Assembly: GCA_017499595.2 (NCBI GenBank)
Contig: CM039004.1
Span: 2,480,001-2,544,000 of the forward strand
Length of the DNA stretch: 64,000 nucleotides
Direction of reading: 5' to 3'
Source of the DNA: Psilocybe cubensis
Lineage: Eukaryota
Program-made: the position numbers and the translations under genes
Shown: piece by piece, positions 1-64,000 of the stretch
How positions within the stretch are numbered: position 1 is the first letter of the stretch
Layout of the letters: every line of letters starts with the position of its first letter
Notes under the pieces: generated by a model
What the model was told of the DNA's origin: nothing
Database searches by the model: none
What the model saw: only the letters and a program-made list of their open reading frames with translations

Positions 1-1463
1 TTGAATATCACACGCCAACCATGTACCATTACGGAGAAATAAACCAGGGCCTATGTATTGGGAAAGGTGCTTTGACCCCATTCTTTCTTGGCACCATCTG
101 CAGTGCGTGGCGACAAGTCGCACAGGACACCTCACAGCTCTGGTGTGCCGTCATTGTGTATATGAATCAGCGGCATGCAGATTCACAAGCTGCCCTGCTC
201 AAATCATGGCTCAAGCGCTCTGGACAACGTCCCATCTCCGTGAAGCTTGTAGAGGGAGACAAGGCGAATAATCGAGACGCTGACTGGCCCACAGACGTCA
301 CGGATATAGAAGGGGATGCCAACCACGAAAGAGCCGACCGGTGGCCCGCCGATTTCGTCGATGTCTCGTCAGCTGTAATCAACGTACTCGCCTCCCACTC
401 AAAACAATGGCACACAATTGATATATTCGTCCCTCACTCATGGAAGTTAGAACTTGCAAAAGTGCGCCATAATATCCCTCTGTTAACGAGCTTGACGCTG
501 CGCGTGGCAGACACCTGCCCTTCACTTGCATACATCGACGTATTCGCCTACGCCCCCCAGCTACACTCGGTCCACCTGGTAGGGTACTCAGTCACAGATA
601 TCTGTCTTCCTTGGAAGCAATTGTGCCATCTTGAGGGGGAATACTTCAGTTCATGGGATTGCCTCAAAGCCATGCATCTTGGGGTACGACTTAGGAAGTG
701 CCAGTTCGAACAGCTCTGTCACGGATTGGAGTTTACCACCTTCAATAGCCGGCCTATCAAGCACGAGTATCTTACTTCGTTCGAATTGTTGATGAAGACT
801 ACGCACGAGCTCGATACCTTTCTCAGCTCGCTGATGTTACCTAATCTGAAAGAACTCGTGGTGTCGCTATCCGATGAAGAGTCTCTGTTGTGGCCCATAA
901 TCCCGCTGATGCGTCGTTCAGATTTCAAACTACAGCTTCTTCATCTCCTTGGCACAACACCGGATGAAGAACAATTGATCGGGTTTTTAAAGGTGCAGCC
1001 GTGGATTAAGTCTTTGATACTCCTCAACCCACTGGTTACCACAGGTGGAACTCTGGGCTATAGCTTTATTGAAGCGATGACGCCCATGAAGGCCAGAAAG
1101 GAATATGACCAGCCAATAGCCTATCTCCTTCCAATGCTTGAGCATTTTGAGTATCAAGGCGCCACATCGTTCACTCCACACAGCCTTGTTCGTCTTCTTT
1201 CCAAACGGTGGCAAACAGGTGCGCAAATTTTGGGTGAGGCCCCAGTTACACATCGTCAGCCACTCCCCTACCCAATCCCTGCAGTTAAGGTCCTTCAAAT
1301 GCAAAAAGTCGAACCAGCTCTTCTCCGCTCAGTGACCATCACCATTTCCAGGGCATGGAATTTAACATTGTCTGACACACAGATAGTTCAACGTCTTGAG
1401 GAAGAGGGCATGCATATCCAACTTCTCGAATTCCCCTCTCGCAACCGTAGGAGGCGTATTTAG
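1..1463 (+). CDS. F-box-like/LRR-type protein, 5'-truncated by the window edge
   Basis: Intronless 480-aa ORF whose frame is open back to base 3. It contains the agaricomycete F-box-like tail TPFFLGTICSAWRQVAQDTSQLW, then WLKRSGQRPISV and LRR-like segments (LPWKQLCHL, LPNLKELVV, LLPMLEHFEY). Confidence 0.8.
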   Translation, partial: EYHTPTMYHYGEINQGLCIGKGALTPFFLGTICSAWRQVAQDTSQLWCAVIVYMNQRHADSQAALLKSWLKRSGQRPISVKLVEGDKANNRDADWPTDVTDIEGDANHERADRWPADFVDVSSAVINVLASHSKQWHTIDIFVPHSWKLELAKVRHNIPLLTSLTLRVADTCPSLAYIDVFAYAPQLHSVHLVGYSVTDICLPWKQLCHLEGEYFSSWDCLKAMHLGVRLRKCQFEQLCHGLEFTTFNSRPIKHEYLTSFELLMKTTHELDTFLSSLMLPNLKELVVSLSDEESLLWPIIPLMRRSDFKLQLLHLLGTTPDEEQLIGFLKVQPWIKSLILLNPLVTTGGTLGYSFIEAMTPMKARKEYDQPIAYLLPMLEHFEYQGATSFTPHSLVRLLSKRWQTGAQILGEAPVTHRQPLPYPIPAVKVLQMQKVEPALLRSVTITISRAWNLTLSDTQIVQRLEEEGMHIQLLEFPSRNRRRRI

Positions 1464-2272
1464 ATAGCCATCCCTGCTGACATTTCATTACCAATCACCC
1501 CCAATTTGTTACAAAAAATTTGTCTAGTGTGCAATATAACTATGGCTTTTACTTTCAACAGACCAAAGTCACTTATTTAAGTATGTGAAAGGTCAAGGTT
1601 AAACGCTACAGGATTCCATTTCTACGTAGCGTGCAGAGGACCACCAGACACGAATCTGCTTTAAAACGAGTAAGGACGAGTTGAAGATGTGCAAAGATAC
1701 CGCCACCCACGTTTAGGTATACGGTTTGTGGTTTGTCTAGGAGGGACTACGTTGTAGGAGGATGCTGGCGGGCGAAGGTATACCTCTTGAGATCTTTTGA
1801 CGATGACCCTTATCTCAAACATGCCCAGAACCTGCCATAGACAGTTTATGGAACGGTGAATATGTTCAAAAGCATAACTTAGGAGTCAGGGTCGGGTCAT
1901 TACTTGAATCCTGCGAGCCTAATGCCCATTTCCATCCCGGGAATCCCTTTCTTATCGCACCTGATTGAGATTTAATCATCAACGCAACATCTTCTCAACC
2001 TCATCGGATATCTGATCCTCCGACTCCGATATTATTTGGACCGAGGCGATTTGAAAAAGTGCGAGGGATAAACCAGAGCATAACTAGATGGGTGGATCGT
2101 AATTAAGGAGGCGAAATCCAGTCTGGAAAGCGAAACAAAGAGAAATGGTGACATAAATTCAATTCGATATCAGCAGCCTGCCGAACGTTTTGGGGCTGCT
2201 TAATGGGGTTTCTTAAAACATATCATTCTCGACCACGGCCCTACTGGTAGTCATCCCACGCCGTCAAGAACA

Positions 2273-4069
2273 ATGATTGCAGGGTCTTGCAAGAATCTAA
2301 ATAGACCCGCAGAGAAATCTCTTCAGTTATCAACCGGTACTCTTCCATAAGTTTTTTCGAATCAGCGTTACAAGGCCTCATGAGCTTAGCACTTGATTCC
2401 GTTTTTTTCAGGCAAATAATGTCTTTTCCTACTCACGAAGTCATTCATTCATGTTGCATTAACCCTGATGGCTTGCAACTCATCACTGGAGGTACGGAGG
2501 TATGCTGAGATACCTGCAACCTTCGATGAAAACTAAAGTCCCAACCCTTTCTTGACTTCAGGAAGCTCCAACGCCGTTAAAGTGTGGTCAATTTCCAGTG
2601 GTACCCTACAACAAACAATATATATTGGCTCAGAAGTAACTTGGATATCTTGGGCGAGGATAGATATCAAGTTTGACAGCTTTTGGGTGGGTTCTGTTGA
2701 CGGGTCAGTCAACCTATATCATTGTCATAGAGCTCGGGCCCCCAATTCCCGTTTTTTTGGATCCCTATACAATACCATCAAGGGACAGTTTTCTTTGAGA
2801 CAACGGATCAAGGTATGCACACTAAACACACATACACCCTGCTTGTTGGTGGCTGAGGGCATACAACAGGTTCGAAGCCACGTTCACTACTCTTTAAGCC
2901 TGAAGTTTTCCTTGTCTGGTCCTGTTGAAGGGATTTCTTCTGTGGAAAACATTGTAGCGGCTGTCGGAGACAAAGATATACAGGTATGGGAGGTAGAGGC
3001 GCATCCGGAAAAGGGAAGCCCTGCGTCTCTTCGTTTTACTCTGTCCGCGATAGAAACACTTCCAGGAAACCAAATATCGCACAATCATATTCCCGACGTA
3101 TCCTTAGGACTTTCACACGCTATCTTAGCCCAGAAGCGGATTCATTCCGTTCACTGTCTCCAGAACTCGATGCTTCTGGTCTCCTTTGTTGACTCACAAC
3201 CAACAGGACAAGAAGGTGTTTTGTGGGTGAGCTTTTTCATGCAAAATAGATGATACCAAAATTGTGTATACTAGGGCCTTATACCGTCTGCGACCTTGGA
3301 GATTTTTCCGAGCAGTTGTGATTAACCGGAGAATGTAAGCCCTCCTTCATCCACTACCATACCTCTTCAGCTCATGTTGAAAAATATTCTATGTCGTTAG
3401 AGGGAAGTTGGCCGTTAGTCAAGACCAAACCAGGCTCGCTTTTACAAATCTTCTCAACGGTGTTGAGTTATTCTCTTTACCAAAGCTCCAATATATCGGA
3501 TCAATCGCACAGAACATTTGTCCGAAGTTGAATGTCACCGTTGGGGTTGTCTATTTAGACAACGATTTGGTGGTTGCCGGGGATGGAGGATGTTTATCCA
3601 TTTACCGCATTTCAGCAAACTGCCCGATTCACCGGCTTCAAGGACCGTTAGACGAAGGTATGTATGCGTGATACTCCCATCTTAAGCTGGCTAATGCGCC
3701 ATTTGCAGATGTCTATCGTAGCATTGATGTGAGTCATTCACTTGCTGTGGAAAATCAATGATTAATGCGGTATTTGAGGTCTCCACTGCACATCACATTG
3801 TTATCGGCGGATCAAATTCAGGGTTAATCACCGCATGGAAATGGGAGAAGGTGACTTGATAACTCCTGGCTGTATACCGGAACACTGATATCGTATGACA
3901 GATGACTGCACGTGGAAATATGAAAGAAAGACGTTTTGTTGAAGGTCTCTGGTACTGTTTCTGTGTCGCCCTGTCACTCCTTTTATTCATCTCCATCCTC
4001 CTTGCCTGCTACCTTTGGCATCAAATACGGCTCACACAGACCTCGCGTCTCTATTCTTCCCCTCGTTAG
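2273..4069 (+). CDS. Multi-exon WD40-repeat protein with a C-terminal hydrophobic (TM) tail
   Basis: Spliced reading gives WD-like blades: HSCCINPDGLQLITGG / SNAVKVWSISSG, VAAVGDKDIQVWEV, AVSQDQTRLAFTNLLNGVELFSLP, IVIGGSNSGLITAWKW. The last exon encodes LWYCFCVALSLLLFISILLACYLW, with TAG at 4067-4069. The start is uncertain. Confidence 0.65.
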
Positions 4070-4722
4070 TTCCATATTTATGACGATATGTAGTTACCTA
4101 TAGAATTTTAATGTAATCCAAATTTGTTCCTGGGCAGAGGAGGGATTCATTGGCTGTGATTTCTGAGTAACGGTCGCAATTCCGAATGCGCTGGCCATCC
4201 ACCAACCTGTCCATTGCAAGAAATATTTTGTTCAGATAACCGTAACCGTGTGGGTACGACGTTGTAGCAGTGTTTCTATGTATAATAACGGATATCGCAA
4301 GTGCCTCACGGTGATCTCTGACTCGGCCTATTTACCAACTGAGGACTGTTTGATTTCTGTTCGATCTGGGGCACAACGCCTGCTGTATCTCGATCTGTAA
4401 CAGCAACTCCGAGGATGGCCTTCGCATAGTTTGAGTGTAAATCGGGTCCAAGCCGAGGTTTCCAGAGAACATATATACCACGGGACCATCCAATGTATTC
4501 ATCAGCATACTCAAGATGTCTCCAATTTCATCCGGATCTTCCGAGGGCCAAACTCGACCTAGTGTCGGGTTTTTAATTATCTCTCGACCATACACAACGG
4601 AATTGCAACATTTAGGATCATATCATCAGCTCTGTTATTTGACACCAGCAGGTCAATGGACTCTGGCAACGACTGGAAAAATGAGCGTTTGTGTCTGGCT
4701 CGGACCTGGTTCATAATTCCCT

Positions 4723-5466
4723 ATGGACGTTCACTACTACGTACTGATTCCTGTGAAAAAATTGCAGATCAGCTTACCATCGACATCCCAGACCTTGTCG
4801 TTTTCTTCATATGGCCGGGGAAGAAGATTATCTTGCGAATCTCCATGTAAGTGCAGCAGTGTCAAGGGCGCTGAAGGTGCGCTAAGGCAAAAGTTATGGT
4901 GTAGTCTCAATTTCACAAACCCTTCCGACCTTACCGTCATCGATTTAGACAGACCGAGCCAAGAGAATACCATGTCGCCCGAGACAAGCATCATATTTCA
5001 CGAACTCCTCAACATCAACACCTCCCCGTGCCTCTTGTTCATTGGCCAAGACAAAGACATTGGCATAGATACGATCTTCAAAGAATCCGACTCCTTATCC
5101 TTTGCAACATTCACACTTAATACTGTAATCGGTGGCATGGAATTCTTTGAGAGGCATATTGTTGAAGGGGATGCGCTTCACTCTGAGACTCTCAAGAAAT
5201 GGTTTGCCATCACTTCCCAGGCGCTAAATGACCAGGATCCAGCAACTTTTCTATTTGATCCCACCATACTGCTGGTGGGCGTGATAAATCACATTAGGGC
5301 CACCATAATCAACAATCATACCTTTGATATCCAAGGGAAAAAGTCAATTGCGATCCCTTTCGCTTTCATTCGCAGTTGGTTTGACATCCTGTTGGCTTTA
5401 CTGAAAGGACCGGAGAAAGATATCACGGTTAGACAGCTGCTTGATTTAGGGAGGGTTGTTAACTGA
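4723..5466 (+). CDS. Hypothetical protein (likely start Met about 4972)
   Basis: Open 247-codon frame. The C-terminal ~165 aa has globular, helical composition. No family recognised. Confidence 0.4.
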   Translation: MDVHYYVLIPVKKLQISLPSTSQTLSFSSYGRGRRLSCESPCKCSSVKGAEGALRQKLWCSLNFTNPSDLTVIDLDRPSQENTMSPETSIIFHELLNINTSPCLLFIGQDKDIGIDTIFKESDSLSFATFTLNTVIGGMEFFERHIVEGDALHSETLKKWFAITSQALNDQDPATFLFDPTILLVGVINHIRATIINNHTFDIQGKKSIAIPFAFIRSWFDILLALLKGPEKDITVRQLLDLGRVVN

Positions 5467-6275
5467 GGTGGCGACGGGGTGAATGCACAGGAGTAGATGA
5501 AATAGCTGTAATGATGATGAAATATTCGCTGCGTCAGCAGGGATCAAGAGCTGTTGACTTCCCAAGTTTGTTGGCGCCGCCTACTGATGCTGTAGACGTT
5601 GTACAATTACACATAAAAAATTTCCTTGATAACAACCCTGCTCACCAAGCGGTTCAGAATGCATGACACACGCCGGTTCGGCCATGCGACCACAACCAAC
5701 TGCCCGCAGCACAAGCACCCCAACTCAAACGCCCAAGCAGGAATTCATCATCTGTAAGCGAAACATCGACGGACGAGTTACCTCGCATGTGACAGAATTC
5801 GTTGAGCTCTCGAGCGCCAGCCGATTTGGTGCAAAGGTCAGGAGAGGTGGGGTGGGCAAAACCCAAGAGTTGGCACGGTAAGAACAATGGAAGGCCCATG
5901 GTCGTCGTATTTCAGCATTGTGGCGCCGCGTAGTTCCACAGATGCAACCGGTTGCGTTCCTGCGGTGTACTGACTGGAAGGATGGAGTGTCTGAGGAGCA
6001 AACCTGCCATGCTGGCCAGAGCATCACGTCAATGAAATTGAAATCGGGTCAGTATTGCAGTGGCGGCCAGAGTCATCTGGCGGAAGTGGTCTCACCGTGT
6101 AAATACATAGAAATGGGGTTGAGGATCGCCACCTGGATCCGTAATTGTGAGTCTGCCATGAAAACAGTCGGCGCTATCCCTTGAAGTCTGAAAAAAGGAG
6201 ATGGAAAGTAAAAAAGGGGAAAAAAAAATCAAAATACCTCCTTCGGCTCAACCCAGCGTGAATTCATGAGACGGT

Positions 6276-6771
6276 TTGAGTACCAAGGGTGTGGAGACTC
6301 GAACAGAACAGCCGCAGGATATGTCAGAGCGCCCCGGGACCATTGACGGCAGCCGTGAGTTCAACCGTGTACATGTATGGGCAGTGGGCGGGGACGTGGC
6401 GGTTACCTTGTGGAAAGGATGCGAAATAGAGCGCGCTGCGAAGTTGTTGGTGATGGAGAAAAAACGAAGACAATGAGTGAATTTTGTGCGGTCTTACGGG
6501 CGCATGCAGGAGCAATGTTGGGCCAGTGCCTTGACCCCCCCGTTCGTTCGCACGGAGCGTGCCGAAACTTACCTGCATGTCGACTCAGAGGGACGCCCGA
6601 AGGCGTACTGCATTTCTGACGTCCGACATCTATGTCGGAATCGCGGGGTGGGGGTGATGAGAGCAACAACGCGCCTAACGACGATGACGTGGTGGGTTGG
6701 GTCGTCGGGCGGGGACCAACCCCGCGCACCGCGTGTACGCCGCCTCCGATTCGATGAACTGGTCGAGGGCC
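6276..6771 (-). pseudogene. Degenerate 5' portion of a TET/JBP-associated gene (relic copy 1)
   Basis: Reverse complement of 6560-6771 aligns by eye with 24358-24515 (e.g. GGCCCTCGACCAGTTCATCGAATCGGAGGCG vs GGCCGTCGACCAGTTCTTCGAGTCGGAGGCG, and the shared CATGTCGACTCAGAG). That segment leads into the recognisable TET/JBP relic at 24.5-25.5 kb. Confidence 0.55.
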
Positions 6772-7509
6772 GCGTTTGGTCTGTTCCCTATGGGTGGTAG
6801 GTGTGGATATGTTGGGACCCAGCCAAAGCCACTCCCGCCAATCCCTGTCTACATTCGAAGCCTACCTGAAACCCCCAGCCCAGGGGTGATCCTTGGTTTT
6901 TCAGGGAGGCTGAGAATGTAGACAGGGAACGGCGAGCTTGGGCATGTACTGTGCGAAGCGCACGCACCTGTGGCATTATTTCGGATCCGCAAAGCAACGA
7001 TGGTGGATGGGTCGTTGTGAACGTGCGGACAAGAATGCTGACCAGTGAGTCGGTGAGTTGGTCTGATCCGGTGTGATGACCAATCATGTATCTGTCACGT
7101 ATATTTGTCACGCTGTTAAGTTTAGGTAATTCTTCCAAAATTCTGCACATTGAAAAGGGGGAAATATCGCGTTGATTCGACGACGGAAACCATCTACATA
7201 CAGCCTAGTTATGTAGGAACATGAAGCACAATACATATTCAAGAGAGCTTGAGTCCAGGAAAGTTTGGCAAAATGCACAAGAGGCGGAGAAAGTCAGGTA
7301 AAGGGTATGAAATGTAGAGACAAATAGGTGGCCTTGACCATGACATAGACCGGCTCGCTAGCCTGTCTCATCTACATACTTATAACACACACCACGCCCA
7401 CGTGAATTATATGTCCGCACGACGCTACTCCAAAGCAACTCCAAAGTAAGCCACTCACATACCAATCCACCAACTGTTTGCCACACAGAGGTCGGACGGC
7501 CGAACTTGT
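6772..7509. repeat. Left arm of a 738-bp inverted repeat (partner 23442-24179)
   Basis: Direct base comparison: colinear, no indels, about 4 mismatches. The ORF track shows the same 120-aa ORF at 6788..7150(-) and 23801..24163(+), differing by one residue. Confidence 0.97.
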
Positions 7510-9344
7510 TCATACCAACGGCCATTTTGGAGGCACCATGATGTATAGCTCTTTTCCGTGCCGCATTTAAATACCCTTAAGTTCTTGCTGCCACAAGACG
7601 TGATACGATTTGCCAATGCCAGGTGACAGTAGCTATTAACGGAAGACCTGATGAACATTATTTGAAGCGACTCCAAATCAGGGAACCGTGTCAGCCATTT
7701 TGACATGTAGGACTATAAACAACAGAAACAATGAGATAAATGTCGAACACAAAAGTTGGTTAAGACGCACACTGAAGGCCTCCCAGTCCCCTGACAGGGA
7801 CCCGGTGTCATTTGTGATACAGGCAAACTTCAGGACCAGGTCATGAATATTGACTGCAACTTGTAGGTGAGTCTTAGAAAAGCATAAACAGCTGTGGGAG
7901 TACAGCCTGAGATGATCTTTGATTGCTGCAGGGAAGTGTATGCAGTGTGAAAATCTGTGGAACGGTGGACCTTGGTGACGGGTAACTGCCTTCACGAGCG
8001 ATTGCACTTCATCGCAGAACACGTGGGTATGAGCACACAGTCGGTTCACTGGCATAACGGTAACACAGGAGAGAATTGACTCATCCGCCATTATCCATCC
8101 GGCATAGTTGGACGAAATGGTGAGTGTGTGGAGGGGTGGAAGCTTGAGGGGAATGGCTTTCAGAGTGACGGCGCTACCGGGGGTACAGTCTCTGTTTGTT
8201 AGAGTTAGATGGCGTAGTTTACTGTTGCGAGAGAAGAAGTAGGGAGGGAAGGAGACTTGGGTTATGTCCAAGAGAACAAACAGCACCATGGTTGACAACA
8301 TGGGCATCTGTATATACCCGAGGACGCTCTGTAGATCGCCAGCTGTGGGGCAGAACAGATTTAAATATGTAATGCATGATCCCCGGAGTAAGGGCTGCAA
8401 GAGAGTTTCTGATGAGGGGCCGTTAAAGAAGGACAGTCCCAACGACATGCATGCAACGCCGTCAATCATACGACGCACTGCATCCTCATTTACCGGCAAA
8501 TGTTGATATAATGTGCTGAGAGGCCCAGAAGGAAATGTGGCATCCGTGATTCCATCGCTTTCTGATCCCTGTTGCATATAAATGTGTGTGCAAGGACCGC
8601 CAACTGAGGCCAAGAATCTGAGAGTAAGCTCTGAAGCTATGAGGGGAAGAATTCCGAGGCAATGCGGGTTAGATGAAAGGCAAATTGACGAAAAGACGAT
8701 CTCCGATTCTTCCAGGAAGCGAAAGAGCACGCTTTGAAAGTAGTACACCGACGCTAAATCAATCGACAAGTTAAGTTGAGCTCCTGTGAAATACCCAGGG
8801 GGAAGGGCGGATAGAAGGATGTAGACAGCCCGGCGAGGACTGTGCGCGGAGATGGAGATCTGCATAAAACGCTCGCAGGAACCATCCCCATACGAGGCAC
8901 ATATAACCCCCCGACGGCGCAGGTACAGGTCATAACAAGGCAGTTGGAAAACTTTGGAAGCACGTGCAAGCGAGAGAATGTCGGTGGCATCAAGGATTTC
9001 GTTGACGACGAGATGGTGGACGTCAAAAGGAAGTTGTAGAAACTTAGATGACAATGTAGCGCGACGTTTCTGAGATCCACAAATTTATATAAATTTCTGG
9101 GATGAGTAGGGTTTAAATACCTTGCATTGCATGTTGCCCTCATCTGTGTCCATTCTTTTCCGTTTGCAATCAATCGATACGTTGCTAATGACGCTCCCTT
9201 GACCCGGTACAGAATCCCCCTGCCAGAGAAGAAAAGTATCGTTAAAACCTTGAAACTTGGTAACCATTTGTCGGTAGGGCGTACCACCAGCAGGGAAATA
9301 AAAGTGTCAGTTCTCTTTAAGAAGTGCTTCAAAATCGACGTCAT
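7455..9344 (-). CDS. F-box-like protein, paralog A (basic N-terminal exons, F-box, LRR-like body)
   Basis: The main exon (~7771-9069) starts KRRATLSSKFLQLPFDVHHLVVNEILDATDILSLARASK. The last exon (7455-7712) reads SYMSKWLTRFPDLESLQI. GT-AG sites fall at the same positions as in paralogs B and C. Confidence 0.75.
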
Positions 9345-9682
9345 GCTATGGGGGTGGAAAGATGGACCGAAGACATACCTCGCCAATTATATTGCTTTTA
9401 AGACAATGACTTTGAGGTGGTTTTTGTTGAACCTATGACTGTGATCAAAACCAGAATGGGGTTCATGATTTTTCTTTTTGTCTACAAGTCTCATACGAAA
9501 GTTACCGTAATAGCGGCTTTTGTGGACGAAAAAAACCCATTCGTATTAGCCGCGTACCTGAAAATTTAAACCAGTTATCTGAAAACAAAGTCATCCGTCG
9601 TTAGATTGAAACTGATTTACCTTGTAGGAGGGCACTTCATCTAAAAGAAGCCATTTTTACCAGTGTTTCTGGATCCCGGCCC

Positions 9683-10294
9683 ATGTCCGACTTCAGCTTC
9701 ATCGGCGGGTGCAACGGAGCTCTTCAATACGAGGTCTCCCTTAGCCGTACACACCTGACAGTGGATCCACCGCAGTCATTCCGAAGGTTGTTAACCTCAG
9801 ATAAGTGGGGGGGGATTGAACCATTCGTGAATACTAGTACGCACTGGAGGCCCCGGATCTCTCCGTTAGGGGGTCTCACAATGCGCTTGGCACGCTCCAT
9901 GACTTTGACAACCCAATTGCAACCAGCTTTTCGCAGCACATATCTATACAGCGAGATTCGATCGACGATTCCCAACCCACGGTCGCCACAACTCCTCCAC
10001 ACTATATCTCCGGTCTGGTCCATGGATCATGATGAGTGGGGCGTAACTACTGTCGACACCGAGTGGTTAAACGTCCTTCGGTTTATCTACCATGTCGCAC
10101 CCCCGAATAACGCCACTTGCCCCATACAACCAGACCGGTGCGTTGTCTGTGGACACAACTTCCTGACCATTGCGGTATCATTACCTTCCTACCCAATACC
10201 CGACTACTGCGCTGTCAAAGATGCCGCGCCCGTCATCCCTGACCACTGGCCTGATTTTCAGCAGCCCACTTGTCTATCTGTTGGTGGTTTGTAA
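9683..10294 (+). CDS. Hypothetical 203-aa protein with a C-terminal Cys cluster (CPIQPDRCVVCGH)
   Basis: Intronless ATG-to-TAA ORF. No family recognised. Weak motif similarity to relics at ~4.4, ~17.1 and ~31.4 kb. Confidence 0.5.
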   Translation: MSDFSFIGGCNGALQYEVSLSRTHLTVDPPQSFRRLLTSDKWGGIEPFVNTSTHWRPRISPLGGLTMRLARSMTLTTQLQPAFRSTYLYSEIRSTIPNPRSPQLLHTISPVWSMDHDEWGVTTVDTEWLNVLRFIYHVAPPNNATCPIQPDRCVVCGHNFLTIAVSLPSYPIPDYCAVKDAAPVIPDHWPDFQQPTCLSVGGL

Positions 10295-10393
10295 AATTCA
10301 TCACCCTCATTTTCACCTACACACCATGCCTTGACCCTTAGGTGTATCTCGCAGAGTATTCCCCACCTGTCTGACAGTTTCGCCTTTTTCCTG

Positions 10394-10690
10394 CAGATAC
10401 TGAACAATGCCATATGTTTGGCATCAACTACCTCAGATTAGCTACCTCATGTCGGCAGCGTTTGGTCGTAGCCGTGTCCACTGAAGGATGGGTGCCTGAG
10501 ACAATTGTACTTCGTCCAGTATGATAGTTGTGTAACGTTGGTACTTTTTCAAGTGCTTCATTCTGGATTTCGGGGAATTCTGCGCATTTAGTCCGTCCAC
10601 GGCCCTTGTACTGATGTTTTTGAAAGCTGCTAATGTCAGAAAGGTATCTGAGGTAACTGATGCCAAACATATGGCATTGTTCTGTATCTG
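10394..10690. repeat. 45-bp inverted repeat pair (10394-10438 / 10646-10690) upstream of the transposase
   Basis: CAGATACTGAACAATGCCATATGTTTGGCATCAACTACCTCAGAT versus the reverse complement of 10646-10690, CAGATACAGAACAATGCCATATGTTTGGCATCAGTTACCTCAGAT: 42/45 identical. Confidence 0.9.
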
Positions 10691-10972
10691 GTATCTGTAT
10701 CTGGTGCTCTTTCAAGTGTGCCATAGCACTTGAATTTAGGGAAGGTGGCGCATTTTGTCTATACACGGTCCTTGTTCTGACGTTGGCAACAGCACCATGG
10801 TCCTTGTACCTCTCTTGTTTACTACTAAGTCTGGGAACGGTTAGGTAGCATTTCTGTTACCGGATTAGACACAAAGTTGACATTGCACCGACCTTCAAAA
10901 GGCACCAGTTTTTAGAGGCGACCGTCGTACAGCTGCTCTCTCTCACATCTACCTACACCCACTACAACGTCT

Positions 10973-13900
10973 ATGTTATTGGGAAAAGGTTCGTCTCGTC
11001 TGCTACATAAAGGTTGTCACGGCACCAACACTACCGTCATAGGAAGAACGGTTGCTGAGAGGGCGAAGGATGTATCCGAGCATCGAGCTAAAGCGAAGAA
11101 GGACCAAGGGATACCATTGGATCAGGAGATCTCCCAACATCCACAACTCCAGAGAGGTGTGTTTGTTGGGTTCTTTACTGCATCTCCTCAAGTAAACATT
11201 TTTTGTTTCTTAGCACCACTACCTCATACTGCAACCCCCTACGTTAAAAAATCCAAACCGACGCTCGCAGACATCAGGAGGCATCATGCCTCCATTTGTG
11301 CATCCTCAAAAAAAATGGGCGAAGTTTCCTTGCCCAAATCCGACATTAGGGTCGATAAAGTCAACGTAGAAGGTGAAGATGGTCATCTTGTCAACACATT
11401 CACCCTCACAATTATTCCAGGGGTAATCCCAGCAGTGAAGGTTGACATAGTCGACCAAATTGAGCGTCAGTTCTCGCAAACCCTTTCAGTCACAGCACCA
11501 CAAGGCACTCGTCGAAAGCAGCAAACAGATACTCCGGAGATATATAACTCAGGTTCACTTTTTCTTATTTCATTCATCTTTTTGAGCTGCGCTTACTTCT
11601 TTATATTAGGCCGGTATTTTGACGATGCCTCCAAATTCGCGAAGATTCTCCCGTCGTCGTTGCTTTCGTCGTTCAACGCACTTCTGCAGAGCTTGTTCTG
11701 TGGAAGTTCTCAAGCCGCGTCCGACGCTTCTCTCTCTGGATCTAAGCAAGTTCGAGAACAAATCATGAAGGAGGTACACGGCTCAGCAGGGCCTACCGGG
11801 GTGAATCTCGCTGCAACAAAGCACAGCCCAACCGACATACGGACTGTTCATAGGATTTTTGACAACATAGAGCCGGATGTGACAGTTTTTGCCACCTGCC
11901 CTGATGTACACTGCTGTACCCTCTATCCACCAACTTATCGCGAAAACAACATCCCTGAATACCCTTCACAATGCACCGAGGTTAGATACGGCAAGCCCTG
12001 CGGAACATCTCTTGTAGGAGGTTTCAACACCAAAAGCGGAAAAGCAACACCGACGCCTGTAAAACCCTATTCATATCGCCACTTCAACGACCATGTCGCT
12101 GCGATGCTCTCTAGGCCAGGAATAGAGGACGCTATCGAGTCCCATATGGCCAAGACTGCCAGTGGATCGAGTGCACTCGAAACCGAACTTGAAGACATTA
12201 TGGGTTCTAGCGAGCTCCAAGATGTTTTAGATAGCACCGGCCAGCCTTTTCTTCGACAATCTGGGACTGAGCTTCGTCTGGTCTGGTCACTTGCGGCCGA
12301 TTGGTATAATCCCTTCACCAACAAGGCATCCGGAAAGGTGGTGTCCACCGGTGTGGTCGCAATGATCTGTCTCAGTCTCCCTCCTAACATTCGGTACTCA
12401 GAAGAAAATATCTACGTCTGTGGTGTTATCCCTGGTCCACAGGAACCAGCACTTGACGCAATCAACCCTTTCATTACCCCACTCATGCACGATCTGAACG
12501 CCTCTTATCACCCTGGAACCTATTTCTCGCGCACATTCAATCACGAGAATGGACGGTTGTGCCGTTCAATGCTCGTCCCTCTTATTGCAGACACATTAGC
12601 ATCTAAAAAGATCACTGGAAACATCTCACATAGCAGCAACTTCTTCTGCTCTCGATGTCGACTTCCTCGGGCCCAGATTCACAATCTAGACCATACCCAA
12701 TGGCCCCCTGGTCTTAGCCGCAGTGAACATGTTCTATGTGCTGAGGAGTGGCAGGCTGCCCCTTCATTTAAAAAACAAGAGCAACTTGCCCGAAAAAATG
12801 GAATCCGCTGGTCTGCTTTGCTTCTTCTACCGTACTGGCAACCGAGCCGGTGGTCGGTAATGGATGGCCTTCATGTACTGCTGCTTGGTGTTGTTCCCCG
12901 TCATTGCAGGGATCTTCTTGGTCTCAACATGAAGGGGCTTCCGTCGGAGGAAGACAACGACGAAGAGGCCCCTCTTCCTCCGGGTTTGATGGATAGAGCA
13001 CGAACCGCCCTGTTAACGGGGTCATCGGGTCAGCTACAGAAGTTTAACATCAGAGTTTTAAGACGCCTGTGCGAAGAGAAGAAGATTAACCTTGCTTTTC
13101 GCAAAACGGGAAGTTGCAGAAAGAAAGATTTCGTCAGTGCTTTATTGGTAAGTTGTTTCGAGCCAGAATATCCTTTGTGGCTATGCTGATGATTGATTCC
13201 AGGGAAGAGACGTACCTTCAGCAGGACAATCGCTGCTTGACTCATCTGAAGATATGGGACTTCAATTTATTCTAGATGGCATTTCCTCCCCACTCACCAA
13301 TCCCCCCACGCGAAAGATTAAGGCCACGTTCGCAAAAAAGACAAAGACGAATAAACCCGCTTCAGTCATAACTCAACAAATGCTGGTCCGTATTCGTCAA
13401 GACTCCGAGTTGACGCTTCGCCCTGCTTGGCAAGCTGCACTTCCTAAAACCTTTGGATCTCCAGGTCATGGAAAATTGAAGGCTGATCAGTGGAGAACTG
13501 TCATCGAATTTGATCTACCAGTGTCGCTCATTCAAATTTTGGCCACACAAAAGCCCTCTGGTGCTATACACAGGGACGCTCAACTTCATAAACTTGTCAT
13601 TCTTACCGTCGACCTTGCCATAGCACTAAGCTGGGGTTTATCACGGCGCACTTCCAACTTACACATTGACAACTATACGTTGCATATAGGCCGGTACCTT
13701 CGTGGGGTGCAGGATTTATTTCCCGAATATGATCTGAAGCCAGTTCACCACTACGCACTTCATATTCAGGACGTGCTTCGCTCATTTGGACCCTTGCATG
13801 GAACATGGGCATTTCCATTGGAGAGGCTGATAGGTGTTTTGCAAAAATTTAACACGAATTCTAAGGCGGGTATGTTCAAGTTTATGTTTTCATATCCGTA

Positions 13901-14740
13901 TATCATCAGAGGGCTTGCACGAACTGACACATTTTGTCTTGTGTATATCAGGGGAGATGGAGGCTACCGCCATGAGAACATTCTGTCGACGGTCCAAACT
14001 TATATGTTGGGTTGAAACCAGTGGTTGTCCAAAGATTCTCAAGGAAGCTTGGAGAGAATTCAGCTTCAAACAAAAACGGGACCTGGGATACGGGAATAAT
14101 GCCGTTCAACCTCAGTCACAGGCATACGACCAACAGGACAACCTCCCTGGACCCCAGCTCGACCCGCCAGACGAACTTTGCCCTGATGTCTGTTCTCGTC
14201 CCAGTCGAGACAGGCTGACGCCCGACATGGAGCTATCGTTTTTGGTGAACTTTACACCTTCTGGAAACGAAACCAAGGTCTATTTCTCTCTGGATGCCAT
14301 AGAAGTCTTTCATTCCTTTTCCCGAGGAAGTGTGCAATATACCGACTATCTCCAAACAGAAAAACATAGTGTTATATACTTTAGGCCAAATCCGACATCG
14401 CAGGACTTGAATCCAGCACAGATCCGCCACATCTTCCGGCACACACACCTTCAAGGCACAAGAACTATAGTGCAGATCTTTGCTGTTATTCACTGCTATA
14501 TCCCTGCTATGCTTGATAGTGATCCATTTTCCCCCTTCCCAGAATTTCGCGCTGGAATATTCTCCGCGGAACCTTCGGCAACCTTTCAAATTGTGAAGAG
14601 CTCTCAAATTCATTGCCATGCAAACCGTCGTCCGTGGGATACATCGTCTGTAGTAATGAGGGCAGTTGACAGGGTACGTACGTCTCTTAATCCTTGACAC
14701 AGCGATAGCACTCATAATTGCCACAGTGCTATTGAGACAG
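10973..14740 (+). mobile_element. CACTA/En-Spm (CMC) superfamily DDE transposase, tnp2/Transposase_21-like, multi-exon, apparently intact
   Basis: Motifs: WSLAADWYNPF..K.SGK..STG...M.CLSLPP.IRY..ENIY..GVIPGP.EP; LIADTLASKK; SHSSNFFCSRC; NGIRWSALLLLPYW; MDGLHVLLLG; GKLKADQWR; HYALHI....RSFGPLHGTWAFPLERLIG.LQ. The three ORFs (10973-13189, 13254-14015, 13834-14697) can be joined by GT-AG introns near 13148-13202 and 13870-13950. The true start may lie upstream of 10973. Confidence 0.88.
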
Positions 14741-15310
14741 ATGTGGCGATACAGCAGTCAACAGCAACAGATCCGGCACGACATCGTCTCTTTTCCACCA
14801 GAGCAGCTTTCAGACCCATGGAGGGCCGCAGTTACGACATACTCTGTTGTCTTTCCTGCTGCATTGCTGTAATCCAAAGCTGAAATTTGCAGAATGATAT
14901 TAACTGTACTGTAAAATTCAGATAGTAGGCGAGACTTAGTGGTATTGTTGTTTACTCTCCTCTCATCTTCAATCCACCTGCTTCTCTACAGACCTGCTTC
15001 TCTACAGTGGTCTGTTCACATAGCCATCAAGGCATGCGTGCGTCTCCCATCGCATTACAACCATTGCAAAAGCGGTATACTCCTTGACATAAGAAAATCA
15101 ACTTTAAATGTCTGCATCATTGAATAAGTCCGAGAGAGCAAGGATTTGGTTCCTTGAGGGCAGAGGTGTGATTTACAAAGTTGCAAGGAAGAGAGAGCGC
15201 GAAGTAGCCTGTGCTACGGATCCGGATGATGATCCGTGAGCCTGCTACCCCGCTTATAGTCTATGTATCGGATGCAGGGATTATCCGCTTCTTAACGAAG
15301 GGTGCAGGGC

Positions 15311-16539
15311 CTTAGGAAATCGAAGATGGAATTCTGGCATGTTTTCTTTCTTTTCTTTTTTCTTCTACTTCTTATTCTTTTCTAGGCCAAGATTATGTCG
15401 CCTCTACCCCACCGGTGCTCTCTGCTCACTCCATATCCTAGCCCAAAAAAAGACCACGAGCTACCACATCGGTCAGCTCAAGGCAAAGCTCGCAAAGCTC
15501 AGGCGCGACTTTATTGCCCACCTTCCTCGGGTGGAGTCGGTGGTGGTGGTGGTGGTGGTTTCAATGTAGCAAGGTGCGCACTTCCCTGTTTATCTTCACT
15601 CGCTAACACCCCATCAGAACCGGAATAGCGTCGGTCGGCTTTGTGGGCTGTCCCTCAGTAGGAAAGGTCTGTTTTCTCCGCTTCTCTGCTCCTCCATTCC
15701 GGCTACATCTTCCCCATGCACAGTCCACGCTTATGTCAAAGCTCACCGGCACCCGAAGCTTCAGAAATCGACTTTACAACTCTCACAACCGTGCCCGGTA
15801 CCGGCAAAGTCCACGGCGCGCCTATCCAGATCCTCAATCTTCGTACGTCACTTTCTCTCGTCCCGAAAGATTCACCCACTCAGCTCGTTTGGTAGCCGAT
15901 ATTATCGAGGGTGCCGCAGACGGTAAAGGTAGAGGTCGACAAGGTGCTCCCACATTCCAATTGCCGTAATCCTTTAGTTCTTGACCTCCCACACTATATT
16001 ATCATAGTCATCGCCGGTTCGGAAGCCCACCTATCTCGTCAGCTCACTCGCAAACCAGCTAAACTTCCGACTTAGTGGCGCGAACGAAGGCCATCCTCAG
16101 GGAGTACAGACTTAACGATGTCGATATTGCTATCAGGCAGCCAAATGCAACAGCAGACAATTTGGTAGACGTGATTGAAGGAAACAGGTGCGTCTGGCGC
16201 TTCATTGCCGAGAGGTGCTGCCCACAGCGCTTCATTGCCGAGAGGTGCTGCCCATTGTGCTCAACCATAGTTAGAGTCTACGTTCCAGCTATCTATGTAT
16301 GTTTTTCATTTCGCATAAATCAAGTTTGCGATACTCATCTTTTCTTTTCATTATCTGGCCAGGTACTAAACAATGTCGACCTGATTGAACCGTTTTCCAT
16401 CCACTCTCTCTGATTAGTTATGTTGACAGATTGATGCAATCTCAATCGAACAGCTCGACCTTCTGTCAGTTTACATCCCATGTGTTCCGTTATCACCATG
16501 TTCTGATTTATCTTGTGCTCGCAGCTACAAAATTCCCAA
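15311..16539 (+). pseudogene. RBG1: Captured, degenerate fragment of developmentally regulated GTP-binding protein 1 (DRG1/Rbg1), with introns
   Basis: Pieces read EIED, KKTTSYHIGQLKAKLAKLRR, GGGGGGFNVAR, VGFVGCPSVGK, STLMSKLTGT, IIEGAADGKGRGRQ, KAILREYRLNDVDIAIRQPNATADNLVDVIEGNR, VYVPAIY, IDAISIEQLDLL/YKIP. It has frameshifts, an internal deletion and no C-terminal TGS domain. Confidence 0.9.
16197..16254. repeat. Tandem duplication of a 30-bp unit (GCGCTTCATTGCCGAGAGGTGCTGCCCA..) inside a DRG-relic intron
   Basis: Two adjacent copies are visible in the sequence. Confidence 0.9.
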
Positions 16540-16690
16540 GTTTCTGTGTTGTTGTCTTCCTCCTTGATCAGTCTAGTTTGGTCTGTTCCAACGCCGTCTG
16601 CGTCCACGCTCGCTCACCACACTCATTACTCCTGCGCATGCCACTGGCTGGTCTCCGCCCAACAGCGTCCTACTCTCCTCTACCAACACC

Positions 16691-16940
16691 ATGTGCAACT
16701 GCTGTGGTCCAAAGTGGAAGCGAGAAGTCGTTCCAGACCACAAGGTATCTTACTTCCTCCTCTTTTGCTTTTTCTCGCCCTTACCCCACCACACAGTTCG
16801 ATTTCATCAACACCGCAGAGTTCACCGACAATGGCTTCATGATGCGGGTCAAGTCGGTCTGCTCTCGCTCTTTTCACCTCGCCCCCCGTTCATGTCTTCT
16901 TGCAGGTATCGTGGCTCTACATCATCGTCCTCAAATATCC
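16691..16940 (+). pseudogene. Captured 5' fragment of a Kch1/Prm6-type potassium transporter gene, with introns
   Basis: Spliced reading MCNCCGPKWKREVVPDHK/FDFINTAEFTDNGFMMRVK/..WLYIIVLK matches the N-terminus of fungal KCH family proteins as I recall it. The gene stops at about the first TM segment. Confidence 0.7.
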
Positions 16941-17334
16941 CTCAATCATGAGCTATCATAAATCATTATCCCAACCACCCATATCTTATGTAGCTATGCT
17001 GTGGAAATAAATTTGATTCCTATGCCCGTCCATTATTCATCAGTACTCGCCCACACAATAGATGATTCTGTAGGGAATTATTTGCGGCTGGATCCTGGTA
17101 TCTACCCTCATTTATCTGAAGTCTGGGGGATCAATTCGCATCGGGTACATTCTTGTGTGCGCCTCACTTCGGAAGCGGATACATAACCTGTTGAAACTTC
17201 CCACCATGACTTATCCTATCCTGTCCAGTGCCTAATTCGTCGCCACACACTCAAATACGCGCAATGTTATACATGGGATATAATTTGGCCCCTACTTATC
17301 GACTCCCAATCGCCTGAGTTAGAATCCCCACAAT

Positions 17335-19136
17335 TTACACCTGAATTTTCCAGTAACCTCGATTAAACGACCACTTTCTGGGACCCTTGTCAATCATCGG
17401 CCCCAACCAAAACATTTGTAAACCTTTACAAGATTGAGATCGGAGGTCATTCAACATCTCCGAAGTTAGCTGACAGTTGTCAGGAATGTGATCGACGCAG
17501 TGGGATATGCGAAGTGTTGTCAAATCTGGAAACCATCGAAGCAATTTTCTCAGGTATAACTGTAGCAAGATAAGGTTAGCAAGTGATCAAAGACCGAAAA
17601 GCGAAGTGCGCACAAGAACGTCGGCGTTTAGGGTGTAAACACATAGGTGCAAAACACGGATGTTGGATGCAACTTCGTCCTCAGCGCCATCAAAACAAGT
17701 GCATGTAAGCTGTGACGTCGATGTTGTATGACTTGAGAGATGTACGGGAAGGGTAAGTCCGTGCGAGAAAGCTGAAGCAGGGGTGTGGTTATAGCAGTTT
17801 ATTACCTTGATCATTGACCTAATAGAGTCGCAAATCATATCATTAGAAGTGGTCGGTGGGTGTACTTCGACAGAAGCTAGTGAAGAATTGTTGGCCATTA
17901 ACCAGCCCGAGTAGTTCGCCGAAAAGGTGGCTTTGGTGAGAGGTGGAAGCCTGAGGATGGGTCGCTTATGATAAGGAATGGTATTTGTTTCATGTCCCAC
18001 GTTCAAGAGCGACATCCGCTGTATTTTTGGGTTTTGGGAAGAGAAATAGGGTGGAAGAGTAATGGGGAGAATATCATGGACAGTGACCTTCAATGTTTCC
18101 ATGGAAGGGAGCTGAAGGTCTTGAAGAACCCCTTGAATTATGGCACTGTTCGGAGAGCTTAACGTCAGATCTACGACAGACGATCCACTGAGTAGCAGTG
18201 GAAGAAGTTTCCGCATTCTGGAGGGTTCGAATATGGCGAGATCCAAGTCAACCATTAAAATGTTATACATTGAGCGACGCGCTGCAGAATCCAAAGTGTA
18301 AATCCCCATGGATGAAGCCTGAACAGCCAGCGGACTTCTTCTTTTCATCCTGGCCTGGGTTCTCTTGACCTTGGGTCGACCACTGCTCTCCTTTCCTTCT
18401 ATGTTGAGCGAGAGACAGTCTGTTCCTAGCGATGAAAGAAGGGTAATGATGGCCAAGGGTAGTTGGCTATATGTGTTATAGATAGGAAGGTCGGAATGAT
18501 TGAAATAGAGGAAAACGCTGGACACCTTGATCCGTGTTTCGAAGAATGGGCGTATGAGGTCCGAAAAATCAAGAAGCGACAATGTATCTATGTCGACACT
18601 GACGGTGAGATTTTCCAGTGCGAAATGGGAGGGAGGAAGTGCGGATAAGAGAATATAGATGGCCAACTGGGGTACGTTATCAAGAATTTGGATTCGAAGC
18701 CTAAGCTTGCGAAATGACTGGGAGAATGATATGACCTTGTGGCGATGCAGATATATATCATAGCATCTAAGCCGAAGGGATTTGCATGTCCGAGCCATGG
18801 TCAAGATGTCCGCAGAATCAAGATATTCGTTCATCAAGTGGTGTTGAATGTCATGGGAAAGGCCTAGAAAATTAAAGGCTGACGTGACCCTACGCCTCTG
18901 AAAGTATCTCTCTGTTACAATATATTAAATAGGATGAATAATGTCTATAGACTATACCTTTGATGATCGTGAAAGCTCATCGGATCTGGAGATGTACTTC
19001 AATTCGAAGGGTCCGAATTATCAGTCTATTAAACGGAAAATTTATTTGAGATACGTACCGCCGCAGCCTTGCGTTTTCGGGAGATACACTTTGCTGATAC
19101 CTGGAAGTAATGTTTAAGATTTGAGGATGAGGCCAT
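17335..19136 (-). CDS. F-box-like protein, paralog B
   Basis: 5' exons read MASSSNLKHYFQ / CISRKRKAAA. The main exon starts RRRVTSAFNFLGLSHDIQHHLMNEYLDSADILTMARTCK. The last exon reads LYLRKLLRWFPDLTTLRIS. Homologous to 7455-9344 and 31746-33551. Confidence 0.72.
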
Positions 19137-21534
19137 GGTAAGTGGTGGATACTGACTGGAATCCATCAGCCCAACCAATTGCGCAGTGGGTTTTAACAAC
19201 TTCAATACACAATAGAACAATAAACTTATCGAAGTAGGGTCCCTCCACATAATTCGGTATCTCGAGTGTCGGTTGTCAACAAATAGCTCATGGTAACCGA
19301 AATCCTAGGCTTGGCGTTTTCATTCCGACAAATTCCAGTCGGGGATGCCATGCGAAGGCAGACAACTTGCGAATCATTTATTTTCTTCTCCACAAAGGCA
19401 CAGATGCAGAGACAAAGATATTTACAAGAAATCCGACGTTCTAATTGTTCCCTGGCTCGATCATGCCCCTTCCTGTGCACGCCGTGCTTGCTTTGGTTAT
19501 GCGTAGTAAAAAAATCTGTTGATTGGAAGAAAAGACGCCAGGTCAGTAGGCTCCTAGTAATTCCTACCTGCTGCGACATCATTGCATGTTACAACCGACT
19601 GGGCATGGATCTCTCATACATGCAGCTCAGGTACATTTCCTAAGTCGACTATGGATTAAAACCAGTTATGGGCTTAACAATTAGGGTGTCGATTGACGAG
19701 ATCTCTGGAAATTCCCATGATCCTAATCATCCTTTTAGTCAAGTTTCAATCAATATATTGGCAACTCGTCAACGGCTGTTCTGTGACGAAACAGTTCGGT
19801 TAAAGGTGATTCAATGGCCCTAATTCAGTGATGAGGACATGGATTTGACGACTTCCTTTAATTAATATGCTTAAATTCTGTTGAAACCATCTCATCGCAA
19901 TATGTTTAAACAGAGAATCCGTCATCTCCTATAAATCGAGACAGACGGACTCGCACGCCTACTGGCCTTTATATTATAATTAATGGCGAACAGAGAATGC
20001 GGCTCCGAAGGCCCGGTAACACAACTGTAACAAACCATCATATTTTTTCAAGGTTCGCGTGGAGCAGGGAGCATTCTGTACGGAATAGCACCCAACCTAA
20101 CCTGATTCACTCGTTTTATAACTTGCAAGGTCTGGTCTCTACATCGGTCTGGTCGCATGTACAGTGCCAACTCCGATTGTGGCCTGGACCGGCCACATGA
20201 CTCGCGCCGTCAAGCATATCCCTGGCGCAGAACTGTTAGGCTCGTGACCATCCTGTATGCATCCTCTTATACAGAGTGGCAGTCACAGGTCTACAGAACT
20301 GTCACTTACATACTGACTACCTCCAACAAAAACAGGTACGTTCTGAACTATTCTGTACACATATCCGCCCTGTTTAACCTCTGAAGTAGCAATATTTTAA
20401 GATGAAGGCGTTGCCATTGAGCGCGAGGCCATTGGCCGTGAGCCTGTGGAGGCGATATACGCAAGAATTGTGAAGAGCTCTCGGTTGACATCGTTCAGTC
20501 TTCCAATGCTCCCCAACTAAGTCTGACACGAAAATCTCAGGTTCCTCGTCAGAATTGCCGGGGCCACCTCGATTGAGCTGGAAAATCTATTTGAGATGTC
20601 GCAGCTCTTTGAAGAATATCCGATGCTACTTTATTGGAAGACAGAAAGTCTGCGTCTTTGGTCTGCTCTAGCTGCAATGCAGCAGTGTCGGATATATCTT
20701 TCCAGTATTTTATCATTTATTCAAGAAAGCAGCTCAAGCATCTCGTCAAAAATCTGGAATCCAAAACCAGAGGAAAGTATCTGGATGACTGGACAACCAG
20801 AATTGATTTCCGGATATAGGTAGATTGATTGGACACCTTCTCTTGACGTGGGATTTTTCTCCTTTACATATCCCCGAGTCTCCTGGATTTACCCTCTCTA
20901 GAACACTTTGAATGTGACATTGTTTCTCTTCTTCTATCCTCACGGGGCCAAGCTTCGCCTATTTCGCACAAACTCTCGGTCCTCTGAGCTCCTTTCAAAC
21001 GCCCTCACCCTCTACCCAGAACTCCAAAGCCTAGTCGTCTTGCTTCTTGGAAAATCGTTCATGACCGTAAGTTTCCTATCCTATAATTGAATTTCCATAG
21101 TATATCTCTAGCTGACGAGCCTCTTCTTGAATCCGTCCGTGAGTCGGCTCGATTCAATAAACACTTGAACACGTTTGGACAATACGCCGGCTTGCAACCT
21201 CTGGACACCATAAAGTAAGTGCATCAGCATTAGAGACTTGAGGATATAAATATATTCATAACCATCTTACACATCGACCAGAAATAATCAAAACTAATCA
21301 AGTTGTGTGAGAACTTCTCTGAGAGAGGTGGCTATTTCATGTGACGTGCTACCCAACTGAGCGACGTGCGAAATCACCACCATCCTCCGACGCGAAGGAC
21401 ACGGTATTTTTGCAAAGATGCATGGGGGAAGTTTAGGACCCTGTCGACAGCTTTCGGTACCTAGCCTGTGAATGTCAAGTTTTCGCTTATATGGGGTCCT
21501 TATTTAAACCCAGGAGCGGATGTGGACCTTTAAC

Positions 21535-22837
21535 ATGTCGAACCACTGGGGTATGCCTTCAACTACAGCGATGGGTGGTAAGCGTGGTGGTCCCATATCG
21601 TCAATTTACTGTGCACTCACATCTATATCTATAGTCATCAATCTATCTCTCTTTTTTGCTGGCGCAAGCACCACTGCGGCACGCTCTTGGGACAGATGTA
21701 AAACTGCGAGATATGGAGCCGACGATATTTCTTCTGCCATAAGCACATTGCTTTTCTTGTTTTTCACGGTCTCTATTCAGTTGTCTCTACAGGGACCCGG
21801 TAAGTCATTCAAAGTCATTCATTAAGCCCAGGGGCCTGAAATTGAACTGAGTGCACAGGTGTACACTCACAAAATACGAAGGTTGCCCTTGCATATATGT
21901 GCGTAAGCGTAATTGTTATCTTGACCGTCAATAACCTATTGAGTGGCTTGAATGCGCAGGATACCGGTGTTTTCCTATGCAACGACATGGCAAGCATTTT
22001 CAAAATCATCAGTTATGCCGGCCAACTCCTCATTCCGAGTCCTTCAGGTTGTCACGGATTACACTTTTACTGACAATGTTCCGAGTTTCGGATGGAAGGA
22101 CAAAGGAACTCATACTTTTATGTACAGGCCTATTTGCAGTAGCCTGGGTAATTCTTTCCGTTCAGGTATGGTGGGTATGTAGAAAGGATCTTGGTGGTTG
22201 GAAGGCCGACGTACACCCCCAATGTTCATTCGACGTTAACACCGTCGTTGCTCAAATTATCTGTGAGTGTCGACATTCTTATTGATCCATCTTCCCTAAA
22301 TTATACTAAACCCGACCAGCGGATACCATAAGCAACATTTTTCTTATTCTAATCCCTGTCAGCATCGCTTTGGTCGCCAGCATACAGACTAGACAGAGGT
22401 TCCGACTTATCACCATGTTCTCCACAACTCTATTGGCCACCGCCGTCAGCTTTTACCACTCTTATGTCTTGCTTAGATGGAGTGGCTGGCAAGAGATACT
22501 CGCCGCCATACTCCAGGTATGTTACAAAGGGAGTTGTTATGGATTTGATCACAAACTGACTATCATGACGTTGTAGTGTACTGTCTGCGTGATAGTATCG
22601 AATATCAGTGTGCTAATTGCATGGCTCCTCCGAAGGACGCCTCCCGCATCGCCAGAGTCTGACGAACAACTATGGTTGCAGACAATTTCGTGGGCGGTGG
22701 GGTCTGCTACCAAGCTATTTTTGGCATGGGTTCCGGTCTCATCAGTTGCGAATTCGAATGATCACGGCGGCGGCTCGAACTCAGGGATTAGAGGAAATAT
22801 ACAATCGAATATGCAGTTGGAAATTGTTCAGGGGTAG
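21535..22837 (+). CDS. Multi-exon integral membrane protein of the fungal rhodopsin-like/PTH11-related 7TM family
   Basis: Several hydrophobic helices with family-like motifs: RYGADDISSAISTL, QVWWVC....GWK....PQCSF...TVVAQII/SDTISNIFLILIP, RQRFRLITMFSTTLLAT, IVSNISVLIAWLLR. Confidence 0.7.
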
Positions 22838-23441
22838 ACAGACAACGGAACCGTAAGCTTTATTGCAGTGCTTAAGCCCGTATGCGGCAGTAGCCTTATC
22901 CGTATATACTAGATCAATTGCCTGAATGCATAGGATGAGATTTGCCTTCACACCTTGTGCTGTTTCTGTACCCAGACATGAGCAAGCAATAACTGGTGAC
23001 GTCGTTGTTCTCAAGGCTCCAGTTACTGCAATTAAACCCGACACGGTCTTTGCTCGAAGCCCACGCTCACGACCTCGGACATTTTCAATAGGAGGAAACA
23101 CGAATGGGATCTTCCGGGGTGGTCGTTCGGTTCAAGTTCGGTTGGTACTCTAGTTTGCTAACTTGAGGGGGACTCCGCGAATCGCTAGTATCAATATGTG
23201 ATAGTGCGTCGAGGGTCGTAACACTGATAATCGACGACCGTTGATGGCCACGGCGGATGTATTGTGCTTCAAGTCTCTACATAACTACTTTTCCATCCTG
23301 CGTGATTCTCGCTTACACACCAGACGCACCCATAACAGTCCAGTTGAGCTCACACCGTACAGTGAAATACCACGGTTGAATGGATTCAAGAGTGCTGACC
23401 AGTGAGTCGGGGAGTTGGTCTTGCCATGAGCAGAATTTTGG

Positions 23442-24179
23442 ACAAGTTCGGCCATCCGACCTCTGTGTGGCAAACAGTTGGTGGATTGGTATGTGAGTGG
23501 CTTACTTTGGAGTTGCTTTGGAGTAGCGTCGTGCGGACATATAATTCACGTGGGCGTGGTGTGTGTTATAAGTATGTAGATGAGACAGGCTAGCGAGCCG
23601 GTCTATGTCATGGTCAAGGCCACCTATTTGTCTCTACATTTCATACCCTTTACCTGACTTTCTCCGCCTCTTGTGCATTTTGCCAAACTTTCCTAGACTC
23701 AAGCTCTCTTGAATATGTATTGTGCTTCATGTTTCTACATAACTAGGCTGTATGTAGATGGTTTCCGTCGTCGAATCAACGCGATATTTCCCCCTTTTCA
23801 ATGTGCAGAATTTTGGAAGAATTACCTAAACTTAACAGCGTGACAAATATACGTGACAGATACATGATTGGTCATCACACCGGATCAGACCAACTCACCG
23901 ACTCACTGGTCAGCATTCTTGTCCGCACGTTCACAACGACCCATCCACCATCGTTGCTTTGCGGATCCGAAATAATGCCACAGGTGCGTGCGCTTCGCAC
24001 AGTACATGCCCAAGCTCGCCGTTCCCTGTCTACATTCTCAGCCTCCCTGAAAAACCAAGGATCACCCCTGGGCTGGGGGTTTCAGGTAGGCTTCGAACGT
24101 AGACAGGGATTGGCGGGAGTGGCTTTGGCTGGGTCCCAACATATCCACACCTACCACCCATAGGGAACAGACCAAACGC
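23442..24179. repeat. Right arm of the 738-bp inverted repeat (partner 6772-7509)
   Basis: Reverse complement of 6772-7509 with about 4 transitions. Confidence 0.97.
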
Positions 24180-24299
24180 AGACCAACTGCGACTACGCGC
24201 GGTACACGGTATGGGATCCTTTCACCCGTTGTTGACAATCTCACCATCCCTGCTCCTCTTAGATGTGGTCTGGCAGGATCTATGCAAGCTGCAAGGAGG

Positions 24300-25520
<1,221 letters not shown>

Positions 25521-25701
25521 GCAATTTTGAGTTACAGGAATAAGAGGATGAGGGTACAGAGATGTAGGGCACTGGCTAGTAATAGGTATGCTAGCATTAT
25601 CGTTTATCGTTACAACAACAAAACTGGTTCTGGACCCCTGCGCTCCTGCCAAAAAAAAATAAATATACGCAGTATAGATACACATTATCCCAGACCCTGT
25701 C

Positions 25702-26937
25702 CTATACTTTTGGCTTTGATCGCGAAGAAGTGTTTTTCAACAACCGCCGAAGAAATTCGTTGGTGGCCCAATCATTTTCGTATCCAGCCAATACAGGATA
25801 CTCGGATATGGCCTAGTTGCATACGAATGGTTATAGGCACACCTTATGAACCAGTGAATATAGGGTCTACTTACCTCTTCCCTCAGACTAGCCAACTCCT
25901 CTACATCTTGATCCTTGAACGGCTTACGGATGTCCAAATGTTTCTCTGCAAGAACTTTTATCGCAGCCTATATTCTATTAGTCTAGGATCTACCAAATCT
26001 GTGTAATAAAGCCTACCTTGATGGCAGCAAACTCTGCCGCAGGCCATTGCAAATATGCCTGTAATTTCCCACTTGTCAAGTGTACAGGCTTTGCTATCAG
26101 CCCACCTTCTCTCTGGGGCCCCACAGTTGTCGATGTTAACAGATTCTTCCCAGAAATTAGGGGCGGAGGCGTAATTGCGTGCCTCAAAGGGTCGGCCCGG
26201 GGCGAACTGCCTTGAGAGGTGTTTGGAGAGGTGTTTGGACTAGGAGGATGAAAGGACGCTTTAATGACTCTCGACCCAGATGGAAGGGTCCGTGTCGCAT
26301 GTCCAAGGTCTTCAATAGACTCTTGCTCGGGAAGTGAGTGCAAGAACCTGTTTTTGAAACCAGGTCTCTGGACGTATTTCCATCAGAAAGTGGCAAGGTC
26401 AAAGCGTGTGGGAGATTGAATTTTGGGCATCTTTAATGAATCGAAAGTCAGTCTTTAGGACGTTTTAAACCTCGGAGGCTTATTATGAGAGACGTGCACT
26501 TGTCATTGACAAATACAACAATAATGCCCGGCGGTATCGCGTATCGCGTTGTCAGGCTTTCCTGGACAATTGGATTGGACAACTGGATCACGCCTGCAAC
26601 AATCGCAGTCACCATAGGCACCTATACAACGACATCGCGCTGACTCAAACAAAATCTCTTTCTCTTTTAACTTCTGCGCGATCAGCTCGTTTGCCGACCC
26701 AGAAACACTTATTAAATGCATTCTTGAGACTTGCTCGAGACCAAGCACGAGGTTGTTAGTACGACAAAATTTCAAATCTCATCACATAATATTTGATCGT
26801 GAGCCAACACTCAAAACATAACTAGCAGGAGAGGATAAGGGTGATCGACGAACCCCTCCAGGATTGACGGCAACATTGATCATGAGAGGGGGGCGGGATC
26901 CGAAGGAGGATGTTGCCATGCGAAGAAGCGTAGTCAT
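25702..26937 (-). CDS. Multi-exon hypothetical protein with a conserved basidiomycete C-terminal domain
   Basis: The spliced C-terminus reads LIAKPVHLTSGKLQAYLQWPAAEFAAIK/AAIKVLAEKHLDIRKPFKDQDVEELASLREE/AISEYPVLAGYENDWATNEFLRRLLKNTSSRSKPKV*. I recognise this pattern from agaric hypothetical proteins in transposon-rich regions. The 5' exons are uncertain. Confidence 0.6.
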
Positions 26938-27254
26938 TTCGAGCTCCGCTGCTCGCGCTTGTGGAGAGCATGCACAGACCAAAGCGAGGCCTACGCCTCA
27001 TACCAGCGTCCGGCGCCAAGATCCTTATTGTAAACGCTTACCGGTTTCCGTGAAGAGCACAGGCACAATAGAAAATCAGTGGTGATTATATCCGAATGTA
27101 TTGTTCCATTGTGACCGCCTCAGTACCTGACCGGCGGGGGAGAACAATAGCCAGGTTCGGTAATGTAAACTGGGAATACAAGGGAGGGGGATCTATATAA
27201 TTTACATGTCTTACGTTGTGAGCCTCAATTAACCCCCTCCTGAAGATAAAGAGA

Positions 27255-28767
27255 ATGCCACACTGGGCTCGACCTTCGTTTCCTCTCTGGGAAGATGACC
27301 CAGTCTCGTCAGAATCCTTGCCATCACCCCAGAGACCCGAACGTTCAAATGTGTCCGCCGTGAATACGGATGAAGAGTAAGACATCATCTTCTGTAATTC
27401 TATAACACGTCTTCTAATAATTGTCAGGCGCGGGATGAGTGTTGACAGGGATCACTCCGAGGAAGAAGAAGTTGTGGAAGCGCTCAACGAAAACGACGAA
27501 GTCGACGTCAGAGTGAGACAAGCACCCCCTGCTAAACGGGGGAACAAGAGCAAAAAGGAGAATACGATTCATGCAAGTAGAAAATTTGATTTTGATTCGA
27601 AGTCTGACGCCTGAGCAGTCCATATTGCGCGCATACCTCATATACAAGAAACTTATCAAGCATAACGCGAAAGATCCCCGTAAAAATGATGCTTACGGCG
27701 TCCCGATCCCATCCTACCCACCATCTCCTGAGGAATCTGTCGTCAAGTTGTACATTGAAATGCAAACAAGCACAGGCCCCGATCCGAAAAACCTGTTACT
27801 ACTCTGGTCGAGTCCCATGTCGCACCCATGGAATCAACAGGTACTCAACCTTCTTCTTGACGACCTTTCAAACTACGTCAAGGATAAAGCACTACTCCAG
27901 CTGACTCAGCTCGCTGAAAGGAGCATCGGGGCCGACACAGACGTGTTGGAACTCTTTGACGGGATTGTATCCCCTGCTAGTGTCAAGCATATACTGGAGA
28001 AGAAGCTGGATAACTGTCGACAAAGAATACAGACTAGTATGAGGAAGGTATACAGAATGCAGAGGCCGACAGATACATCTACCCCGCTGACAGATAATGA
28101 AATACGCGCTGAGATGTGCAAAGGGAACCTTGAGCTCGCTCAAACCAACCGGCGAAGAGAGCGAAGGAATTTAGTGAGCAGTTCTCCCTTCTTAATTATT
28201 TTTTTACTCACCAAACGACAGAGATATATTCGTCGATATGAGATTATTGAAGAGCAGTTAATGCTCGCAGTAGACGATGACGCCCGTGATTTTTGGAGGT
28301 CAATTCAAGCGTTATATACCCACTTCACCCATAAGGACACAAGCTCCGACGAATCTGAGGGAGAATGTCGTCCCCCGTTGGTAAAAAGAGTAAGGCGGAT
28401 TAGACGGGGTTGGATATCACCATCTGTATCTGCGGTATGGCCGTTTTCTTGTTCGCAAAAGTGTACTAATTTTTTATCTTACAAGGTGTTTCATTTTGTT
28501 GACAAACATTATACTCCAGAATACATCACCGGGATGAAAAAGCGCGGAGCAGCGCCTCTGCCTCGAGAGGTAGAGTCAGACAAGGTCGATGAACGTTCAA
28601 AGCCGACCCCTGAGCTTCCTATAAATTTTTATTCGTCCGATCTACCACCTCTAGTCCTCAAAGCATTGCGGCCAAGACCAAAATTTCCAATTCCCAAAGT
28701 GAGTCCCATTCTCACGTACCCAAGTTTTTAATCCTAACAGTGTTTATAGTTACCTGCTGATAAATAA
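27255..28767 (+). CDS. Transposon-associated accessory protein (WN...RRxxRR...SSDES...W...LPxNFY family)
   Basis: Motifs HPWNQQVLNLL, NRRRERRN/RYIRRYEII, FWRSIQALY...DTSSDESEGE, RRGWISP, KKRGAAPLPR, PELPINFYS. Several GT-AG introns and one likely GC-AG intron. Confidence 0.65.
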
Positions 28768-29492
28768 GGTAGTAGACAATCTAGATACTGGAATCAAGGT
28801 ATGCATATCCAATGCATATCCAACCATTTAGTTTGTCAATCGGAAGAAATCTCTTGTAATGAAATCATGCGCTCGAGCGCTGGTATATCATCTATGCCTT
28901 CTCATTAACTTGAATAGGCAGAAGTCGCCGTCACGTGTAGACTATTACTACTTCCTTATTTATCTTAACAACACACTACCTACAAGACTCCTCGTACAAA
29001 ATACATCCTCATCATCCGCTTAGTGCCTACACGCACAAACCATTGTTATTTTCAAGCCCATTCACGCACACCAGCTAACTTACCATTGAAATATCGCATC
29101 TCAAACAAACACAATCTACGCTGTTAAAACTGACCTCATCATCGTCCTCTAACGCTTACAAAACAACAAAGCACTATAAGGTAGCGTTGAAACCTTTAGA
29201 AGTGCGTCACAGGGTCATCCAGCGCCCAGCCGTCGATTTCTACGGCCTGGAGACGAAGCGGCCGTCCTTTTGGTCGTGGACCTCTTTATCCCCCCGCCGC
29301 CAACCAATGAGAAAAGATATCTCCAAAGTGACATCAATCAATAACCAACTCGGTGTTAAGATCCTGATTTGTTCTGAAATCCATATAACCCGGGGTACCT
29401 TTCTAGAATCTGGAACGTATACCTTTCGTTGCTCATATACAACATTCGTGTGCGAAAACGACGCTGCCGCTCAACCCCACTCACAACGTACA

Positions 29493-30681
29493 ATGGACTG
29501 CACGATATGCCTTGATGTCATGGAGCAAACGGGGTGCTGTCTTCCCTGTGGTGCGTTTTGCTCACTTGGTCCCATACTGTATTTTCCAGACGGGGTTTGG
29601 TGGTGCTGACGGTCATCTAGGTCATATATTTTGCGAAGGCTGTCTGAGAAATCATTGGGTCCACAATGCTACTGCTTCACGAAGCCTGTTATGTCCTGCC
29701 TGTCGCGATGAAATCATTCAACCGAGTACGTATATCATAACTGACCCACCCTCTTCTCCATGCTAGGTTAAATGCTGATCACAATCCAATGCAGGAGAGT
29801 CTGTGGACTGTATCCGGAAGGTGTTCATTATATCCACAGATTCTGTGGCCAATTCACATACGGCACAGGAGGAAACTCGCTTCTTGCGCGAAACTCTGGA
29901 GAAAATAAAAGAGGAGAAGGAATTAGTTCTCCAAGAGCTGGCTTCCGCTCGTACTGAACAGGCCCTCACAAACCAAAGGTTAAAAGATAACCTTTTCATC
30001 GCGAAGCTAAAAGACGCCCAAATACAGCAGATTCAGCACCAACTGGAACAAGCTCACGATGCATTGAATCGTAGTTCATTGGAGACAGCTACACGCGAAG
30101 CTCACGCAAACAACGAAATCAGGAAGCTGCGACAGGAAAATGCAACACATAAGGCAGTCATTGAAGAGATAAAAGGTAAAAACAAGGGTCTCGAGAGCGT
30201 GATCGAGGATCTGCACAAGAAAATAAAGGACCAGCAGATTCACATTGCTAATATGCAAAAAAACGAGGGAGGGAGGGACACTGGTGGGCTAAGGACCTCC
30301 CATATCAAGAAAGGGTGTCCGATTGAAGGGGGGCACGATCTCCCAGATGTAAAACGTAGGCTTGATTTTTGTCAGCCAGGAACACCCACTTCTCCGACCC
30401 TCATTTCAAGGAGCGCAACAGATGCAAGCTCAGCATTGGAAGATGCGGCCCATCCGGTGAATTCTTCCACAACAAGGACTCCGATGAGTGGAGGGGCCAT
30501 AAAGCATATAGGATATGGGTACCCGAGAGAACATGCGGTCCCAGATTGCATCCCAGAACGCAACGGATGTCACCAATTTTCTGGAGCTGGAAGTAACGCC
30601 CACTACAGACAATTCACATGCATGTATTGCCATTTTTGGTGCAGGGAACCACAACCCAACAACAAAGGTATTGAGCAGTGA
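29493..30681 (+). CDS. C3HC4 RING-finger plus coiled-coil protein (putative E3 ubiquitin ligase)
   Basis: Spliced MDCTICLDVMEQTGCCLPC/GHIFCEGCL...LLCPACRDEII, then a long heptad region and a C-terminal Cys/His motif CHQFSGAGSNAHYRQFTCMYCHF. Confidence 0.82.
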
Positions 30682-31745
30682 GTAACCCTTCCCGGTAACG
30701 ATACTGACACCAAAACTGCATCGGTGAATAGATCCGGGAACTGGTCCAACTTTGTCGAGCACGTATTCGTTGTGAGTGTGGTTTTCCTTTCAAAGAAAAT
30801 GTACACACTTATATGGTAGGCCTCGTGCTGGTGAATCCTCGAATGATCCACAGATGGCCACCACCCTTTCATCGAGCGGGGATGCGCAAGTGACACAGAA
30901 AAGACGAGCACAGAAAAAAAACCTCGTGGGGCACGCGAAGGAGGCGCAAGGGACATACGGGAAATAGGACGTGTGTGAGTAGGTAATGGACGTGTGTGAT
31001 TGGCGGGGTGACGTGCTTCGCGTGTTAGTCCCGGTGATGTCGATGGGGTGTGGGATCGATTAACTTGAACAAATTTTGTCAACTTTCTGTGTTGTATCAG
31101 ACCCGGCCTACGATTTTAAAAAATTGATGCAGGATATGAAATAGAGGTAAATTATTAATGGTGGTTGTGGTGATTGTTATATGGATCAGCAACCATGATT
31201 CTGTTCAACGACGAAGGTAACCAGCTTCTTGTGGCAATATTTACATATCTTCAATCAACAAATGTTAGCAGAAAGAATTAGGGGGCACCTTGACGTGCGT
31301 TGGGCATTCCCAGGCCCCTTCAAGAGATTTGAGTGCCGTTGATCAGGATTCCAAGAGGCAGAGATATGGGGATGGAGGTAGGATGTAGGCGCCTCCGGGT
31401 GATGATATGCATCAGTCAGAAATGATATAACAGGCAGGGTTGGCGCTGTGTTGTGCAAGGGACGTGGGGATGTGCTATGGTACTATTGTTGGCCACCCAA
31501 AGGCTCTATGGCCGGAAACCATCTATCCATAAACTATATATCCGGGACTTACTTCAGTTTATACATATATGGATCAGATGTTTTTATGTCCGGAATACAT
31601 GTGCAATCCGCCAACCATATTGATTAATTGACTAAATTTGTTCTATTCATCTGAACCTGGCATGCAACCAGCTAAAAAGCCATACTCGGTGAAATGTTAT
31701 CCATGATCAAAGTCGTCAGCTACACTCCCTGACCAGTTATGATGG

Positions 31746-33551
31746 CTAACTCTGCGGAATCCAATGGTCATGCTGGAAATACCACGCGGTGTAGTTTTCT
31801 TCTGTACCACATTGGAAAGTCTGAAGATCTTTACTAGATTGGTATTTCAGGCTCTGTGCCAACGATAATTCGGTGTTCGGAGTATGGCTGGAAGGACCCA
31901 TATAAGTTATTTGAAGAGATTTCAGGTCTGGAAACCATTTTAGCCATTTGGATATGTAGGACTGCGCAAATCAAGATGTTACCATTAAATATTTAGAAGG
32001 GTAGACATAATTTGGTACGCACACTGAACGCAACCCAGTCCTTTAGTGGGGAATCAGTTCCCATTATGCGGGTGAATTTGAGGACCAGAGTATGAACATT
32101 GACTGCGAGCTGATCATGGGCCTTGGGAAAGCATGTGCAATTCTGTGAGTGTAGCTTGACGTGATTTCTGATTCTGCCAGGGAATGTTAGACAATACGGG
32201 AATTTGGGGGATGTGTCTTGATACTGGCTGACCGCTCCCACGAGTAACCGCACTTCGTCACAGAAAACGCCGTTATGGGCGCATCGATAATTCGTCGGAT
32301 TAATACTGACGGAGGCCAGAAGCGACTGGTCACTCATCCGCCATCCAGAATAATTGGATGAAATGGTAACCGTACGAAGAGGTGGAAGCTCGAGGATAGA
32401 CCCCTGAGCGATATGATTGACAGGGTTACTGCATCCATTTGTTAAGGTAAGCCGCTGTAGGGATTGATGCCGATGGAAGAATTCGGTTGGGAAAGAGATT
32501 TGGGTGACGTCTGAGAGAACCAAAAGGACCATTGTTGACACTGCTGGCATTTTCACGTCATTGAGAATATCCTGGAGAGTAGCAGTCTTGGAGCAAGACA
32601 GCACTAAAGATGTAATAGACGACCCTTGGAGTAAGTGCGGTGCAAGGGTCCGGATTGTGGGCGAATCAAAAAAGGACAGTGGCAAATCCATAGATACGAT
32701 ACCATCCATGGCAGGGCGAATGGCATCCACATTGATATGATTAGAGTCCAGATGATGTCCGAATGAATTTATGGTGGTTGTGACTGCGTTGAATTGTGGG
32801 TTTTCCCACATATAAAAGAAAGTGCAAGATGCACCGACTGAGGCTAAGAGTCTCATCATGAGTGATGGGACTTCGGAAGAAAGGGTTTGAAGGGTCTGGG
32901 GGGTGTATAAGAAAGAAAGACCTGTGACAATGAGCTGCGAATTTTCTAGGAAGTTGAACATCATATTTTGAAAGTGATACAGAGGGTCCAGATCAATCCA
33001 CAAACAGGCATGGACTTGAGCAAAATGGTTAGAGCGGAGGGATGACATTAGGATCAAGAGAGCCAAGCGAGGAGTGTATTTGTTGATCCTCATCGTGATC
33101 CGGCGTTTGTGGATGTCAGGACTAGCGTTCTTTTGAATGACGGATTGACGCTGCAAATACAGGTCATAACAAAGATATCGGAAAGCATTGGAAGTATGGG
33201 CAAGCGAGAGAATGTCGGCGGTATCAAGAAATTCGTTTATGATGATGTGGTGGATATCATGTGGAAGCTCAAGGAATTTGGATTCCAATGTATGGCGTCT
33301 CTGGACGATAATTAAATATTGTTAATGGATTTCTTGGTGAGAAGGTCGGCGTACCTTGTGCACCATCCTGCTTTCCTCCACGTCCATTCTCTTTCGTTTG
33401 CGAGAAATTGATTTGTCATCTGAGCCCCCCTGCAAGAAAACGAAATAAGCCACTGAACTTCGGAGAGTATTTTGTCAGCTAAGCTCACTGCCAGCAGGGT
33501 CATGACGGTTTTGGTCCTCTTCAAAAACTGTTTCAAGGTCGAAGTTGTCAT
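31746..33551 (-). CDS. F-box-like protein, paralog C
   Basis: 5' exons read MTTSTLKQFLKR / ISRKRERMDVEESRMVHK. The main exon starts RRHTLESKFLELPHDIHHIIINEFLDTADILSLAHTS. The last exon reads SYISKWLKWFPDLKSLQI...QCGTEENYTAW, with TAG at 31746-31748. Confidence 0.75.
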
Positions 33552-34149
33552 GAGAATTCGATAGAGCACATTATCACACAGCCTATGTTCAGCCGTTTAT
33601 AATGCTCTTAAGACAATTAGTGTGCGTATGGCAAGACTAATGAAAACGTCAATTGTGGAGGAAATCGGGCCAGTAGATCAATTGTGTAATTATAATTATG
33701 CTTATTGTCTGTCAATATGTACCATGGTTATATAATTGTGGATCACAGAACCCGACGGACTGATTGCATCAGAGACAATCAACGCTTTCGAATTAGCGAC
33801 ATACCCATCTCCAAATTTCCCCTTTTTCGCCCTCCGCCCAAGCCGTTATGTTGTTCTTCCATGCTGTTGTCTCCCTTTATTACCACCCCTTGACGAGCAG
33901 CATCACAGTTACGGTTTCAGTGTATTGGTTGTCAGCCAACGTTTTTGTCTTTTCAGTAAGTGGAAATGCCGATGGATCACTATAAGCAGGACATGCAGGA
34001 TAGGTATGTCCATGCGTGTCTTTCAATTATTTCCATCTCAATCAATTGTGGGGCGTACCCTAAGCTTGCGGGAAACCTCACACCTTGGACTGTGCCTTTG
34101 CGGACGTGGGTGCGGCGTGCAGGGACTCGAGAAGGGTACTGAGAATGGA

Positions 34150-34400
34150 TACGCTCGACCTGCTCTTTCGATTTCTCCTCGCCATGTATGCTGAGGCGGC
34201 AGTAGATCAGTTCTTCGAGTCGGCTGCCCTCGAATGCACGTTGCCATCATCATCGCCCCCACCCAATTCCAACATAACATAACCTGTCAGAAACGTCGTA
34301 AGCCTTCAGGTGACCCTCTAATGGACCACGCAAGTTCAAGCGCACGGATGACTACAACCGCACGGATGACTACAACCAGCACGGGAACCCTCACTCCCCG
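34150..34400 (+). pseudogene. Degenerate 5' portion of a TET/JBP-associated gene (relic copy 3)
   Basis: AEAAVDQFFES..LPSSSPPP matches AEAAVDQFFES..LPLSSPQP at ~24350-24440. CACGCAAGTT..GCGCACGGATGACTA is shared with ~24493-24520. Confidence 0.55.
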
Positions 34401-34586
34401 CGAACAGGGTAGTAGATTGTTCGATGAAAGGCATACGAGCGAGCGTGAGCCCATACGAGAATGCAGGCAGATACGACTGATGATCCACCCCGCCATGAAC
34501 AACGGCGATACGCCGCTGCTTGCTCTTGTAACGGGAGCGACGGCGAATGGCAGAATTTCTGCATGCGAGGATGCTGAGACACCATC

Positions 34587-34645
34587 AGCGTAAACTTAAA
34601 CTTAGCATATAGCGTAAACTTAGCATACAGCGTAAACTTAGCATA
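34587..34645. repeat. Three tandem AGCGTAAACTTAGCAT(A) units of about 18 bp, candidate subterminal repeats
   Basis: Units at 34587 (with an internal AAACTT duplication), 34611 and 34629. Confidence 0.85.
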
Positions 34646-35407
34646 AAAATGCGCTGGGGTGGATATGAACCAGGCGGCAATGAGGATGCAGTTGTGATGG
34701 GCAATTATGATCACGATTATGCTCACGATCCGCACAATTCTTCACTGTGCCAAATGGTAGTAGAGGAGTAGATTAGCTTCGTCATAAATATTGAGAAGAT
34801 ATATTGTAAACATACTTAAATTGCTGCTGAGCCAACTCACTGGAAGGAATATTAGATAGAAAGGCGTAATTATGAGGATGATCATGAGCAAGTGCGGCGC
34901 GGATAGCTCGCAATCGATAATGATCCGTGAGAGCCACAACAGAGTCACGTGTAAGATTTTGATCTCAAGGATGGATCAAAAGCCAGACGGGCTCAGGACG
35001 GTACGTGCTGTACATGACCAGTACTGCTACAATACCTGACAGGTACCTGTTTATAATTTTATGGTTCACAAACATTTTTATTTTGACAATGCCTTTTCAG
35101 ATTCAACAAAAAGGTTGATCTATTTTTATTGTTTTATTGTTTTCGGTAGAGGCTAAAATGAATTATAAAATATAATATACATGGTTGTCAGCCAGTACTT
35201 ATTGTTCACACACCAAGGTTTAATACAAAATTTCATTTTAATTCACGTAGAAAAATACATATGTGCCATCACTTTTACAGTTTATGCAAAATCTTTGCCC
35301 AATTTGAAATGTTTTAAACCTCTTTTACACGCTTTTGTACAAATGATCCAATCATTATTCTCTGTCAATTTTTTTCAACATTTGTGACAATCTAAAAATG
35401 ATTGCGG

Positions 35408-35416
35408 CGCGTAGTG
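35408..35416 (-). mobile_element. Candidate CACTA terminal motif (CGCGTAGTG; reverse complement CACTACGCG)
   Basis: It sits at the end of a ~360-bp AT-rich stretch, at the switch from the accessory tract to ordinary genes. A 5-mer is expected by chance many times in 64 kb, so its position is the only support. Confidence 0.35.
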
Positions 35417-35573
35417 TGGTGTCGGTTAGTCCCGTAGCTCTTCGACTCTTCTTACCCGATCGGTCTGACAATTCCGTATTATATTACTACACAGCACGCT
35501 GAAGGTCAAGCTATTATCCATTTCGCTTTGCCCTCTTGTAGGCTGACGCTGAGTATACTATTTTGTTGATACA

Positions 35574-37164
35574 GTGGCAGCGATCGCATTGCTCGCGTAC
35601 GAATGGGCCCTCACGATTGATCTGGAAGTTGAATATATCTGGAGGAAGCGGTGGAATGCTGTGAAAGTGATATACCTGATGCAGAAATATAGCACGGTCG
35701 TAGACGGCGCATTTCTGCCTTTATATCGTGAGTTTCTCTGTACTATGGATCCAAGTAGGAATCTACACTGATAATGATAATTTAAATTCGCTTCCAGGAC
35801 AGCTAGGCGAGAATATGTCGAGTGGAATATGCACGCAACTCCTCATCGCTCTGGGAGGTCAGTGCGTCGATACGGCTTTTCATTTGTTTTACGTTAATCT
35901 GGCTGACATTGTTTCTTTTTGCGAAAGTGATGATGGCGTTTGGAGTGCTCACATCAGAAGGTACGCGGCAGTGTCCTTTCCTGTCAAGTTCGTTCCGGAT
36001 CAGGCTTCAACTTATCGACATCATGCAAAAGTGATTCTCACCCTGCGCGTGTGGGCTATATGGAACCGCGAAAGACGCCTTTCCATCTTCCTCCTAACAG
36101 CGGCCTGTATCATATGGATTCCAGCCATTGTTATATGCTCCCTATTTTTCCTCAGGATCAAATGTTCGTCTCTTCTCTCTCCCTCTCCGCTGCAAATGCA
36201 CCGTGACCGTGTCGTTGCGCGCTTGTAATTTGAATGCTATGTGTTGACATCATTTATAAATATAATAGACTCGACGACACCACCGTACCCAGGGTTTCGG
36301 GGGTGCTTCATCATACGTTCCACACGTCTGATCGCTTGGTGGTGGCTCTCCTTATGCGCATGGGATTTCCGTGAGTTTTCTTTCTTTTTCTCCGTTGATT
36401 TTTTTTTTTTGGTTTCGGTTTACCAGCAACTCACACTTATGATGATGTATATCAGTGTGCATGCTTTTAATGCTCAAGCCCTGTGTGCAATTTTGTATGT
36501 TCCTCGTTTCACGGCGTGCAGGTCATGTAGAAGAACTGACGCCGTCCGACATAGTTCGTTCGGGTATTTCCTCTAGATTACAGTTATCCCATGTTGTGTA
36601 CCGTGACGGTCAGTCGTTCTCTTAATATCTGGTGTTCTCTGGGGCTAAATTTAAATCGCCCTGTCTACTGTAACGATTAGGTGTTTTCTTTTATGTCGCT
36701 CTTTTTTGTGAGTTCATGCATTATAGGCGTTGCTCTTTCATTTTACTGAACACTGTACAAGTTTTCTCTGTAATCAATATAGTAACCAACTTAACATTGC
36801 CTGTATGTCGCCACCGAAATGTTTGACAACAACCGCTGACTTCACTTCGATGATGCTCAGATCTCATACAGAGTCATAGGCTCATCGTGAGTATTACCAG
36901 CGTTATTCAGATGCTATCTGACGAACACATACTGAATGTATGATTCCCAGGCTAACACGATGCTTGCATTCAATACTAGCGAGTCGTGCGCTGCTCCAAA
37001 TGCGAGAGCAGCTGCAAATCCAAATGCAAGAAGACGAAACGAATCGCTGCCAAAGCCCAGTCAGGTTTGATGTCAGACCAGAGCTGAGCACATCTGTAGA
37101 TCAGGACGCCACCCTCGACCCGCGGTTTACTCGTAGCACATCAGTTGAAATAACAATGACGTGA
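35574..37164 (+). CDS. DUF6533-domain multi-pass membrane protein (many short exons; 5' end uncertain)
   Basis: VAAIALLAYEWALTIDLEVEYIWRKRWNAVKVIYLMQKY; ILTLRVWAIWNRER; PYPGFRGCFI; RCLHSILASRALLQMREQ. Confidence 0.8.
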
Positions 37165-39069
37165 TCTGCCAGTAAACATCCACTGAAACTCAGAGTGTTT
37201 TAAGAAGCATCGAAATATAAAAGGAGGGTCAGGTAGATGATCACCTGTGAGTTGCGTCCATTGACGTTCCGTAGACTTCAGAAAGCTCTTAGTGGTCTCA
37301 CTCTCTCGACCGCCACGCGAAAAGACGCGAAGCTGCTCTGAGCGATCACATGATCGTGTTTTGTAGATATGTTGTCTCTGCAATCTATCATGGATTTCCG
37401 GATAAAAATCTAATACACAAACCTCATTGATCTTGCATAGATCCACCTATCTGGTGCATTCCATTATGACACTAGCTCTGTATAAGTATCCGTCAATCGC
37501 GTGAAAATATGGACTCCCATAAGCTTTTATGAGGTTATATTATAACTACATAATCTAGATTCCTGGATCTAATCACCTAGAAACCCGTTTTGTAGGGGCT
37601 GTGTCGACTCGAAATTGGCAGAGTCAACTTTCTCTCTCACTACTTTGCAATTGTCAAAGTCCCTGAGCGCTTGTCATCCGATCATTCATGGATGCCGTGC
37701 TATTTTTAGCATGATGCGCGCCAAGGAAGTTGGATCTATGACCATGGGTATGTTCAAAAACCTCATTGCTATCTTATTGTATAACTGTAAGATGTATTAG
37801 AAAGTAAATATTCACAAAAAACTTTTTAAGGTGGATTTATTACGATGAAAATATCATTCGGTTCAATGGGATGGTTGTTGCGGTCGGAAAATTCAATTGC
37901 CGTTCAAATGAACTGCTCGACGTCAATTCTGGCTGCATTTTTATATTAATAAATGCTCTGAATTTCCATTGGATTATATCCTGGATACATGAATACATCG
38001 CACACACGATACGCAACGCGCATAGACTAAGATTAGGTTATTGAACTGTCAACAAACACCCTGAGCAACGAGATAACAGAAAGACGACGACAAGATGATT
38101 GCCAATTCTTAGAACGACACATCCAGGACCCGGTGGTGGTGTATTACTAGGTGAACTTTGTATAAATAGACCCATCTTTCTCGTGCAAAGGCTAAAGCTA
38201 AAGTCGAGCGGTGTTGAGTCGGAGGGTTGATATTCAGAGCTGAAAACATTGAAACGCCGACATATTCCACTGACAGGTTTCTTCTAAATTATGAGAGACT
38301 AATTATTTGCAAGCTATTTTGAACCTCTTCAAGTATTGCGGGCCGCGGGGCAAGATTCAGGGGCAACCTCCCAGGTATGTTCTTAATATCCGGTCCTGGC
38401 GTTGGGAGGCGCAGTGGCATATGTAGATGTGTTGGGTAACTTAAGCACGCATCCAAATCCAGAACTATCAGTTGTTGACTGTCACAGCACATACGCTATA
38501 CAGAACTTAGGCGCCTATTAATAGGGCCATTTTCTTCGTGCGCGGAACCGGTCGGTGGTCCGAGTCCGCCAAGCCTTCTGTGGCGGGCGCTTCTGCACAA
38601 CTCGGCCCACGCGGGTGCAAATCGTCATGTGCTTGATAATTGACTTTAAGTTTTCCAACTGCTTTCACAATCTTTTGACTTTGAAAGCGTGCTCTTTCAA
38701 CGTGTGGGCTTGGCTCACTTCCCAGTAGCAAACGCTTGTGCTATGTGAGTAGAATAACGTTACTTGATTGCTGTGAACGATTCTTGGAGTTTTGCACCAG
38801 CCTGAGATTTCGTGAGCTTTAGAATAGTGTCCCTTCACGGAAGCGCATCCATGACTTGTTCATCTATACCAGTATATAATGTAAGAATTCTACTAGGATA
38901 AATTTTGATCGTTTGTCCCTTCGTCTTATCTTGAATCAACCTCAGTGACTTCCAAGATTGGGAAACACAACTCTCATGTGGCCTCCAAAGATCGCCGTTA
39001 TCATACGCGGTTACTAACCCCATTCCCGGCGAGTATCCTAAAGACATTGAATCTATTATCCCAGCTCAA

Positions 39070-40510
39070 AACAATCACCTCTGATGAAAATATTGTCCCC
39101 GTATCACAGTACTCCCAAAGTGAGCAACTGACCTTTTCTTCTTCCAGAATCAAGGTTTCAAAGGATATTGAACGTAGCGATGTATCAATCGTGCACAGTT
39201 TCTGCGGCTACGATGTCGGTCTACGATTGGGCACTTACTTTGGACATGGTGATCAATCTGGTTTGGATGAAGAAATAAAGTGCTATCAAGGGGATCTACC
39301 TTTTTCAAGGTTACGTCGTCACCACTTTGGATGCTTGCATCATACCACTCTACCGTGAGTAAATTAATTAATCGCTGAAAGTAGAGAACTGCATTTAAGG
39401 CCAAGTGGGAAGCGCCATGACGGACAAGAAGTGTAACAGGCTTAAAGCGACAATAGCAGGTGAGAACTGCCGACGCGCATCCGAATCTCCGTTTTTTGAA
39501 TTGAGGCGCGTTCTATGATCATCTCCATATCAAGTTCTGATGGCGCTGAGTTCTATAACATCAAAAGGTGAATCCACTCTCCAGTGAAACGCTGTTAATA
39601 ATAGCTATCACAACGAAGTGGAAAATTCCGTGAGTTGCATTTTGCTTTCCTTTTACCCAGCGATTCTCATCATCCTAGTCTGAGCAATAGGGAACCACGA
39701 TAAGCGGCTCATGTACATTCTTGGTGCAACGGCAGTGATGCTGTGGACACCGGGTGCTGTGATGTTGTGTCTATTTCTTGTCAAGATCAGGTGTGAGTAT
39801 ATTAATTGGATGCTGTAAAGGCTTTGTGAAGCCGTAAATTTATTACGGATTTCCCAGCGCCCCCCTTACGAGGGATACAAAGGATGCTTTCCACTGAGGG
39901 GCATCACATACATAATATGATGGTGGTGGGCTGCTCTGTGTTTTTGGGACTTCAGTGAGTATTTATCGATAGACTCAATGATTTCGAATTCATTTCACTC
40001 ACTGAAAACAGTATGTCTGGCGCTGGTCTTGAAGCCTGCCGTACAGTTTGGTAAATATATGCGCATTTTTCTTCTCATCTCAATTAACTGGTGTTTCTCA
40101 GTTCATTTTGGGATGAAGAAGATGTCATCGTCGCTCGTTGTCTACCATGATGGTATGGGTGCTTTCCACAATTTTATCTGACCAAAAATATGGTTTAGGT
40201 GTTCTTTTTTACGTGTTTTTCTTTTGTAGGCTTTGCCAAAATGCTCCAATTATTTTTAATGAAGCATTTCCAGAAAGCTCACTCTTCAATGTCATCGCCT
40301 TATACGACATTTTTGGTAAGCACAAATCTGTAAGGGTTGATGCGCTGATTTGTTAATTGAAAGCTTGCTTCAACTGCCTCTACGGGTACGTCCTGATCTT
40401 TGCGTCCTTGTATCAATACCAGTGCATGGCGATTTCTGATGAAAAGCAATGCCTAGTTTAATGCGCTGGTTGCCTCCCGTACAAGCCAGTCGCACGCTCC
40501 TTTAAATGAG
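39070..40510 (+). pseudogene. Decayed tandem paralog of the DUF6533 membrane gene
   Basis: VSAATMSVYDWALTLDMVINLVWMKK*SAIKGIYLFQGY has an in-frame stop. PPYEGYKGCF is followed by a stop, and ASRTLL*MR occurs near 40490-40510. Confidence 0.7.
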
Positions 40511-40941
40511 ATGATAACTTCAAAGGCCAAAGAGGGCGACGGACTTTAGGCCAATCTCTGTTCGTTTTGTCCATCAATCGAAGGCCAACGAGAGCGATAC
40601 GATGGTAATGTCCGAAGTCGAACGACGGCCTCGAGGTGCAGCTGAAGAAATGCCAGAGTCTAATTAGATTACTTGGTTCATAAATTATCTTTGAAAGATA
40701 GGAATGAAAACGGATTCAAGCACTTTACGCCTCTTGGGCTCTTTACGCGGTGCAAGACTGCTCGAATGCGCCAACTCCGGATAAAGGACGGACCGTGTAC
40801 GCGACGGAGGATCATTAGAGGTCACGTTTTCGACACGGTCCTTTTTTGGACAGAGGCCCAGGGACATGATGAGGAGGAATCCAAGCTCACCGTGACAGTG
40901 TCCATTGTCCACGTTCTCCTACTCGCCCTTTCCCCTCATAT

Positions 40942-42346
40942 ATGCCCCCTCAGCCAGGTGTATTCCCCATATCCCACAGCACAGGCTCCTCCCACACACA
41001 ATCAGTCATCGCTCCAGCACCACACGCCTCTGGCGGACTCGTCGGAGGTTCATCGCATCCCCAGCAGCACCAGCAGCAACACCAACCGCATTCACGCGGG
41101 AACCAACATTCTACTCACCAGACCGCAGCAGCGTCGAGCTCTAAACACGGTGAGTGCAGCGTTTTCTCTTCGATCCCGACTCTCGCCTCGGGTGGTGCTG
41201 TGCTCGTAGCCACTGTGTACTGACAGTCACTATCTCCTCTCCATTGCCCAACGCAATCGGTTGTCTGCTTAGGTGGCTCGATGGAAGACGGGCGAAAAGA
41301 AAAGAAGAGGAAGGAGTCCTCAAAATTCGGAAAGGATATGAGTGATCGGAGAGACGAGTTGCGTTTCCGCTTTTTTCTTTCATCCCTCTTTTTTCACGCA
41401 CTCAACCTATCCCACAGTGGGCGACACTTCACGGAAAGCATATCTGCCCTCCATAACTCCGCCCACATCCTTTCAACACGTCCAGAGATGTCCAATATGT
41501 TCCTCTTACGATTATACCCACTTTCACTGGAGCGTTCAGCGCTCACTGCCCAGCTTGAGAATGAGGAGCGTTATTCGCTCGACTGTGCCCAAGTCGCATA
41601 CGAGGAAGAACGCGACCGGGTTGAAGAAGAATGGAAACGAGGTAGAGAACGAGTTCGAGAAAGGCTTCTCGAAGGCATCGAGGAGAGACGAAGACGAGCG
41701 AGAGAGGAGAAAGACGGCGAAGGGATCGTTGGAGGTCGATTTCTTTTCTCCTCTACAATCGTCATGACATTGTCTGATGCCCATTTTCTAACCAGATGCC
41801 GCACTCGACATGCACTCACGACCACCTATAACACGGAAGCTGCGCAACAAGCTGGGCACATCACCTCCCCCAACACCCCATAACGGGTCTCACATCAACG
41901 GCTCCGCCCACGCCTCCAGTTATCCCATCACCAACTTCCATAACTCTTCTGGAATCCCAAACGGCAGCGGTCTGCCATCTAATCTGCCTATAACTACCGG
42001 CCCCTTCCTAAATCCTCATTCATTGTCGGTGGATGACCTGCCATCGCCATTCCCTCTTCCTCTAACATCAACACACTTGCCCCAGTCGAGTGGCTCAAAT
42101 GGTGCTGCTCTAGGTGGTGCTGGTGGTGCAGCCGGCGGCGCTGGCGCACAAGGCGGGGGCGGCAGAAGAAGAGTAAAAGGTGGAGGAGCACACCAAGGCC
42201 AAGCCGTGGGTGGCCTGGGCAAATCTTTGCTCGTTTTGAACACGATACGGGACAACGACCTCGAGGCAGACCTTGGGGAGATCCGGAGAGGAAACAAGAG
42301 ACGGAGAGCTACGGCAGCCGCTACTTCAGCGCGGGGAGTGATATGA
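40942..42346 (+). CDS. Sds3-like (Sin3/Rpd3 HDAC complex) coiled-coil protein
   Basis: LRLYPLSLERSAL...AYEEERDRVEEEWKRGRERVRERLLEGIEERRRRAREEKDGEG; RPPITRKLRNK; DLEADLGEIRRGNKRRR. Confidence 0.75.
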
Positions 42347-43901
42347 AATATCTGTTCTTCGACGGGGTGTGTCTATTTCTTGTTAATTTTTCCCTTTTGT
42401 CATTATATCACTGCTTGTGGGTTTCATTTCATTTATAACGTTGGGATTTTTCTGTTCTTGCACTTTTTTCCCTTTCTTTATTCTCTTGCAGTATAATCCC
42501 CTCATCTCTTTCGTGTTGTCCTCCGCGTTTTTTACCTTTATACCAACCACCCTGCTCTCGTCAAGCCACTTTCCTCATTATTATCTGTACTGTATAACGA
42601 TCTCTCTATTTATAATTTTCTTGCGCCGTCTCTCGTCTCTCCCAGCTCGCAGCTTTTGTCTCTCAGATATTTGTCTGTACTTTACGACCCCCCATTGGAT
42701 TTTAGGAGTACATCTCAAATTCCAAATGTACCACGCATGCCACACTGAACCACTGATATCTGTGATAACTCGTTCGACGCAAGCACACACACCCTCTGGA
42801 CGGGTGTTGATCTTCTCTTCAAGTTGATCCGCGCCCAGGTGGAGATAGCGGTCCGCGTCATCAATGCGGATGCAATTGTTCATTGTTGACACGTGACATA
42901 AAGATCGATTACGCAATCAAGTTCGAAGTCCGATGCGGCACTTTCCGTATGGAGGCGTCTCACTCACGATCTCTCACGATTCATTCTTCCAGTTATCTTC
43001 ATCCAACAGTAAATCCATGCAGTGTCTATACAGCTCCGAGTGATCCATGAGCGCTCATCACCTTTTGATCCTCGTCAACTATAGATTTGCTCTTGTCAAA
43101 AGGTTTGAGTTCAACACGCCAAGCCATACCCCTTTGCCATCTTACACATTCCGAAGGGATACTGTCATTGAGTACAGCCTTTGGTCAAATTTTGGCCTTA
43201 AATACTCTGTGCTTCTCTCTTCCGAGTAAAACTATGTATTCATATCATATCTGAACTATTCTAGAGACGCCATTTCTCAAAGTTTGAACCTATTGCAGAC
43301 GATTCAATGTCGGGGGTCGGTGTGTATCTACTATGATGAACCTCCATTAGTTACTGATTGATAAGGGAGCGTAAAGCAACATAACTTAGTATATCATGTA
43401 AACATATATTCTAGGCAAGCGAAAAATTGTTGAATTGTATTGAGTTTTTTTTTTGTATCCATCAGTGATGAATGCCCTTAAGAGGTCTATACCGTTGTAT
43501 GCCTGCACATGGCGCACTCAACCCGATTACTTATAATTACTATCGGATGCTCCAATTGGCTAATGATTCTCTAAATACGGTTAGTCTATTTCACTCGATT
43601 TTGGCAGGAAATTATCAGACGTGATCCATAAAGGTGTCAACAAGATGCAGAAGTCATGATATCATTTTCTTTCAGATCTGTCAAGCAACGGCGTATACAC
43701 AGATGTAATAAGGATAACACATCAAGTCTTTTACATTGGCAACTTTATGACCCATGTGGCTAGTATACGAGGCTTTTATAAACCTGACCCGCTTTAATTT
43801 CCGAGGCGTTCCTGCTCTCGATCCCTTTCATTTCCGTTGAACTGCCTGTATTGATTACTTTGCGTGTTATCTCTGATCCTCAAGCTCATATCGTGCCACC
43901 A

Positions 43902-45186
43902 ATGGAAAATGAGGGCCGTCCACCTTCGTGAGTACCAGCACAGTGTTCACTAGTATCATCATCTGAACTGAGTTATTCTGCATTATCATAACATTCATCC
44001 CCAAAACATAGGTACAACACTTCGACTCTTGCTGATATCTATGCTGGGTCATCTCGGAACGTGCTGATTACGTCTGGCTTCAACCTCTCCTCCGTGACAC
44101 TGCCTAGGTCCCCGGCTTCCGCCAGCAGCAGCAGTAGCAGCAACTTTGAATCGTTTTATGATCCTTCACCGGAAGTATTTGCTCAGGATATCCGGAGGGC
44201 TGTAAAACGATTAGTGCAGCGTGGACCAAGATATGCTCATACGGTGCCGCCTGTCGTACCTACGAGCTCCCGGCGACCGCTGAGTACAGAAAAACGTCCT
44301 CCAACGTATGTTCACCGATTTCAGCATTCTGCCAACAATGTTCAAGGATGATTGATTGACCACAAAATCCAGGTTCCTGCCAAAACGTACCCCAGCCATA
44401 TCAGACTTTGAAAATGTGACCTATCGCTTCGAACCATCATATACGCTCCCCAATACGATGACCCTCGTCCCTCAATACGAAGTAGATGAGAGCAAGGATC
44501 GCTACACGGTCAATGTAAACATGAATTGCTTCATGCCAACATCATTCGTCACACGGATATTCAACATGAGCAACCTGATCGGTGAATTCGAGTGAGTGAT
44601 TCCTCTGATATTTTTCCAGACACTATGTCCCCATGATACTAACATCCAATTATTTGTTCAGGATGGGGATCATTAACACCGAAGTCTCGAGCAAGGTCAG
44701 GATTGGTGATAAATTGTTCAACATTGCGAATATCTTGAGTAAGAATGGAGGCCGCGATTCGGTGAGTGCGGGGTTCAATATCTTCTAGTCACTTGGCAAC
44801 GAAAGAGAGATTGACGACCAATGCTTTTCAACATCACAGGGTACCTGGTTTTGGAACCCACTTGCATTTGGTACAAAATTTTGCTTGAAGTGGGACTACA
44901 GCACCCGGCCATGTACAGTGAGTCTTGGCAAGTGTCCACAATATTAAGCGCCGGTCTGATTCCTTTCAATCTGCAGTGTTCCTCAACAGTGGGCGGGATG
45001 GATGTTCTGGCAACATTCACCAGCCCCTTCGGTCTGAATGAGGGCAGCAACCCACCGATGCTGGAAGTCACACCCGCGGGCCGGGAAGAGAACTTGTTCC
45101 AACATATTTTGATATCACTCCTGATCGTCGAGAGGAAGAGGCTGACGCCTGATCGGGATAGTAAGCTCAAAGAACTGTTCAATTGA
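43902..45186 (+). CDS. DUF6593-like hypothetical protein (multi-exon)
   Basis: RYTVNVNMNCFMPTSFVTRI..IGEFE/MGI; LATFTSP...MLEVTPAG...FQHILISLLIVERKRLTP. Confidence 0.6.
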
Positions 45187-46327
45187 AATTCACCCACAGG
45201 CTGTTAGCACTGTGGGTGTGACCCACAGAGATGCCAATTGCCCTCCTCAAGGCTTACGGCTCCTTGAGAGCGACGACCAACATACTCATGAAGGCCTACC
45301 AGGGGAATCGTCTGGAAACGAATATCCTTTTGATACACTCTTTTACAGGGATTCACTCATTCGTTCTTTCACCTCGTCGCTCCTTCAAGTATACCCATTA
45401 CCCTAATGACTTCAGACTCAAAATCTGATGTAAATTGTCGAATGATTTACAAAGGATTTTACGAGTAATTTGTATCTTTAGTAATGCAAAACTGGATGGC
45501 TCCTGCACTAGCACCATGGTAGCCAAAGAACAATATATGTACATCTAAATTCATACTCTGTGTGGCGCACCCTTTAGCAAGCTACTACCGTATCTTTGTT
45601 AAATCAATATGTAGGTCCCCTGCTGGCTGCTCCATAAGTACTTCAATTGGAGCAACCAATGTATCACAATAATCTCTGGGAGCAATAGCATCAATGATAT
45701 TTGAGATCTGACATTTGATGTTAAGTTTCAAGCAAGCTACAAAGAATCTTTGAGTTTATGCCGACCCAGTGCTGATCCGGTGCCAATTCCACCGGAGGCA
45801 ATGCATCGTCGCAGCGCAATATTTTGATCCGTTACCCCAGGGGCGCCAAACAAACATCCAACGATACAGAAAAAGATATTCGGAAACAGTAGCCTTCTGT
45901 CTTTTAGCACATCAATGTACAGAGTATGGTATCCCAGAGCAGAGTTAACGGAGATCTGCATTACAAGTGCCTCCATCTCAAAAGGCTTTGATGTTTTGGA
46001 CAACATCAATGTCCGCATCCTTCCCAGAAATGCGAAGACGGTTTACCATGTCAATCAGGGAGCTGTGAAGATTTACGCAAGGGTGATCTCTGAAAAGTTG
46101 ATATGCCTTAGTGCCATTCAATGCGTTTGCTTTAGTAGATCCACTAATTTCAAACACGTATCAATGAAAAACGTAACACTGACTAAAGTTCTTCAAACGC
46201 AATTGCACCCCACCTTGTTGCAGCGCACAAGATCAAATCTTCGACGATATTTTCCAAGATATCCAACGAAAAGCTCGATCGTCAAGTACGTTTTTAATTC
46301 GAAATCTCATAACCAAAAATACCTATC

Positions 46328-47229
46328 TCATAGTTTCCCTGGAAGTCGTCCCCCTCCGCTCAGTCTAATAGTTTCGCCATTGACATATGGACAGTCCAAG
46401 ATCCACATAACGGTCTTTGAAAATTCATACGGTTGACCAAACCTCCTTGGGTACACAATACCTTCGTTCTCGAGGCTTCTCCGTGTTTTGGCGGGGAAAT
46501 TGGCGGTCATGCTACTATCGAAGACGCCGGGGGCGATAGTAACGACGCGGATGGCGTGTCTAGCAAGATCACGGGCCATGGGAAGAGTCATGGAGCACAG
46601 TGCCCCCTTTGTTGCAGAGTAAGCTGTTTGCCCTGGCTGGCCTTCGAACTGCGAGGGGTAGGTTATTTACTTCGTCATATCAGAAAGTTGATGGGTGGTC
46701 AAACGAGCAACTCACAGCAGCGGCACTTGCAACGAACACTACTACCCCTCGTTCTCCATCTGTTGTATCCTCTGGGGAAACTTTGACGAGATGCTCCAGC
46801 ACCAAGCGCGTCAAATTGAATGATCCAGTCAGATTGACAGCTAGAGTGAAGTCCCAGAGCTCCAGATTATGAGGTTTGCCATGGGCATCTATGATCTTCG
46901 ATGCTGTACCAACACCCGCGCAGTTGATGACGCCGCCAAGAGGCGCGCCTGTGCTTGCTGCCCATTCAACGCTCTTGTCCACGGCTGAAGCCACTTCCTT
47001 GAGAACTGTGATGTCGGTTTGGTAAAACTTGACATTTGGAGAAGATGAAATCGTTTGAGGGGGTGGCGAGCGGTCAACAATGGCTACATAGGCCTTCTTG
47101 GATAGGAGATCATGTACAGTTGACAATCCGAGCCCAGAGGAGCTTGAAGCATGTCAGTCAATTAACAGAGGCGCATCAAACGGACACACACCCTCCAGAA
47201 ACCACAAACGTCCTATTTTCGACTTTCAT
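46328..47229 (-). CDS. Short-chain dehydrogenase, 3-hydroxyacyl-CoA dehydrogenase type-2 (HSD17B10-like)
   Basis: MKVENRTFVVSGG/SSGLG; INCAGVG; VNLTGSFN; GERGVVVFVASAAA/FEGQPGQTAYSATKG; MTLPMARDLARHAIRVVTIAPGVF; YVNGETIRLSG. Confidence 0.92.
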
Positions 47230-47557
47230 GTTCTTCGTTTAGAGATGGGGGTTCTATAAGACTGTAAGCAAGCTTGAAATACTGCTGAACTTCGGCTCTG
47301 GCATTGCCAATTTCCCCACAACCGGCTTCATGGCAGTTATGAAGGCGAAAGATTCCATTGGCTGGAGAGAATCACGTTCAGATTCCGCCTCACGGTCCGC
47401 CCCCGCCGGCACGTGGGCGCATTGAGGAGGATCGCTTACCTCATTCACACCTTTTTGAGTTTCTCAAGCATCATCGTCACTGTCCTGTGAAGACCTTGGT
47501 TCATTTCTTAGCTCACTCCAGCTATTCTCTTTGACTATCACCACCACTTCCAAAACG

Positions 47558-48231
47558 ATGTTCAGACCGTCTCTTCGTTCATCAGTACGTCTTAGCGTCC
47601 CTCCACCCGCTCAGGAACATCGGTTTACAACCTACGCAATTTGCTGCAGCTAAGGTCGCTTCACCGCACCGCACCTTCAACGTTGTTGGCGAGCAGGCTA
47701 GTGGCCTACAGATGCATCTCAGACGACGTTAGAGCGAAACTGCAGAGTGCTGTCAAAGCAAGCCCCGTTGTACTCTTCATGAAAGGCACACCGGCGGAAC
47801 CGCAATGCGGTTTTTCCCGTGCAGTGGTGCAGATTCTCGACCTTCACGGAGTGCCGGCTGAAAAGATGCAGACTTACAATGTCCTTGCGGATCAGGAACT
47901 GAGGAGTAGTATCAAGGAATTCTCGTGCGTCTACGTTTTGCCAATTTCCTTTACTCTGAAATTCTGATTACTTCATTACATAATGTAGGGAATGGCCCAC
48001 AGTCCCCCAGGTCTATGTGAACGGTGAATTCATCGGCGGATGCGATATTCTGATTGGAAGTGAGTCTAATACTTTTTATCACCTTTGAGTTATTGATTTA
48101 ATTATTGAACTCTAGTGCATCAATCCGGAGAGCTAGAAACTTTGCTGGAGAACAACGGCGTGATCCCCAAAATTGAGGATTCTGCCTCATCGGAAGCTGA
48201 GGCACCGGCATCAGAGAAGGCTACGTCCTAA
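47558..48231 (+). CDS. GRX5: Mitochondrial monothiol glutaredoxin (CGFS type)
   Basis: Basic targeting-like N-terminus; [60 protein letters not shown]. Confidence 0.95.
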
Positions 48232-49523
48232 AACTCTACATCTGTAAATCTCATTAGCACTCATTTCCTCAATCCCATCTCACGCATATCCCATTCGACT
48301 AATTGTCCTAGATAGTAATCAATTACCTGTCTTTGTAATTGCAATCGACTAAATTACTCGGGTTCGGGACCGTCTGAATCTCAATCACTTTCTTGAACAG
48401 ATGAACCCGCGGCATTTTCGTGGGCATAGGAAGTTGTCGGAATACTCAAACCAGCCTCTCTTCCAACAAGCAAGTAATTTTCAGCTGTGCCACCCCTCTG
48501 GCTACAAATGTAGATATTTCAAATGCCTTCCCAAGACATACAAGGTATACAAGCATTCCGGTGGTGTCTTGAAAATGTGGTCGATCTGCTTTAATTTCAA
48601 TTTATGTATCTTCCCTTCGTCAAGGGATGCAACATCATCGTCATACGTCATCCGAAATGGCCACTCAAAAGCCGCGAAGCCTCTCAGTATGGATGGTTGA
48701 AGCAATCAAAGAATATCAAAGTAGTAGCTTGCCAACAGGGCGCTTTTCTCAGGATTTGATTCGTTCAAGACTTGTCACTACGTATTATTATATTAATTCG
48801 TTGCTATCGATAAAGCAACGATGGATGCATAGTGCTTTGCGTTGAAAATTAAGCGCTGGTGAGTTGACTTTCTCTTCGTAATATCAATTTGTCATGCTCC
48901 AGCGGCTGAAAGCATCCGACTTAGTAAAAGATTGGTAAACATTTACCAGTGGGACACTTCAGGGCACTGGCATTGTATAACGAATCGTCATGGTGTACTC
49001 AAATCACTCAATGAAAATAAGGTTTTATCAGTGTATTAAGAAGCCTTCTTGTTTGATTGTCTCATGATGATGTGCCAATGACGCTCTCTTGTTATAGAAA
49101 TGTCATTTGTCCATTCTTTTCAACTTGACTCATAAAAAACCCCATACGTGTAGTAAACAGTCTCTAAGACACACATTGTAATGTGTAAGCAAAATCTTTA
49201 CTAATGGTGAGCCTGACTATGCAGATGCGAACCAAGTTACGCTAACAGAAATGGTGGATCTTGGGGCAGACATTTTAGAAACCAGTCACAATCATGATGC
49301 TGATTGTTCACATTTGCTCGGCGTCCCGCAGCATGTGCGCCAATGTTCTAAATTGATAGGTCATACCACCTTAAAATATGCACCTATACATATCTATACC
49401 TGCACCTACTACTCGTATAAATAGAAGGTCGTTTAGACGACTGTCTAATATCCCATTGACATCGACCGCCCTGTCAACCACCATCTCCCAGTCTTACATC
49501 GAAATTCCCCGATCCAATCAACA

Positions 49524-50417
49524 ATGTCTAAGCTGGTAGCATTCATCTTGGGCGCAGGCACACATGTTGGCGCTGCAGTCGCAGCTAAACTCCACAAGAA
49601 CGGATATCAAGTAGCTCTCGGAAGCCGGAACCCTAAGCAGGAAGGGAGTGACGGCACATACTTCAACGTGAAGCTAGATGTACAAAGCCGCGAAAGTATC
49701 GAATCTGCATTCGATACAGTGGTAAAGAACCTGGGACCAGTCAACGTCGTGGTGTACAACGGTATGAGATTGCCAACTGGAGTAGAAGGATCAATGAGAT
49801 ATCTGATCGAAATTGTTATTAGCCGCCTCCCGTGTGGGACCCACAGACCCTAACGAGTTTCTCTCTGTCCCAATTGAAGCGTATCAAGACGCTGCTTCGA
49901 TTGGCGTCGGTGGCTTCATTGCTGCACACAAAGCGCTCGCGAGCTTCCGAAGCGAAGTCCACAAGGAAAATCCTAAAGTTTTCATCGTTACTGGGAACTT
50001 GCTTCCATTCGAACAATACAATCCCCCTGGGTTCTTTACTCTAGGTGCACAAAAAGCTCTGCTGTCCAGGTTTGTTGCCACAGCCTCGCAGTCGTACCAG
50101 AATGAAAATATTCAGTGGGTCTAAACCTCTTAGAAACATCTCATATATTGGGTTATCAAACTAATCTACTCCATATTTTAGATTCTACTATGCTACCCAG
50201 TCCTCAGAGACAGGTACACATCCTGGTCCAGAAAACTTTGCAAAGGGTGCTCAAGCCCATGCTGATGTGTACTGGAAACTCATCAATAACAAAAAGCAAG
50301 GGGATTGGAACCATCAGTAAGCAATATTATCATGACGGTTTAGCAGTTGAATTACAATCTAACAACACGCCGACTCCTAGATTTACGCTTGACGGGAAAG
50401 CATACCCTCATGCTTGA
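49524..50417 (+). CDS. Short-chain dehydrogenase/reductase (NAD(P)-binding Rossmann fold)
   Basis: VAFILGAGTHVGAAVA...GYQVALGSR; LGPVNVVVYNA; KVFIVTGNLLPF; TLGAQKA. Confidence 0.82.
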
Positions 50418-50814
50418 TCAGTGTGTTCACCTTCTTAGAAGAGGTAGCACTATATTGAACCATGGGAAATTAAGTGATCTCAAAAAGTTATACTTCATGT
50501 TTTAAGATGATGGTGATATTTCTGTATTACAATTGCATTTTCGTCGTCTTTTTGTACAATGAGAATTTAGTGCATGAAATACATTGTGTATCGGGTTTCG
50601 CAAGATTTTCGAGCATTAGTAGCAATGGCGTCTAATCGTCCTTATGCAGATCATTACGCGTTAAGCGCCCAAAATGACGGCATCAAGGTTCCCTGTCTTT
50701 CCCTTAAGTGGAATGTGTTACCATGGTTGATGATCCATAGGTTTGGATGATGTGGGAAGTTGGGAGACGTTATAACGAGACAAACAAGAAGTAGTGCGCG
50801 AATCGGAGACATCT

Positions 50815-51440
50815 ATAGAGCATCAAACCGATTGCGAATAGTCATGGACCAAAGTTGCTGACTCCGTTTTTAAAAACCGCATTGCAAGTACAATGAAAAT
50901 GCAGCCACATTTTCTTCTTCAACTTCTACCCATATCTCATTACAGGGCCAGACGGAATTGACGAGTGCAGAGATGACGCCTCTTGCAAATCCCCGGCGTT
51001 GGTGCGGGACTTCTATTGAAAGTCCAGCGATGAGAATATCTGGCGCCACTGCGGCATCTCCCTGAGTGATATTTACTGGATAAATCCTACTGGACCATTT
51101 CCTCCGCATTCCCAAGCCAAGGTTGCTTCGTACGTAACTAAACATTTCTTTGCCGGATACTGCCTACAGAAATATGAACTGCCGTCCACTATAGATGAAT
51201 TTGTAGAGAGCTGGGTAGCATATTATTGAAGTGACATCCGGCATCTTTGCACAAAGCTAGGATTCAAAGACAGTGTCCAGGACGCGGTAGAAGGATTGTT
51301 AGCGGGAAATGGCGGGAGAAAAACGGTATTGAGTGAAGCAGACTTCGCCAGCGAGTGTCCGAGACTCCGAGCAATGAATAAGGGAAATGACTCTAGAGTA
51401 TTATAAAGAAATTGGAGAGCTAAGATTGCATTCATAATGA
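50815..51440 (-). pseudogene. GNAT-family acetyltransferase, probably disrupted
   Basis: Motif A HQRRGFARGVISAL and IWVEVEEENVAAFSLYLQCGF, followed by TAA and then further open codons. The upstream part has stops and frameshifts. Confidence 0.5.
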
Positions 51441-51802
51441 TAATCTTCGGAGTTCGAGATCGTAGGATTGGAGAGTTCCATTGGGTGAAGAATAACGTAG
51501 TATCCATTGAGTCAACTTGAAGAAAATGTCGCGGATATCCTATGTTATGGAGGACGAGAATGGCGGCACATATTCGTTGCAAAATTGGTGGAACAGGTAG
51601 GCGAGATGCTTTAGGCATGCATTGCTCAAAGTTTTTCACTCGCAATTGAGTGAAAAGCGAAGTTCAGTATTTGAGTTTGAAAGAGAGACATCTGACTTTT
51701 AAGCTGAGTTAGCTGAGTTTATATATTGTATTCAACTCAGGGGTTTGCCCACACCAAATTTTGACCTCCTAATTTTCCGGTAAGTATCCACACACTTCAA
51801 AC

Positions 51803-52960
51803 ATGGGGCCATATCAGACGTCAGCGAGAAAACGTAGACGAACGCAAGGAGCAGAACAAGAAGAATCATTCGAAGTCATCAAGTCTGAAAGATTTTGGTT
51901 CGAGGATGGGAGTGTCGTTTTACAAGTAGCCAACACCCAGTTTCGAGTGCATCGCTCAACGCTCGCCCGGCATTCAAGTGTCCTTCGAGATATGTTCAGC
52001 AAACAAAAGCCTCAGAAGTCTAAAGTTGAGATATTGGTTGAAGGGTGTCCTGTCGTCGTCCTGGCAGATAGACCCGAAGATATCGAACATTTACTGTCAA
52101 TTTTTTATGAAAGTATCAGGTCCGTGGTTCATTTAATAGAGGTTTTTGCGTACTCTAACTAATAACAAAGCTTTCAGAGTGCATGACTTGCGGGATCAAA
52201 TGGACATTGAATATATCAGTGCCATTCTGCGCCTCGGCAAGAAGTACGACATCGAATATCTTAAAGAAGAAGGCCTCCGCCGTCTACAGAGCGAGTTCCC
52301 TCTCACATTGGAGGATTGGGACTGCCGAAATGAGCGCAAAAATAAGGGCTTTTAAATTATCGACATAAATGACGCCGAAATTGTTATACAAGTTATCAAT
52401 TTGGCCCATGAACTTTCTCTGGAGACGGTGCTACCTGCTGCGTATCTTTTGTGTATCCAGACAACAGATATTGTAAGTGTAACCCGGTGTTTATTAGCAT
52501 GGGAGTAACAGATTTTCAGGAAGAAATTCTTGATAATTCTGTCAGCCCTTGTGGATCTGAATTGGAGAGGAAGGAAAATAGTGCAGCAAACTTGCATCCG
52601 ACAGCGTTCAAAGCCTACCTGATTGGTCGTAATAAACTTCTTTACGAAGTTCACAAGACTATCATCGGTTGGTTTTGCTCTGCTGATATATTTTCAGGAC
52701 CTGGGTGTTTAAACAACGCCCAGTGTGCAACTCGCAAGTCCGAAACTATAGCCTCTCTCAGGACGGTGAAGAACTTCAATTATATTTGCGCTCTAGACGA
52801 AGTAAAGGTCCCGTCTAATGTCCCTGTATGCAGGATTTGCAGACTGTCTCTCGAGCGGACTATTCACGAGATGCGCCAGGAAATGTGGAAAAATCTTCCC
52901 TCAATGTTCGGCCTGTCACAATGGGAGGAACTGAAGGATTTTGAACGTGGCGGATGGTAG
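51803..52960 (+). CDS. BTB/POZ-domain protein
   Basis: RFWFEDGSVVLQVANTQFRVHRSTLARHSSVLRDMF; VEGCPVVVLAD; AILRLGKKYDIEYL; MWKNLPSMFGLSQWEEL. Confidence 0.9.
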
Positions 52961-53331
52961 CAACGCCGATACAAATTATTTGCATCTTGTTGACTATCTA
53001 TCGGTACTGTTCTATTCTATCCATCTACATAAGCACTTTCCGACGAATTCCAGTCTTAAGTACAGCTCTTTTTAATTTAGCGATTATTATTGCGTATTTG
53101 TTTGCATCAGAAACAAAACATGGCAGCTACTGTAACACCTTTGCATTAGTAGTCGGTCAGACGGTCTTGTGTGTCTTAACTCAATCATTGCTCAATTGTA
53201 AAGACCCCTGAGTATTAGATAAACAAATAAGCAATATGTATTTAAATATTCAGTTATCTCGTTGATTGTGCGCTGAGACACCGGAGCAAGACTCTGTCTT
53301 TTACTTGCGACTACTCGTTGAATCAACATAT

Positions 53332-54532
53332 ATGACGCCAAAACCTTCGAAGAAATGCAAACAAAAACACGATGGTAACGTCTTGGAATCCGCTGAATTG
53401 GAAGAACAAGTCCTCGAAAATCGAAGTACTGGTTTCAAGACGGAAACATCATTCTCCAAGCTCAGAGCCTTCAATTCCGAGTACATCGTTCATTGCTTGC
53501 TCGACATTCCAACGTTTTCAAAGACATGTTCGATATCCCACAACCTCTTGAACCCGATCCCAACGCATACATCGAGAGTTGCCCCATAGTTGAAATGCAG
53601 GATTCAGCGTACGATCTCGAGTACATTATTTCAATATTTTACGACAATATCAGGTTCGTCCAGGACTCTAGATTCAGGCGTTGATGCATTTTGCGTTATA
53701 ATTTCAAGTTAATTGAATCATCCTCAAAAGACACCATATGCGAGAACCGATGAAGTTTAAAGACATCGCTGCCCTCTTACGCCTCGGGAAAAAATATGAA
53801 ATCGGACATTTTCAAGACGAAGCGCTTCGACGACTGCGTCACGATCTTCCATCGACCTACAATACATGGGAAGCCCAACTTGGTTGGGTGTATTGCCAGG
53901 ATGTTTGTCAAATACTTGAAGTTTGGAATTTTTACCCACAGATAATTTCTCTCGCCCACGAAATCGGTCTGGAGACTATTCTTCCAGCTGCATACCTATG
54001 TCTTATACAAAGTCAGAGTGTCGTACGTCACTATTATTTATTAAATATAGCCTTGATACTTACTTCCATTGCAAATCAGGAAAACATCCTGCAGGGCAAA
54101 TTTCAGTGGGTTGGACAAACTTGCAATAGAAGCGTACAAGAATCGGATCAAGAAACCACAATTTACAGTTTTCCTCAATCTGCTGTTCATGCATGCTTAA
54201 TAGGAAGGGATAAACTCCTCTGCGAGATACAGAAAACCTACATTGACTGGTTCCAGACGGATGTTGTGCTTCCTGGGGAAGACTGCACGACACCCTCTGA
54301 GTGCCAACAAGAAAAGGCAGAAACCTTAGCTTCGCTCACAGGGATGAAATTTTTTGATGATATCAAGGCGATGGATTTTGACACCGACTTCAACACCGAG
54401 ACGAGTGTTTGCTCCAGTTGTAAACGCTCCGTGAAAGATGTAATCCAACAAAATCGTATGGAGATCTGGAGCCGTCTGCCTTCGATATTTGGACTGCCTG
54501 ATTGGGAAGATCTCGAGGATTTCGATATGTGA
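53332..54532 (+). CDS. BTB/POZ-domain protein, tandem paralog with an apparent 1-bp frameshift near 53420
   Basis: SKYWFQDGNIILQAQSLQFRVHRSLLARHSNVFKDMF is in a different frame from the ATG at 53332. Also ALLRLGKKYEIGHF and IWSRLPSIFGLPDWEDL. Confidence 0.8.
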
Positions 54533-54967
54533 GAAACAGGAACCGTGGACTCAAAGTTGCATTAAAGCACGGGCCTCCCTTCGATCTATTATATACAAAA
54601 GGCGAGTTTCGTCGATGGTGTAGTTGTGCCGGTGCGCAGTAAAGCCGGACTGCCGGGAAAGTGCTATCTTATCTGACTTCGTGCGAGCAATGACGTTTAC
54701 GACAAGTTCTGAATTTTAATCGTGTTTCCCTCTTTCTACAAATAGTGATGAGTAAAGCAGAACCACAGCTGTAGTGCCATGGGAGCCAACAACCGGTATA
54801 AAAGAACAGTCATGTCCAAAATATCCATGGTTTTGGAGATTCCAAACTATTCTTCGAGTTTCTTCCCGGGATTTGTAAACAGATAAATGAGCAAACCGTG
54901 ATCCAACAGTCGCAGTTTCTTTCCACAACCACCATCATCCTACTGACCACCATCTACTAACATCGCC

Positions 54968-56067
54968 ATGAGTTTCTGTGCACACTGCGTCAAAGGTAAC
55001 GCGCCGGTCTATCATTCGTAATATAAACTCGAGAAAGCTAATCTACGCTTATTCAAGGTGTTACCCATGAAGGCACTCCTCAAGGTGAGCAAACAGTCAC
55101 TATAATGTATTGAGATTTCGTTGATTGAATAATATCAGGGAAGTGGGAGGATATCGCTGGAGTCAACACCTACGTTGCCACCCCTTCCGGTGACTACCCA
55201 AAAGACAAGGCTATCCTTTTCCTGACCGACGTCTTTGGCCCTCAACTCATCAACGCTCAGGTAAGCGCAAGGTATTTATAGGATTACAGGACAATGGGAA
55301 TCTGAACTTAATCTTCACAGCTGCTCGCTGACGACTTCGCTGCAAACGGATTCAAGGTTCGATCTATTGATGCAAGATACGTTTTCAAATATCTGATACT
55401 ATGCGCACATTACTAGGTCTTTGCCCCTGATTACCTCCACGGCGACCCAGTCCCCCCCGATGCGTTGAACCCAGGCAGCGGTTTCGACCTTATGAAGTGG
55501 TTCCCCAACCACACCCAGGAGAAGACTCGCCCATCACTTGATAAGGTTATTGCTGCCTTGAAGGAGCAAGGCATCACCGTCTTCGGAGCTACTGGTTATT
55601 GCTTTGGAGGTGAGTGCTCCATTTGTCGCAGACAAAGGGAAATAGTTACTTAACGATATTTTTAGGACGATACGTCTTCGATCTCGCATTCGACAATGTG
55701 ATTCAGGCTTCCGTTGTTTCTCACCCTTCTCTTCTCCAAGTTCCTGCTGATCTTGAGGTTTGTGCATGATACATTCCATTGATGTTTTGTCTTCAATTGA
55801 TCTCGCCTTTAGAAATATATTTCCACCTCGAAAGCTCCTCTGCTCATCAACTCTTGCACCGTCGACTCCCAATTCCCTCCGGAGTCGCAAGCAAAGGCAG
55901 ATGAGCTGTTCGGTGATGATAAATTCGCACCAGGATACAAGCGTGAATACTTTGATGGATGTACCCACGGGTTTGCCGTCCGTGGTGACATGAGCGACCC
56001 CAAGGTCAAGGCTGGAAAGGAAGGCGCATTCAAGTCTGCCGTCGACTGGTTCATTGCTAAACTCTAG
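54968..56067 (+). CDS. Dienelactone hydrolase family protein (AIM2-like), copy 1
   Basis: [46 protein letters not shown] nucleophile motif; [14 protein letters not shown]. Confidence 0.93.
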
Positions 56068-56165
56068 GTATACCAACCCAAACGCAATTGGGATAAATCA
56101 TCAGAGTTTTGAAAGTCTAAATATATGTAAATATATACCCTTCATCTGGTGTCGTCGGTGCGATT

Positions 56166-56888
56166 TTATTTGAATTGGTTATATGCAAAGGCACGGACTG
56201 GCGATCCATCTGCACCAGTCAAGTTCAACGGCACTAGGTTTACGATCCATTTGTCATCTGACGAAGTTTTCTGTGCTGCAATGAGCTCCTCCAGATTTGT
56301 GATATTCTCTGCAATCAATCCTCCAGCCCCCAGAAAAATCTCGTGAAACCCGAAGCCATCAGGGCATTCGGAGTTAGATGACGATTGGGGTGTTTCGTCT
56401 GGGTTTAGAGTATCCACACCGACCACACGAACTCCACGAGCGAGTAGTTGTGTTGCTACATCGGGGGCAAAATAAGGGTGGTCGTAGTACCGAGAAGTTT
56501 GATAATGTGCTTTAGACCACCCTGTGTTTATGAGGACAATGCCTCCAGGATGCATGAGGTGAGTGTGGGTCTCGAAACTTTCCCAAGTGATCCTCTGTCT
56601 CTCATGCAGTTGAGGCTTGCCATGAGAAGATTCTTCACCTGAAAGATCAACGACAATGGCCTCGCCAACAAAACGGTCTAGGGGTATCTTGTCGATTGTC
56701 TCCCCCTCAGCGAGAAAGTGGTATGGCGCGTCGATGTGGGTGCCTGTATGCGTTCCGAGGGACAGCTTTTGGACAGCATATCCGTCCTTTGAATGAGTAG
56801 CATGTGGTAAAGTCTGAAATTCTGGGTCAGATGGGTAAATCTGTGTTGTAGATGTCAAAGAATGACTGAGATCGATGTACTGTGTCAT
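56166..56888 (-). CDS. Cyclase family (kynurenine formamidase-like) metal-dependent hydrolase
   Basis: IDLSH; LGTHTGTHIDAPYHF; VLINTGWS; VGVDTLNPD; IAENITNL; GADGSPVRAFA. Intronless. Confidence 0.92.
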   Translation of the reverse strand: MTQYIDLSHSLTSTTQIYPSDPEFQTLPHATHSKDGYAVQKLSLGTHTGTHIDAPYHFLAEGETIDKIPLDRFVGEAIVVDLSGEESSHGKPQLHERQRITWESFETHTHLMHPGGIVLINTGWSKAHYQTSRYYDHPYFAPDVATQLLARGVRVVGVDTLNPDETPQSSSNSECPDGFGFHEIFLGAGGLIAENITNLEELIAAQKTSSDDKWIVNLVPLNLTGADGSPVRAFAYNQFK

Positions 56889-57607
56889 CTTCGCCGTTGT
56901 GATAAAAGAAAAACGTCCCACGTCGAGCTTCAAAAACAAAATATTTTTCGGGTGTACGGGCCGGGTATCCGGATGCTCCTTGGTCCAACCTTGGTCACTC
57001 TCAAGTTGGACCTCGACTTCAACATTCTACAGACGTTTAGCGTTCTAACCAGAACTTTGACATCGAGTATTAACTTCGATCATTGGTCTGTCATTTGTCT
57101 GCCCCAAGAAGCCAGCTTATTTTCAGAATTGGGAGGGGGCCTAGTGCTAAACACGAAGGCAAGCATCCGGATTGTGTTCGAACTAAAGAGGACTGACTAA
57201 TGCCATGTACGCCAGCCTAAAGATTTCAACAATCTAAACCACCACTTCTATGCGCAGTCGCCAACGTAATCGTTCCTCTATTACAACGTTGTCGAAAAAT
57301 ATGGTTCAGAGCATCTCCCTGCATCATGAACTTTGTTATGCGGATTTCCAAGTTTTTCCGGAGCTGACTGCGTCGCATTCTTTGATCCTAACCATTATGT
57401 TCGGTCGTTGAGCGATTGCGTTGCCTCCTGCAATGACTTCTTCCAACCACATTGGATGACAAGTTTATATTACGTTTCCCAGACCGGCTTCCACATGATT
57501 AGCATCATCATCGAATGACTTAAAAGCAGCCAATGCTTGTGCATGTGTTCCCAGAAACCGACGCGTCACCATTTCCTACTCTATAACGTCACTTTGCAAA
57601 TATCAAT

Positions 57608-58728
57608 ATGAGTTTATGCCCAGAATGCATCAAAGGTGAGGTCTCTTCGATAATATCTGTCAGGAATCTGGTCTCATGGACTTCCATTTCCACTATCTGT
57701 AGTCGTTAGACACGAGGGTACTCCGGAAGGTATTGCCTATGAGCTGCACAATCATTCACGGTTAACTAATGCTACATCAATCTCTGGTTTCTCTTTATGA
57801 CTCCAGGGAAAATCGAAAAGATCGGCGGTGTTGATACGTATGTTGCAACTCCTGCAGCCGACTATCCCAAGGACAAGGCCATTTTATTTCTGGCAGATGC
57901 AATGGGCCATCACCCTAACTCGTTTGTAAGCTCGTTTCAGCTTGCAGATCATCACAAGCTCAGTATTATACTGATTGATTTAGCTTCTTGCCGACGATTT
58001 TGCTAGGAATGGATTCAAAGTAATTTGCCTATTTTTTCTTGATGCTGATTGAAGACTAAGACTACACATTTCGCAGACTTACATTCCTGAATACTTGAAC
58101 GGCGACCCGGTTCCTCCTGATGCTTTCACCGCTGATGGACCACCTTTCGATATTCAGGCTTGGGTTTCGAGACACCCGCAGAGTGTAACTCGCCCTACAC
58201 TAGACAAATTCCTTGATGGACTAAAAGAACAGGGCGTTACCATCTACGGTGCTACTGGATATTGTTTCGGAGGTATATGTCAGCCTAAATTTCAATGTAG
58301 GGCAAGTCTAACTGAGAATGTAAAGGGCGTTATGTCTTCGACCTCGCCTTCGAAAATATTATCAAAGTTGGAGTCGTTTCGCACCCATCCTTACTCCATT
58401 GCCCCGCTGATCTTGAGGTTAGTCTTTGGGTCATTAGTCGTGGCAAAAGTTTGGCTCATTCATCATCTTCCAGAAATATTTCTCAACTTCAAAGGCGCCA
58501 CTTCTGATAAATTCTTGCCCTGTCGACTCTCAGTTCCCAATTGAGGCTCAGAAGAAAGCGGACGAACTGTTTGGAGATGGGAAGTTTGCTCCTGGATATC
58601 GAAGGGAGTTCTTCGAGGGCTGCGTCCATGGATTTGCTGTCCGCGGCGACATGTCAGACCCTAACGTGAAAGCAGGAAAGGAAGGAGCGTTTAAGGCGGC
58701 TGTTGAGTGGTTCATTAAACACTTGTAA
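57608..58728 (+). CDS. Dienelactone hydrolase family protein, copy 2
   Basis: [48 protein letters not shown]. Exon layout matches copy 1. Confidence 0.93.
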
Positions 58729-59292
58729 TTTGTACCTTGCCCTTTTGCCCTGCTTTTGAACTCTCACACAAAAAAGCAAAAAAGAAAAAATAGTTAATTT
58801 GATAGTTCCACAGCTGCCGGCCAAAATTTGTACCAATATTTTATGCGGTTTCTGAGTAGCAAATGACATTAAAGATAGACAAGTTAAAGACTCTGGCAAG
58901 ACTCAGGGGAACCAATGGTTCAGCAGGCTTCAAAAAAGTCTGAAGCGGTTAGCGGGCCGGACACAACTAGTGACTGTTTGGGACACCACCTTGACTCTGA
59001 CTCTTACCCTCATCCAGTTCTCATTTCGCATTCGTGCATGCTTGCAAGAGTGCGCGTATACTCTACCAGGGCACGAAAAGGAGTCATTCAAAGCATATTG
59101 TGGGTCATCTATCGCCTGGTCGATCTGTCGTTCCTTCATTTATAGTAGTCTTCTACGGGCATCTCATCTTAATCTGGCGATCTCCATGGCTGTTTTGCTT
59201 CGCTTGTTTTTCGATGCGCAAGCAAATCGACCGAATTTAAGGGACCATCTGCAAACAATTTAACCCACCGAAAGAAACTTGCCGAAGACGCG

Positions 59293-60496
59293 ATGGATCC
59301 GACTGCTTCAGATTCCTTGGCCAACCTTTCAATCTCTGGACAGGGAGGCCAGTCTTCCAATCAGAAATTAAACTCGAACCCAGGAAGAGATAAAAGGGAG
59401 AAAGGGAAGGCTAAATCTCAAAAGGAAGTTTCAAAGGATGGTCAGAAACAGACTCCCAAACCAAATCCTTCGAAAAGTACCAAGTTACGTGGTTTGGAGA
59501 AGGATTCGCCGGAAGTCAGGATTTCCAAAACTCTATCATGGCTTCTTCGCCATGGAGCTCAAGGTGAAGGTCTAGCGATGAGGAAGGATGGCTATGTGAA
59601 AGTTTCAGAGCTGGTGCGTGTTTATCATCACGCAGCTACAAGATCGGATCCTAACGAAAAGGTCACAGTTGGAAAACCCCAAACTCAAAGCTCAGACCGT
59701 TGACCTGGAGAGAATTAAAGCGATGGTTAAAGCCGACTCTAAACAGAGATATGACCTGGTTCTTGAGAGCCCCGACGGCAAGAAACTGAAGACATACGGA
59801 GATGACTCTGAGCCTATACCTTCAGTTACACCAGCTTCAGAGAGTCGAACTATTGATGCCGAAATAAGTAATCATACAGAATTGCACGAGGGGCAAGTGG
59901 ACAAAGACCAGGGAATATGGTGGATAAAAGCTCGCCAAGGACACTCTATCAAGGTGTGTGGTCACGATTGTTTCGATTTCTTACCGGTTGATATGCGGTA
60001 ACAACATTTAGACTGTTCAACTGGAACTCAAACCCATAACATCGATTTCTGACATCCCCACTGGCATTGCCGTTCATGGAACGAATAGAGCAGCGTGGCA
60101 ACTTATCTGTGGGTCATCTGCCTAACATGTACCTAGTCATAATAGCTCACCCAAGCTACAGCAAAACAAGGACTATCAAAAATGAAGAGAAATCATATCC
60201 ATCTAGCTCAAAATGTCGCAGGAGAAAATGTTGTCAGCGGTATGTAAACATTTTGGATTGTTTGTGGGTGAGACAACTTATCGTTTTGAATTCCAGGCAT
60301 GCGGACTTCTTCGCAGGTTCTAATATACATCGACATACCAAAAGCCCTAGAAGCTGGTATTAAGTTTTGGCTCTCGGATAATGGAGTTGTTCTTACTGAA
60401 GGCGATGCACACGGGATTTTATCGAAGGAATTCTTTTCAAAGGTAGTCGATGTGAAAAACGGGGAACTGAAGGACTGGAAAAATCTTACTGCTTGA
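59293..60496 (+). CDS. TPT1: tRNA 2'-phosphotransferase (Tpt1/KptA family)
   Basis: ISKTLSWLLRHGA; DSKQRY; IKARQGHSIK; AVHGT; GLSKMKRNHIHLA; GMRTSSQVLIYID; SDNGVVLTEG. Confidence 0.93.
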
Positions 60497-61070
60497 TCGA
60501 TATACCAGGTAATTTGCAGTAAAATGTAGCAGTTTGTGCCATTGCGCCTCTCAGATTGAGTTTCATTTTGATTCATGGTGTAAAGTACTAGGTCCAATGC
60601 TGGCAGACTCCTTAGAGGTCACACTCAGTGTCAGCCATATCCCGACTACTGCCGACAAGTTCTCGAAATGAAAAAATATAGTGATTTCAACTCTTATCAT
60701 ATCAGAATTTTAAGAAAGTGAATTCAGGGAGTGCTACTATGTACAAATGTCAAATCTTGTAACACTAGTTCCAACCTTGAAAGCTTGAAGGAAGTTCGTT
60801 CAAGGCAACGCGAGTCTGAATTGACGCGTCTGTCACGCGTCATAGTGCTGCAGTCACGCGGTTTTCGTGCCATTGAAATGTACTGGCATCAGTTCTGGTG
60901 TATTGCACCTGCCGACATCTAACTTCGCTCTGTCCTTCATGTCGGATTTTTTGATTTTGTATACATATACCAAGAAGTAGGAACCCATTTTGTGAAGAGG
61001 ACACCAGCAAGAACTCGAACTTGAGACTGTGCGCGCCATAACACTACCTTGGCCATCATAGAGAACCGCG

Positions 61071-64000
61071 ATGGAGGGTATGCACAACCGTATGAAGAGC
61101 ACAGGAAGGACCCTCGAAAGCGACCCAACTCTTCGTCTTAAAGCAAGGCCAGGGAATCGGCAGGACTATGAAGATCGCGAACACCTCGAGAAATCTACGT
61201 TCGGGAAGCGTGTCAAAGCCCAAGGCTCAAAAAGTGGAAGTCGTTCGCCATCTGAAGCTAGAGGAAATAAAAGCAAGAAGAAGTTAGGGCTGGGAAAAGC
61301 TGCTGCTTCCTCTTCTCCGGCGAAAGCGTACAGGAATGGCACTCAGGATACACAATCGAAGCTGGATAGTAACTCTGATGACGACGAACTCGACTTTTTG
61401 TCTGCATCCTCACAAGCCGGTGCTGAATATGATCCATCTAGCTCTCAGAGGCCGGTCCAGGCTTCAAAACCAAGCCTTTTCAGTGGAGCCAAACCTTCCA
61501 AGATTTCTTCCAAACACAACGACAGGCTCCTTACGCAGTCAGAACATGGGTACACTGACAAGAAAGGGAATTATCATGAATATGATCCCAAATTCCCTCC
61601 CAAGAAATTGCCTGGAATTTCTTTCAAAAAGAATAAATCCGAAGAGACGGGGCAAGATTCAAAATCTATTCCTTCTACTTCTCAGTCTTCTTCTCTACTG
61701 CCCGCGTCGAAGGAAAACAAGGTCCCTTCTAAGAGCAAATCGGCTCCTTCAAACCGTAACAATGTTTTGGATCTGACTTTGTCGTCTCCGCTCAAGGCTG
61801 AAAACGACAGTGATGCAAGATCTGCGAGCCCGTTAAGTTCGAGGAGTACTAACTCAAACCGTCCTGCCACTCCATCGACAGCCTCTGGTTCCCGTTTACC
61901 TCTTCCAGGAAGGAACCGCTGCGCTGCCGACGACATTCCGAGGCAAGACCCCGCGAATCTGCGTCTGAAAATTCGACCTAGGCCCCGACCAGTCGTTAAA
62001 TCGAAAACTACCATCGATGTCACAGATGTTCAGCCAAAGGACAGAAAGAAAGGTTTTCAATCAACGCCGCCTGCTACAAAGGTTCTCACTCAATCTCGGT
62101 CCGAATCTGTTCAAGCTATGTCCCCCAAGCCAAGAAAAAGAGTGCCAGCGCCATTCCCCCTCACAGCTGAAGATATGCTGGTAGACTCGACACCATTGGA
62201 GGAAACACCGAAGGCCCCTCGTTCATCTCGGCGTAAGCCGCAACAATTTCCTCTTCATTCCTTGGCCAGAGACAAAGGCAAAGGTAAGGCAAATTTGGAC
62301 GTCAGCGAAGACGGGGGTGATGAAGAAGAAGTGACAAAAAAGAAACCAACCAAACTTAAACCAAAACCATTTCCTATGAGCAAAGAGCTATTTTCTAGCA
62401 CCAGTATGAGCCCAGAATTTTTTCCTTCTGGGTCTGTAGGAAAGAGGTCGTCCGAAGCTGGTAGTGGAGACGAACGGGCTACCAAAAAATCTCGGCAGAG
62501 CTTGGACAAGTGGGCGCATTATCTCAATTATTTGGATAGTTATGGCATTAAACATATCTTTATCTTAGGTACATTCACGCTAGCAAAGGCCAACATATAC
62601 CATCTACGGAAGGAAATAAAAGTGAGCAGATATATGCAAACTGCGACTGATGATTAACTGTATGAATCAGTCTCTATCGGACTGTCACCTCGCGTTGACC
62701 CCAGGACCTTGTGCCCCTTCTGCGATACCCCATTACCGTCAGAACTTACGCCTCTTCTTTCAAACCTTCTGGAAACAACGCGGCAGATTGCAAGGAAGGA
62801 TCCTCGCCCTACCAATCCACTAGGTCTCAAGGCACCATTCACGACATATATAACAGTATGCCAACGACACCGTTTTGAGACCAAGATTCTCCCTGAAGCA
62901 GAGCAAAAGGGCTGGCCAAAGAAAATCAAATGGAAAAAAGTCAGCGGCCGCGTATTGAAGATGAAGACCTTCCTGCAGGCCCTTATTGAAGATCCTGGCA
63001 ATGACTCGAGGTCAGAATCGAGCGATTCTGAGTGGCAGATTTTGGCCACGACCAACTCAGGGAAATCGAAAAAGAGGAGTATAAAAGGCGCAAAAGCTAG
63101 GAGCATATTTTGGACGGAGTACATGAATGAAGTCAAAACGAAAGGGTTGAGGGCTATGTCCGGCTTTCAGGGGCAATATGCCACTTTCGATAAAGCTCAA
63201 CCTGGCTAGTAAGTTTGTACTTCGCTTTACTCAGATTGACACATTTCTCAACTGACCTTATTCTATGAAGTTACGGGGAAATGGGGTATGCCATTATCCA
63301 GCAGACACTGTATAACATGTTTCCTCCGTCAGAAATTGATCCGCAGTCGATCTTACCTTTAACGCCTACCGAATTCATTCAACGCATTCTTGTCCCTGAG
63401 GTAGCTCTTCATCTAATCATGGAAGACAGAAACTTGGAGGGAGATGAGGGTATGAAAGAGGCTTTGAAAATTCTTCGAGAAAGCTCAGCATATGGGGTTT
63501 CCATGTTTCCGGAAGATGCTTGTGAGCCTGGCGCATCGCAGAAACCCATCGACGAGACCAAACTGGGAGTTGGCGATAGGATTGTGATGGAAAGAGCGAG
63601 AAAGAGGCGTAAAGAACTCGAAGCTGAGGATGCAAAAGAAGAGGAGGAACAAAGACGTCAGGAAGAATTAGACAAAATAGCAAAGGAGAAAGAAGCCGAA
63701 GAGAAATTACGGAAAGACAGGGAATTGGCTCGTACAGAGATAGGTTCTAAGAGCAGCCAACCTGAAGTGCGTCCTCGACCAAGGCCGAGACCTCTTCCAG
63801 CAGACAGGTCTAAGAAGAACGTTGCGCATTCTGACGGGATGGCAAGCGAGAGCACAGACGACACCGACGCTTCCACACGAAGTGGTCGTCCAGTGGTCAG
63901 GCGGCACGTCGCTTCTGGCAGTGGTCTAGGAGGCATTCTACGTGGGTCTTCCGACTGGGATATGGAAAGAGACCACGGCAATCGCAGCAGTAGCCAAAGC
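61071..64000 (+). CDS. RTC4-like domain protein with a long disordered N-terminus; runs off the window end
   Basis: LCPFCDTPLP..DPRPTNPLGLKAP..VCQRHRFE..GWPKKIKW; QPG/YYGEMGYAIIQQTLYNMFPP..LTPTEFIQRILVPEVALHLIMED. Confidence 0.75.

Follow-up and report, generated by a model that had tools for sequence, protein, structure and literature searches.

Are the first 35,416 nucleotides of this 64-kb stretch of DNA (the window) a single giant transposon? The first-pass annotation proposed a cargo-carrying CACTA element; its tnp2 gene and candidate terminus stood, but its unity and mobility were not borne out. No result demonstrates that 1-35416 moves as a single unit. The tract belongs to a chromosome of the Psilocybe cubensis type, is restricted to the species, gene-poor and rich in orphan genes, and we lean towards reading it as a patchwork in which the immobile remnant of a multi-gene CACTA-type element lies among locally duplicated genes and an inverted duplication.

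Transposase gene and its partners

The transposase gene is located on the plus strand at 10916-14697, with a conserved part at 11618-14697 consisting of three exons. Its ORFs matched Transposase_21/tnp2 (E 3.3e-10) and DUF4218 in Pfam, and residues 128-1085 of a 1087-aa homolog from Galerina marginata aligned to the region across the three exons. The spliced model, with introns at 13148-13202 and 13870-13951, contained 981 codons and zero stops, in agreement with the earlier description of a single, apparently intact tnp2-type transposase; judged from its sequence, the gene is an intact-looking member of the CACTA/EnSpm (tnp2) group. Eighteen homologs were found at E<=1e-5, with a top identity of 76% and with 55% for Galerina, and the D-W-x-N-P, D-T, and C-S-R-C columns were invariant across 16 transposase sequences. 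Within the species, the conserved part carried four replacement and two silent changes, small numbers in which strong constraint is not apparent. At six of six long related loci, the transposase gene was free of flanking inverted repeats of at least 25 nt.

Nineteen related transposase loci were fetched, ten of them with at least 3 kb of flank, and three tract genes had homologs no more than 10 kb away from a related transposase in other fungi. The WD40-like (beta-propeller-type) gene at 2305-3856 on the plus strand, composed of ~4 exon pieces with weak WD40/WDR3 Pfam matches, lies 7.7 kb upstream of the transposase. Its homologs were present near the transposase at three of the ten loci (L011, L002 and L014), representing three lineages, as colinear matches with tblastn E values of 3e-18 to 8e-8; the order and orientation of the two genes varied among loci. 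This family is rare: at E<=1e-10, 1.84 billion representatives yielded only 5 clusters. The 404-aa basidiomycete-specific ORF at 27517-28731 (plus strand) resembles DUF8263 clusters, with an Atlas score of 0.96 at low recognition, and a homolog in L017 (3575-4483, E 2e-27) lies 5.5 kb from a related transposase. An F-box-like gene, like the DUF8263-like gene, had a homolog near a related transposase at one locus. Pfam showed no transposon domain besides the transposase in the 133 tract ORFs, and the two "transposon-type accessory genes" annotated earlier were not confirmed, although two genes do recur near related transposases elsewhere.

Gene content, duplications and copy number

The Pfam search covered 133 ORFs of at least 75 aa in 1-36.6 kb and returned no housekeeping-type domain, as expected from the claim that the tract has no intact housekeeping gene. 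Three F-box-like paralogs, identified by protein comparison, are encoded on the minus strand at 7458-9386 (main ORF 7681-9084), 17338-18924 (or 17590-18924) and 31749-33596 (or 31996-33321). Their pairwise protein identity was 32-44%, and they are therefore old. Pfam F-box-like matched two of the three, under the curated cutoff; paralog 3 was 99% identical to the Psilocybe cubensis hypothetical protein JR316_0008316, with a second paralog at 60%. Four such genes had been counted; the fourth was probably the 486-aa orphan ORF at 3-1463 (plus strand), which runs off the left window edge and had no match to any Pfam family (0) and no similarity to the three paralogs. Another orphan ORF of 249 aa at 4717-5466 (plus strand) had no Pfam match and no usable Atlas match.

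The RING, WD40, and 7TM genes named in the annotation were all found, with weak Pfam support for the RING and WD40 genes. On the plus strand, hydrophobic exon ORFs at 21508-22834 (~21.5-22.9 kb) formed a multi-pass, PTH11/fungal-rhodopsin-like 7TM gene (Fung_rhodopsin, E 1.1e-3), and RING-finger exons at 29079-29763 (motif at 29407-29763, E 5e-4) were followed by a coiled-coil-like ORF at 29779-30681. The three TET/JBP relics of the annotation went undetected: sequence profiles gave no Tet_JBP match in the 133 ORFs or in six-frame translations of 18.9-27.3 kb with stops read through as X. What does recur, in three places, is a ~230-nt repeat with a splice-donor-like GTAAGT end. PE-type TET/JBP proteins escape sequence profiles, according to section 3.2.3 of PMC12730594, so that proteins of this type may have gone unseen here.

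The ~230-nt repeat was located at 6561-6778, 24351-24507 and 34152-34354. Its third, partial copy and two 18-nt tandem arrays (34337-34384 and 34597-34645) occupy 34152-34645 on the plus strand, and strain X5 shows a different number of tandem units at 24506 as well. The first two copies belong to a 0.95-kb inverted duplication that brackets 16 kb, with copy 1 at 6561-7512 (minus strand) adjoining the 3' end of F-box gene 1 and copy 2 at 23439-24507 (plus strand) containing ~166 nt (24185-24350) missing from copy 1. Identity between the copies is 99% across the inner 746 nt and ~77-87% across the outer part; on their inner side, the arms stop where the coding sequence of F-box gene 1 ends. A 725-nt contig of these arms appeared at double depth in X5 and X9, and there are therefore two arm copies per genome.

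At ~15383-16892 on the plus strand lies a rearranged piece of the gene for a developmentally regulated GTP-binding protein, DRG (MMR_HSR1_Xtn, E 1.4e-6). There is a rearranged junction within it at 16535-16538, and 30 nt are duplicated in tandem at 16197-16254; this duplication was missing from other copies and left out in the contigs of X5 and of X6, a run of another species, organism C. The fragment is the only long part of 5.5-25.5 kb present in organism C (~96% identity); its depth was 1.5x in the reads of X11 and roughly double in summed contig depth in X5 and X9. It is a recently copied, scrambled piece of a host gene and sits directly behind the transposase. The captured host-gene fragments of the annotation hold as far as this piece goes, but the only pointer to capture by the element is where the piece lies, and a plain segmental copy would look alike.

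In three other strains of the species (X5, X9 and X11), the region 5.5-25.5 kb was single-copy and kept the same order in all three. The X5 contigs had 0 differences over 7467-15334 and 3 over 16817-23484, and those of X9 had 29 and 26, respectively. Raw-read depth in X11 was 28-68 per bin with a median of ~45 and a maximum of 1.5x (30 bins over 5501-25500, at least 85% likeness); SNPs at intermediate frequency showed that X11 has two haplotypes. No second transposase copy was found, given this maximum depth and no protein above 76% identity among the 18 homologs. The region is fixed and without sign of mobility, and the strain comparison proposed for a mobile unit turned out against it, with the region colinear, in place and single-copy throughout. 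At the same likeness, organism C had nothing of 5.5-25.5 kb beyond the DRG piece and some short repeats (8 of 30 bins); of the words sampled from 31-41 kb it shared a fraction of 0.17, a pattern compatible with an insertion.

Candidate right end and competing readings

The proposed right end contains TAGTG at 35412-35416, within the candidate CACTA-type terminus CACTACGCGCCG (35405-35416, minus strand), the only exact CACTA-type match. In the closest metagenomic relatives, L001 and L011, the shared sequence starts sharply at CACTAGGCGCAG with unrelated flanks, and CACTACGCGCCG is identical to CACTAGGCGCAG at 10 of 12 positions. Beyond CACTA the identity is 5/7, with a calculated p of ~0.013 for a pre-specified site; the window contains 33 TAGTG and 36 CACTA sites (69 in all, ~one per 930 bases), and among these about one 5/7 match is expected by chance. 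The annotated tandem repeats and TAGTG were present, as the two 18-nt arrays and this motif, while subterminal repeats of CACTA type were not, since no motif was enriched at the right end. The GC content showed no step at 35416, and no partner left end was found within the window. The candidate end follows the transposase at a distance of 20.7 kb. In L011, the terminus precedes the first transposase ORF by only ~1 kb; were the tract built alike, its left end would be expected near 10 kb and not beyond base 1, where it had been placed.

An abrupt return of conventional genes after this point was not confirmed. The next gene, encoding a DUF6533 membrane protein (35398-36573, plus strand; domain exon 35553-35768, E 2.5e-14), has its nearest upstream ATG at 35398 and none in 35401-35602, and thus appears to start inside the claimed transposon end; the first genes whose domains are familiar (Sds3-like, SDR, cyclase) appear at ~41 kb. 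The motif at 35416 may be a terminus left over from some member of the family, and a true terminus this far from the transposase would fit a large element and a patchwork equally well.

The tnp2 and WD40-like genes could be domesticated host genes in loose Agaricales microsynteny, lying on an ordinary fast-evolving chromosome without transposon ends. The transposase gene is single-copy, fixed, intron-bearing and intact, its few homologs are of low copy everywhere, its rare WD40-like partner is nearby in three other lineages, and inverted repeats of at least 25 nt are missing around the gene at the six long related loci. This reading is nevertheless unlikely: the sharp boundary in L001 and L011 is as a mobile element predicts, and the variable gene order and orientation, the few within-species changes, in which strong constraint is not apparent, and the copied host-gene fragment behind the gene also speak against it. 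Quite unlikely is a single giant multi-gene CACTA-type element of at least 33 kb, DDE-mobilised and now fixed, which would begin left of base 1, or at the latest at the WD40-like gene (2.3 kb), finish at 35416, and have F-box, RING, WD40-like, 7TM and DUF8263-like genes as its cargo. It would account for the intact transposase, the likeness of the 35405-35416 motif to the L001/L011 terminus, the recurrence of three tract genes beside related transposases, one of a rare family, and a tract that is unalignable in organism C though 31-41 kb is partly shared. An X5 contig that begins at 24150 and is 11250 nt long would, if colinear, also end at ~35399, near the claimed end. Against it stand the invisible left end, the fixed single copy in all three other strains, the age of the F-box paralogs, the missing subterminal repeats, the close terminus of L011, the start codon of the DUF6533 gene, the chance expectation for the motif, and the 16-20 kb of the largest En/Spm elements found in print (PMC6431247).

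Smaller units were also considered. An 11.2-kb non-autonomous CACTA-type element at 24191-35416, carrying the DUF8263-like, RING and F-box 3 genes beside a separate transposase-bearing remnant, would have a size typical of the superfamily and would contain a gene linked to a related transposase in L017. Its left end would be the weak TIR-like GACTACGCGCGG at 24191, a breakpoint of the inverted duplication, which matches the reverse complement of the 35416 end at 10/12 and 18/30 positions. We regard such a pair of elements as very unlikely, as the site begins with G and not C, ~0.08 such sites are expected by chance (calculated), the flanks are TGC versus TGG with no clean duplication, and the depth of 24.2-25.5 kb is single-copy. 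It is still harder to believe that the 18-kb segment 6561-24507 is a long-TIR or composite mobile unit, even though its 0.95-kb inverted repeats are 99% identical over 746 nt and enclose the transposase and the DRG fragment together with the 7TM gene and two of the F-box genes. The arms exist in exactly two copies per genome in a segment in place in all strains. Their ends lack a CACTA-type motif and consist of diverged sequence, of which 34152-34354 is a third occurrence, and their inner boundary falls where the coding sequence of F-box gene 1 ends.

The patchwork reading is in keeping with the old F-box paralogs, the inverted duplication, and the junction and private 30-nt duplication of the DRG fragment. 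An element of at least two genes (the transposase and the WD40-like gene, perhaps also the DUF8263-like gene) would have entered or arisen in a fast-evolving region that already contained F-box-like and further lineage-specific genes. It would then have copied the DRG fragment, a habit known of CACTA elements, and later been broken up via local duplications, inversions and insertions, leaving a fixed, single-copy remnant without recognisable paired ends.

Comparison with known systems

Plant CACTA elements pick up host-gene fragments, and the rearranged DRG fragment directly behind the transposase resembles such cargo, except that capture here is inferred from position. The KDZ (Kyakuja-Dileera-Zisupton) elements with TET/JBP genes, the link on which the annotated relics drew, are likewise basidiomycete DNA transposons with an extra gene; the tract transposase differs in being tnp2-type rather than KDZ-type, and its surroundings in showing no Tet_JBP match over the ORFs and translations searched. 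Plavaka (PlavakaA/B), also of the broad CMCT clade and from the same host group (Agaricomycetes), is sometimes linked to TET/JBP genes and ends in TGT..ACA or CATCA..TGATG (PMC12730594, section 3.2). Unlike Plavaka, the tract transposase had no match to the Plavaka Pfam model PF18759 at E<=0.01, a model precomputed on the Puccinia homolog P0017, and no Plavaka-type end pair with a duplication flanked the gene. Like Starships, the tract is large and invites the idea of a multi-gene cargo, but its enzyme is a DDE transposase, and no tyrosine-recombinase "captain" domain was among the Pfam matches of the 133 ORFs. The view that these giant fungal elements are ascomycete-only is outdated, as Starships are reported in the basidiomycete Tremella fuciformis (PMC13066641).

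[quoted passage not shown] Fungal EnSpm/CACTA elements have 5'-CAC..GTG-3' ends and 3-bp duplications (Kojima 2025, PMC12730594; CNIRT6, PMC12810828), with a CACTG motif in CNIRT6 of Cryptococcus neoformans (PMC12810828), and "WD40" has 0 occurrences in the main text of PMC12730594 as available. The locus departs from them in having no paired ends, target-site duplication or second copy, and in the distance between its candidate end and the transposase. It resembles them in the combination of tnp2/Transposase_21 and DUF4218, in the conserved acidic and C-x-x-C columns, and in the CACTA-type terminus of a relative together with the candidate one in the window.

The transposase gene and its relatives in metagenomes

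The tract at 1-35416 contains a tnp2-type DDE transposase gene, which in Pfam matched PF02992 (Transposase_21) with an E-value of 3.3e-10 (40 bits, cutoff 28.6) and DUF4218 (PF13960) with an E-value of 4.2e-4, the latter under the family cutoff. Its three exons aligned with residues 128-1085 of a 1087-aa homolog, a full-length alignment, and splicing of the introns at 13148-13202 and 13870-13951 left 981 codons open. The columns D228-W-x-N-P, D325-T, and C344-S-R-C347 were invariant in an alignment of 16 sequences, and a P-L-E-R stretch and an H-x3-H stretch were visible in the exon-2 translation of the gene and in its best named homolog, that of Galerina marginata. The D/D, C-x-x-C, P-L-E-R, and H-x3-H residues are the putative catalytic ones, in line with the literature and with PMC12730594. 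With the open frame and the conserved acidic and C-x-x-C columns kept, the transposase was as apparently intact as the first-pass annotation had proposed. Within the species, the conserved part carried 4 replacement versus 2 silent changes, a ratio that does not point to strong constraint. Just 5' of the transposase ORF, at 10394-10690, the 45-nt arms of an inverted repeat (93%) enclose a 207-nt spacer, and a 13-nt tandem repeat adjoins them.

Scanning of metagenome contigs with the transposase alignment yielded 19 loci (L001-L019) whose transposases were 37-53% identical in protein. The two closest to the window, L001 and L011, were 86% identical to each other; their sequences were unrelated up to a sharp boundary and ran parallel from CACTAGGCGCAG onwards, directly after an A, and the boundary is a transposon terminus. 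In L011 the distance from it to the first transposase ORF downstream was about 1 kb, and the subterminal region there showed no similarity to the window upstream of the transposase. A right-end candidate of L011 at 13835-13848 (11/14) was rejected, its flanks being unrepeated and 0.8 such sites being expected by chance. Inverted repeats of at least 25 nt flanking the transposase were absent from all six long related loci. The boundaries of L005, L006, L007, and L009 faded gradually and had no TIR, and thus looked like gene-sized conservation rather than element ends. In L004, the transposase homolog was located between direct repeats (6542-8433 and 15475-17352; 1.9 kb, 98.9% identical, with internal sub-repeats), with partial further copies at 1961-2766.

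Homologs of the WD40-like gene of the tract were found within 10 kb of the transposase in L011, L002, and L014 (E 3e-18 to 8e-8), the orientation varying among the loci and the spacing being about 1-6 kb. An exhaustive search of 1.84 billion representatives gave just 5 clusters of this family at E of at most 1e-10; with a family so rare, its three co-occurrences with the transposase are not due to chance. The protein search found no longer relatives of the WD40-like ORF. A homolog of the DUF8263-like ORF (L017, E 2e-27) and one of the F-box-like gene (L008, E 4e-11) were also located within 10 kb of a transposase; F-box genes are very numerous in agaricomycetes, so this single F-box neighbor could be a chance one. 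The 133 ORFs in the flanks of the related loci matched only Transposase_21, DUF4218, one JmjC, and one HSP70 family, which makes these flanks as poor in known domains as the tract. Among flank ORFs of at least 120 aa in L002-L019, the JmjC hydroxylase domain was carried by one ORF (E 1.5e-8) and the HSP70 piece by one. L007 (2063-3652) and L014 (5798-7154) also had in common a second gene adjoining the transposase, 70-75% identical in DNA but differing between the two loci in both side and strand; a weak WD40 match (E 0.0019) came from one ORF of this gene, which may represent another, diverged partner of the WD40 type. Our data support the view that a low-copy Agaricomycetes clade of CACTA-type transposases repeatedly adjoins a rare WD40-like gene, which points to a previously undescribed partner protein of CACTA-type elements or to a domesticated gene pair.

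Other genes and repeats of the tract

All stop-to-stop ORFs of at least 75 aa in 1-36.6 kb (n=133) were scanned against Pfam. They matched 12 families in total, with Transposase_21 and DUF4218, F-box-like (2 ORFs) and F-box_4, MMR_HSR1_Xtn, RING-type, Fung_rhodopsin, and WD40-type matches, and none of them was a recombinase, a reverse transcriptase, or a second transposase. Six-frame translations of both strands of 18.9-27.3 kb, read through with X, matched no Pfam family. Tet_JBP was found neither in the ORFs nor in this read-through, so the three TET/JBP relics named earlier are unconfirmed; PE-type TET/JBP proteins are described in PMC12730594 as invisible to Pfam profiles. The genes of this eukaryotic window are intron-bearing. 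No usable Atlas match was obtained for the ORF at 4717-5463, and the 64-kb window contained no tRNA gene and no Rfam family.

Three F-box-like genes, all on the minus strand and mutually 32-44% identical, were present in the tract; a similarity search with these paralogs revealed no further relic anywhere in the 64-kb window, which leaves three of the four F-box genes that had been counted. One of them (31996-33321) was 99% identical to the Psilocybe cubensis hypothetical protein JR316_0008316. A host-gene fragment was present in the form of a piece of the gene for the developmentally regulated GTP-binding protein (DRG), located at 15383-16892 directly 3' of the transposase. This piece was about 96% identical to a copy in another species, contained a rearranged junction and a 30-nt duplication private to it, and was read at 1.5x depth in the strain run X11 and at a roughly doubled summed contig depth in the strain runs X5 and X9. 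The piece is a host-gene copy of recent origin that has been scrambled.

An inverted duplication of 0.95 kb (6561-7512 and 23439-24507; 746 nt at 99%) was present in exactly two copies per genome. Each arm contained a palindrome with 50-nt arms (6829-6941 and 24010-24122), and 52-61 reads of X11 kept only the 33-nt palindrome center (6869-6901 / 24050-24082) before continuing into a different palindromic flank, which points to a small family, foldback or MITE-like, with this core in common. A repeat of about 230 nt ending in GTAAGT occurred in three copies (6561-6778, 24351-24507, and 34152-34354). In each of the four runs, the other species included, depth was 3- to 12-fold over the stretch of about 35 nt at 20260-20295, which has unrelated sequence on either side; this stretch is a short, widely dispersed repeat and neither a tRNA nor an Rfam family.

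The claimed right end and the locus in other strains

The single candidate CACTA-type terminus in the window is at 35405-35416, closing with TAGTG at 35412-35416. Read inward it is CACTACGCGCCG, 10/12 identical to the terminus of L001 and L011; beyond CACTA it matched at 5/7 positions, with a computed p of about 0.013 for a pre-specified site and about 1 such match expected by chance among the 69 TAGTG/CACTA sites in 64 kb. That 35416 is a true terminus of the family is plausible, at roughly even chances. No partner for it beyond chance was found in 1-35300, the best being a weak TIR-like site at 24191 (10/12). Across 1-40 kb no CACTA-type pair rose above chance except the known inverted duplication, nor did any CAC..GTG, CATCA..TGATG, or TGT..ACA pair with duplications around the transposase. 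No 7-9-mer was enriched in 34650-35416; two 18-nt tandem arrays are located 770-1080 nt inside 35416, one of them being part of a repeat that recurs at 24508. The 18-nt unit CAACCGCACGGATGACTA (24506; 34337-34384) varied in copy number, with one extra unit behind 24506 in X5 and a loose end there in X9. GC content showed no step at 35416.

Conventional genes had been said to resume abruptly to the right of 35416. The gene immediately following encodes a DUF6533 membrane protein, and genes with familiar domains appeared only from about 41 kb. ATG was absent from 35401-35602 and the nearest one for the DUF6533 gene is at 35398, so that either the claimed end contains the start of this gene or the first exon has been lost. 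Farther right were two pairs of tandem paralogs (51773-54529 and 55417-58763), one pair 37-45% and the other 58-82% identical in protein, the latter beside or overlapping a putative cyclase gene at 56166-57026.

The region was present in public runs carrying the same species label. Raw reads of one run and contigs of three runs were aligned to 5501-25500 at a likeness of at least 85%. The depth of X11 was 28-68 (median about 45) in all 30 bins and rose, by 1.5x, only over the DRG fragment, which means that the transposase and its neighbors are single-copy at this likeness. Two tract haplotypes were present in X11. The X5 and X9 contigs were colinear with the window, showed 0-29 differences per 6.7-7.9 kb, and were interrupted nowhere except at the DRG fragment and the inverted duplication; one X5 contig starting at 24150 is 11250 nt long and would end at about 35399 if colinear. 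Being present and colinear in X5, X9, and X11, the locus is fixed in 3/3 other strains, and neither extra copies in X11 nor insertion polymorphism among the three strains gave evidence of transposition. In X6, a run of another species, 5.5-25.5 kb was represented by the DRG piece and short repeats only (8/30 bins), a hole that proves nothing by itself, and 0.17 of the words of 31-41 kb were shared; a 107-nt match at 85% close to the 3' end of the transposase hints that a diverged homolog exists there. Low diversity of the tract versus the right flank, judged from shares of words, was inseparable from ordinary strain relatedness and was dropped. Between the window and X9/X11, 23 of the 40 best-supported differences in 5829-15115 were C>T or G>A at CpG sites, and over the whole stretch C>T and G>A exceeded the reverse transitions (116 vs 62 in X11), with CpG observed/expected ratios of 0.79-0.87 in the tract and 0.83-0.97 to its right. 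This excess resembles the outcome of methylated-cytosine deamination where a region is silenced.

Interpretation of the tract and comparison with known systems

The tract is best fitted by a patchwork, in which a CACTA/EnSpm-type element with at least the transposase and a WD40-like partner gene would have been joined by a copied DRG fragment and lineage-specific genes and would later have been rearranged locally; the locus is now fixed and immobile. The giant transposon originally proposed has in its favor the tnp2 transposase, a family-like end, and recurring neighbors, whereas its being a single unit is unproven. As one DDE-driven CACTA-type transposon of at least 33 kb, it would span at least 2.3-35.4 kb, possibly extend beyond base 1, and carry genes for a rare WD40-like protein, a DUF8263-like protein, and F-box-like proteins as a family-typical accessory set between CACTA[C/G]GCGC termini. 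The resemblance of the 35416 end to the L001/L011 terminus, the homologs of all three genes near foreign transposases, the domain poverty common to the tract and the related flanks, the projected end of the X5 contig, and the contrast in X6 between the nearly empty 5.5-25.5 kb and the partly shared 31-41 kb leave room for it. However, TAGTG/CACTA sites are frequent and no partner end exceeds chance, neither motif enrichment nor a GC step marks 35416, the locus is single-copy and fixed, the nearest ATG of the DUF6533 gene is inside the claimed end, and familiar-domain genes begin far to its right, so we regard this reading as quite improbable.

A serious rival to the patchwork, if still an unlikely one, is a transposase and WD40 gene pair that has been domesticated; the ratio of replacement to silent changes in the transposase, with its lack of a sign of strong constraint, speaks against it. 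A non-autonomous element of 11.2 kb running from the weak site at 24191 to 35416 is very unlikely, and the motif at 35416 could also be a chance one that closes nothing.

If the tract were one element of at least 33 kb, no known CACTA-type element would be larger, and mushrooms would have a DDE counterpart of Starships; in basidiomycetes a cut-and-paste DDE transposase would be able to mobilize whole genes over tens of kilobases, giving a second route, besides Starships, for shuffling fungal gene sets. What is supported today is in our view more modest and still useful, and a defined CACTA-type terminus in one lineage is now a searchable sequence.

The largest En/Spm families found in our literature search were those of a red alga, of 16-20 kb with 4-5 ORFs (PMC6431247). 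The gene annotation of CNIRT6, an active CACTA element of Cryptococcus, covers about 6.9 kb (PMC12810828). Outside supplements, of which those of PMC12730594 may list Agaricales EnSpm termini, the search found no paper on a basidiomycete CACTA-type element of the tract's size and nothing relevant on Psilocybe cubensis with CACTA, EnSpm, or F-box. Giant Starships had been taken as confined to ascomycetes, and this no longer applies, since PMC13066641 reports them in the basidiomycete Tremella; in the tract itself no tyrosine-recombinase captain gene was found, 0/12 of its Pfam families being a recombinase. PMC12730594 places TET/JBP genes of Agaricomycetes on Kyakuja, Zisupton, EnSpm, Plavaka, and Helitron elements and gives fungal EnSpm elements CAC..GTG ends with 3-bp duplications, the ends of Plavaka A/B being different. 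The Plavaka profile PF18759 had no match in the tract at E of at most 0.01, the scan around the transposase gave no CATCA..TGATG pair with the 2-3 bp duplication, and pairs of the TGT..ACA type (2-bp duplication) matched no better than 13/25. Unlike the KDZ / TET-JBP transposons, in which a KDZ-type transposase is linked to a TET/JBP gene, the tract has a tnp2-type enzyme. The tract differs from typical CACTA/EnSpm elements in having one candidate end only in place of paired 5'-CACTA..TAGTG-3' (or CAC..GTG) TIRs and in lacking subterminal arrays of short motifs at 35416, and it shares with them the tnp2-type transposase (Transposase_21, often with DUF4218).
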